Below, piece after piece: positions 1 through 64,000 of a DNA stretch of 64,000 nt. Numbering within the stretch: the stretch's first letter is position 1; every line of letters begins with the position of its first letter. The translations under genes were made by a program, and so were the position numbers. The notes under the pieces were generated by a model. That model was not told the origin of the DNA. It ran no database searches and was given only the letters and a program-made list of their open reading frames with translations. The stretch lies in the NCBI GenBank assembly GCA_963842445.1, contig CAWJHF010000016.1, positions 8,067 through 72,066 of the forward strand. The letters are read 5' to 3'. This stretch comes from an uncultured Verrucomicrobiae bacterium. GTDB lineage: Bacteria; Verrucomicrobiota; Verrucomicrobiia; Limisphaerales; UBA11358.

Positions 1-187
1 AGTGCCAATTGGTCGGCCACCATTGAAAGCCGGTTGTCCCCGGACCCGTGGGAGTCAAACCGGTTGCGGGCATGGTTTCCAGCGCTCGCGTCAACTCGGA
101 ATCATGAATAGCCACAACCGGCAACGTTGCATGAGCTGCTGACATTACTCCTAAAATACAGAAACAGGCAGTGGCCAGTGTTTTCAT
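1..187 (-). CDS. 5' end of a secreted-protein gene that runs off the window (partial)
   Basis: ATG at 187-185 is followed by a signal-peptide-like MKTLATACFCILGVMSAAHA. The frame stays open to position 1. It is absent from the ORF track because there is no stop inside the window. Confidence 0.3.
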   Translation of the reverse strand, partial: MKTLATACFCILGVMSAAHATLPVVAIHDSELTRALETMPATGLTPTGPGTTGFQWWPTNWH

Positions 188-318
188 CGTGCAAAAACGC
201 GTAAAATTAGCCCAAATTCAGAGATTAGCAACTATCATTTGCAGCTCAAAACCGAGTTATGATGTGAGGAACCAGCCGCCCGATTGGTTCCCAAGCAATG
301 AGTTTGGAAACGGATGTT

Positions 319-858
319 TCAAAATTCCTTTGAACTTCTATCTGGTTTGACAGGACTCATCTGCTTGAGCCGCCACGAGAGTGGTTCCGGAAGTTGGTTC
401 TCAATGCCGGCCTCGTTGAATTCCCCATTACCTTCATCGAACGGAACAAAGGCGCGGGCATCAAGCGGAGAAGCATCCATTTGATTAATGTGCCATCTGC
501 GCGAGCGCCAGAGCGGAAATAGAATCCGGAATTTCCGCGCCGTTCCGGCACTGGCATACTCTGCCCGATGGCCTAACAACTGACGGTGATAAATGCAAAC
601 ACTTTTAAGGTCAGCCCATTGCTCATCGCTAATCAGTTTTTTTGTCTCGCCAGCTGCAAATCCAGCCAGGAAGGTGTCATACAGCCCCAAGCAGCTCTTG
701 GCGTCGCGAATCATCCGTTCCTCCGGTTGCCTGACAGCGTTCCATGAAGCCGCCAGTTCGTGGCGGCGGGAGAAAAGGTTATTTCCACGAATACGCCGTA
801 TGGTGTACGTATCGATGGAAATTAACTGCTTGTGTTTTAGTTTACGCTTTATTTCCAC
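319..858 (-). CDS. hypothetical protein, last gene of the polysaccharide operon
   Basis: 179-aa ORF, co-directional with the upstream GT2 gene and overlapping it by 17 nt. I recognised no motif. Confidence 0.4.
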   Translation of the reverse strand: MEIKRKLKHKQLISIDTYTIRRIRGNNLFSRRHELAASWNAVRQPEERMIRDAKSCLGLYDTFLAGFAAGETKKLISDEQWADLKSVCIYHRQLLGHRAEYASAGTARKFRILFPLWRSRRWHINQMDASPLDARAFVPFDEGNGEFNEAGIENQLPEPLSWRLKQMSPVKPDRSSKEF

Positions 859-1909
859 GGCGAAGTCGAACGCGAGTCAGAAAATAGAGTTCGGACAGAG
901 GGCGAGGCAATAAACGGGCAACGGTTCTGGTGAGATCGTGGCCATCCCTGATCAACTCAAAGGCGATTCTAAGGCGGTCCTTCAGCCTGCTGTCGTACAT
1001 CTCACACTGCAACTGGAAACGACGCTGGACTTTCGTGATTGCAGCCTCCAACTCTGCGGCATTCCCTAAACTTATCTTTCTCCTTCTCACGAGCGACTGA
1101 ACATCCGCACGAAAGCAATCATAGAGTCTAACCATTCTACCCAGTTCTCGGGCAGCTTGTTGGTGATATGCGCGCCACTGTTCGGCGTTGGTCACCGACT
1201 CTATCTGAATCGGGGCGAAAGTGTTTTCGCTATGCCGACGATATTTAACTAAGGGACGATTGATGAAATAGATCTCGCCGACTAGCGCTGATCGGAAGGC
1301 AAGCGCGAAATCCTCGTAAACGACGTATTCCGGCAGTGGCCCGAACACTGCGAATAGGTGTTTTGACGTCGTATGGCAGCTCCCTTGGACATGCGGCTTC
1401 CGATTGGCAATGAAGTCAATCGGCTTCACGAATTGTTTGACAACTGATGATGCTTCAACCACGGGCCAAGAAACTGTCTCTTCCTCATTTGTTCGGCACC
1501 CATATCGGTCAATTACGATCCAGCGTCCGTGGATGGAAGTGGCGCGCCGGCTTGAAGCCTCCCAAACCTCCACCATCAGAGTCGTGCGTTCAGGCAGCGA
1601 AACGTCATCGCCCGCGGCTCCCACCAACAACTCGCCGTGGGCAAGTTCCGCCAGACGATTGGAATGCCTGGCCAAGCCCAGGTTGGTGGAATTCTGGTTC
1701 AATATCAGCCGGTGCGGACCCCGGTAACCTGCCGCCATCTCACGCATGATTTCGAAAGTCTGGTCTTGGGAACAGTCATCGGACAAAATAATTTCCAAGG
1801 GCGAATACGTCTGAGCGAATGCACCCTCGACTGCCTCCCGGATGAAATGTTCCTGATTGTAGGCACAGATTATGAACGTCACCAACGGTTTGGTATTACC
1901 GGATGTCAT
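842..1909 (-). CDS. family 2 glycosyltransferase
   Basis: N-terminal GT-A signature: FIICAYNQEHFIREAVEGAFAQTYSPLEIILSDDCSQDQT, then GDD. Confidence 0.85.
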   Translation of the reverse strand: MTSGNTKPLVTFIICAYNQEHFIREAVEGAFAQTYSPLEIILSDDCSQDQTFEIMREMAAGYRGPHRLILNQNSTNLGLARHSNRLAELAHGELLVGAAGDDVSLPERTTLMVEVWEASSRRATSIHGRWIVIDRYGCRTNEEETVSWPVVEASSVVKQFVKPIDFIANRKPHVQGSCHTTSKHLFAVFGPLPEYVVYEDFALAFRSALVGEIYFINRPLVKYRRHSENTFAPIQIESVTNAEQWRAYHQQAARELGRMVRLYDCFRADVQSLVRRRKISLGNAAELEAAITKVQRRFQLQCEMYDSRLKDRLRIAFELIRDGHDLTRTVARLLPRPLSELYFLTRVRLRRGNKA

Positions 1910-1926
1910 AAATGCAAAAGCAGAGT

Positions 1927-2235
1927 TTACGAGCGTTGGTTAGAGACTGCTATCCATGAAGATCCAATGTCGAAACGTTTGAATACGTCCGGCTTTCCGA
2001 TTCCCAAGGAATTCCAAAGTCGCTTGGCGTGGAAGTAGTAATAAAGCTTCGGGGAATGTTTGTTCAAAACAATACATCTAACGCTATGCGGCAAAAGGTC
2101 CGTCCATTTTCCGTGCCGCTCAACCAGTAATGTCACTTGATGGTTCTTTTCGGTAAGCCAGCATGACATTCTGGCCAGAAGCGTCACGATTCTACCTAAA
2201 ACGCCCGGGGAAGCATAAACGAATAAAAAGTGCAT
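1927..2235 (-). pseudogene. possible N-terminal fragment of a GT-B (GT4-like) glycosyltransferase
   Basis: The 102-aa ORF begins MHFLFVYASPG..LARMSCWLTEKNHQVTLLVERHG, like the first Rossmann strand and helix of GT4 enzymes. It stops long before a catalytic C-domain. Confidence 0.3.
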
Positions 2236-2244
2236 AGTCCAAAA

Positions 2245-3150
2245 CTAGCGAACGGTCGCAAACAATATTATGCGCCCCAAGGCTCGAAAGAACGTGGTGG
2301 CAGCTCGAACATCTGTCATGGATGATCCAACGGCATGCCACAACAAGCGGCGCCCGGCGCGGATTTTTCCAAGTTCGCAAAAATCAACTCCCATTTTGAA
2401 GACGATATCGGCCTTGGCAGAACGTGGCAAGTCGGTGAACTCTCGCAATATTCGCCTGAATACCTTCACCCGATTCACAGCATAGCCTCGCTTCTGGACC
2501 CGATTGGTGCTATGACCATGCACGCGATATCTCGCCAGCGGCTCCTGAGAATATAAAAAGCGATGATGGCGGGAAAGCCGCACCCAATACCACCAATCCT
2601 CAACCCATTTTATATTTTCATCAAAATAGCCCGCGAGCTTCACACATTCCTTTCGCATGAGAACACTTTGCATATTGACGAAATTCCGTCCCAATAACTT
2701 GGGGAAAAGTGATCCAGAAGCTGGTTTCGGAGGGGGAAAAAGTTGACTGAAACGCTTCCCCGTCGAAAAACCATTTTCATCAATAATGATGCTGTCACAA
2801 TAGGTTAGATCGTATGTTGGATTGCTCCGCAAGAGTTCCATCTGCAATCTCAGCTTGTCTTTCTCCCAGATATCATCCGCATCGCAGAAGCCAATGAATC
2901 CCCCGCTCGCGACGCGAAGTCCGTCATTTCTCGACTTTGAAACTCCCTGATTGTGCCCGTGCCTGATGGTTTTGACTCTCGAATCCTTTCTGGCCACGCT
3001 TTGAATGACTTCCCATGAATTGTCTGAGGAGCAATCTTCAACGATGATCAGCTCCAAATCCTCCAAGGTTTGCCTGAGAATGCCTTCCGCAGATTCAACC
3101 ACAAATCGCGCATGGTTAAAACAAGGCATTATGACGCTTGCTTTCGACAT
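2245..3150 (-). CDS. family 2 glycosyltransferase
   Basis: SVIMPCFNHARFVVESAEGILRQTLEDLELIIVEDCSSDNS plus CDADD. I chose the internal ATG at 3150 (MSKASVIM), which removes the overlap with the upstream gene. Confidence 0.85.
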   Translation of the reverse strand: MSKASVIMPCFNHARFVVESAEGILRQTLEDLELIIVEDCSSDNSWEVIQSVARKDSRVKTIRHGHNQGVSKSRNDGLRVASGGFIGFCDADDIWEKDKLRLQMELLRSNPTYDLTYCDSIIIDENGFSTGKRFSQLFPPPKPASGSLFPKLLGRNFVNMQSVLMRKECVKLAGYFDENIKWVEDWWYWVRLSRHHRFLYSQEPLARYRVHGHSTNRVQKRGYAVNRVKVFRRILREFTDLPRSAKADIVFKMGVDFCELGKIRAGRRLLWHAVGSSMTDVRAATTFFRALGRIILFATVR

Positions 3151-3181
3151 TAAATTTGAACGGCAGCGCGTGCTCCGGGGA

Positions 3182-4510
3182 CTAGATCCCAGCGTCGCGT
3201 TCTCCCTGCTGCTCAATGGAGAACGTGCTGCTGTCTGGCGTTGTTAATTCCACACACTCCTGGTGCATGAGGGGCGCCGCACAAAGTCCGGGCACAGCCC
3301 CAATAAGCAGACAGAAAAAGACATAGCTCTGATCAAAATACGAGACAGCCATAAAGGTAAAAGCGTGAACGAAGAGGCTCGCCCCAATACACCAGAGCAT
3401 GAACTCAGTCGGATCTCCTGTCATTCGCATTGCTTGCATCCTCCGCCCCAGCAATTGAAATGCCTTGAACAGGATGGCGATGAAAAGCAGCATTAAAAGA
3501 AGACCACCACTAACACCCATTTGCACATAATGGTTGGTAATGTCAACTTGGTCCTTACTCCATTCAATTCCATAAGGCATCCAGTGACGTGTGTAGTCTG
3601 TCCCGACGAGCCACCATTCTCCAAGGTGTCCCACCGCCTGATTTATCAACTCCGCCCGATGCCAACTCGTGCTTCCGCCCACGATATCGATTTTGGCAAT
3701 CAGGTACCAAACCGGCGCGTTCATCACGATAGCGAGTGCGATAATCATCGCAATGAAGCCTATCCTGATCTGACGCATGTGCCTGCGCCAGCGCCAAAAT
3801 GCCAATGCCGTCAAACCGGCGAAAAGACTCATGAACGGGCCACTCGAAGCGGAGCAATACACTATCACTGCGCACGCGATTCCCCCCGCAAAAGCGAACC
3901 GAGGATATCGGCTATGCAAAAGCACCATCAGGGGGATGTAGACTCCACCAACTGTTCCCGCCAGGATCGCGTTCCCGAAGGGTCCCGAAGCCCGCACGCG
4001 GCCCTCCCGCACCCACGCTTGTTCGTAAAAAGCCCCGACAGCAGCATACATGTTCCGACCGGTGATCTTCTCCACAAGCAGGAACAACGCTAATGGCACC
4101 AGCACGACCGCGAGGCACTTGCAGAATCTTATAAAATCCGCTCGATCTTTAAGATAAACCCGAGCATAAAGGTAAGTACCCACATAATCAAAGGCTAATG
4201 ACATATGCATGGTCAGAGGGTTATAGTTGGCTTTCGCGACATGACCAAATGAGCTCAGTATGGCCCAGCACGCCCACACTACCAGCAACCGGTCCAAAGG
4301 ATGACGCAAAGACCAGCCGGATTCCCCGCCAGCCAAAGCCCGAAGCAACCCCGCAATAACCAATAGCCGAACAACTGTAAGGCTGGGCATAATCTGTACA
4401 TTCGAAACGTGACAGGCTGCAATAAGGACTGGTACGAAAGCAATGCGCCTGGGTAAAGTCAACTGGGCCACTAGCAAAGCCAAAGCAAAAACGATGAAAA
4501 CGGGATTCAC
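3182..4510 (-). CDS. O-antigen ligase/polymerase-like (Wzy-type) polytopic membrane protein
   Basis: 442 aa, about 10-12 hydrophobic helices and a large loop, inside a glycosyltransferase cluster. Confidence 0.65.
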   Translation of the reverse strand: MNPVFIVFALALLVAQLTLPRRIAFVPVLIAACHVSNVQIMPSLTVVRLLVIAGLLRALAGGESGWSLRHPLDRLLVVWACWAILSSFGHVAKANYNPLTMHMSLAFDYVGTYLYARVYLKDRADFIRFCKCLAVVLVPLALFLLVEKITGRNMYAAVGAFYEQAWVREGRVRASGPFGNAILAGTVGGVYIPLMVLLHSRYPRFAFAGGIACAVIVYCSASSGPFMSLFAGLTALAFWRWRRHMRQIRIGFIAMIIALAIVMNAPVWYLIAKIDIVGGSTSWHRAELINQAVGHLGEWWLVGTDYTRHWMPYGIEWSKDQVDITNHYVQMGVSGGLLLMLLFIAILFKAFQLLGRRMQAMRMTGDPTEFMLWCIGASLFVHAFTFMAVSYFDQSYVFFCLLIGAVPGLCAAPLMHQECVELTTPDSSTFSIEQQGERDAGI

Positions 4511-4779
4511 AAGGCGGAGTGGTCAGCACTTTCAAACCATTACAATTCAGGTCAACCACGAATAGAGACGAATGAACACCAACAAAGACACAGAACAGCG
4601 TAATGGCTTAACATGCTATCAGTCAATGAACGGAGGTCTTCTTGAACTTTTAGTTCAGGCCGGCCAGTTTTCTGTCGGCACCCAAACCGCCCGCGCTACA
4701 ACCTGCTCGAAGCCCGAAAGGCAGTTGATTACCCGGGGAGGCGGGTATCCCTCGACCTCCTAACGGGGATGCGCTTTCG

Positions 4780-6153
4780 TCATAAACCGACAACATGAAG
4801 TCCCGTCGGGGGCAATAAAACGACACCAACGTATTGATAAGCTCCTCGATCCCAAATGCCGTTTGCTCCTCTGATGTTGCCCAACATATCAATATTATAA
4901 GGTGCAGATAAACTTAATCCAGAAGCAGTATCGGCAGCCAACTGAAAATTACCTGTAGCATAACTGACAAAGATGGATGAAGGAAGGTTGGCCTGGCTAT
5001 AACTCTCACCAGAAATCGCCGACGATGCACTGGTTGCGTTATAATCGTGGTTGATGCTCTCAAAGGAAGGAGTTGCATTAAACCAAATATTGTTATAAGC
5101 ATAATTGTTAGTAGGCACTTGACCACTAGTGCTTTGTGGCAGATTAATCCCTTGACTATCTGAACCACCAACAATGGTATTGTTATAAAATAAAGTTCCC
5201 GAAGTGAGGTAAGTGTTGTTGACTCCGTTCCAGCCTACAATACCATCAGTACCAGAATTATTCCAGAACACGTTTCCGTAAATGGCACAGTTAGCTGATG
5301 TAACTAATGCTACAACTGCAGTGCCCCCATAGAAACCACTTGGTCCATACCCAGGAGAGAAATTGTTCTGAAAAATATTATAACGAACAACTGCATTGGG
5401 TGTATTGTAATATAGATTGACGCACTCACCATGATTGTTTGAGTCACTCAATGCATTCTCTGAGCCACAATACTCCACTATCGAACCGCTGGAACTTCGT
5501 AGGAAGAAATGATTGTTGCCGTTATTTACTAAACAATGACTAGCAATAAAGCCTGTTGTCACCGTATCGCTTTCCAAGTCAATCTGATAACTACGCACGG
5601 CCGCACCGCTGCTGGGTAACACTTGTGCTATGATGGCGGTATAGTAAATCTGGACGTTATTCGCACCAGCCGCGCCACTGTAATCGTAAGCACCATTAGC
5701 ATCCATGCCGCCAACCTTGATGGCTTGGTTGTAATCTCCCGACGCGTTGACAACAGAAAAGCCATAATTCGTCGCAGAGAACCAGTTATTTTCATTTCTA
5801 ACCTGTCCATTAAATGTGTAGTAACCCGTGCGAAACTTTAGCGGGGCAACAAAAACCGCCTGATTCGCATAAGCAGGAAGCCATCCAGTAGAAGTACCAT
5901 AGTCGGTGGCTGTGGCTCTCTTGATAGTAATGATATTTGTTCCGCTTACTGCATCATTGAAAAAATGGCTGCCATAATTGCCAGCAGCCACATAGTAGAT
6001 TGCGCCCCGTTGCAATGAGGCTGGCAAATCGGTATAGGCATTACTCCAATCTAAGCCGCTGCCGTTTCCACTTGCGGCGGCGTTCACATAATACGTTTGG
6101 CCTTGCGCCGCCAACGTGAATACCAGAAGGGGAGCGATGATTGCTGTTTTCAT
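4780..6153 (-). CDS. secreted right-handed beta-helix repeat protein (possible glycanase/lyase of the EPS locus)
   Basis: The internal start MKTAIIAPLLVFTLAAQGQ (ATG 6153) gives a clean signal peptide. The body is Asn/Gly-rich with periodic NN..Y.N.F/W repeats typical of parallel beta-helices. The segment is visibly more AT-rich than its neighbours. Confidence 0.6.
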   Translation of the reverse strand: MKTAIIAPLLVFTLAAQGQTYYVNAAASGNGSGLDWSNAYTDLPASLQRGAIYYVAAGNYGSHFFNDAVSGTNIITIKRATATDYGTSTGWLPAYANQAVFVAPLKFRTGYYTFNGQVRNENNWFSATNYGFSVVNASGDYNQAIKVGGMDANGAYDYSGAAGANNVQIYYTAIIAQVLPSSGAAVRSYQIDLESDTVTTGFIASHCLVNNGNNHFFLRSSSGSIVEYCGSENALSDSNNHGECVNLYYNTPNAVVRYNIFQNNFSPGYGPSGFYGGTAVVALVTSANCAIYGNVFWNNSGTDGIVGWNGVNNTYLTSGTLFYNNTIVGGSDSQGINLPQSTSGQVPTNNYAYNNIWFNATPSFESINHDYNATSASSAISGESYSQANLPSSIFVSYATGNFQLAADTASGLSLSAPYNIDMLGNIRGANGIWDRGAYQYVGVVLLPPTGLHVVGL

Positions 6154-6616
6154 TGCAGTTCCAAATAAACGCCGACTGTATTCGCCCCAAAACCGCCTGA
6201 AACTCGGTACCTTGTTGGTGACAATCACCCCGTAAACGAAAGAGGTTTTGTTCATCGTGTCTCTTCCATCATCAGGAATCGTGCCATTCCTCAGCCGGGC
6301 GCCAAGCTGGCCAATTTGAGCTCCCGAAGAACGGATGCCCGAATTGGGCTTTCCAGCCCACAGCATTCTTATTAGATGTAATTTCATGCTGTAAATCTGA
6401 CCTTTAGCGTGTTGGCCTGCAACTAGGAGTTTCCTTGCAGCCGCAAGGAAATTCTTGGGTTTCAGTTCCAACGCCATTGCGGCTCACAGTTAGCAGGAAC
6501 TTCAAACTGTTCAACTGCGGCGTGGCTGGTGGTCACTGTTGAGACAGGTTAGGTGTTTTCCAAGACAGACCCCCAGCTTCTTCGCCAGTGAGTAGCCGCC
6601 GCAAGCCGAGGTTACG

Positions 6617-6626
6617 CCCCCCCCCC
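6617..6626. repeat. C10/G10 homopolymer tract between asnB and the beta-helix gene
   Basis: Ten consecutive C on the plus strand, counted directly (6617-6626). It lies downstream of the asnB stop (6670) and upstream of the beta-helix gene. Confidence 0.9.
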
Positions 6627-6669
6627 GCGTCCATTTTCCCATTGTGCGCGCAAGCTCATCAAAGATTGC

Positions 6670-8595
6670 TTACAGACGAAATTCCTTATGCCACATCTCG
6701 AGGACGAGAAGGCTGAAAATCTCCCGTGAATAATCCAAAGCGTGCTGGGCTTTGCTGCCGTTTCGATTGTCCGACAAATTCTGTTGCTGCTTCTGCAGCA
6801 TGCCCCGTACGGAAGCCTTGTTAAAATAGGAATCCAACGCGGTATTCTGCGAAAGGATGGTATCGTTAACAAAATCTCGCAGTTCAGTCTTGAGCCAACG
6901 ATCATACGGAAGCGGGAAACCCGCTTTTTTTCGGGTCAGGATTTTGTTGGGGACGGACTCCTGCAAAGCGAGTTTGAGCACCCGCTTGATGGTCCGGCCG
7001 CGCACTTTGTATGACGACGGCATCGAAGCGGCAAATTCCAATACCCGATGATCAAGCAGTGGCACGCGGAGTTCGACCGATGCGGCCATCGTCATCTTGT
7101 CCGCCTTGATGAGCAGATCATCCGGCAACCATGACTTGGTATCCACATACAGCATTTTTTGAAGCGTGGATTTGCCATTTACTTGCGAAAACAGGTCTCG
7201 TGTTGGCTGGTTAGAAGAATAATCTCCCAACAAGGCAGCGAAATCACTCTTGTAAAAGGAACCTTTTAGCTGATTAAACGGCGTTTCGGGTGTTGCCGCC
7301 AAACCGTAGTAGTAATCTTGCATCTGCAAATTGATGCAATTCCGGTAATGCCGGTTCTCTTTGCCAGTGAAGAGTTCGACCGTTTTCAGAGCTGCGGACA
7401 GCAGACCCTTCGCCGGACCGAATGCAGATTTCAGATGTTCCAACACCAGGAGATTCCGATATTTGGGGTAACCAGCGAAGGCTTCGTCGCCGCCTTCTCC
7501 CGAGAGCAATACCTTGACCGAAGATTGCCGGGCCAAGCGCGACACGTAGTAGAGGCTGATGGCCGGCGGTTCGCACACCGGTTCTTCCATGTGCCAGACG
7601 TACTTGGGCAGAAAATCCCGGAAGTCCCGGGCCGTCAACGTGAGTTCGTGATGAATGGTGCGGAACTTATCCGCAGCCATCTTCGCGTAGGGGCGTTCAT
7701 CCGCGAAGCTGGCTCCGGAAAATCCGACGGTGAAAGTATTGATGGGCTTGTCCGAATGGTCCGCCGCGTAACGCAGCACGCCTGTGCTATCAACGCCACC
7801 GCTCAACAGCACGCCCACCGGCACGTCGCTGATCATGTGGTCTTTGATGGTACGGGAAAGCAGCTTCTGCAGCGCCGCGACTGCTTCTTCGATGTTCGTC
7901 CAATGGTTCGAGGTTTGGAAGTAAAGGTTCCAATATTCCCGGTCAACAATCCTGCCATTGCTGACCGTCATGTAGTGACCTGGTTCCAGCTTGTAAATAT
8001 CCTTGAACAGCGTCTCATTGCCAGGCAGGTAATAATAGGTAAGAAAACGATCAATGGCGCGGAGATTGACCTCTCGACGAACGGTGGGGTCAACCAGCAG
8101 CGATTTGATTTCTGACGCGAACAACAGCGCCTTGCCGGTGTTGATGTAGTATAGCGGCTTGATCCCGACACGATCGCGAGCCAGAAAAAGGAATTTTTTG
8201 CGTTCGTCCCAGATGGCAAACGCAAACATCCCCCGCAGGCGGCTCACGCAATCTTCGCCGCATTCTTCATACAGGTGGACGATGACCTCGGTATCGGTGG
8301 TCGAGGTGAACTTGTGTCCCTTGGCCAGCAATTCCTCGCGCAACTCAAGATAATTGTAAATCTCTCCGTTGAAGATGATCCACACGGTTTTGTCTTCATT
8401 GCACATCGGTTGTGCGCCCGTGGGACGCAGGTCGATGATGGCCAGCCGCCGATGGCCCAAGCCGATTGAACCAGACACATGCTTTCCCGATCCATCCGGA
8501 CCGCGATGAGTGATAATGTCCGTCATCCGCTGGATCAATTCGGGATCAACCGGGGTTTGTCCGTCCAGATAAAGTTTTCCTGCGATGCCGCACAT
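6670..8595 (-). CDS. asnB: asparagine synthase (glutamine-hydrolysing), EPS-locus paralog 1
   Basis: MCGIAGKL N-terminal nucleophile Cys2 (ATG 8595), a GATase-II domain, and the SGGVDS PP-loop motif. Confidence 0.9.
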   Translation of the reverse strand: MCGIAGKLYLDGQTPVDPELIQRMTDIITHRGPDGSGKHVSGSIGLGHRRLAIIDLRPTGAQPMCNEDKTVWIIFNGEIYNYLELREELLAKGHKFTSTTDTEVIVHLYEECGEDCVSRLRGMFAFAIWDERKKFLFLARDRVGIKPLYYINTGKALLFASEIKSLLVDPTVRREVNLRAIDRFLTYYYLPGNETLFKDIYKLEPGHYMTVSNGRIVDREYWNLYFQTSNHWTNIEEAVAALQKLLSRTIKDHMISDVPVGVLLSGGVDSTGVLRYAADHSDKPINTFTVGFSGASFADERPYAKMAADKFRTIHHELTLTARDFRDFLPKYVWHMEEPVCEPPAISLYYVSRLARQSSVKVLLSGEGGDEAFAGYPKYRNLLVLEHLKSAFGPAKGLLSAALKTVELFTGKENRHYRNCINLQMQDYYYGLAATPETPFNQLKGSFYKSDFAALLGDYSSNQPTRDLFSQVNGKSTLQKMLYVDTKSWLPDDLLIKADKMTMAASVELRVPLLDHRVLEFAASMPSSYKVRGRTIKRVLKLALQESVPNKILTRKKAGFPLPYDRWLKTELRDFVNDTILSQNTALDSYFNKASVRGMLQKQQQNLSDNRNGSKAQHALDYSREIFSLLVLEMWHKEFRL

Positions 8596-8614
8596 AAATC
8601 GAAAACTCCAACGA

Positions 8615-9598
8615 TCAGCTGATCGTTGCTTGTTCGGTTCTTCGGTATTGTCTTGTCCAGCCCGACAAACCGAGTCCCCAGTTAAAGACCGCAAACCACT
8701 TGCTGCAGGATGCTTTCCAACGGGACATCCCGCTCTTGACCAACAAGACGGGTGACAGGATTACCAACAACGCGACCCGGATTAATGCCAACCCGCTCAA
8801 CACCAACCGGTAGCACCCGCTGTAGCTGCCGCCTCGCCATTTGTTAAGAAATTGCCCGATGGATTCCATCATCATGATGTTGGAAAAATTGCTGTGCGCC
8901 TGCTGACTGCTTCCTCCTCCGTGATGAACAACCACCGCATCGCCGAAATAGTAATTGTTGAAGCCAAGCTTTCTGCATTTGTAGCAAAGGTCAACGTCCT
9001 CGGCATACATGAAGTAATCGGAGCTGAACTGCCCGATCTTTTCAAAGACCGAACGGCGCATCATCAGGCAAGCCCCGGAAATCATTTCAACCTCTGAAGG
9101 CTTCCCGCCGTTTTCGAAGATCGCCCGCATGCCCCACAACCGCGCTTTCGGAGTCAATCGGCGAAGCGCCTCGGCACTGAGGAGTTGATTGAGAATTGTG
9201 GGAAAGGCTTGAACACAAGTGGTCTGAACCGTTCCATCCGAGTTCAGCAACTTGCCGCCAACGGCTCCCGCATCGGGCAACATCTTCAGCACTGAGTGCA
9301 GCACGTTAATGGCCGGGCCGACGATTTCAGTGTCCGGGTTGAGAAAAAGCACGGACTCGCCGGTGGCGGACTGGAAGGCTAGGTTGTTCGACTTCGCAAA
9401 ACCGAGATTCTTCTGGCTCTGGATAAACCGAACCTGAGGGTATTCGTTCCGAAGCATTTCACCGCAACCGTCGAAGGATGCTGAATCGATGACGATGATT
9501 TCAAATTCGAGATCCCGCGTCTCGGCCAGAATCGAATCCACACATTTGCGAAGATATTCCTTCGAATTCCAATTAACGATAATGATCGAGAGATCCAT
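8615..9598 (-). CDS. family 2 glycosyltransferase
   Basis: LSIIIVNWNSKEYLRKCVDSI...VIDSASFDG, then NPD and YAEDVDLC motifs. Confidence 0.85.
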   Translation of the reverse strand: MDLSIIIVNWNSKEYLRKCVDSILAETRDLEFEIIVIDSASFDGCGEMLRNEYPQVRFIQSQKNLGFAKSNNLAFQSATGESVLFLNPDTEIVGPAINVLHSVLKMLPDAGAVGGKLLNSDGTVQTTCVQAFPTILNQLLSAEALRRLTPKARLWGMRAIFENGGKPSEVEMISGACLMMRRSVFEKIGQFSSDYFMYAEDVDLCYKCRKLGFNNYYFGDAVVVHHGGGSSQQAHSNFSNIMMMESIGQFLNKWRGGSYSGCYRLVLSGLALIRVALLVILSPVLLVKSGMSRWKASCSKWFAVFNWGLGLSGWTRQYRRTEQATIS

Positions 9599-9759
9599 CG
9601 AAAAACAGGGTGGAATATTTGGCGCAGTTGAGTGCGCGTTGATAAAATGCTGGCAACGCCGCGTTCGGCATGTGACCTACTGAAACCAGGGAAATCAGCG
9701 CCCATTGCCAAGTGTGTGGCGGGCGGAAAAAAGCAAACCACAAACATCTCTCCGTTGAC

Positions 9760-10578
9760 CTACCTGCGCCGACGCACCATCGCTAAAGCAAATGAACCGA
9801 GGCCAAGAAGGGCGAAGCTTGAAGGCTCGGGGACAGGCTCCAATCCGGATAATTGTAACGATACCCACGGGCTGTCGGGGTCGTTTTGGGCGAGAGTATC
9901 CGTGCTCATGGTTAACTCATATATGTCGCCCGCGTTGAAATCCGTATCAAGTGCAAGAGTGCCTGACCCTGCTGTTGTAAGTCCCCCCGTGTATACCCAT
10001 GGGGCCCAATCTGGGATTGCTCCTAGACCCGGATTAGGCAATCCATAATTCCACACCTCATTGCCTGATGTAACATCAAGCAGACTCAAAGACCCTTCGG
10101 AGCACTCAAGCCAATGGTCACCCCCTGAAAACTGTATGTTTATGATTGTTGTTTGGCTTGTTAAGAGTGAGAACCAGACTTCGCTTGTCGCACTCGCTGC
10201 ATTGTAGATAATGTCGGGGTCGCTAAAGCCTTGGCTTGGGGTATTCGCATATATTGCAAACAGGCCCGCATTAGCTTCTGCCGCCAACGAACCAGTGAAA
10301 AAGTCATTCAGCGAGTCGCTGATTGGAACAGTTGAAGTTATTGTTCTTGAGATTAAAGGGGGGCCCGGGTTGTTCTCCGCCATACTTACAGTAGTCGTGT
10401 ATTGAGTGTCGAGAATGTAAACCGGCGATGGATAGCCTGCCGACGCGAATGCCAGTGTTAGGAGCAGCGACACCCAAACGATTGACCTCGAATTCGTTCT
10501 GGCCTTAGCGCCAAGCTTGAACTCGGCACAATCAGCAGCAAGGAAAGATGGGAGGAAGGATTTGGTTTTCATATTCAT
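9760..10578 (-). CDS. PEP-CTERM sorting-signal protein
   Basis: C-terminus is VPEPSSFALLGLGSFALAMVRRRR (PEP motif, TM helix, Arg cluster). The N-terminus has a signal-like hydrophobic segment. Confidence 0.8.
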   Translation of the reverse strand: MNMKTKSFLPSFLAADCAEFKLGAKARTNSRSIVWVSLLLTLAFASAGYPSPVYILDTQYTTTVSMAENNPGPPLISRTITSTVPISDSLNDFFTGSLAAEANAGLFAIYANTPSQGFSDPDIIYNAASATSEVWFSLLTSQTTIINIQFSGGDHWLECSEGSLSLLDVTSGNEVWNYGLPNPGLGAIPDWAPWVYTGGLTTAGSGTLALDTDFNAGDIYELTMSTDTLAQNDPDSPWVSLQLSGLEPVPEPSSFALLGLGSFALAMVRRRR

Positions 10579-10598
10579 GGTGGATTTGGAATGTGCGT

Positions 10599-12569
10599 TT
10601 ACTTGACTGTCGTCGGACTGTGAATGCTTCGAGTTCCTGTGTAACCTGTGTAGCCCCTAAGTGTCGCACCTGTCGGCATTGCAATGGGTGGTTGGGCGCG
10701 CATGAACGTGCGATGCCACAACTCCAGCGACACAAGCAGGTAAATATGCCGCCGGTACTGTTCCTTGCCTTCGCGGTCCAGTTCAAGCATCCGCCGGATG
10801 TAGTCCTGGTCGAAATAGCGGCCCATCGAGGAATCCGGCCCCAGAAGGCAGTCCTCCACGAATGATTTCATTCGCACACGGAACCAGTTTTCGATCGGAT
10901 TGGCGAAACCCTTCTTCTTCCGGCGAACCACCTCCTTGGGCAGCCATTTTTCGCACGCCTTCTTGTGCAGGTATTTGCCGGTGAACCCACGCAGTTTTAG
11001 ATGAGAAGGCAGACTCTCGATGAACTCAACCAGGCGATAATCGAGGAAGGGCACGCGCACTTCCAGCGAGTTGGCCATGGCGGTCTTGTCACCGACCATC
11101 AACAGGTCGTCCGGGAGATTGGCGCGCGTGTCGATGTAGAGCATCTGCGTGAGTGGATCAAGGCCTTTGACATCGAATTGCAGCCGCGCCAAGGCGTGTC
11201 GTGGGCCATAAGGATCGGCATCGAATTGCTGCTTCAACGCGCCTTTGTAAAGTTGCGCCTTCATGTCCGCGTTGAAAAACGAGTAGATCTTCGTGAACCG
11301 CGTGAGCATATCCGGCTCGCCGAGCGACACCAGCCCGCGCTTCAAGCGTTCCATCCGCCCCGGCATCCTGTAGATGAGATGGGCCAGATCATTAGTAACG
11401 AACTTCGGCAGATGGCTGTAGATGCCAGACAACTTCACACCCTTGTAACGGTCGTAGCCGGCCCATGGTTCATCGGCGCCTTGGCCGGTTAACGCAACTT
11501 TTACTCGTTTGCTCGTGATGTTGGAGACGAAGTGAAACGCCGGGGCGGCTTCATGGCCGACCGGCTCTTCGAGGTCCATCATGTAACGCTCGAAATAATG
11601 AACGTAATCCTCCGGCGTAACCGTCATGCTGTAGTGGTCCGCGCCAAATGTGCGCGCCATCTCACGGGCATCATCAATCTCGTTGGTCTTTTCGCCTTCC
11701 TCGAAACCGATGGTAAAGGTCTGAACCGGGCCCGCGGCGTGTTGACTCATGATGGCGAGCAGCACTCCAGAATCCACGCCGGAACTGAGAAACAAACCCA
11801 GCGGCACGTCGCTCCGCAATTGAAGGCGCACGGCATCTTCAAGCAACGTTTGGTATTCTTCAATCAACTCTCCCTCGCGCCCATTCGCGCGCAAGCGCGG
11901 AATCCAGTTCCAAAACCGGCTGATGGCAAGCCCTTTCCTCGTGGCCAGCATGAGATGGCCGGGTGGAAGTTTGAAGATTCGCTTGAACAGCGTCTTGGGT
12001 GACGGAACAGAGCGGAACGTAAAAAGTTCGGCCAAAGCATCCAGATCAATTTCACGCGGGCACTCCGGGTCTCGTAACAAGGCCTTGATCTCGGACGAAA
12101 ACAGCAGCCGACTCCCAATCTGAACGTAATACAAAGGCTTGATGCCGAGGTGATCCCGCGCCAGGAAAACTTCCCGTTTGCGCGCGTCCCAGATGGCGAA
12201 CGCGAACATTCCATTGAATCGGTTCACACATTCGGCACCCCACTGTTCGTAGGCGTGGACGATCACTTCGGTGTCTGACTTGGTTTTGAACCTGTGTCCG
12301 AACGTCTCCAGTTCCTTACGCAACTCAATAAAATTGTAAATCTCGCCGTTGAAGACGATTTGCAGTCTCCCATCCTCGTTGCCGATGGGTTGCCCGCCGC
12401 CGCTCACATCAATAATACTCAGCCGGCGATGCCCCAAGCCGACTTCGCGATCTATGTAATGTCCGTCGCCGTCCGGACCGCGATGCTCGATGATCGAGGT
12501 CATTCGATCCAGAAGGCCCTGATTGATCGGGTTACCGGACAGGTCAAAGATGCCGGAAATGCCACACAT
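10599..12569 (-). CDS. asnB: asparagine synthase (glutamine-hydrolysing), EPS-locus paralog 2
   Basis: MCGISGIF start, a GATase-II domain, and the SSGVDS PP-loop. Confidence 0.9.
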   Translation of the reverse strand: MCGISGIFDLSGNPINQGLLDRMTSIIEHRGPDGDGHYIDREVGLGHRRLSIIDVSGGGQPIGNEDGRLQIVFNGEIYNFIELRKELETFGHRFKTKSDTEVIVHAYEQWGAECVNRFNGMFAFAIWDARKREVFLARDHLGIKPLYYVQIGSRLLFSSEIKALLRDPECPREIDLDALAELFTFRSVPSPKTLFKRIFKLPPGHLMLATRKGLAISRFWNWIPRLRANGREGELIEEYQTLLEDAVRLQLRSDVPLGLFLSSGVDSGVLLAIMSQHAAGPVQTFTIGFEEGEKTNEIDDAREMARTFGADHYSMTVTPEDYVHYFERYMMDLEEPVGHEAAPAFHFVSNITSKRVKVALTGQGADEPWAGYDRYKGVKLSGIYSHLPKFVTNDLAHLIYRMPGRMERLKRGLVSLGEPDMLTRFTKIYSFFNADMKAQLYKGALKQQFDADPYGPRHALARLQFDVKGLDPLTQMLYIDTRANLPDDLLMVGDKTAMANSLEVRVPFLDYRLVEFIESLPSHLKLRGFTGKYLHKKACEKWLPKEVVRRKKKGFANPIENWFRVRMKSFVEDCLLGPDSSMGRYFDQDYIRRMLELDREGKEQYRRHIYLLVSLELWHRTFMRAQPPIAMPTGATLRGYTGYTGTRSIHSPTTVK

Positions 12570-12614
12570 GACTTCGTGTTCCTGGGAATACTACCGACGA
12601 TTCAATCCCAATGC

Positions 12615-13505
12615 CTACGACTGGGATGAAGCCGACGACAAATGCAGAAGGCGTTTGAGCTTTGCCCGGTGTTCCGCGCGCAGATAACGGACGGCATCCG
12701 GTGGCAAAGCAATCGGTTCACCGCTGAATTTGCTGGCGAGAAAACCCCAAAACGCCGCGCAACTTCCCACAACTTTGGGTTGCTCCTTCGCGCGATAAAG
12801 GCAGCGCAGGAAATAAAACAAGGCTCCGTACCCCAAGGATTGCATGCGTCGCCCTTCTTTTACCCGCGACGCCAGCGGACGCTCGGTGGCAGAGCCGGTT
12901 CGGCGATGCTCAAGCACGCGAAATTCGGGAAATGTGCGAACCGTCCAAGCCTTCATGCGTGCTGTGACTTCGGCGGCGGTATCAATTCCGCCGTATGGCA
13001 ACATCAGGTAACCGCCCACTTGTTCAAAGCACGCGCGCCGGAACAACTGCACCGCCCCGGCCACGCTGTCCAACGCCACTTCCTGCGAGACGTATTCGTC
13101 GCCCAACCGGCTATGAATCATGCCGCCCGCTATCCCCAATTTTGCATCCTTCGCGAACTGGTGCAGAATATTTTCAAAATAAGTCGGCTCAAATGAAATG
13201 TCCGCATCGAGGTTTCCGATGTAATCGAACTTTAAATCGCGCATTTCCACGAGCCCCTGATTGAACGCGCGCACCTTGTTGCCAAAATGCCGGCCCGTGG
13301 GACGTTCGACATTCACCAACTGGATGAAGCTGCGCTCCATGGAATAGCGCTCGACAATCTCGCGGGTGTGATCCGTGGAGGCGTCATTCACGATCACCCA
13401 TTTGAGTGGACGGACGGTCTGCGCGAGCACCGAGGCGATCGTTTTTTCGATGAAGGCGTCCTCGTTGTGCGCGGGAGTTATGACGACGTAGTTTGTCACA
13501 CCCAT
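12615..13505 (-). CDS. family 2 glycosyltransferase
   Basis: VVITPAHNEDAFIEKTIASVLAQTVRPLKWVIVNDASTD plus NLDAD. Confidence 0.8.
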   Translation of the reverse strand: MGVTNYVVITPAHNEDAFIEKTIASVLAQTVRPLKWVIVNDASTDHTREIVERYSMERSFIQLVNVERPTGRHFGNKVRAFNQGLVEMRDLKFDYIGNLDADISFEPTYFENILHQFAKDAKLGIAGGMIHSRLGDEYVSQEVALDSVAGAVQLFRRACFEQVGGYLMLPYGGIDTAAEVTARMKAWTVRTFPEFRVLEHRRTGSATERPLASRVKEGRRMQSLGYGALFYFLRCLYRAKEQPKVVGSCAAFWGFLASKFSGEPIALPPDAVRYLRAEHRAKLKRLLHLSSASSQS

Positions 13506-13612
13506 TCAGTCTACCCCAAGAATGATGGCCCTTTGCATGTCTCACACGCCAATCTGCCGTCTCACAAGCGCTCCAATTCATCGGGGTGATCATCCACCTC
13601 ACGACCGGCAAA

Positions 13613-14728
13613 TCAACTCTGAGTTACAATGCCGTTGACAATTCTTCCCGCCGTCTGGCCGTCCCAAAGCGGAGGAATCTGGCCGAACCTAGGCTCGCGT
13701 TTGAGAACTTCATCAATGTCTGTCGCCAAAGTCTCCAAGCTTGTCAGCTTGTTGCTTCCGACGGCAACGGTGATCGGCCGCTCGGTGTTCGGACGCAGCG
13801 TCAGGCAAGGTGTTCTAAAATAGGTGCTTTCCTCCTGCAAACCGCCGGAGTCGGTCAGCACCAGACGCGTGTTTTCTGTCAGATACAATGAGTCGTGATA
13901 ACCGATTGGCTCCAGAATCTTAAGACCTTCGTCGTGATTCAGCGAAATGCTGAACTGCGCGCACATCTTGCGCGTGCGCGGGTGCATGGGAAACACCACC
14001 GGGACCTGACGGGCGAGCCGCTTCAACTCGGCCATGACCGCAGCGAGGCTAGTCTGGCAATCAACGTTGGAAGGACGATGCAGCGTCACATAGACAAAAC
14101 GCTTTTTCTCCAAGCCAAGCGTTTTGGGCAGATGAACCGTGTGCGCTTTCTCCAGATTAGCAACCAGCGTGTCGATCATCACGTTCCCAACGAGCTTTAT
14201 CTTCGAATCGGGAACCCCTTCCCGCCTCAAATTCTCGTTAGCGTCGGCCGAAGGTGTCAGCAGCAGGTCCGCCAATGCGTCCGTGACGAGGCGGTTGACC
14301 TCTTCCGGCATGGTGCGATCGAAGCTGCGCAAGCCTGCTTCAACGTGGGCCACCCGGATCCCCATTTTTGAGCAGACCAGCGTGCAGGCCATGGTGGAGT
14401 TCACGTCGCCCACCACCACCACCCAATCCGGCTGCTCCTGCTCACAAACCGTCTCGAATCCGGTCATGATCCGGGCCGTCTGCACCGCGTGTGAGCTTGA
14501 TCCGACGCCGAGGTTTATGTCGGGTGGCCGGATGCCGAGTTCCCGAAAGAACACTTCCGACATCGCTTCGTCATAATGCTGCCCGGTATGCACCAGCCGC
14601 ACATCAATCGTCTTTCCGCCATTTTCTCTGCCCGAATTGTGCTGACTGATCGCCTTCATGACCGGGGCGACCTTCATGAAGTTGGGCCGGGCACCGGCGA
14701 TAACGAGCAGTTTTAACTGTCGGCTCAT
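13613..14728 (-). CDS. wecB: UDP-N-acetylglucosamine 2-epimerase (non-hydrolysing)
   Basis: Full-length match to the WecB/MnaA pattern: RPNFMKVAPV, HTGQHYD, VVVVGDVNS, HVEAGLRS, TDSGGLQEE. Confidence 0.9.
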   Translation of the reverse strand: MSRQLKLLVIAGARPNFMKVAPVMKAISQHNSGRENGGKTIDVRLVHTGQHYDEAMSEVFFRELGIRPPDINLGVGSSSHAVQTARIMTGFETVCEQEQPDWVVVVGDVNSTMACTLVCSKMGIRVAHVEAGLRSFDRTMPEEVNRLVTDALADLLLTPSADANENLRREGVPDSKIKLVGNVMIDTLVANLEKAHTVHLPKTLGLEKKRFVYVTLHRPSNVDCQTSLAAVMAELKRLARQVPVVFPMHPRTRKMCAQFSISLNHDEGLKILEPIGYHDSLYLTENTRLVLTDSGGLQEESTYFRTPCLTLRPNTERPITVAVGSNKLTSLETLATDIDEVLKREPRFGQIPPLWDGQTAGRIVNGIVTQS

Positions 14729-14760
14729 GTGTTTTTCTGAGAAAGAACTTCCACCGCAAC

Positions 14761-15900
14761 TTAATTGCGGCAGTCCAACTTTATGATGTCTTCGACTTGT
14801 TCCACGATCTCCCGCAAAGCCTCTCGCGGCCTGGAAGCCGGCAGGCCGTTCCTTTTCCTGGGGATGAGAAGGATTTTATTTTGCACGTCTTCGATGCTCT
14901 CAATCAGAGTCATCTTCCCTTGGCTCTGCAAGTGGCGGTCCACGGCACCGCTTTTGCCCCGGAAAATACTGTAAACTGGGACTCCCAACGCCGCTGCTTC
15001 ACGATTCATCGTTCCGCCACCACTCACAACCAAATCGGAATGCCAGAGAAGGTTGAGCCCATCCACCGCCTCCTTGGGGACAACCACTTTGGAATCATTA
15101 AACCACTGAGGCCAGTTCGTCCGGATATCGGTTTCTTGATTCTTGTTGCGAGGCAGGAGGACAGCTTTCACGCCCGGAGTAATAAAAACTCTTTCCATGA
15201 ATTTCACAAAAAATGTTTCGCTCTCAGGATTGTGATAATGGGCTTCGTTAGCCGGTGGACGAACGGTAACGATTACATTGTTATCACCCAAATGGAGTTG
15301 CTGGCGAAGGGTTGGATCGGGCTTGAACTCCGGCGCATAGACATCTTCCTTTATGCCATTGTACTTTCGGATTCTTTCCTTTGCTTTACAATGCAAGCTC
15401 TCATTTAACAACACTTCAGGGACAATTTCCCACCGGGGCCGCAGGAGCAGCGGTGTCCGCGCGTGTTCATAGTCCATTATCATCACGGTCGGTATACAGA
15501 GCAGGTTGCAAAGGAGAATTTGGGAGCGGGAACCATGCGACAACCCCATAATCGGTCGTTCCTTCAGCACCAATGGGAGTAATTGCAGGGTTCGCCAGAT
15601 GAGTCCCAATATTTTTAACACACGGTTTTTTCCGTAATGACGGCCGACCTTCGTATAAACAAGGCCGGATTGTGTAGCTAATTCGCAAACCTGAAATGCG
15701 TCACGTGCTGTCAATATTACCTTGTAACCGCGCTTTTCAAGCTCCCTGATGATGGGCTTGAAAAACGGCACATGGGGGGTGTTATCCAGATCAATCCAAA
15801 TTCTTCCGTTACAAGGTGCGGCGTCCAGAGCCAGAGGTAGATTGCCAGAAATGGAAAGAGACGGAGAACGGCTCAGTTTGGATGATGCTGAAGAAGTCAT
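14761..15900 (-). CDS. DUF354-family protein (GT-B-like, often next to wecB)
   Basis: IWIDLDNTPHVPFFKPIIRELEKRGYKVILTARD and the C-terminal SGGGTMNREAAALGVP are typical of DUF354. Confidence 0.65.
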   Translation of the reverse strand: MTSSASSKLSRSPSLSISGNLPLALDAAPCNGRIWIDLDNTPHVPFFKPIIRELEKRGYKVILTARDAFQVCELATQSGLVYTKVGRHYGKNRVLKILGLIWRTLQLLPLVLKERPIMGLSHGSRSQILLCNLLCIPTVMIMDYEHARTPLLLRPRWEIVPEVLLNESLHCKAKERIRKYNGIKEDVYAPEFKPDPTLRQQLHLGDNNVIVTVRPPANEAHYHNPESETFFVKFMERVFITPGVKAVLLPRNKNQETDIRTNWPQWFNDSKVVVPKEAVDGLNLLWHSDLVVSGGGTMNREAAALGVPVYSIFRGKSGAVDRHLQSQGKMTLIESIEDVQNKILLIPRKRNGLPASRPREALREIVEQVEDIIKLDCRN

Positions 15901-15978
15901 TAATCTGGTCCTTAGCCTTTAAAAAATGAAATTTACGCCCGTTTTGGCAAACGGAGATGGCGTCTGAGGGGAAAATCC

Positions 15979-18237
15979 TCAGACATCGTTCAGGAATTCC
16001 TGATGTAAGCGTGTCGGAATGTAATTCCGGGTTTTATTGAGTACGGTGCTGACTTTTGCCTTGGATTCCGCCAGCAACTGGTTTACCCGCTTGACCACGT
16101 CTTGATTTGTTTTCTCCGACTCGATCACCAGCAAAACCATGTCCATGAGTCCGGCGAGCCGCGCAGTCGCACTGGTCTGGCTGACCGGCGGCATGTCGAA
16201 AATGATGTATTCAAACTCGCTGGCCTTGAGTTTGGGCATCAGCGTCGAGATTTTTTGGGGCAGGTTGGCTGGCAGCATGTCACCGTCCGCTTGTTTCGTG
16301 ATGGTGGAGAGGTTTGCCTTAACGAGTGCGCTTTGCTTTTCTCCGGTTTCCAAGGCTTCGTCCAGGCTGCAGCCGGGTTTGCCCTTGTAAAAATGCTGCG
16401 CGGCACCCTGCTCGCCGCTAATGTTGACCAATAGCACGTTGCCGTCACCGATTTCAGAAAGCGAAGCGGCCAATCCGGTGGCGATGCTGCTGACGCCAGC
16501 GCCGGCGCCACAGCTTGTCACGGCAACGAGCTTTGGTTTGTGGTTGAGATTCCTGGTCTCAAAATACACAATCAACCGGTCCCGCAATCCTTCATAAAAC
16601 CGGTGGAGAGGATGCTGACTATTCCGGATAACCACGCCTGGTTCCTCCTCTCCAGCAGTTTCGCGCTCGTTGTCCCCGGCTTCTAGTAAGCGTAAATTGC
16701 TTCCATTTTTTACCATATGACGATGGCCGTTCCCTGCCAAGACAGGAATTGAAATAAACAGGGGTAATCGTAATTTCGTCTCAATATCTGTCGGCCGCTT
16801 TATGGAACGGTCCAAAAACAACTCGATAAGAAATGCCAATGCCAGTCCGCCAAAGATGCCTCCGGCGGCCACCATTGCCACCTTTTTTTTGAAAGGTTTT
16901 GACCATCCTTTGCCTGGGGGTGATGGAGCCTGAATTACGCTGATATTCGCGGCTTTATCTTCCCCCAAAGTTTCATCAATGCGAGTTTTCTCCAAATTGC
17001 CCATAAAATACCTGAGATTGGCTTCTTCAACCTGCTCTTTTTGTTCCAACTCTGAAATGGTCATCTCCACTTTCTGGAAATTCGTCGCCTCGGCCCAGAC
17101 TTGATTCAACTGCAAATTCAACGCCTGGATTTTTGCCTTGAGCCCCGCTATTTGGTCAGATTCGGCTTTCAAATCAATCGAAGCCTCTGCCGGCTGTCCG
17201 GAGATGGGATTGGATGCCGGAGAAATGCTCAGGTCCGTGAGCTTCGGGTACTGTTTTTCAAGACCCTTTTTGAGCGCTTCGGTTTGCCCAATTTGTTGGC
17301 GGACCTCCTTGACCAAGTTGTTCTCCTCCGAAAATCCTTGCTGAGTCAGATAATTCTGCTCCTTCCCCTCAAGAAGAGTAAGACTCGTGCAAATCCTCTT
17401 GTAGTTGTCAACCTGTTCGGGGGGCACCCCCGTTGCCAAGTCAAAATTTGTGGTTTCTGGTGCTGTCCCAAACGATTTTGTCAGTTCTCCCAGCATGGCC
17501 TGACGTTCTGACAATTCAGCCTCGGCACTAAAGAGATCCTGGCGGATTTTTGAGATCTGTTCGGCATATGCTTTTTGATTATCTCCAACGGAAATCACAC
17601 CGGCTGCGCGTTTGAGATTTCCGAGTTGATCCTCAGTCTGCGCAAGTTCGGCGCGTAACCGGGCAGTCTCATTGGTCAGAAAATTATCAGACGCTCCCAT
17701 TCCTTGATGCATCTGCACATGCTTCGTGAAATAGGCGTCAATAATTTCACCCAAGGCTGGTCGAACGAGCGTAGGGTCTGGATTTTGGAAGGTGATTCGA
17801 ATCACGCTGCTTCCCAAGATCGGTTCAACAGTCAGACCGTTGCATACCAGACGGGTGGCTCGATTGGTGTCTGCGCCTCCTCCGACTTTGGCCAGAATCT
17901 TTTCCGGTGTCACGGCCTGAACCACCTGTTCGGCCAAATCCCAGCTGTGAAGAATTGCCACTTCAGTATTAATTATACTGTCGCTCCCCTCATTCAGCAG
18001 CCTGGTATTCTGCTCATCTCCAGGAGGATTCAGGGATCTCCCTTCCACCACATAACGAATGGAAAGCATGGCCACGGATTGATATTGAGGTGGTTTCACC
18101 ACAAAAAGCAGCAGAATGGCCCCCATTATCCCCGCAAAAGAGAAGAAGAGAATCATCCACTTATGTCGGAACAGGATGAAATAAATGTCGCCCAACGACA
18201 TTGCCGTAGAGGGCGGGTCTTGGCTCTTGTCACTCAT
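15979..18237 (-). CDS. polysaccharide chain-length determinant (Wzz/GumC-like) fused to a degenerate BY-kinase-like P-loop domain
   Basis: Two TM segments flank a long coiled-coil periplasmic region. The C-terminal domain has TSCGAGAGVSS in place of Walker A GxxGxGKS/T. A Walker B-like IIFDMPP is retained. Confidence 0.8.
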   Translation of the reverse strand: MSDKSQDPPSTAMSLGDIYFILFRHKWMILFFSFAGIMGAILLLFVVKPPQYQSVAMLSIRYVVEGRSLNPPGDEQNTRLLNEGSDSIINTEVAILHSWDLAEQVVQAVTPEKILAKVGGGADTNRATRLVCNGLTVEPILGSSVIRITFQNPDPTLVRPALGEIIDAYFTKHVQMHQGMGASDNFLTNETARLRAELAQTEDQLGNLKRAAGVISVGDNQKAYAEQISKIRQDLFSAEAELSERQAMLGELTKSFGTAPETTNFDLATGVPPEQVDNYKRICTSLTLLEGKEQNYLTQQGFSEENNLVKEVRQQIGQTEALKKGLEKQYPKLTDLSISPASNPISGQPAEASIDLKAESDQIAGLKAKIQALNLQLNQVWAEATNFQKVEMTISELEQKEQVEEANLRYFMGNLEKTRIDETLGEDKAANISVIQAPSPPGKGWSKPFKKKVAMVAAGGIFGGLALAFLIELFLDRSIKRPTDIETKLRLPLFISIPVLAGNGHRHMVKNGSNLRLLEAGDNERETAGEEEPGVVIRNSQHPLHRFYEGLRDRLIVYFETRNLNHKPKLVAVTSCGAGAGVSSIATGLAASLSEIGDGNVLLVNISGEQGAAQHFYKGKPGCSLDEALETGEKQSALVKANLSTITKQADGDMLPANLPQKISTLMPKLKASEFEYIIFDMPPVSQTSATARLAGLMDMVLLVIESEKTNQDVVKRVNQLLAESKAKVSTVLNKTRNYIPTRLHQEFLNDV

Positions 18238-18276
18238 TCAAAACTAAGGATTACGACATTGTCCGGTTAAGTCCAT

Positions 18277-18777
18277 TCAAACTTCGGCTTCAAATGACCG
18301 AATTACCCTTGCAGGATTGCCTGCCACCACCGTGCCCGGCGGCACGTCTTTGGTCACCACGCTGCCGGCCCCGATCATCGCATTCTCGCCGATAGTGATA
18401 CCGCAGAGCAGTGTGGTTCCGGAGCCAATGGAGGCGCCTCGTTTTATCAGGGTGCGAATGCAGACCCATTCCGCATCTGTTTGCAGCCGCCCTTTGCCGT
18501 TGGTGGCACGGGGAAAACGATCATTGGTGAAGGTGACATTGTGACCGATGAAAATATCGTCTTCCAAAGTCACCCCTTCGCAAATGAAAGTGTGGCTGGA
18601 AATCTTGCACCGGTTACCGATTTTGACACCTTTTTGGATTTCGACAAAAGTGCCAATTTTTACATCGTCTCCAATTTCACAACCATAGAGATTCGCGAAA
18701 TCACGAATACAAACATTCTTCCCCAGTTTTACGTCCGGAGCGATTCGTTGACATGATGGCTGAAGCGGTGAATTCAT
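18277..18777 (-). CDS. left-handed beta-helix (hexapeptide) sugar N-acetyltransferase, WbpD-like
   Basis: Hexapeptide repeats throughout (IGDDVKIGTFVEI..GVKIGNRCKISS...IGENAMIGAGSVV). Confidence 0.85.
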   Translation of the reverse strand: MNSPLQPSCQRIAPDVKLGKNVCIRDFANLYGCEIGDDVKIGTFVEIQKGVKIGNRCKISSHTFICEGVTLEDDIFIGHNVTFTNDRFPRATNGKGRLQTDAEWVCIRTLIKRGASIGSGTTLLCGITIGENAMIGAGSVVTKDVPPGTVVAGNPARVIRSFEAEV

Positions 18778-18787
18778 GCGGAGGAAT

Positions 18788-19957
18788 TTACGGCCCGTTC
18801 ACGCGAAATTTAATCCGCAATTTCCGACCGTTTTGAGATACTCGTTTTTTTGCACCCGACCGGGGCATCAACACCGGAAGCTCCGGACCACGGGAAGAAA
18901 TCCAAGCCGCCTCGGGCCGTTGGTCTTCTTTTCGTACGCCTGGAAGCTCGACCGGAGCGCCGCCCTTTCCCAACGATTTTGTGGAGGCTTCCAAAATCCG
19001 AACCAGTTCCAATCCTTGTTTGCCGTCGGTCAGCGGAGTTGTGCCGTTTTTGATGCAATCCAAGAAATGCTGGCACTCGGTCTTCAACGGCTCCTCCTGC
19101 TTGATGTAGGGCACATACATGTCCCCGTAATGATAAGCGTATTGGAATTCAGCAAAAGTGTCATAATGCGGCGGGCTTTCAACCCGCGCGTCGAAAATGC
19201 GGATTTTTTCCAGTGGCGCCACATCGTCATATACAATCATCCGTTTGCTTCCAACGATTGTCATCTCACGGACTTTTCTCGGGTCCAACCAGCTGCTATG
19301 GATGATGGCAGTCCGTTGCTTTGCGAAACCGAGACACATGGTCGTCACATCCTCGATGCCTTGCGTAATATGAGCGCTGCCGCGGCAGTTCACCGTAATG
19401 GGTTGCTCGCCGATGACGGACAAAATGATGGAGATGTCGTGCGGCGCAAGATCCCACGCCACATTGATGTCCTTCTGGAACAACCCCAAGTTGAGCCGGC
19501 GTGCACAAATGTAACGGATTTCCCCAACGTCACCGGAAGCCACGATTTCCCGGATTTTTCTGACCGCCGGGGAATATAGAAAGGTGTGGCCGACCATCAG
19601 CACCAATCCTTTTTTTTGCGCAATTTCGATCAGTTCTTCACACTGCTCGGAGGAACTGGCCATCGGCTTTTCGATGAATGTATGCTTGCCAGCCAGCAGA
19701 CTAGCTTTGGCCATCGGATAGTGCAATTTTACAGCGGTCGCTATGACCACGGCGTCAAGCTCGACGCCATTCAGCATGTGCCCATAATCCATTGCGCGCT
19801 GGACTTCCGGATACAATGCTTTGAGATGCATGAGACGCTGCTGGCTTAGATCGCACATGATTTTTAGCTGGCAGCCTGGGAGCGATCTGAAATTGCGGAT
19901 GAGGTTTGGGCCCCAGTAGCCACACCCCACAACACCAACTTTGAGTTTCCTAGTCAT
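18788..19957 (-). CDS. Gfo/Idh/MocA-family NAD-dependent sugar oxidoreductase, WbpB-like
   Basis: KVGVVGCGYWGPNLIRN Rossmann start and EKPMA motif. About 45 aa of basic C-terminal extension. Confidence 0.85.
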   Translation of the reverse strand: MTRKLKVGVVGCGYWGPNLIRNFRSLPGCQLKIMCDLSQQRLMHLKALYPEVQRAMDYGHMLNGVELDAVVIATAVKLHYPMAKASLLAGKHTFIEKPMASSSEQCEELIEIAQKKGLVLMVGHTFLYSPAVRKIREIVASGDVGEIRYICARRLNLGLFQKDINVAWDLAPHDISIILSVIGEQPITVNCRGSAHITQGIEDVTTMCLGFAKQRTAIIHSSWLDPRKVREMTIVGSKRMIVYDDVAPLEKIRIFDARVESPPHYDTFAEFQYAYHYGDMYVPYIKQEEPLKTECQHFLDCIKNGTTPLTDGKQGLELVRILEASTKSLGKGGAPVELPGVRKEDQRPEAAWISSRGPELPVLMPRSGAKKRVSQNGRKLRIKFRVNGP

Positions 19958-20043
19958 AATTAGTACATCATTATTTGTTTATTGGATCACGGAATTGGGA
20001 ATGACAGTTTCCCGCCATCACCTCAAAACAAGCACGGTTGGTT

Positions 20044-20149
20044 CTAACAGGGTGTTGAAAAAGGCCTGTTTTAAAAAATTGATCCTCAAAATCATTAGGG
20101 GGTTCGCATGAAAAATTGGTCAAAATGAGTTTTTCAACAGCCTGCTAAG
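20044..20149. repeat. inverted repeat (about 20-nt arms, about 63-nt spacer) in an intergenic gap of the EPS operon
   Basis: ctaacagggtgttgaaaaagg (20044-20063) pairs with gagtttttcaacagcctgctaag (20127-20149). The reverse complement matches at about 17 of 20 positions by hand alignment. Confidence 0.5.
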
Positions 20150-20153
20150 GCAG

Positions 20154-20954
20154 TTATTGACGGACAGCCTTTCTGGAAAGATCAGACATCGGAGCGGTAT
20201 CAAGGCGGGAAAAAGTTCTTTGTTCTCGGGACTCGCGTGATTCAAGTACCTGAGCCATTATCGCGGGGAAAGTCTTCAAAAGTATTTTCAGATCGAGCCA
20301 CAATGTCTTGGTGCGAGCGTAGCGGATGTCCAGGCAAATCATCTCGGTAAAAGTGGTTTTGTTCTTCCCGCCCACCTGCCACAGCCCCGTTAGTCCCGGC
20401 AAGGTGTTGAACCGTTCCTTATGCCATCGCTGATATTTATTGTACTCGTAGGGAAGACAGGGACGCGGCCCCACCAAACTCATTTCACCGCGTAACACAT
20501 TAATCAATTGTGGCAATTCATCTAGCCCGGTAGCACGCAGCAACTTGCCGAAGGGAATAATCCGGGGATCGCCTTTTGCATCCATTTTCACCAGGGGCGT
20601 ATCTGAATCCATCAAATGGTCTAAATGCCCTTGATGAACAGTTGTGTCGGCATTCACAAACATCGTCCGAAATTTGAAGCACATAAACCGCTGTCCCAAA
20701 TAGCCTACACGTTCCTGTCGGAACAAAATAGGACCCTCAGAAACGATTCTAACCAATATTGCCACTGCCATCATCAATGGCAAAAGGATCGGTGTTGCCA
20801 AGAGGAAAACACTCACGTCCAAGAGCCGCTTCCATCTCGGTATGGAAATCGGAGGGATAGGGAAGTCTCTCTGCTCGGAGATTTTATTTTGATACATGTT
20901 AAGATTTGTGGAGTGAAAGTTCAGTGGAAATTTCGGATCTGATGAATCCGACAA
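20154..20954 (-). CDS. undecaprenyl-phosphate sugar-phosphate transferase (bacterial sugar transferase family, priming enzyme)
   Basis: KRLLDV, LVGPRP and LPGLTGLWQVGG motifs, plus one N-terminal TM helix. Confidence 0.9.
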   Translation of the reverse strand: MSDSSDPKFPLNFHSTNLNMYQNKISEQRDFPIPPISIPRWKRLLDVSVFLLATPILLPLMMAVAILVRIVSEGPILFRQERVGYLGQRFMCFKFRTMFVNADTTVHQGHLDHLMDSDTPLVKMDAKGDPRIIPFGKLLRATGLDELPQLINVLRGEMSLVGPRPCLPYEYNKYQRWHKERFNTLPGLTGLWQVGGKNKTTFTEMICLDIRYARTKTLWLDLKILLKTFPAIMAQVLESRESREQRTFSRLDTAPMSDLSRKAVRQ

Positions 20955-21049
20955 TCAGCTAAAAATAAACTAATTTGCACAGCTCCGCACTTGCTGGTCA
21001 ATGTCCACTTTCCAAAAAAACCAGCTTTCACTCCGGCAAAGCCGGATTT

Positions 21050-21790
21050 TTAATTGTTGCCGCACCTTCTCTCAGGCCAGTTCCCCTTCTGGCTTGGGGC
21101 CGCCAGAACCGGCACAAAATCCGCCAAAGTGTTTCTTTCCAACACAAGCGAGCTCCGCTCCACTTCTACGGGAGTCGGGCCGCCCAAAACCTCAAGCAGC
21201 ACCTGCACCCGTTTTTTTGCCGGCATTACACGCAAAACAAACGCACGCATGCCGGTAAACGCCCCATCGACAAAAATCACTTCATCAGCAGGTGAAATAC
21301 GATCCTCAACTGTCATGGGGAGGTCGGCCTCAAAGCACTCCCGCAATTCTTCAATGATCGAATCAGGGACAGCAGGAATTTTTTGCCCAAAATGCACGAG
21401 GCTACTGATTCCACCGGCATGTCGAATGGCATTGAAATCTTCTTCAAGCACACAACGAATAAAGATGTAGCAAGGAAACAGGGGTTCCACGACACGCATC
21501 ACACCGCGCTGAGTTGCCCGTTCTATACGAAGCCGTGGATGAAATACTTCCAATTCAAAATTCTGGCGCAAATTAGCCGCCGCAATGTGTTCGTGCTTCG
21601 GCTTTGTCCGCGCACAGTACCACGCCAAACAACCCTCAATTCCCCGCTGGTTGGCAACCCTATGATCTGTTTCCCCAATCGAAACATCCACCAACGGACG
21701 AAGAACTGAACCACCCGCCTCCTGAGGCGTGTACACTTTAGAGACACCGATTCCCCTAGTGCTCGACAATATGGATGAACCACCAATCAC
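21050..21790 (-). CDS. NusG-like (RfaH/UpxY-type) operon-specific transcription antiterminator; start uncertain
   Basis: NGN-like WYCARTKPKHEHIAAANLRQ..EVFHPR and C-terminal KOW-like ISPADEVIFVDGAFTGMRAFV. It sits at the head of the polysaccharide operon. Confidence 0.7.
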   Translation of the reverse strand: MIGGSSILSSTRGIGVSKVYTPQEAGGSVLRPLVDVSIGETDHRVANQRGIEGCLAWYCARTKPKHEHIAAANLRQNFELEVFHPRLRIERATQRGVMRVVEPLFPCYIFIRCVLEEDFNAIRHAGGISSLVHFGQKIPAVPDSIIEELRECFEADLPMTVEDRISPADEVIFVDGAFTGMRAFVLRVMPAKKRVQVLLEVLGGPTPVEVERSSLVLERNTLADFVPVLAAPSQKGNWPERRCGNN

Positions 21791-21908
21791 ACCTATAGAA
21801 TACCTGAAATGCGAGATAAGTCAGTCGTTTAAAAGTGGATTATTGTGTAGTGGTATTTACTACAACATGAAAATTCCAAATTCTTTTCTTTTGCTTTTTG
21901 TGATTTCT

Positions 21909-22595
21909 TCAAGAATTTGGCTCGTTTGCCCAATTTATGGCATGTCGCACAAGCTCAAGGCCGCTTTCAATATTTAACTTCTCCTTGATTCTGGCTCTAT
22001 ATGTTTCCACTGTGCTTACATCAATATGTAATGTGGCAGCGATCTGGCGTGTGCTCTGACCGGAGCCGATAAGTTGAAAAACCTGCATCTCACGGTCCGT
22101 CAACAAATCAAATTTTGTGGCGGTCGGCGCTGCACCGGCAATCTTAGAGGCAATTCGCGCCGCAGCCCTTTCGCTCCAGTAAATTTCACCGCTCAGTATT
22201 TTTCGAATCGCCAGCAGAATCCTCGCAGGAACTTCGTATTTGGTAATGTATCCGCGCGCACCTGCACGGATCGCCCGTTCAGCATGAATCATTTCATCAT
22301 GCATGGAGAGCACCAAGCTTTGCACTTCCGGAAAACGCTCTCGAAGGTCTTTGATGAGTTCCAGTCCGTGAGAACTTTTCAAAGTCAAATCCACAATCGC
22401 CAGCTGGGGTTCGGTGGCACTCACAATCTCCAAGGCCTGCTCGCGATCCTCCGCTTCACCGCAAACCACCAGATCAGGTTCCCCTTGGATAATTTTCTTC
22501 AACGACTCACGAACCAGTGGATGATCGTCAACGATCAAAACACGCACGCGCGTATTGTCCTTGTCGTCGGATTTGTCGGAATTGTCACCGTTCAT
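21909..22595 (-). CDS. NarL/FixJ-family response regulator (REC + LuxR HTH)
   Basis: VLIVDDHPLVRESL...AIVDLTLK receiver domain and LTDREMQVFQLIGSGQSTRQIAATLHIDVSTVETYRARIKEKL. Confidence 0.9.
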   Translation of the reverse strand: MNGDNSDKSDDKDNTRVRVLIVDDHPLVRESLKKIIQGEPDLVVCGEAEDREQALEIVSATEPQLAIVDLTLKSSHGLELIKDLRERFPEVQSLVLSMHDEMIHAERAIRAGARGYITKYEVPARILLAIRKILSGEIYWSERAAARIASKIAGAAPTATKFDLLTDREMQVFQLIGSGQSTRQIAATLHIDVSTVETYRARIKEKLNIESGLELVRHAINWANEPNS

Positions 22596-23127
22596 GCGTT
22601 TTGCATGTTATTACAAACCTGATTTTGCACAAGCGGTTTTTGGCGGATTTTCGGTGGTTGCAAATCGGATTTTGCTCGCCATGGGACATGGGCACCCCAA
22701 CAACGCGACACGTTCAACGGTTCATCAAAATCTTAGCCATCGTCCACATTGGTAATCCCCAAAATAAGGGTCCTCATCAGCAACTTTCCGCGATCTGAAT
22801 TTTGCACTTGGTCATCGCGGGCATGTTCCTTTGAATTCAATCAACCGTTTCGTCCGGAGAGTCTAGATGAAATTTCATGTTCCTTTTCAAGACAGCGCTG
22901 TCTTGAAGGCTTTCAACAAAATGCGATCCCGCTTGGGTAGAAACGTCCTTTAAAATTAAAGTTTTCACAGCTTCCGTGGTGGAAAACAACGGAATCTTCT
23001 GATTTCAATGGAGATTTGTTGAAAACCTCTGTCTTTTCGCGCCACGGCATTCACGCCTTGGAAATTTCCGGCTTAAAAACGATCACGTTGGCAAAGTTTT
23101 TGCATAGGGAAGTGCAGACGTAGTAAA

Positions 23128-26100
23128 ATGAGTAGTATACATTTTTTTGACCGGGTGGGGTGTGCCGCTCTCAATTCGCTTCTATTAAGTGGGATGGCCC
23201 TTATCATACAGTTGCCGGCCTTTGCCCAAAACGTAACCCTTGCATGGAATCCAAGCACTGATCCAACTGTGGTGGGTTACAATATCTACTATGGTGGAAC
23301 GAGCGGCAATTACACCAACACACTTCCTGCCGGCAATGCAACAAATATCACGGTTTCCGGTTTGGTTGCAGGAGACACCTATTATTTTGCAGCCACAGCG
23401 TATAACAACTCGGGCGAACAAAGTCCGCTTTCAAGCGAGGTTTCCTACTCTGTCCCCACGAATGCCGCAGCCGTCAATCAGCCGCCGACGTTGAACCCCA
23501 TCAACAACCTGACCATCAACGAAAACGCCGGCCTGCAAACGGTGAATCTGTACGGCATCTCTTCCGGTGCCACCAACCAAAATCAATTCCTCACCGTCAC
23601 CGCGACCTCCAGCAACACCAATTTGATTCCCAACCCGACGGTCCATTATACCAGCGCCAACACCAACGGCTCCCTGACCTTCACGCCGGTGACCAATGCC
23701 ATTGGCTCGGCCACCATTACCGTCACCGTCAATAACGGGGGCGCGAGCAACAGCATCGTTACCCAGACTTTCACCGTGACGGTCAACCCGGTGAATCAAC
23801 CGCCGACGTTGAACCCCATCAACAACCTGACCATCAACGAAAACGCCGGCCTGCAAACGGTGAATCTGTACGGCATCTCTTCCGGTGCGGCCAATGAAAA
23901 TCAAAAGCTCACCGTCACCGCGACCTCCAGCAACACCAATTTGATTCCCAATCCGACAGTCAATTATACCAGTGCCAACACCAATGGCTCCCTGGCTTTT
24001 ACGCCGGTTACCAATGTCATTGGCACGGCCATCATCACCGTCACCGTCAATGACGGCGGGGCCAGCAACAACATCATCACCCAATCCTTTACGGTCAACG
24101 TTCAAACCAACAACGATCATACCACGCCCACCGATCAAATCACGGCACCAACCTCCAATCAGCAATGGACCAACGGAACATTTACGGTAACAGGCAAGGC
24201 CAGCGACAACGTGGGGGTGGGGAAGGTGTATTACTCACTGAACGGTTCGGGCTGGACGGCTGCCACGACGACCAACAATTGGACCAATTGGACCGCCAAC
24301 CTGGCGCTGACACCCGGCACCAACACCGTCCAAGCCTATGCCGCCGATACCAGCGGGAACTTCTCACCCACCAACACCGTCAAATTTGAATATGTCGTGC
24401 TCAAGCCCTTGACGGTGCAGATCATGGGACTCGGCACGGTCAATCCCAAGTGTGGCACGCTCAATCCCAACTACACAAACGGCACGCCGCTGGCGATCAA
24501 CGAGAACTACACGTTGACCGCCAATGCGTCGTCGGGGTTTGCCTTCACCAACTGGACGGGGAGTCTGACGACAAACAGCGCGACTCTGCGGTTCATGATG
24601 CAGACCAATTTAACGTTGAAGGCGAATTTTGTGGATGTGATCAAGCCGACAGTGAGCATTGTGACCCCAACCTCCAACCAGCAGTGGACCAATGGAACGT
24701 TCACGGTGACGGGCAAGGCCGGCGACAATGTGGCGGTGAGCACCGTGCATTATTCGTTGAACGGCTCTGGCTGGACGGCGGCCACGACGACCAACAATTG
24801 GACCAATTGGACCGCCAACCTGACGCTGACACCCGGCACCAACACCGTCCAAGCCTATGCCGTGGACACCACCGGGAATATCTCAACTACTAACACCGCC
24901 AAATTTGAATATGTCGTGCGCAAGCCCCTGACGCTGCAGATCTTCGGACTCGGCACGGCCAATCCCAAATGGGGCACACTCAATCCCAATTACACAAACG
25001 GCACGCCGCTGGCCATCAATGAGAACTACAAGTTGACCGCCAATCCGTCGTCAGGATTTGCCTTCACCAACTGGACCGACGGGTCTGGCAACCTGCTGAC
25101 CAATCGGGCCACCCTCCAGTTCACCATGGTGACGAACCTGGCGTTGAGGGCCAATTTCGCGGATGTGACCAGGCCGACATTGAGCATTGTGACCCCAACC
25201 TCCAACCAGCAGTGGACCAATGGAACGTTCACGGTGACGGGCAAGGCCGGCGACAATGTGGCGGTGAGCACCGTGCATTATTCGTTGAACGGCTCTGGCT
25301 GGACGGCGGCCACGACGACCAACAATTGGACCAATTGGACCGCCAACCTGGCGCTGACACCCGGCACCAACACCGTCCAAGCCTATGCCGTGGACACCAC
25401 CGGGAATATCTCAACTACTAACACCGCCAAATTTGAATATGTCGTGCGCAAGCCCCTGACGCTGCAGATCTTCGGACTCGGCACGGCCAATCCCAAATGG
25501 GGCACACTCAATCCCAATTACACAAACGGCACGCCGCTGGCCATCAATGAGAACTACAAGTTGACCGCCAATCCGTCGTCAGGATTTGCCTTCACCAACT
25601 GGACCGACGGGTCTGGCAACCTGCTGACCAATCGGGCCACCCTCCAGTTCACCATGGTGACGAACCTGGCGTTGAGGGCCAATTTCGCGGATGTGACCAG
25701 GCCGACAGTGAGCATTGTGACTCCGACCTCCAACCAGCAGTGGACCAATGGAACGTTCACGGTGACGGGCAAGGCCGGCGACAATGTGGCGGTGAGCACC
25801 GTGCATTATTCGTTGAACGGCTCTGGCTGGACGGCGGCCACGACGACCAACAACTGGACCAATTGGACCGCCAACCTGACGCTGACACCCGGCACCAACA
25901 CCGTCCAAGCCTATGCCGTGGACACCACCGGGAATATCTCAACCACCAACAAGGTAATCTTTGCGTACGCCACGGCACCGAACTCGCTTGCCGGGTTGAT
26001 GGGTGCGGTAAATGAGAATGGTGGCGGCACATTTTATCTTTGCTTTGGCACCAGCACCTTCAGTCAGAACTCGGGCAATACCAACTATGACAACGGCGTT

Positions 26101-27264
26101 GGTAATTACAGTTACACCAAACTGAATCCGGACACGGCGCAGTTGTCCATCGCATACACCGCCCCGCCCAATATATCGGGCACAAAGACTGTCGTGTTGC
26201 TGACATTCTTTACCAACAACGAGTGCATCTTTAGCAACCAGAGTAATGTGGTAAACACAGGGACAATCAGCTTCTGGTCGGTGCCCACTTGGGCTCCCAC
26301 CTCGTTGAATGGGAAGACATCGGTGCTGATCGCCAACGGGCAACTGACGACAGCGGCCTTTGAGTCGAGCACGCTAACCATTACCAATTCTGCCGGCCAG
26401 GTGACTAACGGGAACTACGCGTTCAAGCAATACAGCCCACTGGGAGCGTTGCTGACGGTGACGCAATCCAATGAAACGAACTTCCTGCAGCTCACCTTTG
26501 CCGCGACCAATTACGGGTCGTATTATGCCACCGCCTATGCCGATTCAAGTAATGCGCCGATGGCCGGTACAGGTGTATTTACGATACTTTCGGAATCATC
26601 GGGCGGGAATGCGCCGGATTCATTGGCGGATTTGACGGCGCAGGTGACGCAAGCTGACGGTTCGTTTGAAATGAATTTTGGGATCGCCACGTTCGGTCAG
26701 AACTCGTTCACCACCAATTACGCCAATGGTGTGGGGGCTTACACCTACACCAGGTTGGGTGCTGATAGCGCCACGTTAAGTTTAAACTATACCGCACCGC
26801 CAACCGTTGCCAGCGCTGTTGGGCCGGTGATTCTGACGTTTATCGCGCCGAATTTCTGCGTCTTAACCAATCAGGACAGCAGTGGCAGCAACACCATTGC
26901 GGCGATCAGCTTCTGGGCGCCGCCGACAAATTGGGTTCCGACCTCGTTGGCCGGGCAGACCCTCTACACAACAAATGCAAATGGAATTGTTGACGCGGTG
27001 ACGCTCAACAGGGACGGGACGTTTGGCCAGACTGAAACAGGTTCCAGCAACCCCGGAGTATCGACGGGCAGCTATACCTTCACACCATATGGTCCACTGG
27101 GCGGAATGCTTGTTTTAACCTACAGCGGTGGTGTGGAGGCCGGGAGTGTGTCTTATATTCAGACCACGTTCACGGGCCAGGGAGTGGGCAGTTTCTTTGT
27201 GACATTCTACGACGGTTCCGCAGATCCACCGATGAACGGCTTCGGCAACTTTACCATTCCGTAA
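23128..27264 (+). CDS. giant secreted repeat protein (FN3 + cadherin-like repeats + Ig-like/InlB-B-like tandem units + two divergent C-terminal modules)
   Basis: Signal-like N-terminus and an FN3-like region (NVTLAWNPSTDPTVVGYNIYYG). Then 2 x 106-aa repeats and 3.5 x about 176-aa repeats. Very Thr/Asn-rich. Confidence 0.85.
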   Translation: MSSIHFFDRVGCAALNSLLLSGMALIIQLPAFAQNVTLAWNPSTDPTVVGYNIYYGGTSGNYTNTLPAGNATNITVSGLVAGDTYYFAATAYNNSGEQSPLSSEVSYSVPTNAAAVNQPPTLNPINNLTINENAGLQTVNLYGISSGATNQNQFLTVTATSSNTNLIPNPTVHYTSANTNGSLTFTPVTNAIGSATITVTVNNGGASNSIVTQTFTVTVNPVNQPPTLNPINNLTINENAGLQTVNLYGISSGAANENQKLTVTATSSNTNLIPNPTVNYTSANTNGSLAFTPVTNVIGTAIITVTVNDGGASNNIITQSFTVNVQTNNDHTTPTDQITAPTSNQQWTNGTFTVTGKASDNVGVGKVYYSLNGSGWTAATTTNNWTNWTANLALTPGTNTVQAYAADTSGNFSPTNTVKFEYVVLKPLTVQIMGLGTVNPKCGTLNPNYTNGTPLAINENYTLTANASSGFAFTNWTGSLTTNSATLRFMMQTNLTLKANFVDVIKPTVSIVTPTSNQQWTNGTFTVTGKAGDNVAVSTVHYSLNGSGWTAATTTNNWTNWTANLTLTPGTNTVQAYAVDTTGNISTTNTAKFEYVVRKPLTLQIFGLGTANPKWGTLNPNYTNGTPLAINENYKLTANPSSGFAFTNWTDGSGNLLTNRATLQFTMVTNLALRANFADVTRPTLSIVTPTSNQQWTNGTFTVTGKAGDNVAVSTVHYSLNGSGWTAATTTNNWTNWTANLALTPGTNTVQAYAVDTTGNISTTNTAKFEYVVRKPLTLQIFGLGTANPKWGTLNPNYTNGTPLAINENYKLTANPSSGFAFTNWTDGSGNLLTNRATLQFTMVTNLALRANFADVTRPTVSIVTPTSNQQWTNGTFTVTGKAGDNVAVSTVHYSLNGSGWTAATTTNNWTNWTANLTLTPGTNTVQAYAVDTTGNISTTNKVIFAYATAPNSLAGLMGAVNENGGGTFYLCFGTSTFSQNSGNTNYDNGVGNYSYTKLNPDTAQLSIAYTAPPNISGTKTVVLLTFFTNNECIFSNQSNVVNTGTISFWSVPTWAPTSLNGKTSVLIANGQLTTAAFESSTLTITNSAGQVTNGNYAFKQYSPLGALLTVTQSNETNFLQLTFAATNYGSYYATAYADSSNAPMAGTGVFTILSESSGGNAPDSLADLTAQVTQADGSFEMNFGIATFGQNSFTTNYANGVGAYTYTRLGADSATLSLNYTAPPTVASAVGPVILTFIAPNFCVLTNQDSSGSNTIAAISFWAPPTNWVPTSLAGQTLYTTNANGIVDAVTLNRDGTFGQTETGSSNPGVSTGSYTFTPYGPLGGMLVLTYSGGVEAGSVSYIQTTFTGQGVGSFFVTFYDGSADPPMNGFGNFTIP
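23476..24111 (+). repeat. 2 x 318-bp tandem coding repeat (106 aa, NQPPTLNPINNLTINENAGLQTVNLYGISSGA...)
   Basis: Unit starts at 23476 and 23794, so the period is 318 nt. The first ~85 nt of each unit are nearly identical by eye. Confidence 0.9.
24112..25950 (+). repeat. tandem coding repeat: one divergent 519-bp unit, two near-identical 528-bp units, and a partial fourth
   Basis: The tccaaccagcagtggacc landmark (tccaatcagcaatggacc in the divergent first unit) recurs at 24154, 24673, 25201 and 25729, so the period is 519 then 528 and 528. Long stretches such as 24901-25140 and 25429-25668 read identically. Confidence 0.9.
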
Positions 27265-27291
27265 TTACTATAAAACCGGGCGCCAACCCAT

Positions 27292-28944
27292 TTACTTGCC
27301 GAGGGCGCCGCGCAGGTTCTGATGGGCCTCGGCGTAATCCGGTTTCAGGCGGATGGCTTCCTGAAATTGGATGACCGCCTCGTCGATTCGGCCTTTCTTG
27401 AAGAGGGCGATGCCAAGGTTGTTGTGAGCCTCGGCGTCATCGGGTTTCAGGCGGATGGCTTCCTGGATCTGGATGATCGCCTCGTCGATTTGGCCTCCCA
27501 TGCCAAGGGCGTTGCCCAGGTTGTCGTAGGCGTCGGCATAATTGGGTTTCAGGCGGATGGCCTCCTGGTATTGACTGATCGCCTCGTCGATTTGGTTTTT
27601 CTTGGCGAGGGCGTCGCCGAGGGTTTTGTGTGCGAGGTAATTATTCTCCGTGACTTCGAGCGCATGCCGGAAAAGAGTTTCATTGTCCTTCCAATACCCG
27701 AGCTGCTGCCGCGTCAACCCGATGCACAGGACAATCGCCGCTGAACCCGCCACCGATAACACCATCGCCTGATGCCGCCAGCCTCTGGTCAGTTCGTATG
27801 CGCCCCAGATTGCCAGAATCAGCACCCCAAGCGACGGCACGTAAGTGAATCGGTCGGCCATCGCCTGTTCGCCTGACTGCACCACTTCGATGACGGGCAC
27901 CAGCGTCCCGACAAACCACAGCCACCCCATCAGCAAAAAAGGATAGCGCCGCCGCTTCACAAAAAGAACCACCGAAATGCCGATTATCAACACACCCGCC
28001 AGCAGCACCTGCTCCATCGGCCAATACCCGGGGTGCGGATAAAAAACCGCCAGATCCGTCGGCCAGAACATCTTCCCCAGATAGCGGCAGTACGAAATCA
28101 GGGCGTTCCCGACGCGCGCGCCGAGTGGCAGGTCTTCAAACGACGCCACTGCTCCTCCATGTTGCTGCGCCACGAAGGTCACCACGCTCGCCAACGCCGC
28201 CAGGACAAAGAACGGGATTTTCTCCCTCACCAATCGTTGCGCGCTGCTGGGCTTGAAGCGCTCCAAGGGCCAGTAATCCAACAGCAGCAAAACACACGGC
28301 TCCGTCACCAGCATCGCCTTGCTCATCAATCCGAGCACAAACATCGCCAAGGCTGTGCCGTACCAGATGCTGGATCTCGAATTCTGGGCTTTGCCGGCTT
28401 CGACATATTTCACATACGCCCACAACGTCAGCATCCAGAAGAGCGTGCTCAAAACGTCCTTGCGCTCCGTTATCCAGACAACCGATTCGACCCGCAACGG
28501 ATGCCACCCGAATAACGCGGCCAGAATCAGGCTACGCCACGCTGCCCCGGTCATTCGCCGAAATACGAGAAACACCAGGGCGGTGTTGGCGGCGTGAAGC
28601 AGCACATTAATCAGGTGATGTCCCCAGGCATTCGGCCCAAAGAGCTGCCAGGCCAGCATGTGCGACAACCACATGAGCGGCGCCCAAGAGGCGGCTTGTT
28701 CCGTGTTGCCAAACGCCCATTTCACCCCCTCCCAGTTCAAACCGCCCTGAACGTGGGGATTCTCAGTTACATACGCCAAATCATCGAGGTTGATAAAGTC
28801 ACATCGCATCGCCGGCCAGTAAAGGGCAATCGTGACCAGCACCAGCAATGCTGCAACAAGCCACACCGGAAAACGCGACCAATACACAACGAGGGCAGAT
28901 GCCTTTGCTGGTGTGGGGTTGAGATTCGTCTTTGGCCTGCGCAT
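27292..28944 (-). CDS. TMTC-like GT-C-fold membrane protein with C-terminal TPR repeats (putative protein O-glycosyl/mannosyltransferase)
   Basis: About 10 TM helices and the family-typical CDFINLDDLAYVTENPHVQ motif after TM1. The C-terminus carries 4-5 TPRs (AISQYQEAIRLKPNYADAYDNLGNAL...). Confidence 0.7.
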   Translation of the reverse strand: MRRPKTNLNPTPAKASALVVYWSRFPVWLVAALLVLVTIALYWPAMRCDFINLDDLAYVTENPHVQGGLNWEGVKWAFGNTEQAASWAPLMWLSHMLAWQLFGPNAWGHHLINVLLHAANTALVFLVFRRMTGAAWRSLILAALFGWHPLRVESVVWITERKDVLSTLFWMLTLWAYVKYVEAGKAQNSRSSIWYGTALAMFVLGLMSKAMLVTEPCVLLLLDYWPLERFKPSSAQRLVREKIPFFVLAALASVVTFVAQQHGGAVASFEDLPLGARVGNALISYCRYLGKMFWPTDLAVFYPHPGYWPMEQVLLAGVLIIGISVVLFVKRRRYPFLLMGWLWFVGTLVPVIEVVQSGEQAMADRFTYVPSLGVLILAIWGAYELTRGWRHQAMVLSVAGSAAIVLCIGLTRQQLGYWKDNETLFRHALEVTENNYLAHKTLGDALAKKNQIDEAISQYQEAIRLKPNYADAYDNLGNALGMGGQIDEAIIQIQEAIRLKPDDAEAHNNLGIALFKKGRIDEAVIQFQEAIRLKPDYAEAHQNLRGALGK

Positions 28945-29220
28945 AGGACTCCCATAAATGTCATGTTCGAGAGTTCGTTATCTTATTTCGGAACACACTA
29001 CAAGGAATACCATTTCGTATCCGGGCAAAATTCATCCTCAAGCTACCCGGCTTCCACTGGAATCCATCGGGATCTCTGCTGATTCCAACGGACAGTTACT
29101 GGAGTATTAAACAAGGTTAAGGGGCGGGGTTCCGGCACAGTCGGCGCCCTCGTCATTTCGCCATGTTCTTCTCTGTCCACCAGTTCGGGGTCTCAGATGA
29201 TCATCGCTTGGCTCCACTAA

Positions 29221-29272
29221 ACATGCTCACGCCGCGAAGTTCGCGCTTTTCATCGTTGGAAATCAGGGTTAG
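29221..29272 (+). repeat. direct repeat copy A (left island boundary), homologous to the tRNA-Leu upstream region
   Basis: acatgctcacgccgcgaagttcgcgcttttcatcgttggaaatcagggttag matches 51024-51075 at 48 of 52 positions with no gaps (hand count). Confidence 0.85.
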
Positions 29273-29307
29273 AACTAATGGCCGAGGGGTAGTGGTACGT
29301 TTTGAAA

Positions 29308-29520
29308 TTAGGCAGCGACTGGGTTTGAAGGCGGGGGACTTTCCTCGCTAACCAATAATGCTGGCGTTTCCAAAGCCCATAGAACATCAAATGAACAACG
29401 TTCACATCGCGGCAGCACTTGGCCCTTCAAAAATGAGCGTTTAATAGCGTGAACACAGTGCGCTTTGTAAATCCCAGAGACATCACAGTGTTCACCGCTC
29501 ATTTTAAGTACTGAAATCAT
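29308..29520 (-). CDS. small Cys-rich hypothetical protein
   Basis: MSGEHCDVSGIYKAHCVHAI...GQVLPRCERCSFDVLW has two Cys pairs that resemble a zinc-ribbon. No other support. Confidence 0.3.
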   Translation of the reverse strand: MISVLKMSGEHCDVSGIYKAHCVHAIKRSFLKGQVLPRCERCSFDVLWALETPALLVSEESPPPSNPVAA

Positions 29521-29572
29521 GCCTTTCTTTACGGTCTATGGCCGCAGGCGTCAATGTAATAGAACAAATTTA

Positions 29573-30088
29573 TTAGTCCAACAATTTCACGATTTGTTCC
29601 AAGCTCCAAATGTGGTCTGAAATTCCCGCTTCCATCGCTGGCGTGACGCGCAAGCTTTGATGCACACGGCCAAAATTGTAATACATATAATGCAACGCAA
29701 TCGCAGCTTCGTGATTTTCGACCTTTTTTGAAAAGGCATTCGTTAGGCGCGTAAATCGGCGCATGGACATTCTCATCGTCAGATTTTGCCGCTCCGTGTG
29801 GCTGGTGGAAATGTGTTTGAAATCCGGCATCCCCGAAATCACCGCCCGTTTTGCACCCATGCAGACCGCCGGACTGTAACGCACTTCCCCTTGCGGCTGC
29901 TCAACGCCGTAAATCTTTTGCAGCATCGTATAATCAATGTCCGCGCCAAAAGCATCTTCAACCACCGTCAGATACGCCTTGTGGCCGTCCGTTGTCAGTT
30001 GGACACGGTTTGCCAGCCGTCCGGCCAAATCGTGCATAAAATGATACGCTGCGCCAGCGTCACGGCTGCTGACGAACCAACACGGCAC
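29573..30088 (-). mobile_element. IS1-family transposase, C-terminal two-thirds only (5'-truncated remnant)
   Basis: LANRVQLTTDGHKAYL...STSHTERQNLTMRMSMRRFTRLTNAFSKKVENH...YNFGRVHQSLRVTPAMEAG matches the DDE region of this IS1-like group. The N-terminal HTH and first Asp region are missing. Confidence 0.75.
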
Positions 30089-30093
30089 AAGTT

Positions 30094-30489
30094 TTGTGTC
30101 AGGGTCAAGAGCAACCCGTGGCCGTAGGCGGCGAACGCCGGGGCATCATCGCTTCGGCTTCCTACGAGGCGCGGAAGTTCGGCATCTATACGCCCATGCC
30201 CACGGCACGGGCGCGAAAACTTTGCCCCAAGCTCATCGTGTTGCCCGGTGATTACGAACGCTACGAACAGTTTTCCAACTGGATGTTCGGCTACGCCTAC
30301 GACTTCACACCGGACGTGGAACAAACTTCCATTGACGAAGGCTATTTCGACCTGACGGCCAACCACAAAAAACCGCCGGTTGAAATCGCGCTGACGATTC
30401 GCAAAGCCATCGGACAATCCCTCAAAATCACCGTCAGCGAAGGCATCGCGTCAAACGAGCTCGTCATTCTGCCTTCTTATCTTCAATAG
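30094..30489 (+). pseudogene. dinB: DNA polymerase IV (DinB) internal fragment, truncated at both ends
   Basis: PVAVGGERRGIIASASYEARKFGIYTPMP...SIDEGYFDLT...ITVSEGIASN corresponds to roughly residues 20-150 of DinB. No N-terminal MDxFYAxVE and no little-finger domain. Confidence 0.8.
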
Positions 30490-30562
30490 AATCAAATTGA
30501 CATCGGAGCCAGCGCTGATTACAATGACTCGCCCAAAGTGGGTGGAACATCAACGAAACCGT

Positions 30563-33535
30563 ATGAGAGCGGAGATAGTCTGCATTCTGACAACGCTGGT
30601 GATCTTCAACGCAGTCCTTCCTGCTGTCGCACAAGGGAGCTTTCCGGCTGATGCGGTTTCCGCGCGCCAATCCATTCCGTGGAACGCCGTTGGCGTGGTT
30701 GCAGGCAAACCATCGCAAGGTGATGCGCTGGCAGTATTGGCGTGCGATGATGGCGCGCTACTGCACTGTGCGTTCCAAAGGATGGATGGCCATGCAACCG
30801 CCGCCGGTCTCTGGCTGGCCTCCACAACGACCAATTCGCACGACGAACGATTTCGTCTTGTGGCCACCAGTCTGGCGCGGATGAGCGCGGACCGCTCGCT
30901 TGGAGCGGGCGTCCAGGACGAGATGTCGCTGTGTCCCACTGGAACGGTGCGGGTGATGGATTCCGTGGTGCGTTGGGAGCGGCCCGGCGTGACGGAGGAG
31001 TATTCGGTGAGCGTGGATGGAGTGCGGCAGGATTTTGTCATCGCGCAACGTCTGCCGGGGCAGGGCCATTTGCGGTTGGAGTTGACGCTGTCGGGTGCGC
31101 GGGCGGAAGCCGCCGCGGATGAGGTGAAGATCATCTTGGAGGGTTCGCGCCGCGAACTGGCCTACAGCCGGCTGCGCGCGACGGATGCCTATGGCAGGGA
31201 ACTTTCCGCAAGGATGGAAGTGGTCTCCGCCAATCGCTTTGAGGTATGGGTGGATGACGCGGGCGCTGCCTACCCCGTGCGCATTGACCCGACATTCAGT
31301 GATGCGAATTGGGTCAGTCTGGGTTCGTTGCCGGGCGCCACCAGCACTGTCTTTGCCATGGTTGAAGACAAGAACGCGGGGGTGCTTTACGTCGGCGGAG
31401 GTTTCAGCGTCGTCGGTTCCGCCGTGGTTTCTGGCGTTGCCAAATGGGACGGGACCAACTGGTCAGGTGTCGGGACGGGATTGCCGGGTCTGGTGAGGGC
31501 GCTGGCGGTGGATGGAAAGGGGAATCTCTATGCCGGAGGGGCGTTCACGAATTCGGTCCTGATGATCACCAATGTTGCTAAATGGGATGGAACCAACTGG
31601 TCCGCGTTGGGGACAGGAATGAATGGAACCATCCTGGCCGTGGCGGCGGACGGCTCCGGCAACGTTTACGTCGGTGGTACTTTTACCAACAGCAACATTT
31701 CGGCGTATAACATCGCCCAATGGAACGGGAGCAGTTGGTCAGGAGTCGGTGACTTCAACGGCACAGTCTCCGCTCTGGCCGTGGACGGGAGCGGCAACCT
31801 TTACGCCGGCGGCAGCTTTTCCACCCCCACTTTTTTTGTGGCTCTGTGGGACGGGAGCAGTTGGTCGGCGATGGGGGCGGGGCTGAATAGCTCGGTTCGC
31901 GCTTTGGTGGTGGACGCCTACGGCGATGTTTATGCGGGGGGCGCATTCACCAACGCGGATGGCAATCCGGCCAATCACGTCGCGTATTGGGACGGCATCG
32001 GCTGGTCGGCCTTGGGCGCGGGATTGGGCGGCGCGCCTGCGGCGCTGGCCCTGGACAACGCGGGCAATCTCTATGCCGGCGGCGGGTTCACCACCGCCGG
32101 AGGCTCGCCTGCCAATCACATTGCGGTTTGGAATGGCAGCAGTTGGTCGGCTCTCGATTCGGGAATAGGCACCTCGCTGGTCATTGCGTTGGCCGTGGAT
32201 GCCGGGGGCAATCTCTACGCCGGCGGCACTTTCGGCACGGCGGGCAGCGTCGGAGTTGACAATCTTGCCCGGTGGAACGGGAGCGCATGGTCGGGAATTG
32301 GTTCGGGACCAAACTCAACCGTGTATGCGGTGACCGTTGATCCTTCGGGCAATCTTTATGTCGGAGGCCAGTTCACGTCGGTTGGCGGCATTACGGTCAG
32401 CAACATTGTCGAATGGAATGGCAGCGCCTGGTCGGCGTTAGGCTCCGGCATTCCGGGCTCTCCCCCCACCACGGTTTACGTGCTGACGACGGACAGCGCT
32501 GGGAATCTTTATGCCGGTGGCATTTTCAGCAATGCGGGAGGTGCGAGCGCCAATGATATCGCCAGATGGAACGGGACTAACTGGTCGGCTCTTGGCTCCG
32601 GGATGGGCGGCAGCCTCCCCTACGTTTATGGGTTGATCACGGACGGGGCCGGCGACCTTTACGCCGGAGGTTTTTTTACCACGGCGGGCGGCGTCACGGT
32701 CAACGGCGTTGCGAAATGGAATGGGAGCACGTGGTCGGCTTTGGGCTCGGGCATCAGCGGCGCGAACGCCAACGTGGACGCGTTTGCCTTCGATCACACC
32801 GGGAATCTTTATGCCGGCGGCAGTTTCACCACGGCGGGCGGGGTGCCGGCTAATTCCATTGCCAAATGGAGCGCAAGCACATGGTCCACCCTCGGCCCGG
32901 GATTGGGCACCAACGGAACCTATGTCGGGTCGCTGGTCATGAATTCCGCCGACCATCTTTACGCCGCCGGGCAGTTCACCAATGCCGGCAGCGTGATGGC
33001 CAACTACGTTGCCGAATGGGACGGAAGCAACTGGTCGGCCTTGGGCGCGGGGATGAATTACTACGTTTTTACACTGGCTCTTGATCCGGCGCAGAATCTC
33101 TATGCCGCCGGGCAGTTCACCAACGCCGGAGGCATTTACGCCAGCGGCATAGCCAAATGGGACGGAACCGCCTGGTCGGCCCTGGGTTCGGGGCTGAACA
33201 ACACAGTAATTTCGCTGGCCGCCGATGGAGCCGGTCGTCTTTACGCGGGAGGCGTCTTTACCGCTGCCGGCACCAATGTTTCAGCTTATGTCGCCCAAGC
33301 CAACGTCCTGGACATGATTTCCAAACCGCGCCGCAATCCGGATGGCAGCCTGACGTTTAATCTCCTGACCACGCCCAACACCACCAACCGGGTGCAGGCG
33401 GCGACCAACCTCGCACCGCCGGCAGTCTGGCAACCAATCTACACCAACATTGCTCCAGCCAATGGTGCGTGGCAGTTCACCGACACGAACACCAGCCGTT
33501 ACCCGGCCCGGTTTTATCGCTCTTCTACGCCTTGA
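30563..33535 (+). CDS. large secreted beta-propeller-type repeat protein (~20 repeats of ~55-60 aa)
   Basis: Signal peptide MRAEIVCILTTLVIFNAVLPAVAQG, with alternative starts at 30497 and 30524. The repeat is W[DN]G[ST].WSALG.G.......ALA.D..GNLYAGG.FT.AGG..AN.IA. Confidence 0.8.
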   Translation: MRAEIVCILTTLVIFNAVLPAVAQGSFPADAVSARQSIPWNAVGVVAGKPSQGDALAVLACDDGALLHCAFQRMDGHATAAGLWLASTTTNSHDERFRLVATSLARMSADRSLGAGVQDEMSLCPTGTVRVMDSVVRWERPGVTEEYSVSVDGVRQDFVIAQRLPGQGHLRLELTLSGARAEAAADEVKIILEGSRRELAYSRLRATDAYGRELSARMEVVSANRFEVWVDDAGAAYPVRIDPTFSDANWVSLGSLPGATSTVFAMVEDKNAGVLYVGGGFSVVGSAVVSGVAKWDGTNWSGVGTGLPGLVRALAVDGKGNLYAGGAFTNSVLMITNVAKWDGTNWSALGTGMNGTILAVAADGSGNVYVGGTFTNSNISAYNIAQWNGSSWSGVGDFNGTVSALAVDGSGNLYAGGSFSTPTFFVALWDGSSWSAMGAGLNSSVRALVVDAYGDVYAGGAFTNADGNPANHVAYWDGIGWSALGAGLGGAPAALALDNAGNLYAGGGFTTAGGSPANHIAVWNGSSWSALDSGIGTSLVIALAVDAGGNLYAGGTFGTAGSVGVDNLARWNGSAWSGIGSGPNSTVYAVTVDPSGNLYVGGQFTSVGGITVSNIVEWNGSAWSALGSGIPGSPPTTVYVLTTDSAGNLYAGGIFSNAGGASANDIARWNGTNWSALGSGMGGSLPYVYGLITDGAGDLYAGGFFTTAGGVTVNGVAKWNGSTWSALGSGISGANANVDAFAFDHTGNLYAGGSFTTAGGVPANSIAKWSASTWSTLGPGLGTNGTYVGSLVMNSADHLYAAGQFTNAGSVMANYVAEWDGSNWSALGAGMNYYVFTLALDPAQNLYAAGQFTNAGGIYASGIAKWDGTAWSALGSGLNNTVISLAADGAGRLYAGGVFTAAGTNVSAYVAQANVLDMISKPRRNPDGSLTFNLLTTPNTTNRVQAATNLAPPAVWQPIYTNIAPANGAWQFTDTNTSRYPARFYRSSTP

Positions 33536-33932
33536 TGGCAAGCAAATTGGCCCGGTCCTTATTGCTGCAAAGCTGGTGAACAATGCCGGAAACAACTTCC
33601 CGGAATGTTTGACGCCAACACGAGCCGACACGACGCGAACGGCTGGAATCCACAAGGAGATCGTTCATCACACGCAGACTACATACTAGCAAACCTGCTT
33701 GCAATTGAAGCCGAGGCACCTACGCCGGAGTTGGTTAGCCTTGCTTAATGTCCACCCGTGACCGTGTAACCAGCCAAGGCAAATCCTCCGCGCAAATCCT
33801 TCTGCATCTGCACCACCGCCGCGTAAGGCATCGGGGTTAGGCGCGCGTACAGTTCCGGCAGTTGCTGGATGTGACCAATAGTCAACCGGCAGGCTTGACT
33901 TCGCAGAGACATGGGGATTCCCTAGCACAACA

Positions 33933-34214
33933 GTGACGCATCTACGACGCATTCATACTGACCAGACACACTGGTTTTGCGTGTTTCGCTCAGAACAGAC
34001 TGGAGACCATGTGCTTCAAGCCACCTTGCGTGAGGAGGGATGGCCTGACATCGCGATGCGGCTCACCGCCGATGAGATAGCGATGTTTCAAGATCGTCCG
34101 ACAGACTTCGTCACGTTCGCTAAAGAATTCATCGCGTCTCACGATTCGGCGATTTTTCGTCCGAGAAAGATTTCAATTCGCAGCAGTGGGCCGGGTTTTA
34201 TAGAGATTGATTGA
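33933..34214 (+). CDS. hypothetical protein
   Basis: 93-aa ORF with protein-like composition (LTADEIAMFQDRPTDFVTFAKEFIASHDS). No motif recognised. Confidence 0.35.
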   Translation: MTHLRRIHTDQTHWFCVFRSEQTGDHVLQATLREEGWPDIAMRLTADEIAMFQDRPTDFVTFAKEFIASHDSAIFRPRKISIRSSGPGFIEID

Positions 34215-34369
34215 CTAACACATTACGGAGCCAGTGCCGGTTGGCACGCTCCAGGACAAGCCCCGACAGAGTGGCCCGGCTGGCAGCCACACAGGAAGCC
34301 AATTCAAAAATCCAACCTTGCCCGCGACGGCACGACGGATACACTGCTTCAGGTCAGGCATCGTGCGCC

Positions 34370-34648
34370 ATGAGCACTTTTAAGACTCAAGATGGTACGT
34401 GGACCCGCAGAGTGGCTGCTCGCAAGAAGGGCACGTGGCGGACATCCGTTTTGCGGCCGTGGCTCATAGACGAACGATTCCAGCAGGCACGATTCGTCCT
34501 GGTTGGTGGTCCTACAGTTTTGGTTTCGGCGGGCGATTTGCGCCGGGCACTTGACGCCTCCACAGCACCGGGCAGGCTTATCTGTTCGGTTCGCATCGAT
34601 CCTGAGAAAAGCACTATCAATGATCAGCCAGTTCATTTTATGGGCTGA
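34370..34648 (+). CDS. hypothetical protein
   Basis: An internal ATG (MSTFKTQDGTW...) gives a 92-aa product. The upstream part of the tracked ORF looks non-coding. Confidence 0.3.
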   Translation: MSTFKTQDGTWTRRVAARKKGTWRTSVLRPWLIDERFQQARFVLVGGPTVLVSAGDLRRALDASTAPGRLICSVRIDPEKSTINDQPVHFMG

Positions 34649-35135
34649 CTGGATCGCTCGCAGGCTGCTCCGGTCCAATTCGATACTGCGCGACGGCCAT
34701 ATCGGCACCGAACCGCTCACTCACTTGGTGTTGGAACCAGCGGAAGGAAGGTCGGCGTTTGGAATAAAACAGGTGGCTGGTTCGGCTGCGCCGGTAATCC
34801 GATGAGCCAAAGCGGCGGATCGGCATACGAAACCCGGACGCCTGTTCCAGCAGTTCCGCCAGGTCCTGCTCCCGTTTCCGACCCGAAAGGGCATACCAGA
34901 CCTCGACTGGCTCAGCATAGCCAAGCAGGTAATCTATGTGCCAATGCGGTTCGGCCACTGATTCCAGATGGTGATGTATCCGCGCTCGGAGGCCACCGGG
35001 ACCCAACGCACTCCCCACATAAGCGTAAAAGCCAGGAAGGAGGCCGTAGGTTCCCAAGCGCCCGATCTTCAGGCGCTTCATTTGCAAAACCGAGGCAATC
35101 AGGATGTAGGTTCCCCTTTCGTCCGGCAGTTCCAT
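34638..35135 (-). CDS. DUF123 / GIY-YIG-superfamily (Uri-like) endonuclease domain protein
   Basis: GTYILI...GFYAYVGSALGPGGLRARIHHHL....HWHIDYLL is the DUF123 signature. Confidence 0.65.
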   Translation of the reverse strand: MELPDERGTYILIASVLQMKRLKIGRLGTYGLLPGFYAYVGSALGPGGLRARIHHHLESVAEPHWHIDYLLGYAEPVEVWYALSGRKREQDLAELLEQASGFRMPIRRFGSSDYRRSRTSHLFYSKRRPSFRWFQHQVSERFGADMAVAQYRIGPEQPASDPVSP

Positions 35136-35164
35136 AGCGTGAAGCGTATCGGCAGATTGAGTCG

Positions 35165-35416
35165 CTACAGGTTGGGTCGGTCGCAGAGCGCGTGCTGCTG
35201 TGAGATAAAGGAATGCCCGGCTGGCAAGATTTCTTCAATGACATATCTGTCGGGATCGTCGCCAAACTTTTTATCTCCTAACTGTATCAACTGTTCTTTG
35301 AACAGCGCCTGAACGATTTCTGCCGAAAATCCGCACTCGCGCACGGTGGGCCGCACTCCAAAATACAGCATATCCCGCAGGCGGATTAACGCTACCAGTT
35401 TGTCCTTATCTTGCAT
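35165..35416 (-). CDS. hypothetical protein
   Basis: 83 aa from the internal ATG 35416 (MQDKDKLVALIRLRDMLYF...). Co-directional neighbours. Confidence 0.3.
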   Translation of the reverse strand: MQDKDKLVALIRLRDMLYFGVRPTVRECGFSAEIVQALFKEQLIQLGDKKFGDDPDRYVIEEILPAGHSFISQQHALCDRPNL

Positions 35417-35633
35417 TGGTTCTCCAGACCGAGACCTGCGCACTGGAACTGGCATCACATCGTTTTGATATGTAACCGTAAAGGACTCGTTTGAACTTCT
35501 GCGCCCAATACTCCAAACGCGCCGTCACTGCGACTATGCGCCGATAAGCCCTGATTTCAAGCCTCAACTGCGAGGCTCGCCAGGGCGACCGGCAGGCCCC
35601 ACCTTGATTCGTTCCAGCAACACCGCCGCAGAC

Positions 35634-35678
35634 CTCGTCGTTGGGGTTTTGGGGGACGAGTTGGCCTCGGAGGGCGCG
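35634..35678 (-). pseudogene. short remnant resembling the C-terminal tail of an R-M specificity/MTase subunit
   Basis: The reverse strand encodes RALRGQLVPQNPNDE, the common ..F.G.LVPQDPNDEP tail motif. It is embedded in an otherwise non-coding-looking ORF (35406-35861). Confidence 0.35.
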
Positions 35679-35829
35679 GGCGAGGCTTGTCGCGCCAAAG
35701 TGACGCGGCGGCGGAAGCAACAGCGTGACGGCGTCCGGCCGCCTTCGCCATGCTTCGGCCGGCCGGGTCTGCCGCTGCGCCGATGTCAGCCGCGCTTCAA
35801 TCGGGTCGGCCAGCGCAAACAAGACGCCA

Positions 35830-36327
35830 TCAGCGGTTTCGGTCTTTAATGTCATCTTCATAGGGCACGTTGTTCGCCTCGGCCCAGCTGATCACGAACG
35901 CCTTCATGGCCTTGTCACGGTATCCGAACCATTGGTCCTGAATCCCCAGCCGGTAAAGCGCGTCCTTGAAATGGTGGGAAGCAGCGTGGCCCTTGGTCGC
36001 ACGCCAAAGCTCTTCCGCGACTTTCGCGTCGGGCAATGCCCGGATGAATCGCTCCATGTGACGATATTCGTTAAACTCAAACTTGCCCGGCGGGTCAATG
36101 AAGCGGTCGCCGCTGTGGTTCACAATCGCCCGCGCCGTTTCGACTTCTTCCTTCTGCCAGTCAGGCATGCTCCTCAACGCCTCCTCCTCGCCCTCTTCCA
36201 CGGCACTCAGGATACGGTCCGCCACGCTGACGATCCGGCCGGTATGCCGGTCAAAATAAGCGCGCCGGTCCACAGACTCGAACTCGAGCGCGTCCGTCAA
36301 CTCGCTCAGTTTGGCGGGTGGGTTCAT
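35830..36327 (-). CDS. UPF0158-family protein
   Basis: YFDRHTGRIVSV... and the C-terminal GHAASHHFKDALYRLGIQDQWFGYRDKAMKAFVISWAEANNV resemble the UPF0158 pattern (G.GAFRRFKD....W..). Confidence 0.5.
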   Translation of the reverse strand: MNPPAKLSELTDALEFESVDRRAYFDRHTGRIVSVADRILSAVEEGEEEALRSMPDWQKEEVETARAIVNHSGDRFIDPPGKFEFNEYRHMERFIRALPDAKVAEELWRATKGHAASHHFKDALYRLGIQDQWFGYRDKAMKAFVISWAEANNVPYEDDIKDRNR

Positions 36328-36701
36328 ACAGTGACTCTAGTCCCGCCAGGGACGACACGCAATCGCCCGCGGTCTCAACCGTGGGGTTGGGATGTAAAAC
36401 AAACAAAACTCCCTGGGGCGACAGAGAGCGTAGGAGAGCAAGAGCGTTTTCTTTCGTCCCTGCGGGACTCGGGTAACTGGCCCCTTTCGGGACATTCCCC
36501 CGGGCAGGCGATTTATGCCGATTTATCTTGCCCTGCCCGGTTTCCGGCGTAAGGTGTAACTGCAAACGGAGCATAGTTTACCAGGTGTCCGACTGCCCTT
36601 CGTATTGGCATTCACTCCCCTCTTATTCCCTGCGCTGCAAAGCCGGAGCCGCAATCGCGGCTCAAACCAAACAAAAAGCAGTTCCAGAAAGAACAAAAAG
36701 T

Positions 36702-36941
36702 ATGATTACAAACACAAAACAAACAGCGCCTCCCACTTCCAAAGAGCGGGGTGCCGTGAAATCAACGCAAGTTGCGACTGGCCGCGGTTTTTTGCTCAAT
36801 CCATCAAAGTTGCAAAGCGCAGCCCCATCTCAGGCGATGATCGCGGAAGAAGCCTACGAGATTTGGGTCGCGCGAGGACAGGCACCGGGCCATGACCAGG
36901 AGCATTGGTACGAAGCCGAACGGCGGTTGCGGCACGGGTAA
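36702..36941 (+). CDS. DUF2934-family small protein
   Basis: C-terminal IAEEAYEIWVARGQAPGHDQEHWYEAERRL is the DUF2934 signature. Start at ATG 36702. Confidence 0.7.
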   Translation: MITNTKQTAPPTSKERGAVKSTQVATGRGFLLNPSKLQSAAPSQAMIAEEAYEIWVARGQAPGHDQEHWYEAERRLRHG

Positions 36942-37055
36942 GCGGCCCGTCAATTGGGCAACCAAAGGGAGCGGAAGGCGGCAGTTTACCGCCTCCGTTC
37001 GCTTCCTTGGCCGGCTGGTCAATCCGGCAGATGCCGGGTGTCCGTGAGCGCGTTT

Positions 37056-37090
37056 TCATAATTCTCCTTTGAGGACGCGGTCGAGTTTCC
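37056..37090 (-). pseudogene. hsdS 3'-tail remnant (..LDRVLKGEL*)
   Basis: tcataattctcctttgaggacgcggtcgag is near-identical to the tail copy at 41517-41545 (ttacaattctcctttgaaggcgcggtcgag). Confidence 0.5.
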
Positions 37091-37157
37091 CGCTACGGGT
37101 GCGGTGGGATTTGATTACGATTAACAGACAAACCAACAACGAAACGAAAAACAAACT

Positions 37158-37331
37158 ATGGCACTGAACATCAATCCGATCGGAGACCGGATTCTGGTTG
37201 AGCCGGTCGAAGAGAAGGAAGGCGCCAAGGTTGGTGGCAGCCGCCAAAGACCTTTGCGTCGCAGCGTCAAAAAGGCAGGGTCGCATTGCCGGGACGACCG
37301 AATAACGGACGGTTCGGCGAGCCGTCCCTAA
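37158..37331 (+). pseudogene. decayed groES-like fragment
   Basis: MALNINPIGDRILVEPVEEKEGAKVGG matches the GroES N-terminus. After residue ~27 the frame degenerates. AAKD and QKGRVALPGRP-like pieces appear in other frames, and the 57-aa ORF ends early. Confidence 0.35.
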
Positions 37332-37565
37332 CACTATGTACATACTGAAGCTCATCTGCCTGACAATCATCCAAGTGGTCAAACAGGCTTGGTTGCTTCC
37401 CCAATCTGTCGTGAATGCCGTCCACCAAAGGCAGCGGCGGATCGTTTTGAACGAACAGGAAGCCGAACGGCTCGACCGGATACGCAACCCGTCAAAGTAT
37501 CTTGGGAGGTGATCTGGACCCATGACCGGGAACGGCCAAAAAATCTGCCAAGATAATAAATCATC

Positions 37566-37892
37566 ATGAACACCAAGTTATACGTGGACAATCTGGCTGC
37601 TACCACTACCTACAGCGATCTTGTGGATCTGTTTGCCGTCCACGGCAACGTCGCCGAGGTCAGGCTCCCGGTTGATCCCGCCAATGGCCGGCCGCGCGGT
37701 TTCGGCTTTGTCACCATGGTCACGCCTGAAGGCGCCCGGGCGGCCGCTCGGGCTCTTCATGGAAAGGAGATAGGAACGCACAATCTAATCGTAAGCGAGG
37801 CGTGGTTGCATGAAGAGCGTGACGGTTCGTCCCGTGAAGGCCGCAGCCCCGCCGCCGTTCCACTTGCACCTACCAAGTCCAAAGCTAGATGA
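37566..37892 (+). CDS. RRM-domain RNA-binding protein
   Basis: RNP2 KLYVDNL and RNP1 RGFGFVTM. Confidence 0.85.
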   Translation: MNTKLYVDNLAATTTYSDLVDLFAVHGNVAEVRLPVDPANGRPRGFGFVTMVTPEGARAAARALHGKEIGTHNLIVSEAWLHEERDGSSREGRSPAAVPLAPTKSKAR

Positions 37893-37972
37893 GAAATTTG
37901 GCATGATCAACATTGCCTAGAACCCATCCTGAGCGCGTCAATGTTTTGCCGCGCCTAAATGAAAGAACCTCT

Positions 37973-38182
37973 ATGCGACGCCCCAAAGGTGTTAAAACCA
38001 GAAAGTCAGTGTCCAAACGTTTCAAGATAACGGCTACCGGCAAAATCCTGTATCGAGGAGCAGGCCGGCGCCATTTGCTTCAAGGCAAGAGTCCAAAACG
38101 GCGGCGATCATTGAGGAGGGCGGCGCTCATCGGACCCACGGACGTTTATCGCATCAAACAAAATTTGCCATTCAGCCACTAA
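37973..38182 (+). CDS. rpmI: ribosomal protein L35-like (stand-alone, not next to infC/rplT)
   Basis: MRRPKGVKTRKSVSKRFKITATGKILYRGAGRRHLLQGKSPKRRRSLRR... follows the L35 pattern (K.....KRFK.T..GK..R..AG..H.L..K...R.R.LR). Confidence 0.75.
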   Translation: MRRPKGVKTRKSVSKRFKITATGKILYRGAGRRHLLQGKSPKRRRSLRRAALIGPTDVYRIKQNLPFSH

Positions 38183-38312
38183 ACCACCCGCTGCCTTCTG
38201 CAACCCAAAATCCAAGCGAAAGACAAAACGTCCATGAAACTGCCGAGTGTCACCGCCCGCTTGAAACCTGCCTGCGGCGGGGGCCAAGACAACGGCAGAT
38301 CCCCTCAAATTG

Positions 38313-39896
38313 TCATCCTCCAGCACCAACTGTCCACGTTGACAGTTGATTGCCAACCGTTCCGGGTGGGGATGGCGGCGGATGGGCGACCGGCTTCTCC
38401 ATCTCGGGTATCCGTTCCGTGCGGGACACCAATGAAGCGTAGCGGCCAAGCTTCTCTTCGTAGCAACGGTGGTAAAATTCGGGGAGGGAAACGGAACCCC
38501 CTTCGTGGAACGACCTGAACGCACGATCCGTCTTAAGTTCCTGCTGCAACCGGCGAAAGGTGGCCAGGTCCTGACGCAGGCTGAACGTCCGCAGCGCGTG
38601 CAACAGACTGAATCCGATGGTTGACTTCGTCACCAGCCGCCGCGTCAACATCCGCGTGGACGTCATTGCGGAGTAAATCTCGATGAGCTTGTCGTAATAT
38701 TCGACCGGAGGATAGTTCGGCATCGTCGTTACGAGGTAAGGCGTGTAGTAAAAACTGAAAGGCATCGGCTTCAAAATGCTGCCTTTGGCGAGCGCCCGGT
38801 CGTAGAGCGGAGTGTTGCCAAAGGGAGTCGGAATGTTAACCGTGGGCCAGACGTAAGGGAGCGAACGGATGAATTCCTTGGTCAGCTCAACCGGTTCGTC
38901 GCCGTAATCAACCTCGGAGCCGAACATGAAATTGGCTTGCAACCCCGGGACATATTCCCGCAGCACGCGAAAATGTTCCACGACGTGCTTCAACTTCTCC
39001 TTGGGGGCCATCGCACCAACCCCGGCCTTGTTGGAATAGCTGGTCCATGCCTCGATCCCCGGCGCGATGTAAAGGCAATTTGTCTCCTTCAAACGCTGCA
39101 ACCGGGACCCGCGCAGGATCGAAAGAGAACTCTCCATGATGTAGGGATTACGGGCTTTTTCAGGAACCTTCTCGATGATGCCCAGGACCTGATCAAACTT
39201 CACTCCGAAGTTGGGATCGTGGTAAGTGACCTTGACGCCGGGCAGTTTTTTGGAAATGTAGCGTAAATCGGCTTCGAGCCCTTCCAGCGGGAGCACCGCA
39301 TACGGGCTGTTCCAATCCACGCAGAAGTCGCAACTGTAAGGACAGCCCACACTGCTTAACAAGGGCACCGAACCGACGCCCCGCGCTCGGCCCCGGGTGA
39401 ACACGGCTTTGACAATTTCCGGCATCCGCTCCTCGATGCTGGGGATTTCCTTCAAAGGCCGTCCGCTGCTGATGATGGAGTGGCGGTCGAAGCTGCCGCG
39501 CAGAATGTCGTTTATCAACGTCTTGTCGCAGTCTTTAACGACGAGGTCGAAAAACCGGAGACAATCGGTAGGGAAGGACTTGGCGTGCGGTCCACCGATG
39601 ACCGTCAGGGTTTTTTCGGTGCGATAAAGCTTGGCCAGGGCGTAGGCCAGCGCGCTGGCCTGGGTGTAGGTTGAAATGAAGACCACGTCCAGGTCGTCTG
39701 GCAGCAATCTTTTCGGATCTTGATGTCCGTAAAACGTGGCGTAGAACGTCTGATGACCGAGTTGGCGGCACCAGACGGCCACCACCTGTGGGGTGATGCT
39801 GCAATAATACCTCTTGAAATGGGCGCCATAGGCCGACTCAACCCGGTTCCGGGACTCTGATTCCACGAGCAATTCGAGGATGCCGACTCTCAGCAT
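38313..39896 (-). CDS. B12-binding-domain-like radical SAM protein
   Basis: CX3CX2C cluster motif GCPYSCDFC preceded by a Rossmann-like N-terminal domain (DVVFISTYTQ..TVIGGPHA). Confidence 0.8.
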   Translation of the reverse strand: MLRVGILELLVESESRNRVESAYGAHFKRYYCSITPQVVAVWCRQLGHQTFYATFYGHQDPKRLLPDDLDVVFISTYTQASALAYALAKLYRTEKTLTVIGGPHAKSFPTDCLRFFDLVVKDCDKTLINDILRGSFDRHSIISSGRPLKEIPSIEERMPEIVKAVFTRGRARGVGSVPLLSSVGCPYSCDFCVDWNSPYAVLPLEGLEADLRYISKKLPGVKVTYHDPNFGVKFDQVLGIIEKVPEKARNPYIMESSLSILRGSRLQRLKETNCLYIAPGIEAWTSYSNKAGVGAMAPKEKLKHVVEHFRVLREYVPGLQANFMFGSEVDYGDEPVELTKEFIRSLPYVWPTVNIPTPFGNTPLYDRALAKGSILKPMPFSFYYTPYLVTTMPNYPPVEYYDKLIEIYSAMTSTRMLTRRLVTKSTIGFSLLHALRTFSLRQDLATFRRLQQELKTDRAFRSFHEGGSVSLPEFYHRCYEEKLGRYASLVSRTERIPEMEKPVAHPPPSPPGTVGNQLSTWTVGAGG

Positions 39897-40159
39897 GGTA
39901 GTGGGTTCACGGCGTTGCGGAGTTGGTCTGCGCCGCCGAATTTGCCGATGATTTCCGCCACGTTGCCGTGTTGTGAAATCGGCGGGACTTTCAGTGCGTC
40001 GGGCAGCGTGACTTGGAATTCGCCGTCGAAGGCCGGGGACAGGTGGAATTTCTCGTTGGACCGAAAATCCGTCACAAGCTCTTTAGCCTTTGCAAAGACC
40101 GCATCAAACCCGGCTGGCATGGTGGGAGTGAGTGTGCGCCGAAGATTTATCAGCGTCAA
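39890..40159 (-). pseudogene. hsdR C-terminal (EcoEI_R_C-like) tail remnant 1
   Basis: DGEFQVTLPDALKVPPISQHGNVAEIIGKFGGADQLRNAVN parallels the intact HsdR end DGELQFTLPDVLKVPPISFHGNVNEIVGKFGGTDQLRNAVN. DNA homology spans 39905-40030. Its stop overlaps the radical SAM ATG. Confidence 0.75.
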
Positions 40160-40219
40160 TGCTCTTCAGGATGAGCCGTCCACGGGGTGTTTACCCCATA
40201 GACGGAATGAGGCACCAAG

Positions 40220-40609
40220 TCAGCTTTCGGTCACGTCATTGCACACAGGTTGCCAGCGGAGAATGAGATCCCGTTCCTCCGTGCATCGGGCCCCCTGACC
40301 GGCGGTAGAATAATGGACATGGACATGCGTAGCGCCATTCGCAATGGCGTTATCCAGCGTCACGTGACCCTCAAGTCGCTGGTGCAGATCTCGAGTTTGA
40401 GCAATGTAGATGGGAATCCAACTACCGTCCTCGGATTGTTTGGCATAAATGTAATTGCCTGGCAGCGGCCTGAAAGCAGTGTTAATGGGATGAATCTCGT
40501 ATTGATACTCGTTGCCGGACTGCCCGAGCCAACGGATGGATAGGGACTGCGTGCTCTGCGGCTGCAGGTGACGACCGAATAAACGTTTTAGCAAGTTCAC
40601 CTTGTTCAA
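40220..40609 (-). CDS. small GIY-YIG-like protein (non-ATG start)
   Basis: YQYEIHPINTAFRPLPGNYIYAKQ....WIPIYIAQTRDLHQRLEGH....AIANGATHVHVH fits a small GIY-YIG-like family pattern I recall. Only TTG or GTG starts are available. Confidence 0.45.
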   Translation of the reverse strand: MNKVNLLKRLFGRHLQPQSTQSLSIRWLGQSGNEYQYEIHPINTAFRPLPGNYIYAKQSEDGSWIPIYIAQTRDLHQRLEGHVTLDNAIANGATHVHVHYSTAGQGARCTEERDLILRWQPVCNDVTES

Positions 40610-40721
40610 ATCAGTCCATTAAATGAGCACTCTGTCAAGCGCTGAATCTCGTCGTTGTCAGACTGGTTAGTCAGTCCCCGTGGACACTACGAGGGGAATG
40701 CCGTTCGAGCAGGGCGCGGCA

Positions 40722-40773
40722 GGCACGGTCGCCTGTCGCGGCGAAGCCTGGCGAAAGCCGGAAGGATGGCGGG
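40722..40773. repeat. REP-like element type 2, copy 1
   Basis: ggcacggtcgcctgtcgcggcgaagcctggcgaaagccggaaggatggcgg aligns with 42766-42815. Confidence 0.45.
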
Positions 40774-40842
40774 GAGCAAGGCGTCCAACCCGGCGGCGGT
40801 CTCGGTTTGCAGGCGCTTCAGTCCGTCAACCTCCGCCACCAT
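40766..40842 (-). pseudogene. hsdS 3'-tail remnant (EVDGLKRLQTETAAGLDALLPAIL..), with the distal end replaced by REP type 2
   Basis: The reverse strand reads MVAEVDGLKRLQTETAAGLDALLPAIL. The intact HsdS end is EVDALTRLQAETAAKLDALLPAILDRAFRGEL. Confidence 0.6.
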
Positions 40843-40921
40843 TTGGCTCTCCCGCGTTCCATTTCAGTATGGCCTCGCTCCATCTGATGCAACGGCAAAT
40901 AATGTGGCTTCGACCACACCT

Positions 40922-41476
40922 TCACGGCGCGGGTTCCGCCAGCAATTTTTTGATGACCGGCTCGACGTACTCCGGCTGCAGACCGATGACGCGGACAATT
41001 CGTTTGCGGTCAATGATGGCGTAAGTGGGATAGTAATGCACGGCCCAGGCTTTCTCGGATTTCAATTCGGGATCGCGGGCGGCCGGATATTGGATGTGAT
41101 GTTCCTGGGCGTTGGCCGCAAATTGTTCCTGACCATCACTGGACGTGCAGACCCCGATGATGACCAGTCCCTGATCCTTGTATTTTTTCAGGAGTTCGTT
41201 GTTATGGGGAATGGCCCTCATGCAGGGGCCACACCAGGTGGCGTAAAAATCCACAACAACGACTTTGCCCTTGATGTCGTTGGCGGTTATGCCGCCATTA
41301 ATCCAATCGCTGACGTGAAAGGCGGGGAAGGGCTTGCCTTCCAGGGCGGCGTGGGCAGCGCGGTACTCAGGCTTGTCGTCCCAAGTCCAAGTGTCGGGAA
41401 ATTCGCCCGCCCGAGCGGCCTGTCCGCCCAAAACGAGTGAACCCAGTGCAATGAGCAACAATTTCTTGGTGGTCAC
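40922..41476 (-). CDS. secreted TlpA/redoxin-family thiol-disulfide oxidoreductase
   Basis: A WCGPC active site in VVVDFYATWCGPCMRAIP. The GTG start at 41476 gives the signal peptide (M)TTKKLLLIALGSLVLGGQAARA. Confidence 0.85.
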   Translation of the reverse strand: MTTKKLLLIALGSLVLGGQAARAGEFPDTWTWDDKPEYRAAHAALEGKPFPAFHVSDWINGGITANDIKGKVVVVDFYATWCGPCMRAIPHNNELLKKYKDQGLVIIGVCTSSDGQEQFAANAQEHHIQYPAARDPELKSEKAWAVHYYPTYAIIDRKRIVRVIGLQPEYVEPVIKKLLAEPAP

Positions 41477-41516
41477 ATAATCAGAGTTATCACAAATCGC
41501 GATGGCTGACAATAGA

Positions 41517-41603
41517 TTACAATTCTCCTTTGAAGGCGCGGTCGAGCATGGCGGGGAGCAAGGCGTCCAGTTCGACGGCGGTCTCGGCTTGCAGGTAGTT
41601 CAT
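41517..41603 (-). pseudogene. hsdS 3'-tail remnant preserved as a 28-aa mini-ORF
   Basis: MNYLQAETAVELDALLPAMLDRAFKGEL*. It starts 5 nt after the stop of the upstream lipoprotein gene and ends 4 nt before the tracked TTG start of the redoxin ORF. Confidence 0.65.
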
Positions 41604-41608
41604 GGATT

Positions 41609-42721
41609 TCACTGTTCCTGCCGTTTCAGTTCAATCTCGACCATTTCGCAGTTGTCATCGAAGCCGGCATTCTGCAGACCCGGTGTGAAGGTGAGATTCA
41701 TCACCCGGCCATTCTCCCGAAACAGTTCCGGATGCAAGTAGGCACAATACACCAGCTCCACACGTTTCCCCTGACGATATTCGGGCACTTCGATGCGCGC
41801 GAGCGGCGGACTCCAAGGGCCATAAGGCGTATCCGCAACATGGAACCGAATCTCCCGCGGGTGATCGAAGTCGCTCGACGAAGCCATGACATACTTTGCC
41901 AGATACGGATTCCAAGCAACGGAGACTTGACCGGGGACGTTTTTGACCAGAAACGTTGCGGCCGCTTGCCGAGACGAGAATTTCGGACCAGCACCCGTGT
42001 AGAACTCGTAGGCATCGGGGTCCTCGATTTTCTCCGGGCGCACCCGGGCCAGAGCGACGCCCTGCTTCCCTTTGTTTTCCTTGATCTCGTATAGATAAAT
42101 CCACCCGTCCGCCTCAAGAACTTGAGCCGCTCCAACTGGAAAACGCCAATCCCCGTGCGGACGAAGCCGCTCGTATGGGCCGAGCGCAACCTTTGCCCGG
42201 CCGAGGCCGGAACCGACGCCGCGAAAATCCCATTGTCCCTTCCCAAAAATCTCCATCAGCGTATAAAAAAGGTAGTATTGACCGTTCACGTGGATTCCGC
42301 CCAGCGCCCAAATTCCATGGCGCTTCGCAGTTTCGTCCGGGAAATACGCAAATGGCGAGACGGCATCACCATTGCTGGACACGAGATAAGTGAAGGCCGG
42401 CGGATAACTTCTGGCATTCTCCCCAAGAAAGGCGATGGAGCAGGATACGGCTCCTCCGGCGAAGTGCGGAGTCCCATCAGCGAACCGCGAGCCTTTGAAG
42501 GTGTCGCCGAAAACCCAGATCGCCCCGCCCGGGACCGCGAATGACTGTCCGCCATCCTGGGAAACAACTGAAGCCCGGGCGTGCGACTCGTTCCAAAGCG
42601 AGCCGAGGAAATTGGTTTGGACAATCTCAAAAGTCCCGCCCGCCTGCTTTTCCGTCGGCATGGAGGTGGAACATCCCGCAACGATGACTATCAGACCAAG
42701 TGCGATGAAAAGTTGTTTCAT
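41609..42721 (-). CDS. lipoprotein, DUF4185-like / glycoside-hydrolase-like beta-propeller
   Basis: Lipobox MKQLFIALGLIVIVAGC (ATG 42721). The motifs IWVFGDTF and GGIHVNGQYYLFY resemble DUF4185. Confidence 0.5.
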   Translation of the reverse strand: MKQLFIALGLIVIVAGCSTSMPTEKQAGGTFEIVQTNFLGSLWNESHARASVVSQDGGQSFAVPGGAIWVFGDTFKGSRFADGTPHFAGGAVSCSIAFLGENARSYPPAFTYLVSSNGDAVSPFAYFPDETAKRHGIWALGGIHVNGQYYLFYTLMEIFGKGQWDFRGVGSGLGRAKVALGPYERLRPHGDWRFPVGAAQVLEADGWIYLYEIKENKGKQGVALARVRPEKIEDPDAYEFYTGAGPKFSSRQAAATFLVKNVPGQVSVAWNPYLAKYVMASSSDFDHPREIRFHVADTPYGPWSPPLARIEVPEYRQGKRVELVYCAYLHPELFRENGRVMNLTFTPGLQNAGFDDNCEMVEIELKRQEQ

Positions 42722-42765
42722 AATTCCCCTTCTTGTCGCGCCGAAATCGGATGAAGGCGGATGAA

Positions 42766-42815
42766 GGCGCGGTCGCCTGTCCCGTCGTAGCCAAGCGAAG
42801 ATGGAAGAATGGCGG
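42766..42815. repeat. REP-like element type 2, copy 2
   Basis: ggcgcggtcgcctgtcccgtcgtagccaagcgaagatggaagaatggcgg, in the hsdS-lipoprotein spacer. Confidence 0.45.
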
Positions 42816-42878
42816 ATTTCCTCTCCGCCTCGAACGGGGAGAGGATGAAAGGTGAGGTGTCGAATTGACTGGCGGTAA

Positions 42879-44075
42879 TCATAATTCACCTCGAAATGCC
42901 CGATCCAAAATCGCTGGCAGCAAGGCGTCCAGTTTGGCGGCGGTTTCGGCTTGCAGGCGCGTCAGCGCGTCCACCTCCGCCTGCAACGCGTCCAGCTCGG
43001 CCACGATCCGGCGCTGCTCGGCGAGCGGAGGCGTTGGAATTTCCAAATCACGAATATCGCCAAGTGAAATGTTTGGGCGTGCCGTTTCAACTTTTCCACC
43101 GTGAATTGTATCTTGCGCAATTGGGCTAAGAAGAAAGTGAACGAGGAAATCTGGCACCAACTTTTCTTTGTCCGGGCTAATCACGCCGACGGCTTGGTTG
43201 ACGTTTGCATCGCCCAAATCTCCGGGCACAGCGCACGCTCGTCCGATAGACGCGCCGACGAGATTTATCAGAACGTCATCTTTACGCAATTGGCAGCGCG
43301 ACAATTTTTCATGGAAGCCTTGCGGGATGTGAATAGCGTTGCGCGGGTCAAGGCTGCCCCACAGGACATTTTCGCTTCGGATGAAAAGCGGACCTGTATC
43401 TTGGTAAGTGAATCCTTGCCATTCTGGTGATTCGCCCTTCGTGACGCGACTCGACAAATCTTCAAGCCGTGAAGCGCCAAAATCCTTCGCAGCAGAAATA
43501 AAGAATGTGTTGCGTCCGGCGCTACGAAGCGCCTCGGCTTCTTCGGCGGCTTGGTGGCGGAGGGTGCGGGCCTCGTGGATTTGGGCGGCCAGGGCCTCAA
43601 TCCGCGCCACCACCCGCCGCTGCTCCGCCAACGGCGGCAACGGAATTTCGCAAGCGAGAAAAATTTTCGGCCTGACAGCGGCATAGCCAGTCGTGCCTTT
43701 CGCCTCCGCGTCCAACTGCTCTTGTAGAAAGTTCGCGTCGAAGATGGCTTTGAGCCAACGCCGATCAAGCTTGTCCTCACGAATATCGAACAGGAAGAAG
43801 TGGTTTGTGCAAAGTGCGCCTTCACCTTCCGGCGGAACGAAACCAATCGCGCCTTTCTTGCCCCAGATTTCGGACAGGATAACTTGCCCGGCTTTTGCAA
43901 GCTGATGGCGTTTCATCTTGAGCATCGCGCCGTCCGTTGGAGCATCAAGCACAACTCCTTTGCCGTAGAGTTTTACCGAGAGCTTCCGGTATTCTCGCGG
44001 TTCAGGTGCTTCGATGTAATCGGTGTAGTGCGTGAGCACTTCGCCCAACTTCACGGTTGGCCATTGCTTGCTCAT
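42879..44075 (-). CDS. hsdS: type I restriction-modification specificity subunit
   Basis: Two target-recognition halves, each followed by a conserved helix (LPPLAEQRRVVARIEAL... and PPLAEQRRIVAELDAL...). The ATG at 44075 overlaps the hsdM stop (ATGA). Confidence 0.9.
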   Translation of the reverse strand: MSKQWPTVKLGEVLTHYTDYIEAPEPREYRKLSVKLYGKGVVLDAPTDGAMLKMKRHQLAKAGQVILSEIWGKKGAIGFVPPEGEGALCTNHFFLFDIREDKLDRRWLKAIFDANFLQEQLDAEAKGTTGYAAVRPKIFLACEIPLPPLAEQRRVVARIEALAAQIHEARTLRHQAAEEAEALRSAGRNTFFISAAKDFGASRLEDLSSRVTKGESPEWQGFTYQDTGPLFIRSENVLWGSLDPRNAIHIPQGFHEKLSRCQLRKDDVLINLVGASIGRACAVPGDLGDANVNQAVGVISPDKEKLVPDFLVHFLLSPIAQDTIHGGKVETARPNISLGDIRDLEIPTPPLAEQRRIVAELDALQAEVDALTRLQAETAAKLDALLPAILDRAFRGEL

Positions 44076-45652
44076 GCCTGCTTTGCCAAAAGTTTCTGGA
44101 TGTTGCCCATGATTTCCGCGATGCGCTGCTCTTTCTTCAGGATTTCGGCGGCGAGTTGCGCGGGCGGCAGGTGCGTGATGTCTTCCTTGGCGCGCGGGTT
44201 CTTGCGGTCGAGATTGCATCCGTTCGCCAGCAACTCGGCGGCGGGCACCACCCAGGCCCGGTCACTTTCCTTTCGGTTATTCCACCATTGGATGCAATCG
44301 GCGAATTCCTCAAACTGGATGGGTGCGGTTTTGGTGTAATTCTTCCGGCCTTCGGGCAGCGGTTGTTCGTAATACCAGACTTCGCGCGTCGGGCCGGAGC
44401 GGTCGAAGAACAGCAGGTTCGTCGGGATGCTGGTGTAGGGCGCAAACACGCCGTTCGGCAGCCGGACGATGGTGTGCAGGTTAAATTCTTTCAGCAATTC
44501 CTCCTTGATGCGGGCGCAAACGCCATCGCCGAACAACGTGCCATTGGGAACGACCACGGCGGCCCTTGCATAGGTAGGGACGCTGCGCTGCGGCGTCCGG
44601 TCATCGCAGCGCGATGACCCTACCTTTTTCAGCTTCCGCATGATTAACTGGAGGAACAGCAGCGCCGTTTCCGCCGTTTGTTTGTCTTCGGGGAAATTGC
44701 CTTGGATGCCTTTCTCCTCCTCGCCGCCGAAAGGCGGGTTGGTGAGGATCACGTCCACGCGGTCGCGCTCGCCGATGTCCGTCAGCTTGAAGCGGAGCGA
44801 ATTGCCGGGATCAATCTGCGGCGCGTCGAGGCCGTGCAACAACAGGTTCATCTGGCAGAGCAGATACGGCAGCGTCTTGGGTTCGCAGCCAAAAAGAGAT
44901 TTTTCCTGCAAGACCTTGCGGTCAGCCACCGTCTTAACTTGTTTTGACAAGTGATTAAACGCTTCAACGAGGAAGCCGCCTGTGCCGCACGCCGGATCGA
45001 GCACGGTCTCGCCTAAGCGCGGGTCGGTGACGGCGACCATGAGGCGCACGACGGCGCGTGGGGTGTAAAACTCGCCGGAATCGCCCGCCGCATCGCGCAT
45101 CTCGCGGAGCATGGATTCGTAGAGCGCACCCAGCGTCTGCAGCTCGCTGCTGGAGGTGAAATGAATGCCGGCAAGCTTATTGATGACATCGCGCAACAGG
45201 TAGCCGCTGACCATGCGGTTCTGCACTCCCTTGAACACGGTGGCAATCACGTCCCGCCGATCGTCGCCATTGGAACTGGTGAGCGTGCGCAGGTAACGGA
45301 ACAGGCCTGCGCCACGCTTGCCGTCCGGGCGCGTGGTCTCCTCGTTGTTGATGAAGGCGAGCAATTCGTCGCCGGTGATGCCGTCGGACTTGGCGGCCCA
45401 ATCGCGCCAGCGATAGGGCGGTTCGATGGCCGGCTTGAACTTTTTGGCGGCGAGCTTGGCCTCGCCCTCGCGCTGAATTTCCAGGTCGTCCAGAAATTTC
45501 AGGAACATGATCCATGTGAGCATCGGCAACCGGTCAAGGTCGCCATTCAGCCCCTTGTCCTTTCTCATGATGTCGCGCGCAGATTTCAGGAGCGCCCCGA
45601 GTGATTGGGCGGTGGTAGGAGAAGCCGGAACGAGCTTAGGATTCGGCGCCAT
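44072..45652 (-). CDS. hsdM: type I restriction-modification N6-adenine DNA methyltransferase subunit, with an 18-aa in-frame palindromic-element insertion
   Basis: HsdM N-domain (LDRLPMLTWIMFLKFLDD), motif I DPACGTGGF and motif IV NPPFGG. The start is set at MAPNPK (ATG 45652). Confidence 0.9.
   Translation of the reverse strand: MAPNPKLVPASPTTAQSLGALLKSARDIMRKDKGLNGDLDRLPMLTWIMFLKFLDDLEIQREGEAKLAAKKFKPAIEPPYRWRDWAAKSDGITGDELLAFINNEETTRPDGKRGAGLFRYLRTLTSSNGDDRRDVIATVFKGVQNRMVSGYLLRDVINKLAGIHFTSSSELQTLGALYESMLREMRDAAGDSGEFYTPRAVVRLMVAVTDPRLGETVLDPACGTGGFLVEAFNHLSKQVKTVADRKVLQEKSLFGCEPKTLPYLLCQMNLLLHGLDAPQIDPGNSLRFKLTDIGERDRVDVILTNPPFGGEEEKGIQGNFPEDKQTAETALLFLQLIMRKLKKVGSSRCDDRTPQRSVPTYARAAVVVPNGTLFGDGVCARIKEELLKEFNLHTIVRLPNGVFAPYTSIPTNLLFFDRSGPTREVWYYEQPLPEGRKNYTKTAPIQFEEFADCIQWWNNRKESDRAWVVPAAELLANGCNLDRKNPRAKEDITHLPPAQLAAEILKKEQRIAEIMGNIQKLLAKQA
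44573..44624. repeat. REP-like structured palindromic element type 1, copy C (inside the hsdM coding sequence)
   Basis: ggtagggacgctgcgctgcggcgtccggtcatcgcagcgcgatgaccctacc belongs to the same family as 61174-61225 and 62499-62549. In hsdM it is translated as VGSSRCDDRTPQRSVPT. Confidence 0.8.
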
Positions 45653-45848
45653 GAGATTTGGTACGGTATGGAACCGGTGTTTCGCGCAACGCAGCGGCCT
45701 CCGTGACGGAAATCCACACGGCTTTGCCATCCCGCCAGACGGCCAGCGGACGGCCGCGCCGCTGATGGTCGGCAACGACTTTGGCCACGGCATCCGCCAG
45801 TGCCTGTATCGCCTTTTGTGTCAGAGAGGATTCGGTTCGTTTTTTCAT
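45636..45848 (-). CDS. small hypothetical protein (70 aa), possible partner of the zeta-like ATPase
   Basis: MKKRTESSLTQKAIQALADAVAKVVADHQRRGRPLAVWRDGKAVWI... Its ATG overlaps the ATPase stop (ATGA), and its 3' end overlaps the hsdM start by 17 nt. Confidence 0.45.
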   Translation of the reverse strand: MKKRTESSLTQKAIQALADAVAKVVADHQRRGRPLAVWRDGKAVWISVTEAAALRETPVPYRTKSHGAES

Positions 45849-46430
45849 GGTGCAAACCGCCGTCGCAATTGTTCGTAAAGCGCGGCATCGCCAATCGTAG
45901 TGTGGCCCGCTTCGTCTTTGAAGATTAAACGCGGCGTGTCGGACGAGTTGTCGAAGAAATGCAATGTGTCGAGCCACGGGCGGTAAAGCGTGAAAAGATT
46001 GCCCACCGTGCGGCCAAATCGCCGCCGGACATCGCGCTCCGGGACGTTGTGTCCGCCGCTCTCGACGCGATCGCGAATGCGCAGCAAGGCCAGGTCGGGA
46101 CTGGGAATCCACAGATAGAACATGTGCAGCCGGAAGCCGGCCTTTTTCGCGCCGCGCAGCAACGGCACATAGGAGCGACCCGACAAAAATGGTTTCAAAG
46201 GCGAAATCGGTTCGCGCTGCCGTGAATTCCGCGATGCGCTCCAGAACGGCGCGCCCGACGCGCAACATGCCCGCGTCTGGATCGAAGGGCGAATAGGCGC
46301 GGGCCAGCAAATCTGGATTGATGAAATTGCGGCAGTTGGCGTAGAGCGGCAGGAACTCCGTGGCAAACGTGGTTTTGCCTGCGCCGTTCGGGCCGGCGAT
46401 GACATAGCAGTTGGCAAACTTACGCGGCAT
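45845..46430 (-). pseudogene. zeta-toxin-like / COG4185-type P-loop ATPase, split by a +1 frameshift in a homopolymer
   Basis: Frame A carries MPRKFANCYVIAGPNGAGKTTF...TDFAFET. Frame B carries LSGRSYVPLL...GGHNVPERDVRRRF...FFDNS. The frames join if one base is removed from the A5 run at 46185-46189. Confidence 0.7.
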
Positions 46431-46506
46431 ACAGCAGCGTTTGCAGTTGGTTCACGGCGTTGCGGAGCTGGTCTGCGCCGCCGAATTTGCCGATGATTTC
46501 ATTCAC
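46420..46506 (-). pseudogene. hsdR 3'-tail remnant 2 (..VNEIIGKFGGADQLRNAVNQLQTLLYAA*)
   Basis: It begins directly after the Fic stop. Its terminal codons overlap the ATPase ATG. It contains the 50-nt conserved core. Confidence 0.7.
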
Positions 46507-46513
46507 GATTTGC

Positions 46514-47632
46514 TCATTTGATTTTAGCCTTTGGCTTTCGACCTTTGGCGGTTCCGTTATTACCCTCTTTATTACCCTCTTTCAAGGGTAATACCCTCTT
46601 TTGCCATTTCGCACCCGGGCCGCGGCCGAGACATTCGACGTGGCCGGCAGCCTTCAGGTCGCGCAACAAAAGACGAATCATGTCGCGGCTGACGCCGGGG
46701 CAGAGCCGCTCAAGGTCGGTGATGCCGAATTCGCCGGCAAGGTTTTCAATGGCGTGCTCGACCAGTTCGGTTTTCGCGCCGCGCGGCGATTTGAGCTGGC
46801 CGACGCGCTGCTCAAATTCCTTACAGGCTTGCGTGAGGATGAAGAGCAGGAAATTCATCGCCGGCCAAGGATCATGTTTGCTTTCGTGCCAGCGCTGGGA
46901 ACTCTGTTCCAGGACTTCGTAATACCGTTCCTTGTTTTCCTCGATGAGGCGTTCCAGGCTGATGTAGCGTCCGGCTTCAATGCCGCAGTGATAGCACGCC
47001 AGCAGAAAGAGCAGACGCGAGACGCGGCCATTACCATCGCGAAAGGGGTGGATGCAGAGAAAATCCAGATTCAACGCCGCCGTCAGGACGAGTGGATGAA
47101 CCCATCTTTCGCGCCAGCCACGCTCCCACAGTTCAACCATTTCCGCCATCGCCCGGGGTGTTTGTTTTGCCGGAACGGATTTGAAACGGACGCGGCTGCG
47201 GCCATCGGCATAGGTCTGGATAATGTCCACATCTTTTTCTTTGTAACGACCGGCGTCCCAGACCTGGCCTTGGCAGAGTTTGTGGAGCCGCTTGATGGTG
47301 GTTTCAGCGATTGGCAGTTTTGCGCCGGATTCGTGGATGAGTTTCAATGCGTCCCGATAACCGCGCACTTCCTCCTCGTCGCGGTCGCGCAAAGCGGGTT
47401 TACCGAAAATGAGCGTAGCGACGCGGGATTTGTCCACTTCCACGCCTTCGATGCGGTTTGATGAAATAGCGCTTTCAATCAAGGCGTGCTCGCGCAGCAC
47501 CTTGAGCTTTTGCGGTGACTGGCGGGTGAACAACTCTTGTTTTCCGCGCGCCTCGGCCAGGTCGGTCAAATACCACGTCGTCCGCGTCGGCAACGCGGCT
47601 GGTTCGGCGGCGAGTTGGCGGAGGGTCATCAT
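46514..47632 (-). CDS. Fic-family protein (AMPylase-type) with a C-terminal winged-helix-like domain
   Basis: Canonical Fic motif HPFRDGNGRVSR. N-terminal Fic-N-like helices. Confidence 0.9.
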   Translation of the reverse strand: MMTLRQLAAEPAALPTRTTWYLTDLAEARGKQELFTRQSPQKLKVLREHALIESAISSNRIEGVEVDKSRVATLIFGKPALRDRDEEEVRGYRDALKLIHESGAKLPIAETTIKRLHKLCQGQVWDAGRYKEKDVDIIQTYADGRSRVRFKSVPAKQTPRAMAEMVELWERGWRERWVHPLVLTAALNLDFLCIHPFRDGNGRVSRLLFLLACYHCGIEAGRYISLERLIEENKERYYEVLEQSSQRWHESKHDPWPAMNFLLFILTQACKEFEQRVGQLKSPRGAKTELVEHAIENLAGEFGITDLERLCPGVSRDMIRLLLRDLKAAGHVECLGRGPGAKWQKRVLPLKEGNKEGNNGTAKGRKPKAKIK

Positions 47633-47635
47633 GGG

Positions 47636-47743
47636 TCAAGCGGAATAGAGCAGCGATTGGAGTTGGTTGACGGCGTTGCGGAGCTGGTCCGTGCCGCCGA
47701 ATTTACCGATGATTTCGTTTACGTTACTGAGAGATCGCGTCAT
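47636..47743 (-). pseudogene. hsdR 3'-tail remnant 3, preserved as a 35-aa mini-ORF
   Basis: MTRSLSNVNEIIGKFGGTDQLRNAVNQLQSLLYSA*. Its ATG overlaps the cupin gene stop (ATGA), and its stop lies 3 nt before the Fic ATG. Confidence 0.7.
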
Positions 47744-48114
47744 TTGACAGGACTCCTGCTTTCTTCAACCGATGACGGCCACCGGACGGTGATGACAACC
47801 GCTTTGGTGAGAGCTTCCCACCTGTGTTCTCGTTTGTCCTCCCAGACGACGAAGTTTCCGGGAGACCGCAAAACAAAAGTATCGGTTTTCCTACTGGAAC
47901 GGATTTGCACGAGAAACTCTCCGGACAAAAGTAACGTAATGGTTTTCTTTCCAGGCTGCGATTTCCAATCGCCGGATTCACCAGTTTCATGCACACCCCA
48001 TTTGATTTCGATATCGTCAGTCGCTCTCAATGAACGTTTCTTCACAAAGTGGCCGACAATCCAACCACGTGTGGGCTGACCACAGACTACTGCGTTTCCA
48101 AACTCTGGGCGCAT
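47740..48114 (-). CDS. cupin-like small protein
   Basis: PTRGWIVGHFV...DIEIKWGVH..G......TLLLSGEF....VVWEDKREHRWEALTKAVVITVRWPS resembles small single-domain cupins I have seen. Weak. Confidence 0.4.
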   Translation of the reverse strand: MRPEFGNAVVCGQPTRGWIVGHFVKKRSLRATDDIEIKWGVHETGESGDWKSQPGKKTITLLLSGEFLVQIRSSRKTDTFVLRSPGNFVVWEDKREHRWEALTKAVVITVRWPSSVEESRSPVK

Positions 48115-48115
48115 A

Positions 48116-48340
48116 CTATCGTGGGTCCCTCTGTTTTATCGGCTGTGAAGTTGTTCTCGGATTCTCGTATCCTTGGCGTATTGTTTCCAACCATCTGTCG
48201 CCTCCTCGGAGGCTTCGCCCGCCGGACGAAACAAAGAAGTCGATCCCTCCCAGAAACGATTTGTTTAGCTGCTGTTGCAACCAGAGCGCAATCGGAGCTT
48301 CCTCATGCACATGCGAAATAAACACCAAGGGCTTACTCAT
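48116..48340 (-). CDS. TIR-like domain N-terminal fragment (74 aa)
   Basis: KPLVFISHVHEEAPIALWLQQQLNKSFLGGIDFFVSS...GGDRWLETIRQ looks like the first strand, helix and strand of bacterial TIR domains. The ORF ends before the region where the catalytic Glu would lie. Confidence 0.4.
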   Translation of the reverse strand: MSKPLVFISHVHEEAPIALWLQQQLNKSFLGGIDFFVSSGGRSLRGGDRWLETIRQGYENPRTTSQPIKQRDPR

Positions 48341-48346
48341 ATCATA

Positions 48347-50725
48347 TCAGGTTGCATACAGCAGCATTTGAAGTTTGTTCACGGCGTTGCGGAGCTGGTC
48401 CGTGCCGCCGAATTTGCCGACGATTTCGTTGACGTTGCCGTGGAATGAAATCGGCGGGACTTTCAGCACATCGGGCAGGGTGAATTGGAGTTCGCCGTCG
48501 GTGGCGTATTTCTCCAGCAGGTCTTTCAGGATTTCCTGGGCTTCCAAGCTGAAGTAGCCGAAGAAAGCCGATTGCTGTCTCTTAAAGCGGTCGGCGCGCT
48601 GGCGGCGGGTGACCACGGGCGCGTTGAAGGCGAGGTGGCACAGCAGGTCGAATGGGTCGGCGTCCGGTTTGCCCACCTGCGCGGCGACTTGCTGGAAATC
48701 AATCCCGCGCTCGGCAAGCTGCTGGATGATGTCGGCGCGCTGGCCGGCGTCGGCCCAGCGGGCGCGCAAATCCTCCGGGCTGGCGCAGAGCGTCCGCACC
48801 TTCTCGGCGGTGTAGTCGGTGAGCTTGACGACGCGGAGTTGTTTGCCGTCGGAATCAAGCTCGTGGACCAGTTCGGCGGCAATTTCGACCTGTCCGCCGT
48901 CGAAGTAGTACTTTCGGCGTTCGGACGGTGGACCGTCCACGATGACGGGCGGTTGGACTTCTTCCTGAAGCTTGCCGTCGTCATCCTCGGTTTCCTCCGG
49001 CGTGATGACTTCGGTTTCTTTCACCTTGCCGTATTCGTCAATTTCCTCCTGCGTGGCGAACGCCGGATCACCGTCGAAGGTTGGGTCGGCGAAGTTGCGC
49101 GTGGCCGTGCCGGTGTAGTCGAGGATGTTGAACCAGAGCTTGCCGTAGTCGTCGCGCACGCGCGTGCCGCGCCCGATGATTTGCTTGAACTCGACCATCG
49201 AGTTGACAAGGCGCACGAGCACGACGTTGCGGCAGGTGGGCGCGTCGAGGCCGGTGGTGAGCAGTTGCGAGGTGGTCAGGATGACGGGCGTGCGCGTCTC
49301 CACGTCCTGAAACCGCTGCATGTGGCCGCGCCCGATGTCGCCTTCGTCGGCGGTGACGCGGCAGACGTAATCGGGGAATTGCTGGACGAGGTCGGTGTTC
49401 AGATTGTTGAGCGCGGTGCGCATCTCGGATGCGTGTTCCTGGTCCACGCAAAAGACGATGGTCTTGGCGAAGCGGTCGTTTTTTTTGAGGAAGTCGGTCA
49501 AGTGTTTCGCGATGATCTCCGTGCGCTTCAGTAACGCCACTTTTCGCTCGAAATCTGCCGTGGTGTATTCCCCGTCAGGGATGCGGCGACCGTAACGGTC
49601 GAGGTCGTCTTTGCTCGGGCGCCAGCCGGCAGCATCCCATTGTGTGATGATGCGGTGGACGCGATATGGCGCGAGGAAACCGTCGTCAATGCCCTGTTTG
49701 AGGCTGTAGGTGTAAATCGGGTTGCCGAAGTAGAGATAGGTGTCCTTGTTGTCCTGGCGCAACGGCGTGGCGGTCATGCCGAGTTGATAGGCGGGCTCAA
49801 AGTATTCGAGGATTTCGCGCCAGTTGGAATCTTCCTTGGCGCTACCGCGGTGGCACTCGTCCACGATGATGAGGTCGAAGAAGTCAGGCGCGAATTCTTT
49901 GTAAAGACCGGGACGACGTTCGTCCTTGGCGATGGATTGATAGGTGGCGAAATACATCTCACGGCTGAACACGGCGTTACCGCCCTCAATCTTGTGCCGG
50001 GCGTCCCCGAATGGTGCGAAGATTTTGTCCTTGGGGTCGTCCACGAGAAAGTTGCGGTCGGCGAGATACAGAATGCGTGGTTTTCTTTGGGGCTCGTTCT
50101 TCCGATTCCATTTCGAGGACCAAAGTTTCCAGCAAATTTGAAAGGCGACATCCGTCTTGCCCGTGCCGGTAGCCATCGTCAGCAACACCCGCTTCCTGCC
50201 TTGCAGAATGGCTTGCACGGCGCGGTCAATCGCGATGCACTGATAATAACGCGGTTCCCTCCCGGTAGTCAGATTGGCCGAAGTCAGCAGGCGTTGTGCG
50301 GCGGTGTCGTCCGTAAGTTTTTCCCCTGCACGAAGCCGTGACCAGAGTTCGGCCGGCGCCGGAAAGCTTCCAATCACCCGTTCTTTGCCGGTGAGGAAAT
50401 CAAACTCGACGATACCCTGGCCGTTGGTGGCATAGGCGAATTTCAGGCCGAGGATTTGGGCGTATTCCTTGGCCTGTTGCAAGCCATCCGCTGCTTTCTT
50501 GTATTGCGCCTTGGCTTCGACTACTGCCAAGGTGAAGTCGCGCGTATAGCGCAACAGGAAATCGGCGCGTTTGCCTTTGCGGCGTTCGGCCCGACTGCCA
50601 CGAACCACGATGCGTCCGGCGGTGAAATAGCGTTGCTCGGCGATGGAATGCGGGTCGTTGTCCCACCCGGCAGCTTGAAGCTTCGGCACAACGAATTTGC
50701 GGCATGTATCGGCTTCGGTTGACAT
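48347..50725 (-). CDS. hsdR: type I restriction enzyme R subunit (EcoAI/EcoEI-like, with an EcoEI_R_C-type tail)
   Basis: N-terminal nuclease region (ADFLL...VVEAK), helicase motifs MATGTGKT and DECHR, and the C-terminal tail LKVPPISFHGNVNEIVGKFGGTDQLRNAVNKLQMLLY. Confidence 0.92.
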   Translation of the reverse strand: MSTEADTCRKFVVPKLQAAGWDNDPHSIAEQRYFTAGRIVVRGSRAERRKGKRADFLLRYTRDFTLAVVEAKAQYKKAADGLQQAKEYAQILGLKFAYATNGQGIVEFDFLTGKERVIGSFPAPAELWSRLRAGEKLTDDTAAQRLLTSANLTTGREPRYYQCIAIDRAVQAILQGRKRVLLTMATGTGKTDVAFQICWKLWSSKWNRKNEPQRKPRILYLADRNFLVDDPKDKIFAPFGDARHKIEGGNAVFSREMYFATYQSIAKDERRPGLYKEFAPDFFDLIIVDECHRGSAKEDSNWREILEYFEPAYQLGMTATPLRQDNKDTYLYFGNPIYTYSLKQGIDDGFLAPYRVHRIITQWDAAGWRPSKDDLDRYGRRIPDGEYTTADFERKVALLKRTEIIAKHLTDFLKKNDRFAKTIVFCVDQEHASEMRTALNNLNTDLVQQFPDYVCRVTADEGDIGRGHMQRFQDVETRTPVILTTSQLLTTGLDAPTCRNVVLVRLVNSMVEFKQIIGRGTRVRDDYGKLWFNILDYTGTATRNFADPTFDGDPAFATQEEIDEYGKVKETEVITPEETEDDDGKLQEEVQPPVIVDGPPSERRKYYFDGGQVEIAAELVHELDSDGKQLRVVKLTDYTAEKVRTLCASPEDLRARWADAGQRADIIQQLAERGIDFQQVAAQVGKPDADPFDLLCHLAFNAPVVTRRQRADRFKRQQSAFFGYFSLEAQEILKDLLEKYATDGELQFTLPDVLKVPPISFHGNVNEIVGKFGGTDQLRNAVNKLQMLLYAT

Positions 50726-51023
50726 TCGTGATCTGGTCCCAGATCGATTCCCCGACCAAGCAGATTCAACAGCATCCTAAGCCGCGGCGGATTTTAGGCA
50801 ATGGCAAAACTTTGTGCAGAAAAGGCTTTTGCGAAGGGCGCGTCGCCGTTTTTTGGCGGCAGCATGGCAACAAGATCAAAGCGGTGTTGCAATTCCCCGA
50901 AACGCTCCGCTGAATCTCCGAACGGAAACATCACTCCCGTCGCGGAGTTCAATACACCAGCAACAATAACAGACCGGGACTTTCAGCGTCACTTGCTGGA
51001 ATTCCGGCAGTTTTGGAAACGTG

Positions 51024-51075
51024 ACATGCCCACGCCGCGAAGTTCGCGCTTTTCTTCGTTGGGAATCAGGATTAG
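51024..51075 (+). repeat. direct repeat copy B (right island boundary), 16 nt upstream of tRNA-Leu
   Basis: acatgcccacgccgcgaagttcgcgcttttcttcgttgggaatcaggattag. Both copies contain the palindrome CGCGAAGTTCGCG. Confidence 0.85.
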
Positions 51076-51091
51076 CGTTTGCCCACGAAGC

Positions 51092-51179
51092 GCCGGTGTG
51101 GCGAAATGGCAGACGCACAGGACTTAAAATCCTGGGACCATAAAAAGTCGTGTGAGTTCGAGTCTCACCACCGGCACCA
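51092..51179 (+). tRNA. tRNA-Leu (anticodon UAA), class II with long variable arm, CCA encoded
   Basis: Hand fold: acceptor GCCGGTG/CACCGGC, D arm GCG/CGC, anticodon stem CAGGA/TCCTG with loop CTTAAAA, 17-nt variable arm, T arm GTGAG-TTCGAGT-CTCAC, discriminator A, then CCA. Confidence 0.9.
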
Positions 51180-51471
51180 GCCTGCGCCCTTTGGGCTATG
51201 GCTCGGCAAGCCAACTAAATTTCGCTCGCGGCGTAGCAAGAGCGAAGGTTGCCGCGCCGTCGCGTAGCAAGGGCAGACTGTCAGAGACACACCACAAACG
51301 GACGTTGCGAGCTGCGGTTGACAGGCCAGTTCCACGATTGAACGCCTTTTGCTGGCGGTTTGTCAGACTTTCATCCTCGCCATTGGGCGCTGGAGCAACC
51401 GTGGAAATTTTACAGGAGATTCCTCCCGATTCGAGCGGGATTGCAAGCCGGGAACAACAAGCGAGTTGAAA

Positions 51472-52401
51472 ATGAATGAAACATCTGAAACCAAAGTACC
51501 AACCGGTCCAACCTCCGCCATGCCACCGCACGAACAACTGATGCGCCAGCATTTGCAGGAGGAAAATCTACCGCAGGCGGTCATGCCCACCTGCCCCATC
51601 AATAAGGTTTTAACCGGCCAGAAGGCGCTGGTCACCGGCGCCAATTCCGGCATCGGCCAGGCCGTCGCGCTGGCGCTCGCTCAGGCCGGCGCCGATGTCG
51701 TGATTAATTACGTCACACATCCTGAAGCCGCCGACGCCGTCGTGAAGGAAGCCGCCGGTTATGGCGTAAATGCTTACGCCCATCAAGCCGACATCAGCCG
51801 CGAAGATCAGGTTCAGGCGATGTTTCAGAAGATGATCCAGAAATTCGGCTCCATTGACGTTCTCGTCAACAACGCCGGCCTGCAAAAAGATTCGCCCATT
51901 GAAAACATGACGCTGGCCGACTGGCAGTTGGTCATCAACGTGAACCTGACCGGGCAGTTTCTTTGCGCCCGCGAGGCGATCCGGGAATTCAAGCGGCGCG
52001 GCATCCGTCCGGAAATTTCCTGCGCCGCCGGCAAAATCATCTGCATGAGTTCGGTGCATGAAGTCATTCCCTGGGCCGGCCACGTCAATTACGCCGCAAG
52101 CAAGGGCGGCGTGATGTTGATGATGAAAAGCATCGCGCAGGAGGTCGCGCCGTATCGCATCCGCGTGAACTCGATCTGCCCTGGTGCCATCCGCACCCCC
52201 ATCAACACGGAGGCCTGGAGCACACCGGAAGCTTACCGCCGGTTGATGAAACTGGTTCCCTACAAACGCATCGGCGAACCGAGTGACATCGGACACGCGG
52301 CCATCTGGCTGGCATCGGATTATTCGGATTACATCCACGGCGCGAGCATTTTCGTGGACGGTGGCATGACGCTGTATCCGGGATTTGAGACCGGCGGTTG
52401 A
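51472..52401 (+). CDS. short-chain dehydrogenase/reductase (glucose 1-dehydrogenase-like)
   Basis: TGANSGIGQA cofactor motif, NNAG, and the catalytic YAASKGG. Start at MNETSE (ATG 51472). Confidence 0.85.
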   Translation: MNETSETKVPTGPTSAMPPHEQLMRQHLQEENLPQAVMPTCPINKVLTGQKALVTGANSGIGQAVALALAQAGADVVINYVTHPEAADAVVKEAAGYGVNAYAHQADISREDQVQAMFQKMIQKFGSIDVLVNNAGLQKDSPIENMTLADWQLVINVNLTGQFLCAREAIREFKRRGIRPEISCAAGKIICMSSVHEVIPWAGHVNYAASKGGVMLMMKSIAQEVAPYRIRVNSICPGAIRTPINTEAWSTPEAYRRLMKLVPYKRIGEPSDIGHAAIWLASDYSDYIHGASIFVDGGMTLYPGFETGG

Positions 52402-52410
52402 AGCGAACGC

Positions 52411-55125
52411 ATGAATCCAGAAAAAGAACGCCTGATCGAAACGCAGGCCGGCGCGGCTCCCTGGCAGCTTTGGGGGCCTTATCTTTCCGAACGCCAATGG
52501 GGTACCGTGCGCGAGGATTACAGTCCCGGCGGCACCGCTTGGGAATATTTTCCGCACGACCACGCCCGCAGCCGCGCCTATCGCTGGGGCGAGGACGGCC
52601 TCGCCGGCATCAGCGACGATCAATGTCGTCTCTGCCTGTCGCTAGCTTTGTGGAATGGCAAGGACCCGATTTTGAAAGAACGGCTCTTCGGCCTGTCGAA
52701 CAGCGAAGGCAACCACGGCGAGGACGTGAAGGAGCTTTATTATTATCTCGACGCCACACCGACCCATTCCTACCTGGAGATGCTCTACAAGTATCCGCAG
52801 CGGGAATTTCCCTACGCCCGTTTGGTGGAGGAAAATCGCCGACGCGGAAAGGACCAGCCGGAATTTGAGCTGCTCGACACGGGCATCTTCGACGACGACC
52901 GCTATTTTGACGTCTTTGTCGAATACGCGAAAGCCGGGCCGGAAGACATCCTGATGCGTGTTACGGTTCACAATCGCGGGCCGGAAGAAGCGACCTTGCG
53001 GGTATTGCCGCAGCTTTGGTTTCGCAACACGTGGTCCTGGGACAATTCAGCCAAACCGAACCTTTTCCTCACGAAGAATGCAACCATTTCAGCCAAACAT
53101 GCCAAACTCGGAAATTACATGCTGCATTGCGACGGTAAACCGGAAATCTTGTTCTGCGACAATGAAACAAATTTTCCCCGTCTTTTCGATTTAAACCAGG
53201 CCGCCGGCCATTTCAAAGACGCCTTTCACGAATACATCGTCTTCGGCAACCGTTCCGCCGTTAACCTGGACCTCGAAGGCACGAAAGCCGGTGCGCATTA
53301 CATGCTGTCGATTCCACCGGGAGGTTCGCAGCAAATCCAGTTGCGCCTTATTCGGGCAGGACAAGCTTCCAGTCTGTCTCCATCTTCAAAGAATTCCAAC
53401 CAGCCTCGCCAAATAAAAAATCACAGACAGGCTGGAAACCTGTCCTGCTTTGACGATTTCGATTCCATCTTCGCCCAACGCATCCGCGAAGCCGACGAAT
53501 TTTATTCCGAGTTGCAGAAGGGTGTCCCCGACGCCGATGCGCGCCTCGTCCAGCGTCAGGCGTTCGCAGGCATGATTTGGAGCAAACAATTTTATTATTA
53601 CGACGTGCCGGAATGGTTGCGTGGTGATCCGGCCCAACCACCGCCGCCGCCCGAACGCAAGCGCGGCCGCAATTCGGACTGGAAACATCTCAACAACGCG
53701 GACGTCATTTCCATGCCGGACAAATGGGAATATCCCTGGTATGCCGCGTGGGACCTGGTGTTCCATTGCATCCCGCTCGCGCTCGTGGACGCCGCATTCG
53801 CCAAGCACCAGCTCGTGCTGCTCACCCGCGAATGGTATATGCACCCGAACGGCCAGTTGCCCGCCTACGAATGGGCGTTTGGCGACGTGAACCCGCCCGT
53901 TCACGCCTGGGCTGCGTGGCGCGTATTTCAAATTGACCGCAAACAGCGGCGCGGGAAAAACCCAAACGATCCCGGCGACATCGCGTTCCTCGAACGTGTC
54001 TATCACAAGCTGCTGCTGAACTTCACCTGGTGGGTCAACCGCAAGGACGCCCAGGGACGGAACATTTTTCAGGGCGGCTTTCTCGGCCTCGACAACATCG
54101 GCGTGTTCGACCGGAGCAAACCGCTACCCAACGGCGGTTTCATCAACCAGGCGGACGGCACGAGCTGGATGGCGATGTATTGCCTGAATCTTTTGCGCAT
54201 TGCGCTGGAACTGGCCCGGCACAACAAGGTTTACGAAGACATCGCGACCAAATTCTTCGAGCATTTCCTCAACATTGCCGCCGCCATCAACAGCGTGGAG
54301 GAAGGCGCGCTTGGCCTTTGGGACGAGCAGGATGAATTCTACTACGACCGCCTTTGCCCGCCGGATAGTGAAAGCGTGCCGCTTAAGGTGCGCTCCATGG
54401 TCGGACTGATTCCGCTCTTCGCAGTGGAAGTGCTTGAACCGGCGTTGCCAAAGGAACTGCCTGACTTTGCCGGCCGGATGGACTGGTTTCTCAACTACCG
54501 GCCTGACCTCGCGAAGCTGGTTTCGCGCTGGCGCGAATGCGGCACCGGCGACCGCCGGTTGCTCTCGCTGTTGCGCGGTCATCGTATGAAATGCCTGCTC
54601 CGCCGCGCATTGGATGAAACCGAATTTTTGAGTGACCACGGTGTGCGGGCCTTGTCCAAGGCGTATGAACACCAGCCGTATCGCCTCGATTGCGGCGGTA
54701 AAACGCACGAGGTCTGTTACTGGCCCGGCGAATCGCAGAACGGCCTGTTCGGCGGCAATTCCAACTGGCGCGGACCGGTCTGGATGCCGCTGAATTACCT
54801 GCTCATCGAATCGCTCCAAAAATTCCACCATTATTACGGCGACGATTTCAAAATTGAATGCCCGACCGGTTCCGACCAATGGCTGACGCTCAGAGGGGTC
54901 GCCAATGAACTGGCCCGCCGGCTCACGCGACTTTTTCTCAAAGGCGGAGACGGCCAGCGACCGGTGTTGAAATATCATCCTAAGCTGGCGACCGACCCGC
55001 AGTTCCGTGATTACGTACTCTTCCACGAATACTTTCACGGCGAGACCGGACGCGGCGTCGGCGCCTCGCACCAAACCGGGTGGACCGGTCTGGTTGCGAA
55101 ATTGATTCAGCCGAGAGCAGCTTAA
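52411..55125 (+). CDS. GH63-like (MGH1/glucosidase-type) glycoside hydrolase
   Basis: The N-terminus WGPYLSERQWGTVREDYS..GTAWEYFPHDHARSRAYRWGEDGLAG and an (alpha/alpha)6-like C-terminal half are typical of this ~900-aa family. Confidence 0.7.
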   Translation: MNPEKERLIETQAGAAPWQLWGPYLSERQWGTVREDYSPGGTAWEYFPHDHARSRAYRWGEDGLAGISDDQCRLCLSLALWNGKDPILKERLFGLSNSEGNHGEDVKELYYYLDATPTHSYLEMLYKYPQREFPYARLVEENRRRGKDQPEFELLDTGIFDDDRYFDVFVEYAKAGPEDILMRVTVHNRGPEEATLRVLPQLWFRNTWSWDNSAKPNLFLTKNATISAKHAKLGNYMLHCDGKPEILFCDNETNFPRLFDLNQAAGHFKDAFHEYIVFGNRSAVNLDLEGTKAGAHYMLSIPPGGSQQIQLRLIRAGQASSLSPSSKNSNQPRQIKNHRQAGNLSCFDDFDSIFAQRIREADEFYSELQKGVPDADARLVQRQAFAGMIWSKQFYYYDVPEWLRGDPAQPPPPPERKRGRNSDWKHLNNADVISMPDKWEYPWYAAWDLVFHCIPLALVDAAFAKHQLVLLTREWYMHPNGQLPAYEWAFGDVNPPVHAWAAWRVFQIDRKQRRGKNPNDPGDIAFLERVYHKLLLNFTWWVNRKDAQGRNIFQGGFLGLDNIGVFDRSKPLPNGGFINQADGTSWMAMYCLNLLRIALELARHNKVYEDIATKFFEHFLNIAAAINSVEEGALGLWDEQDEFYYDRLCPPDSESVPLKVRSMVGLIPLFAVEVLEPALPKELPDFAGRMDWFLNYRPDLAKLVSRWRECGTGDRRLLSLLRGHRMKCLLRRALDETEFLSDHGVRALSKAYEHQPYRLDCGGKTHEVCYWPGESQNGLFGGNSNWRGPVWMPLNYLLIESLQKFHHYYGDDFKIECPTGSDQWLTLRGVANELARRLTRLFLKGGDGQRPVLKYHPKLATDPQFRDYVLFHEYFHGETGRGVGASHQTGWTGLVAKLIQPRAA

Positions 55126-55211
55126 ATCGCTGGAAGTTCCTTGTCAGATTTCCCCGGCCGGAGTATTTCCCCGTCCATCCCGTCTAAATGAGAAACCCAA
55201 CCGGGCTTGAG

Positions 55212-56741
55212 ATGAACAAAACAATTATGAAAAATCTGACCTCGATTCTTTTGATGGCCGGCACGCTGGCCCCGGCCATTGCGACCGCCGAACCGACCCT
55301 AACGATTTACAACCAAAACTTTGCCGTCGTTCGCGACACCGTGCCGCTCGACCTTCAATCCGGTGTCAACTCCGTCCGTTACACCGGTGCCACGGCACAG
55401 GTGGAGCCGGACTCAGTGATTTTGCGCGACCCGAACGGCAAACATGCACTCCAAATCTTCGAACAAAATTATCGCAACGACCCGGTTTCGCAGGAATTGC
55501 TGTTGTCGCTGTTCGAGGGCAAGACGATTGACTTTGAGAGTTTCCGACCGAAAGAAAGCGTGGAGAAAACGACCGACACAAAAATTAAAGTGCCGCTCAT
55601 CTACGAAAGAAAGTCGGAGAAGGACAGCACGCAGACGCGAAAAATCATCCGAGGCAAAATCATCCGCAGCGGTTACGTTCCCGGCGGCGAAGCGCAGGAA
55701 CCCATCATCGAGGTGAGCGGCAAACTGCAGTTCAGTCTGCCCGGACAGCCGTTGTTCCCCGACCTGGGCGACGACACCGTGCTCAAGCCGACGCTCAACT
55801 GGCTGCTGCAATCCGACAAACCGGGCAAATTCGACGCCGAAGTCGGCTACGTCACCGGCGGTTTGGACTGGAGCGCCAGCTACAACCTCGTCTCGCCGGA
55901 GAAAGGCGACAACGTGGACCTCGTCGGCTGGATTACGATGAACAACAACAGCGGCAAAACGTTTGAGCAGGCCAAGATCAAACTGATGGCTGGTGACGTG
56001 AATAAAATCCAGCCGCAGAATATGCCGATGGGAGGCTTTGGGGGAAGATTCGACCGGCTGGCAATGTCTGCAGCCGCTCCCGCCGTCACGGAAAAAGCCT
56101 TCGACGAGTTTCATCTTTACAACATTGCGCGGGCAACAACGCTGCACGACCGCGAGACGAAACAGGTCGAGTTTGTCCATGCGGAAAACGTCCACGCTCC
56201 GGTGATTTATGTTTATGACGGCGCGGAAGCTGGCTACCGGTTTTATGGCTTGAACTACGACCAGGGCTACGGCACGCAATCGAACAAAAAAATCTGGGTG
56301 ATGCGCGAATTCGTGAACGCGGAGACGAATCATCTGGGTATCGCGCTGCCCAAAGGCAAGCTGCGGTTTTATCGCCGCGACGCCGACGGCCAGTTGCAGT
56401 TCGTTGGCGAGAACGAGATTGACCACACGCCGCGCAACGAGACCATCCGCGTGAAGACCGGCAATTCCTTCGATCTGGTTGGCGAACGCAAGCAGACGAA
56501 TTTCCGTGTGGACACCGGCGACAAATGGATTGACGAATCATTCGAAATCAAGCTGCGCAACCGCAAGAAGGAGCCGGTCGAAATCCGTGTCGTCGAACAC
56601 CTTTACCGCTGGAGCAGTTGGGACATCACGGCCAAATCCGACGATTTCACAAAAAAGGATTCGCAGACCATCGAGTTCCGCATCCCGGTCAAGCCCGACG
56701 AGGAACGGACGGTGACTTACACCGTGCATTATTCGTGGTGA
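55212..56741 (+). CDS. DUF4139-family secreted protein
   Basis: Signal peptide MNKTIMKNLTSILLMAGTLAPAIATA, TIYNQNFAVVRD... at the N-terminus, and a C-terminal beta-rich region typical of DUF4139. Confidence 0.6.
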   Translation: MNKTIMKNLTSILLMAGTLAPAIATAEPTLTIYNQNFAVVRDTVPLDLQSGVNSVRYTGATAQVEPDSVILRDPNGKHALQIFEQNYRNDPVSQELLLSLFEGKTIDFESFRPKESVEKTTDTKIKVPLIYERKSEKDSTQTRKIIRGKIIRSGYVPGGEAQEPIIEVSGKLQFSLPGQPLFPDLGDDTVLKPTLNWLLQSDKPGKFDAEVGYVTGGLDWSASYNLVSPEKGDNVDLVGWITMNNNSGKTFEQAKIKLMAGDVNKIQPQNMPMGGFGGRFDRLAMSAAAPAVTEKAFDEFHLYNIARATTLHDRETKQVEFVHAENVHAPVIYVYDGAEAGYRFYGLNYDQGYGTQSNKKIWVMREFVNAETNHLGIALPKGKLRFYRRDADGQLQFVGENEIDHTPRNETIRVKTGNSFDLVGERKQTNFRVDTGDKWIDESFEIKLRNRKKEPVEIRVVEHLYRWSSWDITAKSDDFTKKDSQTIEFRIPVKPDEERTVTYTVHYSW

Positions 56742-56748
56742 ATTTTTT

Positions 56749-56827
56749 GTAGGAGCCGAGGTAACGAGGCTCAATTCAAAAATGGAAATCGAAAAGTTGA
56801 TCAGAGCCTCCTCACGTCGGCTCCTAC
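56749..56827. repeat. long imperfect inverted repeat between convergent genes (possible bidirectional terminator / REP type 3)
   Basis: gtaggagccgaggtaacgaggctc (56749-56772) and gagcctcctcacgtcggctcctac (56804-56827). The arms are complementary at about 21 of 24 positions with a 31-nt spacer. Confidence 0.55.
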
Positions 56828-56834
56828 ACTCCAT

Positions 56835-59800
56835 TTATTTTGCCATCACGACCTCGGCGGATTCTTCGGATTGCGGAACGGCGGCTTCCGGCCCGCCGGT
56901 CTTGTGGAATTTCACGCTGACGATCTTGCTCACGCCGTGTTCCTGCATCGTCACACCGTAAAGCACGTCGGCCATGCCGATGGTGCGCTTGTTGTGCGTG
57001 ATGATGATGAACTGCGAGTGCGCGATGAACCGCTGGAGCAGGCGGACAAAGCGGTTGATGTTGGCCTCGTCCAAGGCCGCGTCCAATTCATCCAGCACGC
57101 AGAACGGGCTGGGCTTGACCTGATAAATCGAAAACATCAAGGCTACCGCCACCATCGTTTGTTCACCGCCGGACAGCAGTGAAATACTTTGCAGTTGTTT
57201 GCCTGGCGGACGGGCCATGATTTCAATGCCGCTCTCCAGCACGTCGTTTTCATCCACCAGAATCAAATCCGCCTTGCCGCCGCCGAACACCTCGACAAAC
57301 ATAGCGCGGAAATTTTCGCGGATTTTCTCGAACGTCTCGACGAACATCTGCCGCGTCTGAACGTTAATGCGGTTGATGATTTCCAGCAATTGCGCCTTGG
57401 CCGAAACCAGGTCGTCGTGCTGCTTGGTCAGAAATTGATAACGCTGCTCGGTTTCTTCGTATTCCTCAATCGCCACCAGGTTCACCGGTCCGATTTCATC
57501 GAGCCGCTTTTGCAGAGCCTCGACCTGCTGTGCCACGGCGTTCCAATCAGTGGCCGCTCCCGCCGCCGCCATTTCCTCCGGCGTCATCACATGCACCTTG
57601 GCCGGGCCTTCATCGGCAAACGTGATGGTAATGCACTCGCTGCGCACGTCGTCGAGGCTGACGTGATATTTCTGCTGGATCCGCTCGCGCAAATTTTGAA
57701 CCGACATGTTTTTCTGCGCCAGTTCCACGTCCAGGGCGCCGCGCTGGTTCTGCAATTCGGTCAGCCGGCTGCGCTGGGCGCGCAAATTTCCATCGCGCGA
57801 CGCGATGTCGGTTTCCTGCGCGTGTTTTTGTGAAAGCAATTCCGCCGCTTGCGTGTTCACCTGCTCGCGCCCATGCGATAGCTGCTCAATCTGACTGCGC
57901 GAATCCTGAACCTCGGATTCCGCCTGCCCCTTGCGCGTCACGAACGCCGAACATTCGCCGCGTCGTTGTTCGATGACCTGCGTCAACTCGCGGATGCGCT
58001 GCGCCAAAGCCTGGTGCTGCTGGCGGAACGACACCGAAAGCTGCTCTTCCGCCGCGAACGCGACTTTGCTTTCAGTGAGCGCCATGTTGGCGCTGTCGCG
58101 CTGTTGGCGGAGATTTTCCAACTCAGCCGTGAGCGCGGTGACTTTTTCCTGACCGGCGCGTTCACGCGCCTCAAGCTCGCTCAACTGCGTCGCCAACGCG
58201 TTTCGTTTCTGTGAGCCTTCCTGCTCCTCCGCCGCGAGGTTTTGGATTTCAAAAACCACCGTCTCAATTTTCTGATGCAGCAGCCGGTTGGAATTTTGGA
58301 GCGCATTGAATTCGCCTTCGCGCGTGGCGATGGCGACTTCCTGCTCGCGCAATTCCGTCTGCGCCTGTTGCAAGCTGGCCTGCAACTCGGTCTGCTCGCT
58401 CAACAGCGCGCCGCGTTTGCGGCTCATCTCGGCGACGCGGATCGAGACTTCCGTCAGTTCACCGTGAAGTTCGGATATCTGGTTTTTGCGTCCGAGAATC
58501 GAAGCGGGCGCCTTGGGATTGCCGTTGCCGTTCAAGTAACCGCCGGTGTAAATGCCGTGCCGGCTCAGCAAATCGCCGGTCAACGTGACAAAATCGCAGC
58601 CCGCATGACCGTTTTGAATCTGGGCTGTGGCCGTGGCCAGGTCGGAAGCGATGAAGGTGCGGCCTAACAACGCTTTCAGGAGTTTATCCACGGAAGGTTC
58701 GGCCTGAACCACGGCCAAAGCATGAATGACTTGCCCCTTCTGCAAGCCGTTTTGAATCACCTCGAGTCCGCCGCCCGGCGCCATGTCGCCTTCAAACGCA
58801 AGTTGTTTGTCGTCGTATTCCATCGCCAGGGCCGCGACGCTGGCGCGACCGACTTTGTTGGCGGTGAGGTCGGCGAGAATCTGCTGTGCGGATTCGGGGC
58901 GTTCGGTGAGGACAAGTTGCAGATGGTGGCCGAGTGCGTTTTCGATGGCGACGACATACGAATCCGGCACGCGAATGCGGTCGGCGAGCGAGCCGATGAC
59001 CTTGCGCGACTGGCGCAAGGCGGCCTGGGTGCCCGCACTGAAGCCTTCGTGCGAGCCTTCGAGCTGCTCAAGCACCTTCAGGCGAGTGCGTTTCTCGGCC
59101 TGCGCCTGCAAAAACTGGTCCTGTTCGGCGGATGATGCCTGCAGCTCCATCTGGAGTTCGCACAAGCGGTTCTGCCGTTGCTCCACCGAACCACGCTTGG
59201 TTTGTGCGCTCAGTTTTTCGACCTCGACGCTCGCGGTGAATTCCTGCAACCGCGCTTCCAGCCGCGTGCGCTCCTCTTCAAGCTGGATTTTTTCCGCGGA
59301 CAATTTTTCCAGCCGGACGACGCTGCCCTGTTTTTGCAAGTCGAGCGCGGTGATTTCGTTGCGGATGCGCGTCAAATCCTGTGCGGCGGCAAATGCGGCG
59401 GCCTGCCCTTCGCGCAGCAATTCCTGCCGTTGTTTCAAATCTTCTTCAACTTTTGCCAAAGCCCGTTGCCGCGCCTCCAGCGTCCGGCGATGCTGCGCCA
59501 GCGCGGTTTCGGATGCAGCCAGCTTTTCGGCCACGGCCTTCGATTCTCCCTGCGCGGCGCGGCAGCGTTCCTCGGCCTGCGTGATGTCCGCGAGCGCCTT
59601 GGTGTTTTGCGACGCCAGTTCGTGCAGACGTTCCTCGTTGAACTGAATCCGGCTTTCGTGCCGGTCCATTTCGCCCTTCAATTCCAGTCCGCGCTGTTGC
59701 TGCGCGGCGATTTCGTGCTCCAGTTCCGAAAGTCGCTCGCGGAGCCTGGCGATTTCGTTTTCAAGCCGCAGCACGGTGGCGGAACCCTGTTCGATTTCGT

Positions 59801-60575
59801 TCCGCAATTTTTCGACGGCAGCCTGCTTTTCGGAAATCTCCGCCTGCAACACGTCGAACTGATGCCGTGCAAGCTGCGTGTCGAGGTGTTGCAATTCCGT
59901 TTGAATCTGTTTGTAGCGGCGCGCCTTGCCGGCCTGGCGTTGGAGCGACCCAATCTGCCGCTTCACTTCGCGGATGAGATCGGCCACGCGCAAAAGATTT
60001 TGCTCCGTGTATTCCAGCTTGCGGAGCGATTCCTTTTTCTGGCTCTTGAACTTCGTAATGCCGGCAGCTTCCTCAAAAATCAACCGGCGATCTTCGGGTT
60101 TGCTGGAAAGAATCTGCGTGATGTGGCCCTGTGCCAGAATGCTGTAGCTCGTCCGCCCAACGCCCGTGCCCATGAACAGTTGCTGGATGTCCTTGAGCCG
60201 GCACGGCGTGCGGTTCAGGAAATATTCGCTGTTGCCATCGCGGAAAATCCGGCGCGTGAGCGTGACCTCGTCGTAGGCGACCTCGACGCCCGCCGCGCGC
60301 AAGCTTTCCTCGCCCACGCCGCCGAGCGTGAGCGACACTTCGCCCATGCCCATCTGTTTGCGGCCGTCCGTGCCGTTGAAAATCACGTCGGCCATTTCGC
60401 CGCCGCGCAAAGCCTTGGCCGACTGCTCGCCGAGCACCCAGCGGACGGCATCGGAGACATTGGACTTGCCGCAGCCGTTGGGGCCGACGATGGCGGTGAC
60501 ACCGGGTTGGAAGTTCAACGCGGTCTTGTCCGCGAAGGACTTAAAGCCGAAAAGCGTTAAATTTCTAAGATACAT
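56835..60575 (-). CDS. smc: chromosome segregation protein SMC
   Basis: Walker [10 protein letters not shown], long coiled coils, a hinge, the signature LSGGE, and Walker B-like [11 protein letters not shown]. Confidence 0.95.
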
Positions 60576-60986
60576 GCTCTTGAACGCGCCTAGGCAACCA
60601 AAGTTGCCGGATTAAGTAAAGCAAAAACCACAATATACAGCGTAGCCTTGCTGTTGCAGGCACAACTAATTGGTGAGGAACCATGATTTGCTTTGTGCCG
60701 ACAACTGCTTACTCTAATCTCTCAAACCGTTGGCATTTATACGCCTGCCGGAAGAATCCGTCAACTGGTATTTTTAGCGGTAGAATTTAACCAGCAGCAG
60801 CGGACGCAAATCGGCCACAATTCCGCGAAGGATGAACTGACTCATGTTGGCCGGTACGATAATTGGGTCGCGAAGGGGGTGGAATAATCATTGCAGCTTG
60901 CCTTTTTAATACGACATCAGATCAAAAAACCAATTGACACTTTTACAATCTTGCATCAGTTTATCCGCATCCGTTGATTTGACGGT

Positions 60987-61100
60987 CTCATGCAGAGTGG
61001 CTGAGGGACTGGCCCGATGACGCCACGGCAACCGGCCCCGAATGCGTTCGGGGCGACCAGGTGCCAATTCCAGCCCTGACAGGTGTCGGGGAAAAATGAG
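60987..61100 (+). promoter_or_regulatory. SAM-I (S-box) riboswitch aptamer
   Basis: P1 CTCAT...ATGAG. Conserved cores GAGGGACTGGCCCGATGACGCCACGGCAACC and AGGTGCCAATTCCAGC, then GAAAAATGAG. Confidence 0.9.
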
Positions 61101-61120
61101 AAGCGTGCGCAAATTTTATC

Positions 61121-61153
61121 AGCCCCTTCTCAGCCATGAGTCGGGGCTTTTTT
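61121..61153 (+). terminator. intrinsic terminator (riboswitch expression platform)
   Basis: AGCCCC-ttctcagccatgagtc-GGGGCT followed by TTTTTTG. The loop contains CATGAG, which could pair alternatively with the P1 3' strand. Confidence 0.75.
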
Positions 61154-61173
61154 GTTGCCCCGGAAGCAAAAGA

Positions 61174-61225
61174 GGTAGGGACGCCGCGCTGCAGCGTCCG
61201 GTCGGCGCAGCGCGCCGACCCTACC
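61174..61225. repeat. REP-like structured palindromic element type 1, copy A
   Basis: ggtagggacgccgcgctgcagcgtccggtcggcgcagcgcgccgaccctacc. Outer stem GGTAGGG/CCCTACC and two internal hairpins. Confidence 0.8.
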
Positions 61226-61238
61226 AAACGAAAAATTT

Positions 61239-62495
61239 ATGGAAAAGCACAGTGGTTACATGAAGGCGCTGAAATGCCGGGAATGCGGACGCGAATATCC
61301 GCTCACGGCCAATCACGTCTGCGAGTTCGACTTCGGCCCGCTCGAAGTCGCCTATGACTACGACCGCATCAAAACGTCTTTGACGCGGGCGGCCATCCAA
61401 TCGCGCCCGCAGACGATGTGGCGTTACCGCGAATTGCTGCCGGTGGCGAACGACCCGACCGTCGGGCTGCAAGTCGGTTTCACGCCGCTCGTTAAAGCCG
61501 ACCGCTTGGCGAAAAAACTCGGCATCCGCGAATTGTGGATCAAGAACGACTCGGTGAATTACCCCACGCTGTCATTTAAAGACCGCGTCGTGAGTGTCGC
61601 GTTGAGCCGTTCGCGCGAACTCGGTTTTGAAACCGTCGCTTGCGCCTCGACCGGCAACCTGGCCAATTCCGTCGCCGCCCAGGCCGCGAGCGCCGGATTG
61701 AAAGCTTATGTGTTCATTCCGTCGGATTTGGAGCAGGGCAAAATCGTCAACTCGTTGATTTACGGCGCGCACGTCATCGGCATCAAAGGCCATTACGACG
61801 AGGTGAACCGGCTTTGCGCCGAGATTGCGGGCAAGTTCGGCTGGGCGTTTGTGAACGTGAACATGAGGCCATATTACGCCGAAGGCTCGAAGAGCATGGC
61901 GTATGAAATCGCCGAGCAACACGGCTGGCGCGTGCCGCGGCACACCGTCGTGCCGGTGGCGTCCGGTTCGTTACTGACAAAAATCCAGAAAGGCTATCAG
62001 GAGTTCATCAAGCTGGGCCTCGTGCCGGAGACGGAACATGCCGTGCACGGCGCGCAGGCGACGGGTTGTTCGCCGATTTCCGTAGCGCAAAAAGCGGGCC
62101 TGGATTTCTTCAAACCGGTGAAGCCGGATACGATTGCGAAATCGCTGGCCATCGGCACGCCAGCAGACGGCTTTTATGCGCTCAAGGTAATGCGGGACAC
62201 GAACGGCGCAGCGGAGGACGTGACCGATGATGAGATTCGCGACGCCATGAAACTGCTCGCCGAGACGGAAGGTATTTTTGCCGAAACCGCCGGCGGCGTG
62301 ACCGTGGGCGTGGCCAAGAAACTGATTGATTCAGGCAAAATTCCGCATGATGATTCGGCGGTGCTTTGTGTAACGGGCAACGGACTGAAGACGCTCGACG
62401 CCGTCATCGGCCACGTCGGCAAGCCGCGTGAAATCAAGCCGAGCCTGCGTGAGTTTGAAGCGCTGATCACAAATGAAGAGAAAGTGAATGCGTAA
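61239..62495 (+). CDS. threonine-synthase-like fold-type II PLP enzyme with N-terminal zinc ribbon (under SAM riboswitch control)
   Basis: CRECG...HVCE zinc-ribbon, PLP-lysine motif TLSFKDR, and ASTGNLANSVAA. The start could be 61239 or 61260. Confidence 0.85.
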   Translation: MEKHSGYMKALKCRECGREYPLTANHVCEFDFGPLEVAYDYDRIKTSLTRAAIQSRPQTMWRYRELLPVANDPTVGLQVGFTPLVKADRLAKKLGIRELWIKNDSVNYPTLSFKDRVVSVALSRSRELGFETVACASTGNLANSVAAQAASAGLKAYVFIPSDLEQGKIVNSLIYGAHVIGIKGHYDEVNRLCAEIAGKFGWAFVNVNMRPYYAEGSKSMAYEIAEQHGWRVPRHTVVPVASGSLLTKIQKGYQEFIKLGLVPETEHAVHGAQATGCSPISVAQKAGLDFFKPVKPDTIAKSLAIGTPADGFYALKVMRDTNGAAEDVTDDEIRDAMKLLAETEGIFAETAGGVTVGVAKKLIDSGKIPHDDSAVLCVTGNGLKTLDAVIGHVGKPREIKPSLREFEALITNEEKVNA

Positions 62496-62498
62496 TAT

Positions 62499-62549
62499 GG
62501 TAGGGACGCCGCACCGCGGGTCCGGTCGGCGCAGCGCGCCGACCCTACC
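62499..62549. repeat. REP-like structured palindromic element type 1, copy B
   Basis: ggtagggacgccgcaccgcgggtccggtcggcgcagcgcgccgaccctacc, between the thrC-like and ThiS-like genes. Confidence 0.8.
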
Positions 62550-62568
62550 GCGAAAATGGATTTAATTT

Positions 62569-62844
62569 ATGCCAAAGAAAGTCCGAATCCCAACGCCGCT
62601 CCGCAAGTTGACCAACAACAAGGAACTGGTCGAAGTCAACGCCGCCACCATCGGCGAGGCGATTGTCGAATTGCAGGCGCGCTTCCCCGGCATCCAGGAA
62701 CGCCTCGTGGATGAAAAAGGCGAGGTGCGCCGCTTCGTGAACGTCTATGTGAACGAGGAGGACATCCGCTTCCTCAAGAACAAACAGACGCCTCTCAAAG
62801 ACGGCGACGAAATCAGCATCATCCCCGCTATCGCGGGTGGTTGA
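62569..62844 (+). CDS. ThiS/MoaD-family ubiquitin-like sulfur-carrier protein
   Basis: 91 aa ending ...DGDEISIIPAIAGG*, the beta-grasp family C-terminal GG. Confidence 0.8.
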   Translation: MPKKVRIPTPLRKLTNNKELVEVNAATIGEAIVELQARFPGIQERLVDEKGEVRRFVNVYVNEEDIRFLKNKQTPLKDGDEISIIPAIAGG

Positions 62845-62889
62845 ATCGTTGAACCGTTAAATGGTTGAATCATAAAAAAGAAATTTGTT

Positions 62890-63177
62890 ATGGCCACCAA
62901 AAGGAAAAAGATTCCTGCAACGAAATCCAGTTCACCCACACAACAGCGGCTGTGGCTGATGTTCCCGCCGAAGCTCATCAAGAAGCCAATCGTCTGGGAA
63001 GTCGGGCACAAGTTCAAGGTCGTCACCAACATCCGGCAGGCCAGCGTGACGGATGAAATCGGCATCGTATGCCTCGAACTCGACGGCCCGCGCGATGAAG
63101 TGAAAGCCGCCATCAAATGGCTGGAGAAACACGGCGTCAACGTCGAGCCGGTGGAAATCAGCGTAATCGAAAGCTGA
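62890..63177 (+). CDS. NIL-domain protein
   Basis: LMFPPKLIKKPIVWEVGHKFKVVTNIRQASVTDEIGIVCLELDGPRDEVKAAIKWLEKHGVNVE resembles the NIL domain found at MetN C-termini. Confidence 0.65.
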   Translation: MATKRKKIPATKSSSPTQQRLWLMFPPKLIKKPIVWEVGHKFKVVTNIRQASVTDEIGIVCLELDGPRDEVKAAIKWLEKHGVNVEPVEISVIES

Positions 63178-63271
63178 TTGTTTTTGAGCGCCCTGCTCTT
63201 CCAACGTTAAGTCCGCTGGACCGGGCCGATACCGTTTTGCTATGACCCTGTCTGGCCGCCGATTGGCGGGA

Positions 63272-63970
63272 TTACATCAAAGGCGTTACGACAATATTCG
63301 CCTTGGCCTTGAGTTGGGCCATGTATGCATCCAGTTGTTGTTGGTATTCGGTTCGCGTTGCCGCCGCCAATTGCCCGCGAATCTGGAAATCAATCGTCTG
63401 CCAGGCTTGCTGACGCGCCTGCGGATCAGCGGGCAACTCGCCAAATTCGGGAATGTGGGCCTGGTAATATTCTTCAACTTGATCGGGAGTAACATTGGGT
63501 GCCACACCCATCTGCGCCATAAGAGCCGTTTGCAACATAAATGCCTGCGCATCCCGAAGTTCAAACTCGATCTCCGCAGCATTCACCGTCAGTTGGCTGA
63601 CCATGCCTGGATACGGCTGTTCCCGTTCCGCCCGCAATTTTGTCAGTTGATCTTCCTGGGCCTGGTTCAGGGTGACGCCTTGCGCCTTGGCGGCCTGCAA
63701 GACCAATTCGCGATTGATGGCACGCTGCAGGAAATAATTATATGTTGCGGAATCCATTTTCTGCTCGGCCTCTGAATTGGTTGATTGAAGTGGCATCAGG
63801 TCCCCGAGAGTGATGGGCGTGCCATTGACCGTTGCCAGCACTTGATCCGGGCGTGCCAGAAATACCCTGTTGGTGGATTGAATTTCGCCTCCTTGGGATT
63901 GTTCCACGGCCTTGTTTGGGTGGTTGGCCACGCCCTTCTCTTCACTGGAGAACCGGGAAGGGGCAGTCAC
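63272..63970 (-). CDS. SurA-N/PpiC-type chaperone-like periplasmic protein (start may lie beyond the tracked ORF)
   Basis: VLATVNGTPITLGDL... then helical QAQEDQL..., and PEFGELPADPQARQQA resembles SurA N-terminal-domain proteins. Confidence 0.4.
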   Translation of the reverse strand: MTAPSRFSSEEKGVANHPNKAVEQSQGGEIQSTNRVFLARPDQVLATVNGTPITLGDLMPLQSTNSEAEQKMDSATYNYFLQRAINRELVLQAAKAQGVTLNQAQEDQLTKLRAEREQPYPGMVSQLTVNAAEIEFELRDAQAFMLQTALMAQMGVAPNVTPDQVEEYYQAHIPEFGELPADPQARQQAWQTIDFQIRGQLAAATRTEYQQQLDAYMAQLKAKANIVVTPLM

Positions 63971-64000
63971 CCGGCCGTGAAGCTGCCAATATACTAGCAG

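Follow-up and report, generated by a model that had tools for sequence, protein, structure and literature searches.

The window analysed here is a stretch of 64,000 nucleotides (C16:8067-C16:72066) in the 3.77-Mb assembly of an uncultured Limisphaerales bacterium. It contains the assembly's sole gene for the tRNA-Leu(UAA) isoacceptor, which ARAGORN places at 51092–51179 on the plus strand. A plus-strand gene for a 1378-aa repeat surface protein (23128–27264), which in relatives forms the conserved flank to the left of tRNA-Leu, is separated from the tRNA by a variable block of 23.7 kb (27265–50967). On the right, SDR, GH63-like and DUF4140/4139 genes follow at 51349–56741 (plus strand). Two copies of a 52-nt repeat (family D15), both on the plus strand, agree at 48 of 52 positions in an ungapped alignment: copy A (29221–29272) inside the block and copy B (51024–51075) 16 nt upstream of the tRNA gene. 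The original prediction had described this repeat and the intact tRNA gene next to copy B; both are confirmed, and a search of the whole assembly finds the 52-mer at these two places only, the next best match having an E value of about 0.8.

The gene content of the block matches what was previously noted, with an IS remnant, a dinB fragment, restriction-modification (R-M) genes, a P-loop ATPase gene, a Fic gene and a stub of TIR-like type. At its left end is a PMT_2/TPR membrane glycosyltransferase-like gene (27292–28944, minus strand; Pfam) that duplicates a gene elsewhere in the genome; it is 90.8% identical in nucleotide sequence to G000:C9:260610-262278, and its family numbers more than 20 paralogues in each genome. 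To the right of copy A, a transposase-like remnant (29573–30088, minus strand) weakly matches IS1 and IS6 families (Pfam DDE_Tnp_IS1, 25.4 bits; NCBIfam IS6, E 0.004). It is followed by an N-terminal fragment of DNA polymerase IV (dinB; approximately residues 30–150; 30094–30489, plus strand), 87.9% identical in nucleotides to the genome's own dinB at C2:231320, and by a gene for a 1012-aa beta-propeller repeat protein (Rax2/Reg_prop-like; 30497–33535, plus strand), 70–75% identical to sequences at other loci in G106 and G110. A 145-aa ORF of no assigned family and a DUF123 gene (34211–35135) are 93–95% identical in nucleotides to G082:C7 and G135:C28 and represent a recently exchanged module. 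A B12-type radical SAM gene with an 89-aa ORF ahead of it, a remnant of an hsdR tail (38313–40159, minus strand), is 96% identical in nucleotides to G164:C1 and 93% to G044:C1. Beyond it are a thioredoxin-like (ResA/TlpA) gene and a DUF4185 lipoprotein gene (40922–42889, minus strand).

The right part of the block holds a complete type I R-M system (42879–50725, minus strand). A full-length hsdR (48347–50725) lies together with hsdM (44072–45793) and hsdS (42879–44219), as identified with Pfam and PADLOC (REase_I 1e-218, covering profile positions 10–800 of 807; MTase_I 7e-194; Specificity_I). Inserted in this system are genes for a P-loop ATPase (45636–46430) and a Fic protein (46514–47632; PADLOC SoFic, 4e-33) and a TIR-like/cupin-like stub (47740–48340); hsdS-hsdM-hsdR occurs without inserts in G050. 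Modules of the island are 93–96% identical to other loci in other genomes of the genus, while the flanking genes are 81–88% identical. When elements at this tRNA in other genomes were compared by tblastx, the only genes they had in common with the island were Fic and TPR/PMT paralogues.

The extent of the island was drawn from relatives. At least six of them (G045, G077, G044, G042, L105 and L141) have an empty site with the same flanking genes; there the surface-protein gene, 81–85% identical in nucleotides, ends 170–200 nt before tRNA-Leu (1.5 kb in G042). Homology to G077 continues up to 27265 and resumes at 50968; homology to L105 continues up to 27262 and resumes at 51040. The order of the right-flank genes is kept in L105 and G044, with 86–88% nucleotide identity in L105. 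Because the surface-protein gene lies near tRNA-Leu in these relatives, the block is taken to be 27265–50967, including the TPR/PMT gene. Its left edge lies right after the surface-protein stop codon, 2 kb to the left of copy A. The region proposed to be an island of 21.8 kb between the repeats is indeed absent from relatives, but it does not begin at copy A, and the gene adjoining tRNA-Leu in the empty sites is the surface-protein gene. The composition of 27–51 kb is typical of the genome (GC 0.56–0.59 compared with a genome mean of 0.568; tetranucleotide distance in the 30th–83rd percentile), and we rejected compositional foreignness, which had been suggested as a sign to look for. The window contains no integrase, as had been stated: a six-frame scan of the genome for PF00589 yields none there.

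The repeat spans −68 to −17 of tRNA-Leu and consists of upstream DNA only, with no tRNA bases. Copy B lies within a genus-conserved region, orthologous upstream of tRNA-Leu(UAA) in 22 aligned species, and copy A breaks off within the conserved TAGCGTTT block. Of the other 49 tRNA genes in the genome, not one carries the two conserved blocks together: TAGCGTT precedes none of them, and TTC[GA]CGC precedes a single one, tRNA-Val, within 80 nt. The repeat is not, as the original prediction had feared, a multi-copy motif preceding many tRNA genes. The palindrome CGCGAAGTTCGCG occurs in copies A and B and nowhere else in the genome (0.34 occurrences expected by chance). It was considered as a conserved protein-binding site and rejected, as conservation across the 22 species is limited to its right half, TTC(G/A)CGC. 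Each 52-mer is a copy of the upstream (promoter) unit that belongs to the single tRNA-Leu(UAA) gene, and the two have diverged.

We then asked what flanks each copy. Bases just past copy A had been likened to a tRNA-Leu acceptor and D-arm. ARAGORN and Rfam detect no tRNA remnant after copy A, local alignment of these bases to the tRNA 5′ half is no better than that of shuffled sequences (p=0.36), and the DNA from 29288 on (29288–29640) is 79% identical to a non-tRNA chromosomal locus in two relatives (G164:C4 and G077:C16). The likeness is due to chance, and the remnant was rejected. Elsewhere in the window, no tRNA fragment of 12 nt or longer was found beyond chance expectation; the displaced fragment proposed to have decayed at the far end was not found in the window.

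Directly to the left of each copy is a remnant of the same small mobile-element gene, termed ORFx. Before copy A, 29084–29220 (plus strand) corresponds to the 3′ end and terminator of the gene; it matches the terminator region of ORFx in G057, G127, G097, G063 and others at 76–95% identity, and contains the motif ATTAAACAAGGTTAAGG, which occurs once in the genome. Before copy B, 50968–51023 (minus strand) corresponds to approximately residues 77–94 (tblastn 87.5% over 16 aa; blastn 86.5% over 52 nt to the G016 element). The two remnants do not overlap, and the parent gene is continuous in G057 and G016. Because the copies follow different remnants of one gene, the duplicated unit must once have been longer than 52 nt, approximately 450 nt or more. 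ORF98 of the G016 contig is in the wrong frame and was discarded, the real gene being ORFx on the opposite strand. An origin of the promoter core from ORFx codons 1–18 (about 39% identity by eye) was unconvincing, and we make no such claim. The remnant junction at copy B is shared with the empty-site relatives G077, L141 and G049, and copy B therefore looks like the inherited promoter type, not an element-borne promoter as had been proposed.

The same tRNA gene is occupied in many congeners. Among the loci inspected, tyrosine integrases abut the 5′ end of tRNA-Leu, with element DNA upstream, in at least nine genomes (G016, G038, G035, G052, G006, G080, G071, L112 and L142). Direct repeats of tRNA bases 1–38 bound islands of 12.8 kb in G031, 24.1 kb in G071 and 15.5 kb in G088; displaced copies of the promoter plus 5′ half are found in G084, G127, G051, G001 and G059; and a displaced 5′ fragment of tRNA-Leu(UAA) is present in at least 17 of 81 genomes. 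In the genome studied here, 5′ fragments of 37–39 nt lie upstream of tRNA-Met, tRNA-Ser and tRNA-Gly, giving three 5′-half cases at other tRNAs compared with eight classical 3′ cases. The island of G088, with Wadjet and Fic genes, resembles that of the window in lacking an integrase and in having a promoter of native type beside the tRNA. G051 was considered as a second case with two promoter copies and rejected, as its two contigs are one locus assembled twice, occupied and empty. Related soil Verrucomicrobia take up mobile DNA again and again at the spot upstream of tRNA-Leu, which in this genus is a hot spot for tyrosine-integrase elements whose crossover lies in the anticodon loop. The mechanism originally put forward, in which an element bringing its own promoter and 5′ segment integrates into the 5′ part of the tRNA gene, occurs in the genus and at three other tRNAs of this genome, but its marks are absent from the window locus.

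Genomic islands placed in tRNA genes by tyrosine integrases have been defined in the Islander work (PMC4383910). Like these, the window island adjoins an intact tRNA gene at one end, is absent from relatives that keep the flanks, carries mosaic cargo including defence genes, and has a direct repeat of target-locus DNA near its far end. Unlike these, it has neither an integrase nor a displaced tRNA fragment in the same orientation, its repeat is limited to −68 to −17, and the boundary drawn from relatives is 2 kb past that repeat. Elements recombining with the 5′ part of tRNA genes (‘reversed target orientation’) are much less frequent than 3′ integration (PMC6563490, PMC8371274); the examples cited in these sources include Zhao and Williams 2002 and the pTN3-like integrases of Thermococcales. 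The congeners and the three other tRNAs here conform to this type: the element is upstream of the tRNA, its integrase directly at the 5′ end; element DNA takes the place of the upstream region; and the repeat comprises tRNA bases 1–38, to the anticodon loop. In contrast, the window locus keeps none of these marks; no integrase abuts its tRNA, the promoter is of the native type, and the repeat ends 17 nt before the tRNA. As in defence islands or hot spots between core genes, cargo at this position varies across relatives (type I R-M and SoFic-like Fic here, Wadjet in G088, a SMODS gene in G031) and modules are exchanged within the genus, but much of the cargo here is unrelated to defence: the propeller, radical SAM, thioredoxin and DUF4185 genes and gene fragments. 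Overall, the locus is a familiar sort of island in decay, an unremarkable though well-documented relic.

How did the second unit come to lie inside the block? We favour, with a probability of about 0.5, the reading that copy A is a relic stranded in a decayed, accreted island and copy B the inherited unit. Copy B would be the working unit and copy A a truncated one, predicted to be inactive, with 23.7 kb accumulated between the surface-protein gene and copy B. Elements of this genus enter 5′ of the tRNA, and the former upstream unit, together with tRNA bases 1–38, is displaced to the far end. One or more such insertions, or the import of a ready-built island from a sister lineage through the conserved flanks, may have stranded copy A; later loss would have taken away the integrase together with the 38-nt tRNA fragment and bases −16 to −1. 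Recombination would then have added the type I R-M system with its Fic, ATPase and TIR-like inserts and the radical SAM gene, as well as stray second copies of the genome's own TPR/PMT and dinB genes. By our estimate, the odds that a stray unit would happen to land no more than 25 kb upstream of its partner and in the same orientation are about 0.3%. Several observations run against a stranded relic: the window has no integrase and no tRNA fragment elsewhere, composition gives no hint of a foreign origin, and the block lacking in relatives begins 2 kb to the left of copy A. The junction shared with G077, L141 and G049 suggests that the tRNA-adjacent unit is the inherited one, the opposite of what simple 5′-half integration predicts.

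Copy A lies among stray second copies of chromosomal genes with 88–91% identity, and so could be another imported fragment. A possible though less probable account is that tRNA-Leu saw no integrase event in this lineage, and that homologous or illegitimate recombination brought in the 23.7 kb, upstream of the resident unit, from a sister lineage approximately 10% diverged, a piece of whose tRNA-Leu locus came along. Consistent with such a passenger, both ends of the insertion (27265 and 50967) are outside the repeat, the copy B junction is of the inherited type, the k-mer profile is genome-typical, and the left 3 kb are a patchwork of the genome's own second copies (TPR/PMT 90.8%, tRNA unit 92%, dinB 87.9%). 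However, these three reside at separate loci in the genome, so that one donor segment does not explain them. A TPR/PMT-like gene does adjoin tRNA-Leu in G049, but at just 48% identity and in a family of more than 20 copies. The donor would also need the same two-unit structure, or else position and orientation coincide by chance.

Rather unlikely, in our estimate, is a third idea, that the tRNA-Leu(UAA) promoter unit is itself a mobile-element property, descended from a small Rep/integrase element. If true, it would explain the ORFx remnants beside the unit in many species. The unit would ride in the attachment region of promoter-bearing islands, copies A and B would be two products of one event, and recombination within the promoter unit would let islands lacking their own integrase pass from one species to another.

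As it stands today, the pair of repeats does not function as an att site. That the copies act as attL and attR, or recombine homologously, so that the 21.8-kb segment still excises with an integrase from elsewhere is improbable: the genome has more than 20 tyrosine recombinases, some beside tRNA 5′ ends, and the repeats are direct and 92% identical, but they lack any of the anticodon-loop crossover region used by congeners, and their edges match differential deletions, not a core site. Four mismatches in 52 nt are consistent with no recent homogenisation by recombination, and the predicted product (TPR/PMT, hybrid unit and tRNA) is seen in no relative. Least probable is a generic promoter or REP-type motif, a chance match or an assembly artefact uninformative about the island; the genome is metagenome-assembled and REP-like palindromes exist in the window (families D12 and D16), but the paucity of copies and of either block at other tRNA genes and the orthology in 22 species argue against it, and a 52-nt repeat with four mismatches would not fool an assembler.

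The locus serves as a worked example of how relatives correct island boundaries drawn from a repeat. More broadly, the setting holds moderate interest: 5′-half integration at tRNA genes, already described but rare in bacteria according to the literature, is common in this uncultured Limisphaerales (Verrucomicrobia subdivision 3) genus. Such insertions swap the promoter of an essential single-copy tRNA gene, raising the question of how its expression stays intact.

The 52-nt direct repeat holds up: copies A (29221-29272) and B (51024-51075) align without gaps and differ at 4 of 52 positions. They are the only copies found by BLAST in the whole assembly under study (G000; 3.77 Mb, 25 contigs), in which the window occupies C16:8067-72066. 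The sole tRNA detected in the window by ARAGORN, tRNA-Leu(UAA) at 51092-51179, begins 16 nt past copy B and is the only tRNA-Leu(UAA) gene in the assembly. A search with this tRNA and its upstream region covered 81 genomes of the genus and gave matches in 73; copy B can be aligned to the DNA upstream of tRNA-Leu(UAA) in 22 species. Two blocks are conserved across these species: AA.TTC.CGCTTT, at approximately -56 to -44, and TAGCGTTT, at approximately -21 to -14. The left half of the palindrome in the repeat, proposed earlier as a protein-binding site, varies freely among them, so the motif is not conserved as a palindrome. The conserved blocks are almost absent before the other 49 tRNA genes of G000: TAGCGTT occurs within 35 nt upstream of none of the 49, and TTC[GA]CGC within 80 nt upstream of one (tRNA-Val). 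The 52-mer is therefore the specific upstream unit of tRNA-Leu(UAA), presumably its promoter, and no general motif. Copy A terminates at TTAG, inside the second block, and thus lacks a complete upstream unit.

Both copies are bordered by remnants of ORFx, a small mobile-element gene. Left of copy B, 16 codons (50978-51025, minus strand) encode a stretch with 87.5% identity to ORFx residues 77-92. Left of copy A, a 137-nt stretch (29084-29220) corresponds to the ORFx 3' end, its terminator hairpin and the motif ATTAAACAAGGTTAAGG, which occurs once in the genome. Because the pieces left of A and B both belong to one uninterrupted gene in G057, the 52-mer is the residue of a longer duplicated unit; comparison with G051 matches its first ~20 bases to ORFx codons 19-25. 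Copies A and B are the shared leftovers of a unit consisting of ORFx and the promoter, after differing internal deletions. ORFx remnants adjoin the tRNA-Leu upstream unit at both copies in the window and in G077, L141, G049, G051 and G127. To the right of copy A, the DNA from 29288 onward matches, with 79% identity, a locus in G164 and G077 that is not a tRNA gene, which explains away the bases that the original prediction had likened to a tRNA. These bases do not stand out from shuffled sequence (p=0.36), and neither a tRNA nor any other Rfam family is detectable beside copy A with ARAGORN and Rfam.

Comparison with relatives defines the variable block. The flanking genes are kept without the island in six relatives (G045, G077, L141, G044, L105 and G042). 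The order in G045, G077 and L141 is the gene for the 1378-aa surface protein, tRNA-Leu and the DUF4139 gene; in G044 and L105 this order is kept and the SDR and GH63 genes are present too, as in the window. The surface-protein gene ends 170-200 nt from the tRNA in empty-site relatives and 1.5 kb from it in G042, where a 1.4-kb gene is inserted. Window homology breaks at 27265 and restarts at 50968 in G077, and breaks at 27262 and restarts at 51040 in L105. The variable block (27265-50967) is therefore 23.7 kb long and includes copy A and the TPR/PMT gene, a membrane glycosyltransferase-like gene to its left. Its start lies 2 kb further left than copy A, where the island edge had been placed. 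A check for compositional deviation showed the block to be typical of the genome. Window positions 1-27000 are more deviant than the island (GC 0.49-0.54 versus 0.568 for the genome; tetranucleotide distance in the 92nd-99th percentile). Several island modules have counterparts with 93-96% identity elsewhere in the genus, at unrelated loci: for the radical SAM gene in G164 and G044, for Fic in G044 and G037, and for the DUF123 module in G082 and G135. The flanking genes, in contrast, reach no more than 81-88% identity with those of the same genomes. This difference points to recent exchange of the modules within the genus.

The predicted gene content is borne out: a weak transposase remnant, an N-terminal fragment of dinB, restriction-modification (R-M), Fic and a TIR-like stub. 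The type I R-M system is complete; between hsdM and hsdR it is interrupted by inserted genes for a SoFic-like Fic and a P-loop ATPase and by the TIR-like stub. Further genes encode a beta-propeller protein, DUF123, an RRM protein, a B12-type radical SAM protein, a thioredoxin-like protein and DUF4185. The last 30 codons of hsdR (NVNEIIGKFGG.DQLRNAVN.LQ.LLY..*) are present four times, at 39875-39964, 46420-46509, 47636-47725 and 48347-48436; three copies, in the R-M operon, share at least 86% nucleotide identity, and the one at 39875-39964 has 69% identity in the 90-nt register. Each directly precedes a different gene (TIR-like/cupin stub, Fic, P-loop ATPase or radical SAM), a pattern that resembles stacked displaced modules at a conserved gene end. 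Fic directly follows hsdR in G044, and G050 has hsdS-hsdM-hsdR without inserts. A GC-rich palindromic element of 30-53 nt occurs at 44572-44624, 61173-61225 and 62520-62549, one copy inside the hsdM reading frame.

Among relatives, the 5' side of tRNA-Leu(UAA) is an integration hot spot. In G016, the closest relative by the SDR gene, a tyrosine integrase begins 82 nt from the tRNA 5' end and reads away from it, followed by an HTH regulator, a rolling-circle Rep (ORF2-G2P) and ORFx. The small integrative element at L029 (G016:C154, 5138-9090) and L102 (G057:C18) comprises the integrase, HTH regulator, a 197-aa ORF, the Rep and the ~108-aa ORFx. Related or unrelated integrases adjoin the tRNA 5' end in G038, G035, G052, G006, G080, G071, L112 and L142, and in integrase-abutted genomes element DNA stands in place of the native upstream unit. 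In at least 12 genomes, tRNA bases 1-38, up to the anticodon loop, recur exactly at a second site. Where both copies share a contig, the fragment lies upstream on the same strand; the distance is 12.8 kb in G031, 15.5 kb in G088 and 24.1 kb in G071, which has the integrase at the tRNA. The native unit is displaced together with bases 1-38 in G084, G127, G051, G001 and G059. The nearest analogue of the window is the G088 island, which is integrase-less, carries Wadjet, HNH, Fic and kinase genes and has a native-type unit at the tRNA. Its cargo (L074, G088:C204, 2830-18331) comprises Wadjet JetA/C/D, HNH, DUF2779, Fic and a polyvalent-type kinase; that of G031 (L071, G031:C27, 3722-16521) comprises a SMODS nucleotidyltransferase, an Ada-like methyltransferase and a 2137-aa protein.

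Other tRNA genes of G000 have similar surroundings. Fragments of 37-39 nt, exact or near-exact 5' copies, lie 3-10 kb upstream of tRNA-Met, tRNA-Ser(GCU) and tRNA-Gly(UCC) (C4:318898-323306, C7:159081-168965 and C9:97106-102817), in two tandem copies for tRNA-Met. Integrases adjoin the 5' ends of tRNA-Met and tRNA-Ser(GCU), and also that of tRNA-Phe (C3:171690). Eight tRNAs have a classical downstream 3' fragment. At C7:95710-95784, ARAGORN predicts a tRNA whose anticodon, UUA, would decode the stop codon UAA. This tRNA adjoins a paralogue of the window's transposase-like ORF and so might be a suppressor carried by a mobile element.

Considering its position and orientation and the genus-wide 5'-side mechanism, copy A is most likely of local origin. 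We estimate a probability of about 0.5 that it is the relic of a 5'-side insertion at tRNA-Leu. DNA would have inserted between an upstream unit and tRNA-Leu. This would have happened in the present lineage, or else in a sister lineage that later donated the whole variable region by way of the conserved flanks; the integrase and tRNA fragment would then have been lost, and more pieces accreted. Three observations speak against one simple event and hold the estimate at this level. The ORFx deletion junction of copy B is common to the empty-site relatives G077, L141 and G049, the block begins left of copy A, and copy A sits amid further stray duplicates of chromosomal genes. The intact dinB of this genome, on C2, is 87.9% identical to the dinB fragment; the TPR/PMT gene, which comes from a family of more than 20 copies, has its closest paralogue, at 90.8% identity, on C9. 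This paralogue lies 290 nt from tRNA-Leu(UAG), with a tRNA-Gly 3' fragment between them (C9:260610-262634). The three observations make it conceivable, if rather doubtful, that copy A is a passenger fragment. The odds are low that A and B form a live excision pair: the edges of the 52-mer are deletion and rearrangement breakpoints and no recombinase core. As the original prediction stated, no integrase survives in the window (PF00589, intact or broken). An artefact or a generic, multi-copy tRNA promoter motif likewise has low odds, with two genome copies and the 49 other upstream regions checked.

Recombination at the 5'-distal side of tRNA genes is much rarer than at the 3' side, and element sequence drives tRNA expression after it (PMC6563490, citing Zhao and Williams 2002; PMC8371274). 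The Islander filters accommodate a 5' fragment located upstream (PMC4383910). The mechanism of integration into the 5' half is already known. Unlike an Islander-type island, the window locus lacks two defining features, the tRNA fragment and the integrase; "decayed island at a tRNA hot spot" describes it best.

Follow-up and report, generated by a model that had tools for sequence, protein, structure and literature searches.

Why should the 3' end of hsdS, the specificity-subunit gene of a Type I restriction-modification (R-M) system, recur several times among the genes that lie behind an intact copy? The question is raised by a 64,000-nucleotide stretch of DNA from an uncultured Verrucomicrobiae bacterium (the window), in which an earlier note had reported five hsdS-type tails. 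The resident operon (Table 1) can be classified as Type I R-M, since Pfam and NCBIfam searches found the HsdR nuclease/helicase core, the HsdM N6-adenine methylase and HsdS within one operon. The hsdM product shows 70-91% amino acid identity to those of 80 loci from many phyla. HsdS has the expected internal duplication, with central and C-terminal conserved regions flanking two target recognition domains (TRDs); the tail profile matches the hsdS reading frame twice, at residues 209-250 and at residues 411-460. The intact protein ends in ...EVDALTRLQAETAAKLDALLPAILDRAFRGEL followed by the stop codon, its conserved tail, named A, encompasses nucleotides 42879-42981, and the final 40 nt of the gene are of the RAFRGEL type, as they are in L008 and L011. 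The TIR-like fragment starts 6 nt past the hsdR stop, and every stub and gene of the array behind hsdR is carried by the minus strand. Neither the 124-aa nor the 129-aa ORF had a match in Pfam or NCBIfam.

Table 1. Genes, stubs and remnants of the hsd locus (positions in the window, listed in the direction of hsd transcription)
Feature	Position	Strand	Description
tRNA-Leu(TAA)	51092..51179	(+)	ARAGORN, Rfam; 366 nt upstream of hsdR start
hsdR, intact, 792 aa	48347..50725	(-)	Pfam ResIII, Helicase_C, EcoEI_R_C
TIR-like fragment, 74 aa	48116..48340	(-)	Pfam TIR_2 E=1.1e-5, under curated cut-off
124-aa ORF	47740..48114	(-)	no family assigned
Stub R1, 35-codon mini-ORF	47636..47743	(-)	hsdR 3' end
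Fic-domain gene, 372 aa	46514..47632	(-)	Pfam Fic
Stub R2, 28-codon mini-ORF	46420..46509	(-)	end overlaps start of zeta-toxin-like ATPase ORF
P-loop (zeta-toxin-like) ATPase ORF	45636..46430	(-)	weak AAA matches (Pfam)
hsdM	44072..45793	(-)	Pfam N6_Mtase, HsdM_N
hsdS, intact, 398 aa	42879..44075	(-)	NCBIfam type I specificity subunit
Stub A2, 54-codon mini-ORF	42718..42882	(-)	bridges hsdS stop and DUF4185 start
DUF4185 lipoprotein gene, 370 aa	41609..42721	(-)	Pfam DUF4185 + lipobox
Stub B, 28 codons + stop	41517..41603	(-)	reads MNYLQAETAVELDALLPAMLDRAFKGEL (stop)
Secreted thiol-disulfide oxidoreductase (redoxin)	40922..41512	(-)	Pfam AhpC-TSA, Redoxin; NCBIfam ResA/TlpA-like
Stub C	40721..40842	(-)	tail codons 40762-40842 = (MVA)EVDGLKRLQTETAAGLDALLPAIL
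129-aa ORF	40220..40609	(-)	no family assigned
R3, hsdR C-terminal fragment	39890..40159	(-)	~64 homologous codons
B12-binding radical SAM gene	38313..39896	(-)	Pfam; ATG inside R3 (alignment)
Stub D	37056..37090	(-)	KLDRVLKGEL (stop); stop within ATGA overlap
Remnant E, C-terminal part of HsdS	35634..35830	(-)	motif ARALRGQLVPQNPNDE at 35634-35678

All five tails reported earlier were confirmed on the minus strand, and their similarity is above chance, as judged for B and C by tblastn and jackhmmer, for D by shuffled sequences and for E by its subunit S matches; the inventory was incomplete, a sixth copy, A2 (42718-42882), having been overlooked. When HsdS was used as tblastn query against the whole 3.77-Mb genome, stub B was recovered with E=1.5e-6 and stub C with E=4e-4, and there were no tail matches beyond the hsd locus. 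The jackhmmer tail profile gave 1.9e-12 and 1.2e-7 for the same two stubs. The copies at 37056 and 41517, described as near-identical DNA, indeed agree at 24 of 26 positions of a 26-nt core, and this core, allowing up to 3 mismatches, occurs at only two sites in the window versus 0 expected (100 shuffles). Stub D is also 87-93% identical to the hsdS ends of L003, L004 and L006 and to a short tail-like remnant in L002. The 35634 motif is weak by itself (E=0.03-10); at least 21 of its 25 best plasmid matches fall in genes annotated as restriction endonuclease subunit S, and remnant E derives from an HsdS family different from the resident one. The tails are true hsdS 3' ends and not a low-complexity coil shared by unrelated proteins, the outcome that would have undone the original observation.

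The hsdS stubs of the resident locus comprise 9-40 codons in direct orientation, colinear with the hsdS coding sequence and without TRD sequence. The tail-derived portion of A2 (approximately 42718-42815) includes two in-frame insertions, the translation being ...AIL-PSSLGYDGTG-DRAF-IRLHPISARQE-GEL (stop), and its insertion portion resembles stub 2 of the congener G043, with 94% identity over 54 nt. ATGA overlaps tie A2 to both neighbours: its ATG shares bases with the hsdS stop, and its TGA with the ATG of the DUF4185 gene. Stub C was thought to be cut by a REP element; what follows ...PAIL is instead a 31-nt stub-specific insertion and then the DRA codons out of frame.

A parallel repetition, which goes beyond the hsdS tails reported earlier, concerns the hsdR 3' end, found three further times at 47636-47725, 46420-46509 and 39891-40028. 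The R1 ATG overlaps the stop of the 124-aa ORF, and the R1 stop precedes the Fic start codon by 3 nt; R1 is 89% identical to the resident hsdR end over 81 nt. R2 has 90% identity to that end and a higher value, 96%, with the corresponding ends in L002 and L007. R3 corresponds to HsdR residues 728-785 (tblastn E=3e-15) and is 84% identical to the hsdR end over 139 nt, its last codons being replaced by the start of the B12-binding radical SAM gene. The next gene generally adjoins the stub, as seen in the ATGA overlaps of A2-DUF4185 and D and in the tight junctions at R1, R2 and R3.

Comparison with other genomes showed where the stubs have their closest relatives. Stub B has 79% identity to the resident tail, versus 92% to the hsdS end of L004 and 94% to G043 stub 1, and for stub C the values are 82%, 93% (L007) and 95% (G043 stub 1). 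The donor alignment proposed in the earlier note therefore places both nearest to hsdS ends or stubs of related Verrucomicrobiota (92-95%), and the statement that the intact hsdS differs from them at the DNA level (79-82%) holds. Judged by these identities, the stubs come from other alleles and were not copied from the resident hsdS end. Third codon positions account for 35 of 65 stub differences (p=5e-4), an excess consistent with divergence at a time when the sequences still encoded protein.

Several of these stubs are shared together with the gene that follows them. R1 and Fic are 94.2% identical over 1194 nt to an intact hsdR end and Fic in G043, versus just 85.2% between the window's own hsdR and that of G043; the Fic product has 97% amino acid identity to that of G043, where the gene lies directly after hsdR. 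The zeta-like module, located after R2 here, comes directly after an intact hsdR in L008, and in L005 its homologue has an hsdR stub before it. The block stub B-redoxin-stub C recurs in L091 with 85.7% identity over 852 nt, one unit common to both genomes. The copies are also polar: among 80 related loci and the window, hsd 3' ends were found repeated downstream on the same strand 11 times, a 5' end once. Of 65 loci, 41 have a same-strand ORF whose start falls between -8 and +20 nt relative to the hsdS stop. In L004 a new hsdS is followed by 276 nt and then the old tail with no cargo between, and in the collapsed operons of congeners G041 and G058 hsdR codons 1-22 are fused to the hsdS C-terminal tail. 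Comparable stub-gene arrays are present in congeners G043, G041 and G021.

The DUF4185 and redoxin genes are ordinary, non-defensive genes of the genus, as had been suspected, and are found in many same-genus genomes apart from any hsd gene. That they might also lie downstream of hsdS elsewhere proved true in part: an hsdS stub precedes the DUF4185 gene in L089 and in G043:C27, and none does in L090 and L176. The likely redoxin start is a GTG at approximately 41476, with its own predicted sigma-70-like promoter directly after the stub B stop; this promoter and the 5'UTR are common to loci that have no stub.

Some stubs have a history apart from intact genes. A 30-nt insertion marks at least 14 stub copies, which precede different genes and come from 11 of the 163 genomes of the genus; none of the 80 intact hsdS genes checked has it. 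Since it is confined to stubs, some of them descend from, or recombined with, other stubs, and for at least some an independent origin from a separate intact gene does not hold. Recombination or copying thus also takes place between stubs; this lineage fits cassette-like copying as well as stub-stub recombination. Collapsed congener operons and foreign alleles bear out part of the original proposal, that several independent type I loci were collapsed here, which is too simple in the light of the stub-only insertion and the shared stub-redoxin-stub block.

We consider it probable, though well short of certain, that the stubs are 3' remnants of earlier or foreign hsdS and hsdR alleles, left by repeated recombination in one highly mobile Type I R-M family. 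This reading builds on the observed foreign-allele origin, copy polarity, module sharing, collapsed congener operons and stub-only insertion lineage. In the starting state a passenger gene would usually begin at or just past the hsdS stop. An incoming allele with its own passenger would enter from the upstream side, the conserved hsdM or hsdR acting as one homology arm, and the second joint would form inside the conserved 3' end of the old gene or within an existing stub. The old gene body would be lost, its final 10-40 codons remaining attached to the old passenger, and repeated rounds would pile stub-then-gene modules behind the operon. Operon collapse by deletion could be an alternative source of the same kind of stub, and the stubs may afterwards serve as short homology arms for module exchange or conversion. 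The order of events would be as given, and joining was presumably by ordinary homologous or illegitimate recombination; a PF00589 search of the genome found no tyrosine recombinase in the window, the nearest being approximately 38 kb away. The stubs could then be considered recombination scars that record Type I operon swapping and the stacking of neighbours behind operons. Three observations count against such allele replacement: three upstream joints lie 0-7 nt from the stop codon of the preceding cargo, tighter than random illegitimate joining would yield; R1 and R2 start at the identical codon; and the 30-nt insertion forms a lineage of its own.

The regular layout, in which each stub adjoins a gene, could also be due to a dedicated cassette system, with the stubs acting as recombination sites (like attC or the tvr direct repeats) and a recombinase encoded elsewhere excising and reinserting stub-plus-gene circles. 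Excision and reintegration at direct repeats have been shown experimentally in a pneumococcal hsdS locus (PMC6265443), and both the 30-nt insertion before different genes and the block common with L091 would be expected. We nevertheless regard this as unlikely, because the window has no integrase and the nearest tyrosine recombinase is distant, the 5' limits of the stubs range from 9 to 138 codons, stub B is worn to differing lengths in three genomes, and the nearest relatives of the stubs are ordinary hsdS alleles. Only marginally less credible is that selection maintains the mini-ORFs as bridges for translational coupling, which is compatible with allele replacement: A2, B, R1 and R2 are ORFs with start codons and native stops, A2 is in frame despite its two insertions, and the tail end FKGEL, ...AAAGGAGAATTATGA, has a purine-rich AAGGAG, read as Shine-Dalgarno-like, followed by an ATG overlapping the stop. 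The redoxin gene, however, has its own predicted promoter, starts 40 nt downstream and is stub-less in other genomes; stub C is frameshifted, an 85-nt insertion breaks the L092 stub, and stub lengths wear away between genomes.

An insertion with long target duplication for each cargo gene, in which every stub would have arisen at that moment as a second copy of the resident hsdS or hsdR end, would account for direct repeats of 26-140 nt flanking single genes with no mobility gene near, and such insertions are on record for every R-M type (PMC2853133). It is still less probable, as the repeats are only 79-90% identical to the resident end and nearer to alleles of other genomes, in contrast to the near-identical repeats of published cases (PMC2853133). 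In addition, the old tail of L004 has no insert between it and the new gene, and homology to L089 and G043 shows that the conserved unit is a stub with its downstream gene. The most improbable explanation by far is an assembly artefact, in which strain variants of one locus were concatenated via common tails. The genome is a 25-contig draft, and the hsdS-A2 and DUF4185-B joints were seen in this assembly only; yet three other joints (A2-DUF4185, B-redoxin and redoxin-C) are found again in independently made assemblies, in one case on a contig of 384 kb, several other genomes have comparable arrays, and the repeats are short and only 80-90% identical.

Embedded genes are frequent in Type I R-M systems (Payne et al. 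2024, bioRxiv 10.1101/2024.01.29.577857), and the foreign TIR fragment, Fic and the zeta-like ATPase between hsdR and hsdM resemble the embedded genes of that work (PrrC; 'guilt-by-embedding'), whereas the genes behind hsdS encode ordinary secreted proteins and not defence. The preprint's text makes no mention of hsdS, truncation or recombination, and stubs are thus absent from it. Long target duplication upon insertion (Nobusato et al. 2000, to which Furuta, Abe & Kobayashi 2010, PMC2853133, refer as ref. 37) is, in the outline given by the citing article, alike in its long variable direct repeats, its lack of a transposase or integrase and its tie to R-M loci; as there, direct repeats (>30 bp; here 26-139 nt) flank inserts without mobility genes. 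The published insert is an R-M system between near-identical target copies (PMC2853133), whereas here the repeat is an R-M gene end, and the stubs, 79-90% identical to the resident ends and 92-96% to alleles or stubs of other genomes, are not near-identical to a single resident target.

At the pneumococcal tvr locus (SpnIV), hsdS segments excise and reintegrate at direct repeats via circular intermediates (Kwun et al. 2018, PMC6265443), the long repeats functioning inefficiently without the recombinase (PMC6265443). The likeness consists of direct repeats within an hsdS locus; tvr, unlike the array described here, shuffles alternative TRD segments and encodes TvrR (PMC6265443), whereas the window has no recombinase, and DUF4185, redoxin and Fic genes, not TRD segments, lie between its repeats. 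Phase-variable hsdS invertons and shufflons, which likewise have partial hsdS copies near an intact hsdS, need inverted repeats, alternative TRDs and usually a recombinase (e.g. PMC7672463, PMC7394358). All tail copies here are direct and without TRD, which rejects this class. An integron array does not agree with the PF00589 genome search, which found no IntI-type recombinase in the window; CALINs themselves lack such a recombinase and retain attC sites, imperfect palindromes with R''/L''-L'/R' boxes. In Rhs/CDI orphan arrays a new 3' module enters by recombination within the conserved region of a gene and displaces the old module downstream, where the latter keeps a short conserved piece, and repetition produces a polar array of displaced alternative C-terminal toxin tips, each accompanied by its immunity gene. 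The array behind hsdR is alike in its polarity, in its proposed construction by repeated displacement and in the short conserved piece kept, and it differs in that the whole gene body would be replaced and the displaced unit consists of a gene end and an unrelated neighbour.

The Type I restriction-modification operon and all of the hsd 3′-end copies (stubs) discussed here are located on the minus strand, and the operon includes extra genes between hsdR and hsdM as well as a string of genes behind hsdS. The order on this strand, read 5′ to 3′, is hsdR, a TIR fragment, a 124-aa ORF, R1, a Fic gene, R2, a zeta-like ATPase gene, hsdM and hsdS, followed by A2, the DUF4185 lipoprotein gene, B, a redoxin gene, C, a 129-aa ORF, R3, a radical-SAM gene, the L35 and RRM protein genes (on the other strand), D, UPF0158 and E. 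R1 to R3 are copies of the hsdR 3′ end, A2, B, C and D are copies of the hsdS 3′ end, and E is a remnant of another HsdS family. The stacking is unusually dense, with six hsdS-type and three hsdR stubs within about 15 kb, and every stub is tightly joined to its following gene: A2 and D have ATGA overlaps with the next gene, 3 nt separate the end of R1 from Fic, R2 overlaps the ATPase start, and the radical-SAM ATG lies inside R3. All hsd copies in the window are in direct orientation, and searches of the genome with HsdS and HsdR detected no hsd 5′ or internal fragments in the window.

Positions of the operon genes, the stubs and neighboring elements in the window
Feature	Position	Strand
~55-nt repeat, one copy	51024-51075
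hsdR	48347-50725	minus
R1 (hsdR stub)	47636-47725	minus
R2 (hsdR stub)	46420-46509	minus
Zeta-like ATPase gene	45636-46430	minus
hsdM	44072-45793	minus
54-nt self-complementary element inside the hsdM reading frame	44572-44625
hsdS	42879-44075	minus
A2 (hsdS stub)	42882 to 42718	minus
Spacer element between the hsdS stop and A2	42810-42867
B (hsdS stub)		minus
C (hsdS stub)		minus
R3 (hsdR stub)	39891-40028	minus
RRM-domain gene and stand-alone ribosomal protein L35 gene, between R3 and D	37566-38182	plus
D (hsdS stub)		minus
E (motif of another HsdS family)	35634	minus
1012-aa ORF	30497-33535
~55-nt repeat, other copy	29221-29272

The 1012-aa ORF is made up of about 12 tandem units, each 141-150 nt long. 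The two copies of the ~55-nt repeat (92% identical, same strand, 21.7 kb apart) bracket the whole island region, and one of them lies just upstream of a tRNA-Leu gene; the repeat may mark an island boundary or be a tRNA promoter region that has been displaced. The self-complementary element in hsdM encodes HsdM residues about 383-418, which have short matches at many loci across the genome, a pattern that would be consistent with in-frame translation of a dispersed repeat. An Rfam scan of the window found only the tRNA, and promoter and terminator scans gave results not better than those of shuffled sequences.

The five hsdS-type tails described in an earlier note on this DNA all translate as stated there. 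HsdS compared with the whole 3.77-Mb draft found only the gene itself, B (E = 1.5e-6) and C (E = 4e-4), and a tail profile scored B at 1.9e-12 and C at 1.2e-7. A 26-nt core is common to B and D, with 0 matches expected in shuffles, and D is 87-93% identical to hsdS ends from three related loci and to a short tail-like remnant in another (L002). The E motif cannot reach a significant E-value because of its short length; of the 25 best plasmid matches to it, at least 21 lie in genes annotated as subunit S, and the residues upstream of it in the same frame resemble the C-terminus of an HsdS from a different family. A sixth copy, A2, was absent from the earlier note. It is a 54-codon ORF whose ATG overlaps the hsdS stop and whose TGA overlaps the DUF4185 start, and it reads ...AIL-PSSLGYDGTG-DRAF-IRLHPISARQE-GEL (stop), that is, the hsdS tail with two in-frame insertions. 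Copy C, which had been taken to be replaced by a REP element, instead has a homologous 31-nt insertion after PAIL, out of frame. A REP-element origin of the insertion in A2 and C was ruled out because a search of five genomes found the 30-nt sequence nowhere outside stubs. A short separate element in the spacer between the hsdS stop and A2, unlike the stub-specific insertion, is a genuine repeat found genus-wide: many genomes of the genus, and the related locus L090, have 88-96% matches to it.

The hsdR 3′ end is repeated likewise. R1 and R2 start identically, and R3 comprises about 64 homologous codons, its end being replaced by the radical-SAM start codon. Over 1194 nt, R1 plus Fic shares 94.2% identity with the segment of the same-genus genome G043 in which the 3′ end of an intact hsdR precedes Fic, whereas the hsdR genes of the window and G043 are only 85.2% identical. 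R1 is therefore left over from an hsdR of the G043 type that used to lie immediately upstream of Fic, and G043 is a near-identical 'before' state. At locus L008 an intact hsdR is directly followed by the zeta-like module that in the window follows R2. The Fic homologue of L060 sits upstream of hsdR and is therefore uninformative. In alignments with the homologues from L005 and L008, the zeta-like ATPase falls into two overlapping parts (residues 1-84 and 76-264) that are in different frames, which suggests a frameshift in one copy.

Comparison of alleles shows that the stubs were not copied from the resident gene ends. The identity of stub B is 79% with the resident tail, 92% with the hsdS end of L004 and 94% with a stub of G043; the corresponding values for C are 82% (resident), 93% (L007) and 95% (G043 stub), and those for R2 are 90% (resident hsdR end) and 96% (hsdR ends of L002 and L007). 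The resident hsdS end is of the RAFRGEL type, as in L008 and L011, and B, C and D have the RAFKGEL version that is common among Verrucomicrobiota. Of 65 differences between stubs and resident ends, 35 are at third codon positions (p = 5e-4), as expected if both diverged while they belonged to functional genes.

Parts of the array recur elsewhere. The stub B-redoxin-stub C block is 85.7% identical over 852 nt to its counterpart in L091; L092 shares stub B and the redoxin gene with the window at 89%, with the C-type stub located elsewhere; and the stub-DUF4185 module is found in G043 (contig C27) and in L089 (probably the same genome as G048), where homology to the window stops at the DUF4185 stop codon. 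The conserved unit is thus a stub and the gene after it. Stub B has been eroded to different lengths in three genomes with its 3′ end fixed. Beyond the shared blocks, tblastx, with noisy output, found no synteny between the window and the redoxin loci of G043, G058 and G050. The 30-nt insertion, which encodes xSSxG[FY]D[PG]TG, occurs only in stubs: it has about 18 matches in 11 of 163 genus genomes, all copies with a findable tail reading frame lie in short stub-like ORFs, and none of the 80 intact hsdS genes checked carries it. Stubs that carry it stand before different genes, and the L092 stub before the redoxin gene has it while the orthologous stubs of the window and L091 do not. This distribution implies that stubs exchange sequence with each other or get copied as stubs; they are both scars and recombination substrates. 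Congener stubs (L179, 1711-1884; L184, 5616-5825) have further in-frame insertions, such as TTVNNTGQAA, in the gap from LQAET to AELDALL, and this gap is a second tail site where short insertions accumulate.

The cargo between hsdR and hsdM is of defense or toxin-antitoxin type (TIR fragment, Fic, P-loop ATPase). That behind hsdS, a DUF4185 lipoprotein and a ResA/TlpA-like secreted redoxin, is not; the earlier note had already called it not obviously defensive. The DUF4185 gene is also found apart from hsd genes (L090, L176).

The Type I family moves widely, since its HsdM is 70-91% identical across Verrucomicrobiota, Proteobacteria, Acidobacteriota, Nitrospirota, Planctomycetota and others. 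Self-comparison of 80 related loci and the window yielded 11 downstream same-strand hsd 3′-end copies (5 loci) versus one 5′-end copy; weaker stubs are present in L001, L002, L052 and L077. A tightly attached passenger gene is the normal state, as a same-strand ORF starts at −8 to +20 nt from the hsdS stop in 41 of 65 loci. In L004 a new hsdS is followed after 276 nt by the old tail with no cargo between, and hsdR is arranged in the same way; this is replacement, not insertion. In G043, hsdS is followed by a 340-aa passenger ORF, which overlaps the hsdS stop with its start, and then by three further stub-then-gene modules, and G021 has kept hsdR and a stub-redoxin-stub segment and lost hsdM and most of hsdS. 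In G041 and G058 the operons have collapsed to hsdR codons 1-22, 100% identical to the window, and the C-terminal part of hsdS; the two are joined directly in G041 (L179, contig C164, 655-998), and the codons lie ~670 nt upstream of the hsdS tail stub in G058 (L184, contig C2, 5616-6560). The same type of scar is seen at another joint in L080, where a 37-nt hsdM 3′-end copy (97%; 8078-8114 and 10005-10041) precedes cargo and hsdS, and a 49-nt hsdM 5′-end copy (6580-6628 and 7064-7112) precedes a 120-aa ORF in L004.

The evidence best supports repeated recombination between alleles of the Type I family. One joint would lie in a conserved upstream arm (hsdM or hsdR) and the second in the 3′ end of the old gene or in an existing stub, and occasional deletion would collapse whole operons; we infer this order of events and the recombination pathway. 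No recombinase or local integrase was found encoded in the window. In-situ target duplication is disfavored: for insertion with long target duplication, a mode already known to be linked to R-M systems, the published repeats are near-identical to the target (PMC2853133), whereas the stubs match other alleles better than the resident ends.

Simple recombination does not easily account for three features: upstream joints that follow the preceding stop within 0-7 nt, a start that R1 and R2 have in common, and the stub-only insertion lineage. Because of them a cassette-type mechanism stays in view as a less likely rival. At the DUF4185-B joint a search for microhomology gave suggestive similarities and no clean joint; this joint and that of hsdS-A2 are unique to this assembly, a 25-contig draft. 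Stubs may also be kept as mini-ORFs in translational coupling; A2 could have such a role, but the stub before the redoxin gene could not. The redoxin gene has its own predicted sigma-70-like promoter, which begins right after the stub B stop, and occurs with the same 5′ UTR and no stub in G043 (contig C7), G058 (C7) and G050 (C1); Shine-Dalgarno coupling, considered as a general reason for stub retention, was rejected for this gene. A tentative and rather unlikely reading is that hsd 3′ ends would act as a recombinase-independent, integron-like platform, with stubs as portable homology arms that stack, shuffle and carry adjoining genes between genomes and phyla, housekeeping-type genes (redoxin, lipoprotein) included, and with the stub-only insertion lineage as the trace of stubs propagating as stubs.

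With allelic recombination as the preferred reading, the stubs would be readable scars of whole hsd genes replaced from the upstream side, the old gene end staying with its neighbor, and repetition of this replacement would build polar arrays that later recombine at the stubs. They could serve as a practical marker for the history of defense loci and for fossil R-M loci without an enzyme gene, and they caution that genes inside or behind Type I operons are not necessarily defense genes. Should stubs prove to be active recombination arms, they would provide a simple route of gene mobility needing no integrase.

Embedded genes in Type I operons are known, and stubs are absent from the text of the preprint describing them (Payne et al. 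2024, bioRxiv 10.1101/2024.01.29.577857). In the literature searched, the entry route of such genes was not described, and for hsdS remnants or stubs only papers on inverted-repeat phase variation were found. The window contributes dense stacking, non-defense cargo, a congener 'before' state and a stub-only insertion marker. At the pneumococcal tvr locus, direct repeats in the hsdS locus can drive excision and reintegration (PMC6265443). That process differs in that it uses a recombinase and acts on TRD segments. By analogy, the closest conceptual parallel would be Rhs and CDI loci, where orphan modules are displaced.

Follow-up and report, generated by a model that had tools for sequence, protein, structure and literature searches.

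Embedded defence genes are known from Type I restriction-modification (R-M) operons, such as PrrC in EcoprrI and TgvAB in Vibrio cholerae VPI-2 (PMC11411939; PMC12707154). They were surveyed by 'guilt-by-embedding' (Payne et al. 2024, bioRxiv 10.1101/2024.01.29.577857; PMC11411939; PMC12707154), and Type I operons were suggested as a 'genomic sink' in the same preprint (bioRxiv 10.1101/2024.01.29.577857). In the accessible text of these papers, embedding is described without its origin and duplicated gene ends are not mentioned. The window analysed here, a 64,000-nucleotide stretch of DNA from an uncultured Verrucomicrobiae bacterium, resembles the embedded systems in that extra defence genes are nested among hsdR, hsdM and hsdS in the same orientation, and the cargo is of similar diversity (ABC/OLD ATPases, GmrSD-like proteins, Fic, SIR2 and STAND NTPases). 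In this EcoEI_R_C-type family, the hsdR-hsdM gap and the position after hsdS are slots for embedded defence cargo. A difference from the described systems is that several slots of a single operon are bounded by leftover gene ends, namely stubs of the hsdR tail, hsdM head and hsdS tail (Table 1).

Table 1. Coordinates of genes, gene-end stubs and repeats in the window.
Feature	Coordinates (strand)	Length	Matches and remarks
hsdR, intact	48347..50725 (-)	792 aa	Pfam ResIII, Helicase_C, EcoEI_R_C; PADLOC REase_I PDLC03049, 1e-218, full length
Reference hsdR tail	48350-48484	45 codons	Final codons of intact hsdR
Repeat family D1 (hsdR tail)	39875-39964, 46420-46509, 47636-47725, 48347-48436		Repeat search; all direct
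Truncated TIR-like ORF, cargo fragment	48116..48340 (-)	74 aa	Starts 6 nt past hsdR stop
Cargo of unknown family	47740..48114 (-)	124 aa
Remnant 3 (hsdR tail), mini-ORF	47636..47743 (-)	35 aa	Homology confined to 47642-47725
Fic/DOC protein, cargo	46514..47632 (-)	372 aa	Pfam Fic 7e-15
Remnant 2 (hsdR tail)	46420..46506 (-)	28 codons
Zeta-toxin-like ATPase, frameshifted, and remains of small partner gene, cargo	45655..46430 (-)
hsdM	44072..45652 (-)		N6_Mtase 3e-60, HsdM_N; PADLOC MTase_I 4e-194
hsdS	42879..44075 (-)		Pfam Methylase_S, two stretches
Reference hsdS tail	42882-42971	~30 codons	Final codons of hsdS
Repeat family D2 (hsdS tail)	42882-42971, 41520-41612, 40762-40836		Repeat search, alignment, tblastn
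DUF4185 lipoprotein-like gene	41609..42889 (-)		Between hsdS-tail copies; Pfam DUF4185 1e-22
hsdS-tail copy 2, mini-ORF	41517..41612 (-)		Ends ...LQAETAVELDALLPAMLDRAFKGEL; tblastn 1e-10
AhpC/TSA-redoxin-like gene	40922..41512 (-)		Between hsdS-tail copies 2 and 3; Pfam
hsdS-tail copy 3, partial	40762..40836 (-)		tblastn E = 1e-8
Remnant 1, chimeric ORF	39890..40120 (-)	76 aa	hsdR-tail homology 39899-40033
B12-binding/radical-SAM gene	38313..39896 (-)		Weak Pfam matches

The 3' tail of hsdR (last 84-135 nt) was found in four copies in the window, all in a single orientation, with a chance expectation of 0. The 50-nt core of the tail was recovered at three sites with 0-3 mismatches, where shuffles expect 0.00, and remnant 1 differs from it at 4 positions read directly from the repeat alignment. 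When the 45-aa tail was searched against the window by tblastn, the four copies gave E = 1e-27, 7e-18, 2e-13 and 3e-12, and the next match reached only 0.15. The same tail copies are carried by L039, an independent ENA contig of 2.57 Mb that is colinear with window positions 36514-57623 at 99.19% identity, indicating that they are not an assembly artefact; repeat search, shuffles, tblastn and this second assembly all show the proposed four copies to be real. Of the 172 differences between the two assemblies, 82 lie within the hsdR body (48536-50746) and 0 in 44498-48535, a strain-level pattern that fits gene-wise homologous exchange halting before the cargo.

Each remnant adjoins the start of a gene. 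The ATG of the remnant 3 mini-ORF overlaps the stop of the upstream 124-aa ORF (ATGA), and its end is followed after 3 nt by the Fic ATG (47632). Remnant 2 can be read as a GTG mini-ORF with a possible start 7 nt past the Fic stop, and its final codons contain the zeta ATG (46430). The radical-SAM ATG (39896) is located inside remnant 1, so that the two ORFs overlap by 7 nt. ORF coordinates agree with the three junctions and with the 35-aa mini-ORF as they had first been described. The label 'cupin', given to the 124-aa ORF at that time, is dropped, since this ORF had no Pfam or PADLOC match and no homologue among the other 118 loci.

The remaining cargo was partly degraded. The TIR-like ORF matched only profile positions 1-52 of 122 of TIR_2 (E = 1e-5), below the gathering score. 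The Fic/DOC protein matched PADLOC SoFic (4e-33) and also the embedded-candidate families PDC-S04 and PDC-S24, and a protein 97% identical in amino acids is encoded directly after an intact hsdR in L016. The zeta-like ATPase is split into two overlapping ORFs with weak P-loop matches; its intact homologue in L012 matched Zeta_toxin at 5e-9, and the pair of zeta and small partner gene is present in 16 loci. The hsdM gene that follows likely starts at the M of MAPNPK.

Remnant 1 differs from remnants 2 and 3 in being an old relic that is linked to the radical-SAM gene. It consists of the N-terminal 31 aa of an unrelated gene fused in frame to an hsdR tail that is cut after ..AVN, and it lies 2.7 kb beyond hsdS, outside the operon. 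Orthologues were found (P0001-P0005), the relic is kept together with the radical-SAM gene in L119-L126, and the unit of both is 93.5-95.5% identical in relatives without a Type I operon. Synonymous to non-synonymous changes numbered 5:6 to 6:15 in remnant 1; the radical-SAM gene next to it had 46:25 to 55:32. The original proposal that four copies delimit one array thus holds for the three in the hsdR-hsdM slot, but not for the fourth, which belongs to this older unit.

The 3' tail of hsdS is likewise present in three copies in the window, which the sequence-only reading had overlooked. A homologue of the AhpC/TSA-redoxin-like gene between copies 2 and 3 is found 1.7 kb downstream of hsdS in L015, L105 and L106.

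A census was taken of 118 related loci, mostly from Verrucomicrobiota. Among tails preceded by 2.5 kb or more of sequence, 30 were part of an intact hsdR and 33 were independent stubs; the loci had been chosen by searching for the hsdR tail itself, so that remnants without a tail are invisible to these counts. Stand-alone hsdR tails are therefore about as common as intact hsdR genes in the census. The stubs are 23-492 aa long (median 74 aa), and 27 of the 33 do not exceed 200 aa, a skew to short stubs that is not expected from uniform breakpoints (binomial p = 5e-11). The hsdM 5' heads (first ~60 codons) and hsdS 3' tails are also duplicated and persist as stubs at other loci. Intact hsdR of the KFGG type occurs in 16 loci of the genome set, and the window alone has extra tails inside the slot.

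Most stubs sit in loci with a degraded hsdR, often with degraded hsdM and hsdS, and simple decay may hence account for most of them. Tandem Type I operons or extra hsdR copies would then have been eroded by random deletion, with tails and heads surviving only because deletions cannot enter the neighbouring selected cargo, and the stubs would play no part in the acquisition or exchange of cargo. Many independent internal hsdR deletions that retain head and tail, the broad range of stub lengths, and the persistence of remnant 1 as a nearly neutral relic beside the radical-SAM gene in several genomes are consistent with such decay. We nevertheless regard it as an unlikely full account, because different genomes have unrelated cargo on either side of identical stub junctions, the Fic cassette can precede or follow the zeta cassette, and many stubs are pristine, with zero non-synonymous change from the consensus, which indicates fast turnover and not slow decay.

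The reuse of junctions was observed repeatedly. The tail-to-zeta junction of the window (-11 overlap) is also found in L109 and L112 by ORF coordinates and in L080 as the same junction sequence, and the hsdR piece before this identical junction is 28, 177 or 492 aa long. Fic and zeta are arranged in opposite order in the window and in L109, and units of tail plus zeta and tail plus Fic are found in varied combinations. In L027 and L046, the microhomology TGCCC(GA) marks the join of an hsdM-head::hsdR-tail chimera, whose peptide junction is also present in P0094; the 259-nt head::tail unit is 87% identical between L027 and L046, and its cargo on both sides is unrelated. Similarly, a REP-tail unit is common to L004 and L012, in which both flanking cargos differ. 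The same stub junctions with unrelated cargo, together with both Fic/zeta orders, indicate that exchange must postdate stub formation. Downstream of the tails in relatives, a comparison that the sequence-only reading had called for, intact or stub tails directly precede dozens of unrelated defence-type genes, among them SoFic-like Fic, zeta toxin, OLD-like ATPases, SIR2, NACHT, GmrSD and HEPN, and in most loci the distance from the tail stop to the cargo start is -11 to +45 nt. Coding-to-coding fusions were in frame in 11 of 13 independent cases by a hand count from junction listings (binomial p about 2e-4), suggesting a weaker selection, one that prefers junctions at which translation can run on into the genes downstream.

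This in-frame bias, the placement of mini-ORF start codons at the upstream stop and the 112 short ORFs (43-130 aa) containing the tail that were found in a database search, some on long contigs, would also be expected if the tail itself were a functional module, kept before cargo by selection because it acts as a promoter or RNA element or encodes a peptide (for instance one that imitates the C-terminus of HsdR and binds the methylase). Such a module was found to be unsupported and is considered highly improbable. The N/S ratio was about 1.8 when stubs with a common junction were compared, against 0.46 for intact tails, and the stubs, which evolve under relaxed constraint, carry stop codons, a frameshift, an internal deletion and mutations of invariant motif residues (GGADQ to GGAPQ or GGAHQ). 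In intact genes, neither amino acids nor synonymous sites show stronger conservation in the tail than elsewhere in hsdR, an Rfam search gave no match, and promoter-like sites were at shuffle expectation without enrichment. The ordinary conservation of the tail also means that homology alone does not explain why tails in particular remain.

Direct repeats of a gene 3' end that bound stacked cargo would also fit another candidate, a trans-acting recombinase that would recognise a site in the hsdR tail and insert cassettes there, in the manner of Ccr, of integrases whose elements carry a replacement gene end, or of integrons. The 5' ends of five independent stubs lie within ~10 nt of one another (GGCAACGTGAAC) and the junction DRLP|DVLK recurs with differing tail variants, which could hint at a preferred site. 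A site-specific system is nonetheless very unlikely. Stub 5' ends are otherwise scattered between codons -23 and -492, and the conserved block merely runs up to the stop codon. The sequences joined to the tails are of several kinds (REP-like elements, the hsdM head and other gene heads). All copies are direct repeats and hence do not allow shufflon-type inversion. The annotation of the 21 kb surrounding the locus lists no integrase (the IntI type included), transposase or Ccr-like gene, and searches for a tRNA-end duplicate and for viral copies of the tail found none. Of the proposal that the tail is a recombination hotspot for swapped or stacked cargo, the exchange of cargo fits the cargo diversity, recombined units and reused junctions, but the ordinary conservation and scattered 5' ends argue against an intrinsic hotspot.

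The stubs are probably scars of homology-anchored and illegitimate recombination in a known embedded-defence slot, filtered for translation-continuous junctions, as judged from the comparison of loci. Cargo would move between related operons by homologous recombination in the conserved flanking genes. With homology on one side and an illegitimate join at the other end, or with later loss of redundant copies, a cassette would be stacked instead of swapped and would retain a donor or resident gene end. This would be the 3' tail of hsdR on the upstream side of the cargo, the 5' head of hsdM on its downstream side, or the 3' tail of hsdS. Longer stretches of homology would undergo clean recombination or further trimming, which may explain why stubs are short; stubs may persist because they adjoin the start of a selected gene. 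Selection would favour open-frame junctions, since these spare downstream cargo, hsdM and hsdS from polar loss of expression. An existing stub would provide each slot with its own homology arms, making the flanking cargo exchangeable again. The gene-end scars would then show how defence genes become nested in Type I operons, and would not represent a new functional element.

Among described islands, composite elements of the SCCmec type sit at the 3' end of rlmH (orfX), where Ccr acts, and e14/phage 21 in icd and tRNA-targeting islands are integrative elements carrying a replacement gene end. As in the present locus, cargo blocks lie in tandem, and the 3' end of a single target gene is repeated directly at the boundary of each block. 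In these islands, a dedicated site-specific recombinase acts at a fixed, short core site, whereas the locus described here combines a 21-kb annotation free of recombinase genes with stubs of widely varying length and mixed junction partners. Integron arrays and phase-variable hsdS shufflons share with it exchangeable modules within or beside a defence locus, and recombination in conserved parts of Type I genes is a further likeness; they differ in that all repeats here are direct and consist of ordinary coding sequence, with neither inverted repeats nor an invertase in the 21 kb. Homology-facilitated illegitimate recombination, reportedly described in naturally transformable bacteria by de Vries and Wackernagel (2002) and Prudhomme et al. 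(2002), inserts foreign DNA beside a single homologous anchor by an illegitimate join at a few bases of microhomology. The TGCCC(GA) head-tail junction and the variable stub ends match this process, which may have operated here.

The last ~45 codons of hsdR (the tail) were found by repeat search to form one family of four direct repeats in the window. The 50-nt core of this family was matched at three sites with 0-3 mismatches, against 0 sites in shuffled sequences, and at a fourth site with 4 mismatches. Tblastn of the last 45 HsdR residues on the window returned four matches (E value, 1e-27 to 3e-12) and no other below 0.15. The four copies claimed in the sequence-only reading were thus borne out by the three analyses, and the spacings quoted there were correct. 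An assembly artefact, which that reading had named as a risk, was refuted because L039, an independent contig (2.57 Mb) of a sister assembly that is colinear with positions 36514-57623 at 99.19% identity, carries the same copies.

Positions of tail copies, repeats and neighboring features in the window and in related loci (Lnnn)
Feature	Sequence	Position	Strand	Remark
hsdR tail, intact gene	window	48347-48436	-	
hsdR tail, remnant 3	window	47636-47725	-	35-aa ORF with ATGA overlap
hsdR tail, remnant 2	window	46420-46509	-	
hsdR tail, remnant 1	window	39875-39964	-	
hsdS 3′ tail (..LQAETAAKLDALLPAILDRAF..), three direct copies	window	40762-40836, 41517-41612, 42882-42971	-	
35-nt direct repeat	window	40721-40755, 42765-42799		83% identity; GC-rich REP-like motif (..GGTCGCCTGTCGCGGCGAAGCCTGGCGAA..)
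tRNA-Leu(TAA)	window	51092-51179	+	370 nt upstream of hsdR start; 5′ side toward operon
hsdR body	window	48536-50746		82 differences from L039
Cargo side, 4 kb	window	44498-48535		no difference from L039
Upstream, 1.8 kb	window	50747-52535		no difference from L039
Identical peptides in tblastn noise matches	window	~24795-25900		24795/25851 and 25113/25641
Zeta-toxin-like ATPase, then small gene	L012	5493-6211		
Zeta-toxin-like ATPase, then small gene	L109	10080-10879		small gene of 72 aa
370-nt REP + tail unit	L014	414-778, 1360-1726		same MAG as L029
370-nt REP + tail unit	L029	187-557, 573-951		same MAG as L014

On the minus strand, hsdR (ResIII + EcoEI_R_C) is followed by a truncated TIR-like ORF, a 124-aa ORF, remnant 3, a Fic gene, remnant 2, a frameshifted zeta-like ATPase gene, hsdM and hsdS, and then by a DUF4185 gene, an hsdS-tail copy, an AhpC-like redoxin gene, a partial hsdS-tail copy, a 129-aa ORF, remnant 1 and a radical-SAM gene. 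Pfam domains of HsdR were ResIII (4e-37), Helicase_C and EcoEI_R_C (2e-26), and the PADLOC REase_I model was matched at full length (1e-218); in the same operon, HsdM carries N6_Mtase (3e-60) and HsdM_N, and HsdS carries Methylase_S in two stretches. By these domains, the operon is a predicted Type I restriction-modification system with an EcoEI_R_C-type HsdR, and its domain similarity to EcoEI would point to family IB. Neither the hsdR product nor the 124-aa ORF was matched in exact-sequence look-ups, and the earlier label of cupin for the latter found no support, no family being assigned. A second PADLOC "REase_I" model (PDLC03050, 219 positions) covers only the C-terminal region of HsdR (residues 602-790 here), suggesting that RefSeq contains enough HsdR proteins consisting of the C-terminal part alone for a separate model to have been built from them. 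The GC profile showed no compositional break across the array. The repeated peptides elsewhere in the window suggest direct duplications whose copies lie 528 and 1056 nt apart and bear no relation to the hsdR-tail array.

The TIR fragment, the 124-aa ORF, the Fic gene and the zeta gene of the window all lie on the minus strand between hsdR and hsdM. The array therefore shows the arrangement used in "guilt-by-embedding", in which genes foreign to the system are nested within it in the same orientation. The window Fic matches SoFic and PDC-S04/S24 in PADLOC. Scanning of species-representative genomes with the tail peptide returned 38 loci, nearly all in Verrucomicrobiota MAGs, and a metagenome scan added 79 loci. 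The operon plan across these loci is hsdR, a slot for extra genes (cargo), then hsdM and hsdS, with 0 to ~11 kb from the hsdR stop codon to hsdM, and the slot is filled in most of them too. A comparison of what follows each tail in relatives, as proposed in the sequence-only reading, showed that the genes starting about -11 to +45 nt from the tail stop codon are extremely diverse and mostly bear defence-type domains, namely OLD-like AAA_15 + TOPRIM, SIR2_2 (three loci), NB-ARC/NACHT, an HD dGTPase-like protein, Zeta_toxin, DUF4268, Mrr_cat, ABC ATPases, DUF4062, GmrSD_N, ApeA-HEPN (HEPN_Apea), a helicase with a PRTase domain and SoFic-like Fic; TIR also occurs in related loci. Judged by these domains, the cargo is drawn from defence families, either known or candidate. 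The cargo found most often behind hsdR tails is a zeta-toxin-like ATPase followed by a conserved small gene (L012, L109 and 14 other loci; the match in the small gene spans ~40-50 residues), and neither member of the pair matches a PADLOC model. No relative of the hsdR tail was found in IMG/VR, and phage-borne cassettes were rejected on this ground.

Stubs, that is, tails or other gene ends standing without their full gene, were counted wherever 2.5 kb or more of sequence was available upstream of a tail, shared events being merged. Intact hsdR ends numbered 30 and stubs 33. Stub length ranged from 28 to 492 aa (median 74), and 27 of the 33 were of 200 aa or less, versus 26% expected under uniform breakpoints (P value, 5e-11). 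Protein search with the remnant-1 ORF returned 112 matches, all of 43-130 aa, many of them annotated PF08463 and some on contigs longer than 50 kb. The 5′ heads of hsdM are likewise kept as stubs (L002, L018, L021, L027, L028, L043, L046, L047, L089 and L113). The hsdS tail, whose triplication in the window had gone unreported in the sequence-only reading, flanks the DUF4185 lipoprotein gene and the AhpC-like redoxin gene there, and is duplicated in at least 10 loci, among them L001, L006/L071, L016, L021, L024, L050, L057 and L111, where TIR + pentapeptide, HNH, HTH-M78 and other genes lie between the copies. Internal deletions that leave the reading frame intact have also arisen in hsdR at least six times independently (L008/L086/L091/L097, L077, L078/L079, L082, L045 and L030); the native start is kept along with 23-81 residues of the N-terminus and 45-300 of the C-terminus, giving "mini-HsdR" ORFs of ~85-310 aa.

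The conserved tail block ends at the hsdR stop codon in every case, and the cargo ATG is formed inside the tail codons CTG TAT GCC GCx TAA in several unrelated genes (the window zeta gene, hsdS in L003, and genes in L015 and L017). The tail-to-zeta junction is identical in the window, L080, L109 and L112, and the hsdR piece preceding it is of 28, 177 or 492 aa, indicating that tail and cargo were inherited together and that the upstream truncations were independent. In-frame chimeras in L027, L046 and the database protein P0094 join the whole beginning of hsdM (43 codons) to the final 43 hsdR codons at a microhomology, TGCCC(GA), giving DRLP/DVLK at the joint; the L027 and L046 copies of this 259-nt unit share 87% identity, and the cargo on both sides is unrelated. 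L004 and L012 similarly have a REP-like/tail unit in common, and the cargo on each flank of it differs between the two. Such shared units with differing flanks indicate that cargo was exchanged around pre-existing stubs. Arrays resembling that of the window also occur in L057, L046 and L099. In L112, hsdR is followed by cargo, a 177-aa hsdR piece, zeta, a 94-aa hsdR piece, cargo and hsdM; in L109, it is followed by zeta, a 112-aa hsdR piece, Fic and a 68-aa tail, zeta and Fic being in the opposite order to the window. A pure graveyard of decaying tandem operons accounts for many of the stubs but fails on the shared junctions with different cargo and on the changes of cassette order, and is considered unlikely.

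REP-like sequences were observed beside several stubs. One MAG has four copies of a 370-nt unit that combines an array of REP-like palindromes with a 121-nt hsdR tail (L014 and L029); two copies flank an IS200/RAYT-like gene, and the stub may have been copied there along with the REP sequences. Motifs like GGTCGCCTGTCGCGGCGAAGCCTGGCGAA also closely precede tail stubs in L035, L023 and L032.

The claim that the four copies delimit a single array held only in part: remnants 2 and 3 stand in the present array, but the unit containing remnant 1 is also found in relatives without the operon. Remnant 1 is a 76-aa ORF in which the first 31 codons of another gene are fused in frame to the hsdR tail, cut after AVN at the radical-SAM ATG. 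The 31-aa head may resemble the start of a Type IIG/BREX-type methyltransferase; its tblastn matches in plasmids all had E ≥ 1, and those from protein search were confined to orthologous chimeras and short ORFs bearing the tail. A 1.9-kb unit of ~90 nt, the chimera and the radical-SAM gene is 93.5-95.5% identical in six other contigs, where its upstream neighbor is a response regulator or DUF4172-Fic gene and no Type I operon is present. The ratio of synonymous to nonsynonymous changes was 5:6 to 6:15 for the chimera versus 46:25 to 55:32 for the radical-SAM gene. Among the orthologues, the invariant D of GGADQ is changed to P or H, one copy is frameshifted and one has an internal deletion, and no copy is wholly lost. 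Remnant 1 is an old relic lying outside the present array, by which the radical-SAM gene can be recognized as former cargo.

A functional peptide or RNA module, the other explanation offered in the sequence-only reading for the retention of tails, was opposed by most of the evidence and is given very little credence. The N/S ratio against the consensus was 0.46 for intact tails and ~0.8 for full-length stubs. For stub pairs sharing a junction, and which therefore diverged as stubs, it was ~1.8 (S13:N23), pointing to relaxed constraint, with a neutral site expectation of ~3.2. Stubs also bear stop codons, L-to-P and R-to-G changes and deletions. In 16 intact hsdR genes, synonymous-codon identity over the final 30 codons was 0.52, within the 0.43-0.70 of the rest of the gene, and the tail as a DNA-level element or specially conserved recombination target was rejected. 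Rfam search found no RNA family at the tails, only a tRNA, and promoter-like sites numbered 5 in 13.5 kb versus 4.1 expected, with one weak site in remnant 1, giving no support for a promoter in the tail.

The one remaining signal of selection would be the frame of the fusions. Direct inspection of ORFs showed that coding-to-coding fusions are in frame in 11 of 13 independent cases (P value, ~2e-4 versus one third), including the six internal hsdR deletions, the HsdM::HsdR chimera, remnant 1, L063 and L083; L019 and L028 are the exceptions. Such a bias would reflect selection against polar junctions, keeping downstream cargo and hsdM/hsdS expressed, and the relay of ATGA overlaps and near-abutting mini-ORFs in the window would fit the same selection. 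We favor, as the probable origin of the stubs, homology-anchored recombination with occasional illegitimate joins and later deletions, filtered for non-polar junctions.

Comparison with L039 gave 172 differences, 82 of them in the hsdR body, including seven single-base insertions that break hsdR in L039. The 3′ edge of this gene-sized patch lies ≤190 nt from the stop codon. Such a patch is expected if hsdR alleles that differ in their downstream cargo undergo homologous exchange; it could also be local decay of a pseudogenised hsdR or assembly noise in L039.

Embedding itself is already known, and a non-exhaustive literature search returned no description of duplicated gene-end stubs delimiting several slots, of their frequency or of their in-frame bias. 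New immune systems are now being discovered through defence genes nested in restriction-modification operons and the like, but the way in which such nesting arises is so far unexplained. The stubs are physical traces of nesting and point to exchange via conserved host-gene ends, with occasional one-sided joins stacking cassettes. As a search handle, a stand-alone HsdR C-terminus before an unrelated gene flags present or former embedded cargo, as with the radical-SAM gene that keeps its relic in genomes now lacking the operon. Judging from the in-frame bias, expression of the entire string seems to limit the rearrangements possible at such loci. More tentatively, the HsdR tail, HsdM head and HsdS tail might be portable homology arms, with cassettes spreading together with their stubs and each stub becoming a new slot, giving a recombinase-free multi-slot array whose stubs are selected in frame so that the whole string is translated. 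If so, stand-alone hsdR tails could serve as beacons for new defence genes, and in-frame mini-HsdR or HsdM::HsdR chimeras might even be regulatory.

A site-specific recombination system would agree with the clustering of five stub ends within ~10 nt. However, the stub 5′ ends are otherwise scattered 23-492 codons from the stop codon, no integrase, recombinase or transposase Pfam family was found among the genes called within the 21 kb that surround the array on contig L039, and no tRNA end is duplicated, making such a system highly improbable. Integrons, SCC/Ccr elements and integrases carrying a replacement gene end differ from these loci on the first two counts, having a fixed short core site and a dedicated recombinase. 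Phase-variable Type I shufflons have inverted repeats and an invertase, whereas the hsdR- and hsdS-tail copies here are all direct. A tRNA-targeted genomic island, marked by a duplicated tRNA end, was ruled out, as neither end of tRNA-Leu(TAA) recurs anywhere in the window. The window and its relatives instead match the known embedding of defence genes in Type I operons, as outlined for PrrC, TgvAB and "guilt-by-embedding" (bioRxiv 10.1101/2024.01.29.577857; PMC11411939; PMC12707154).
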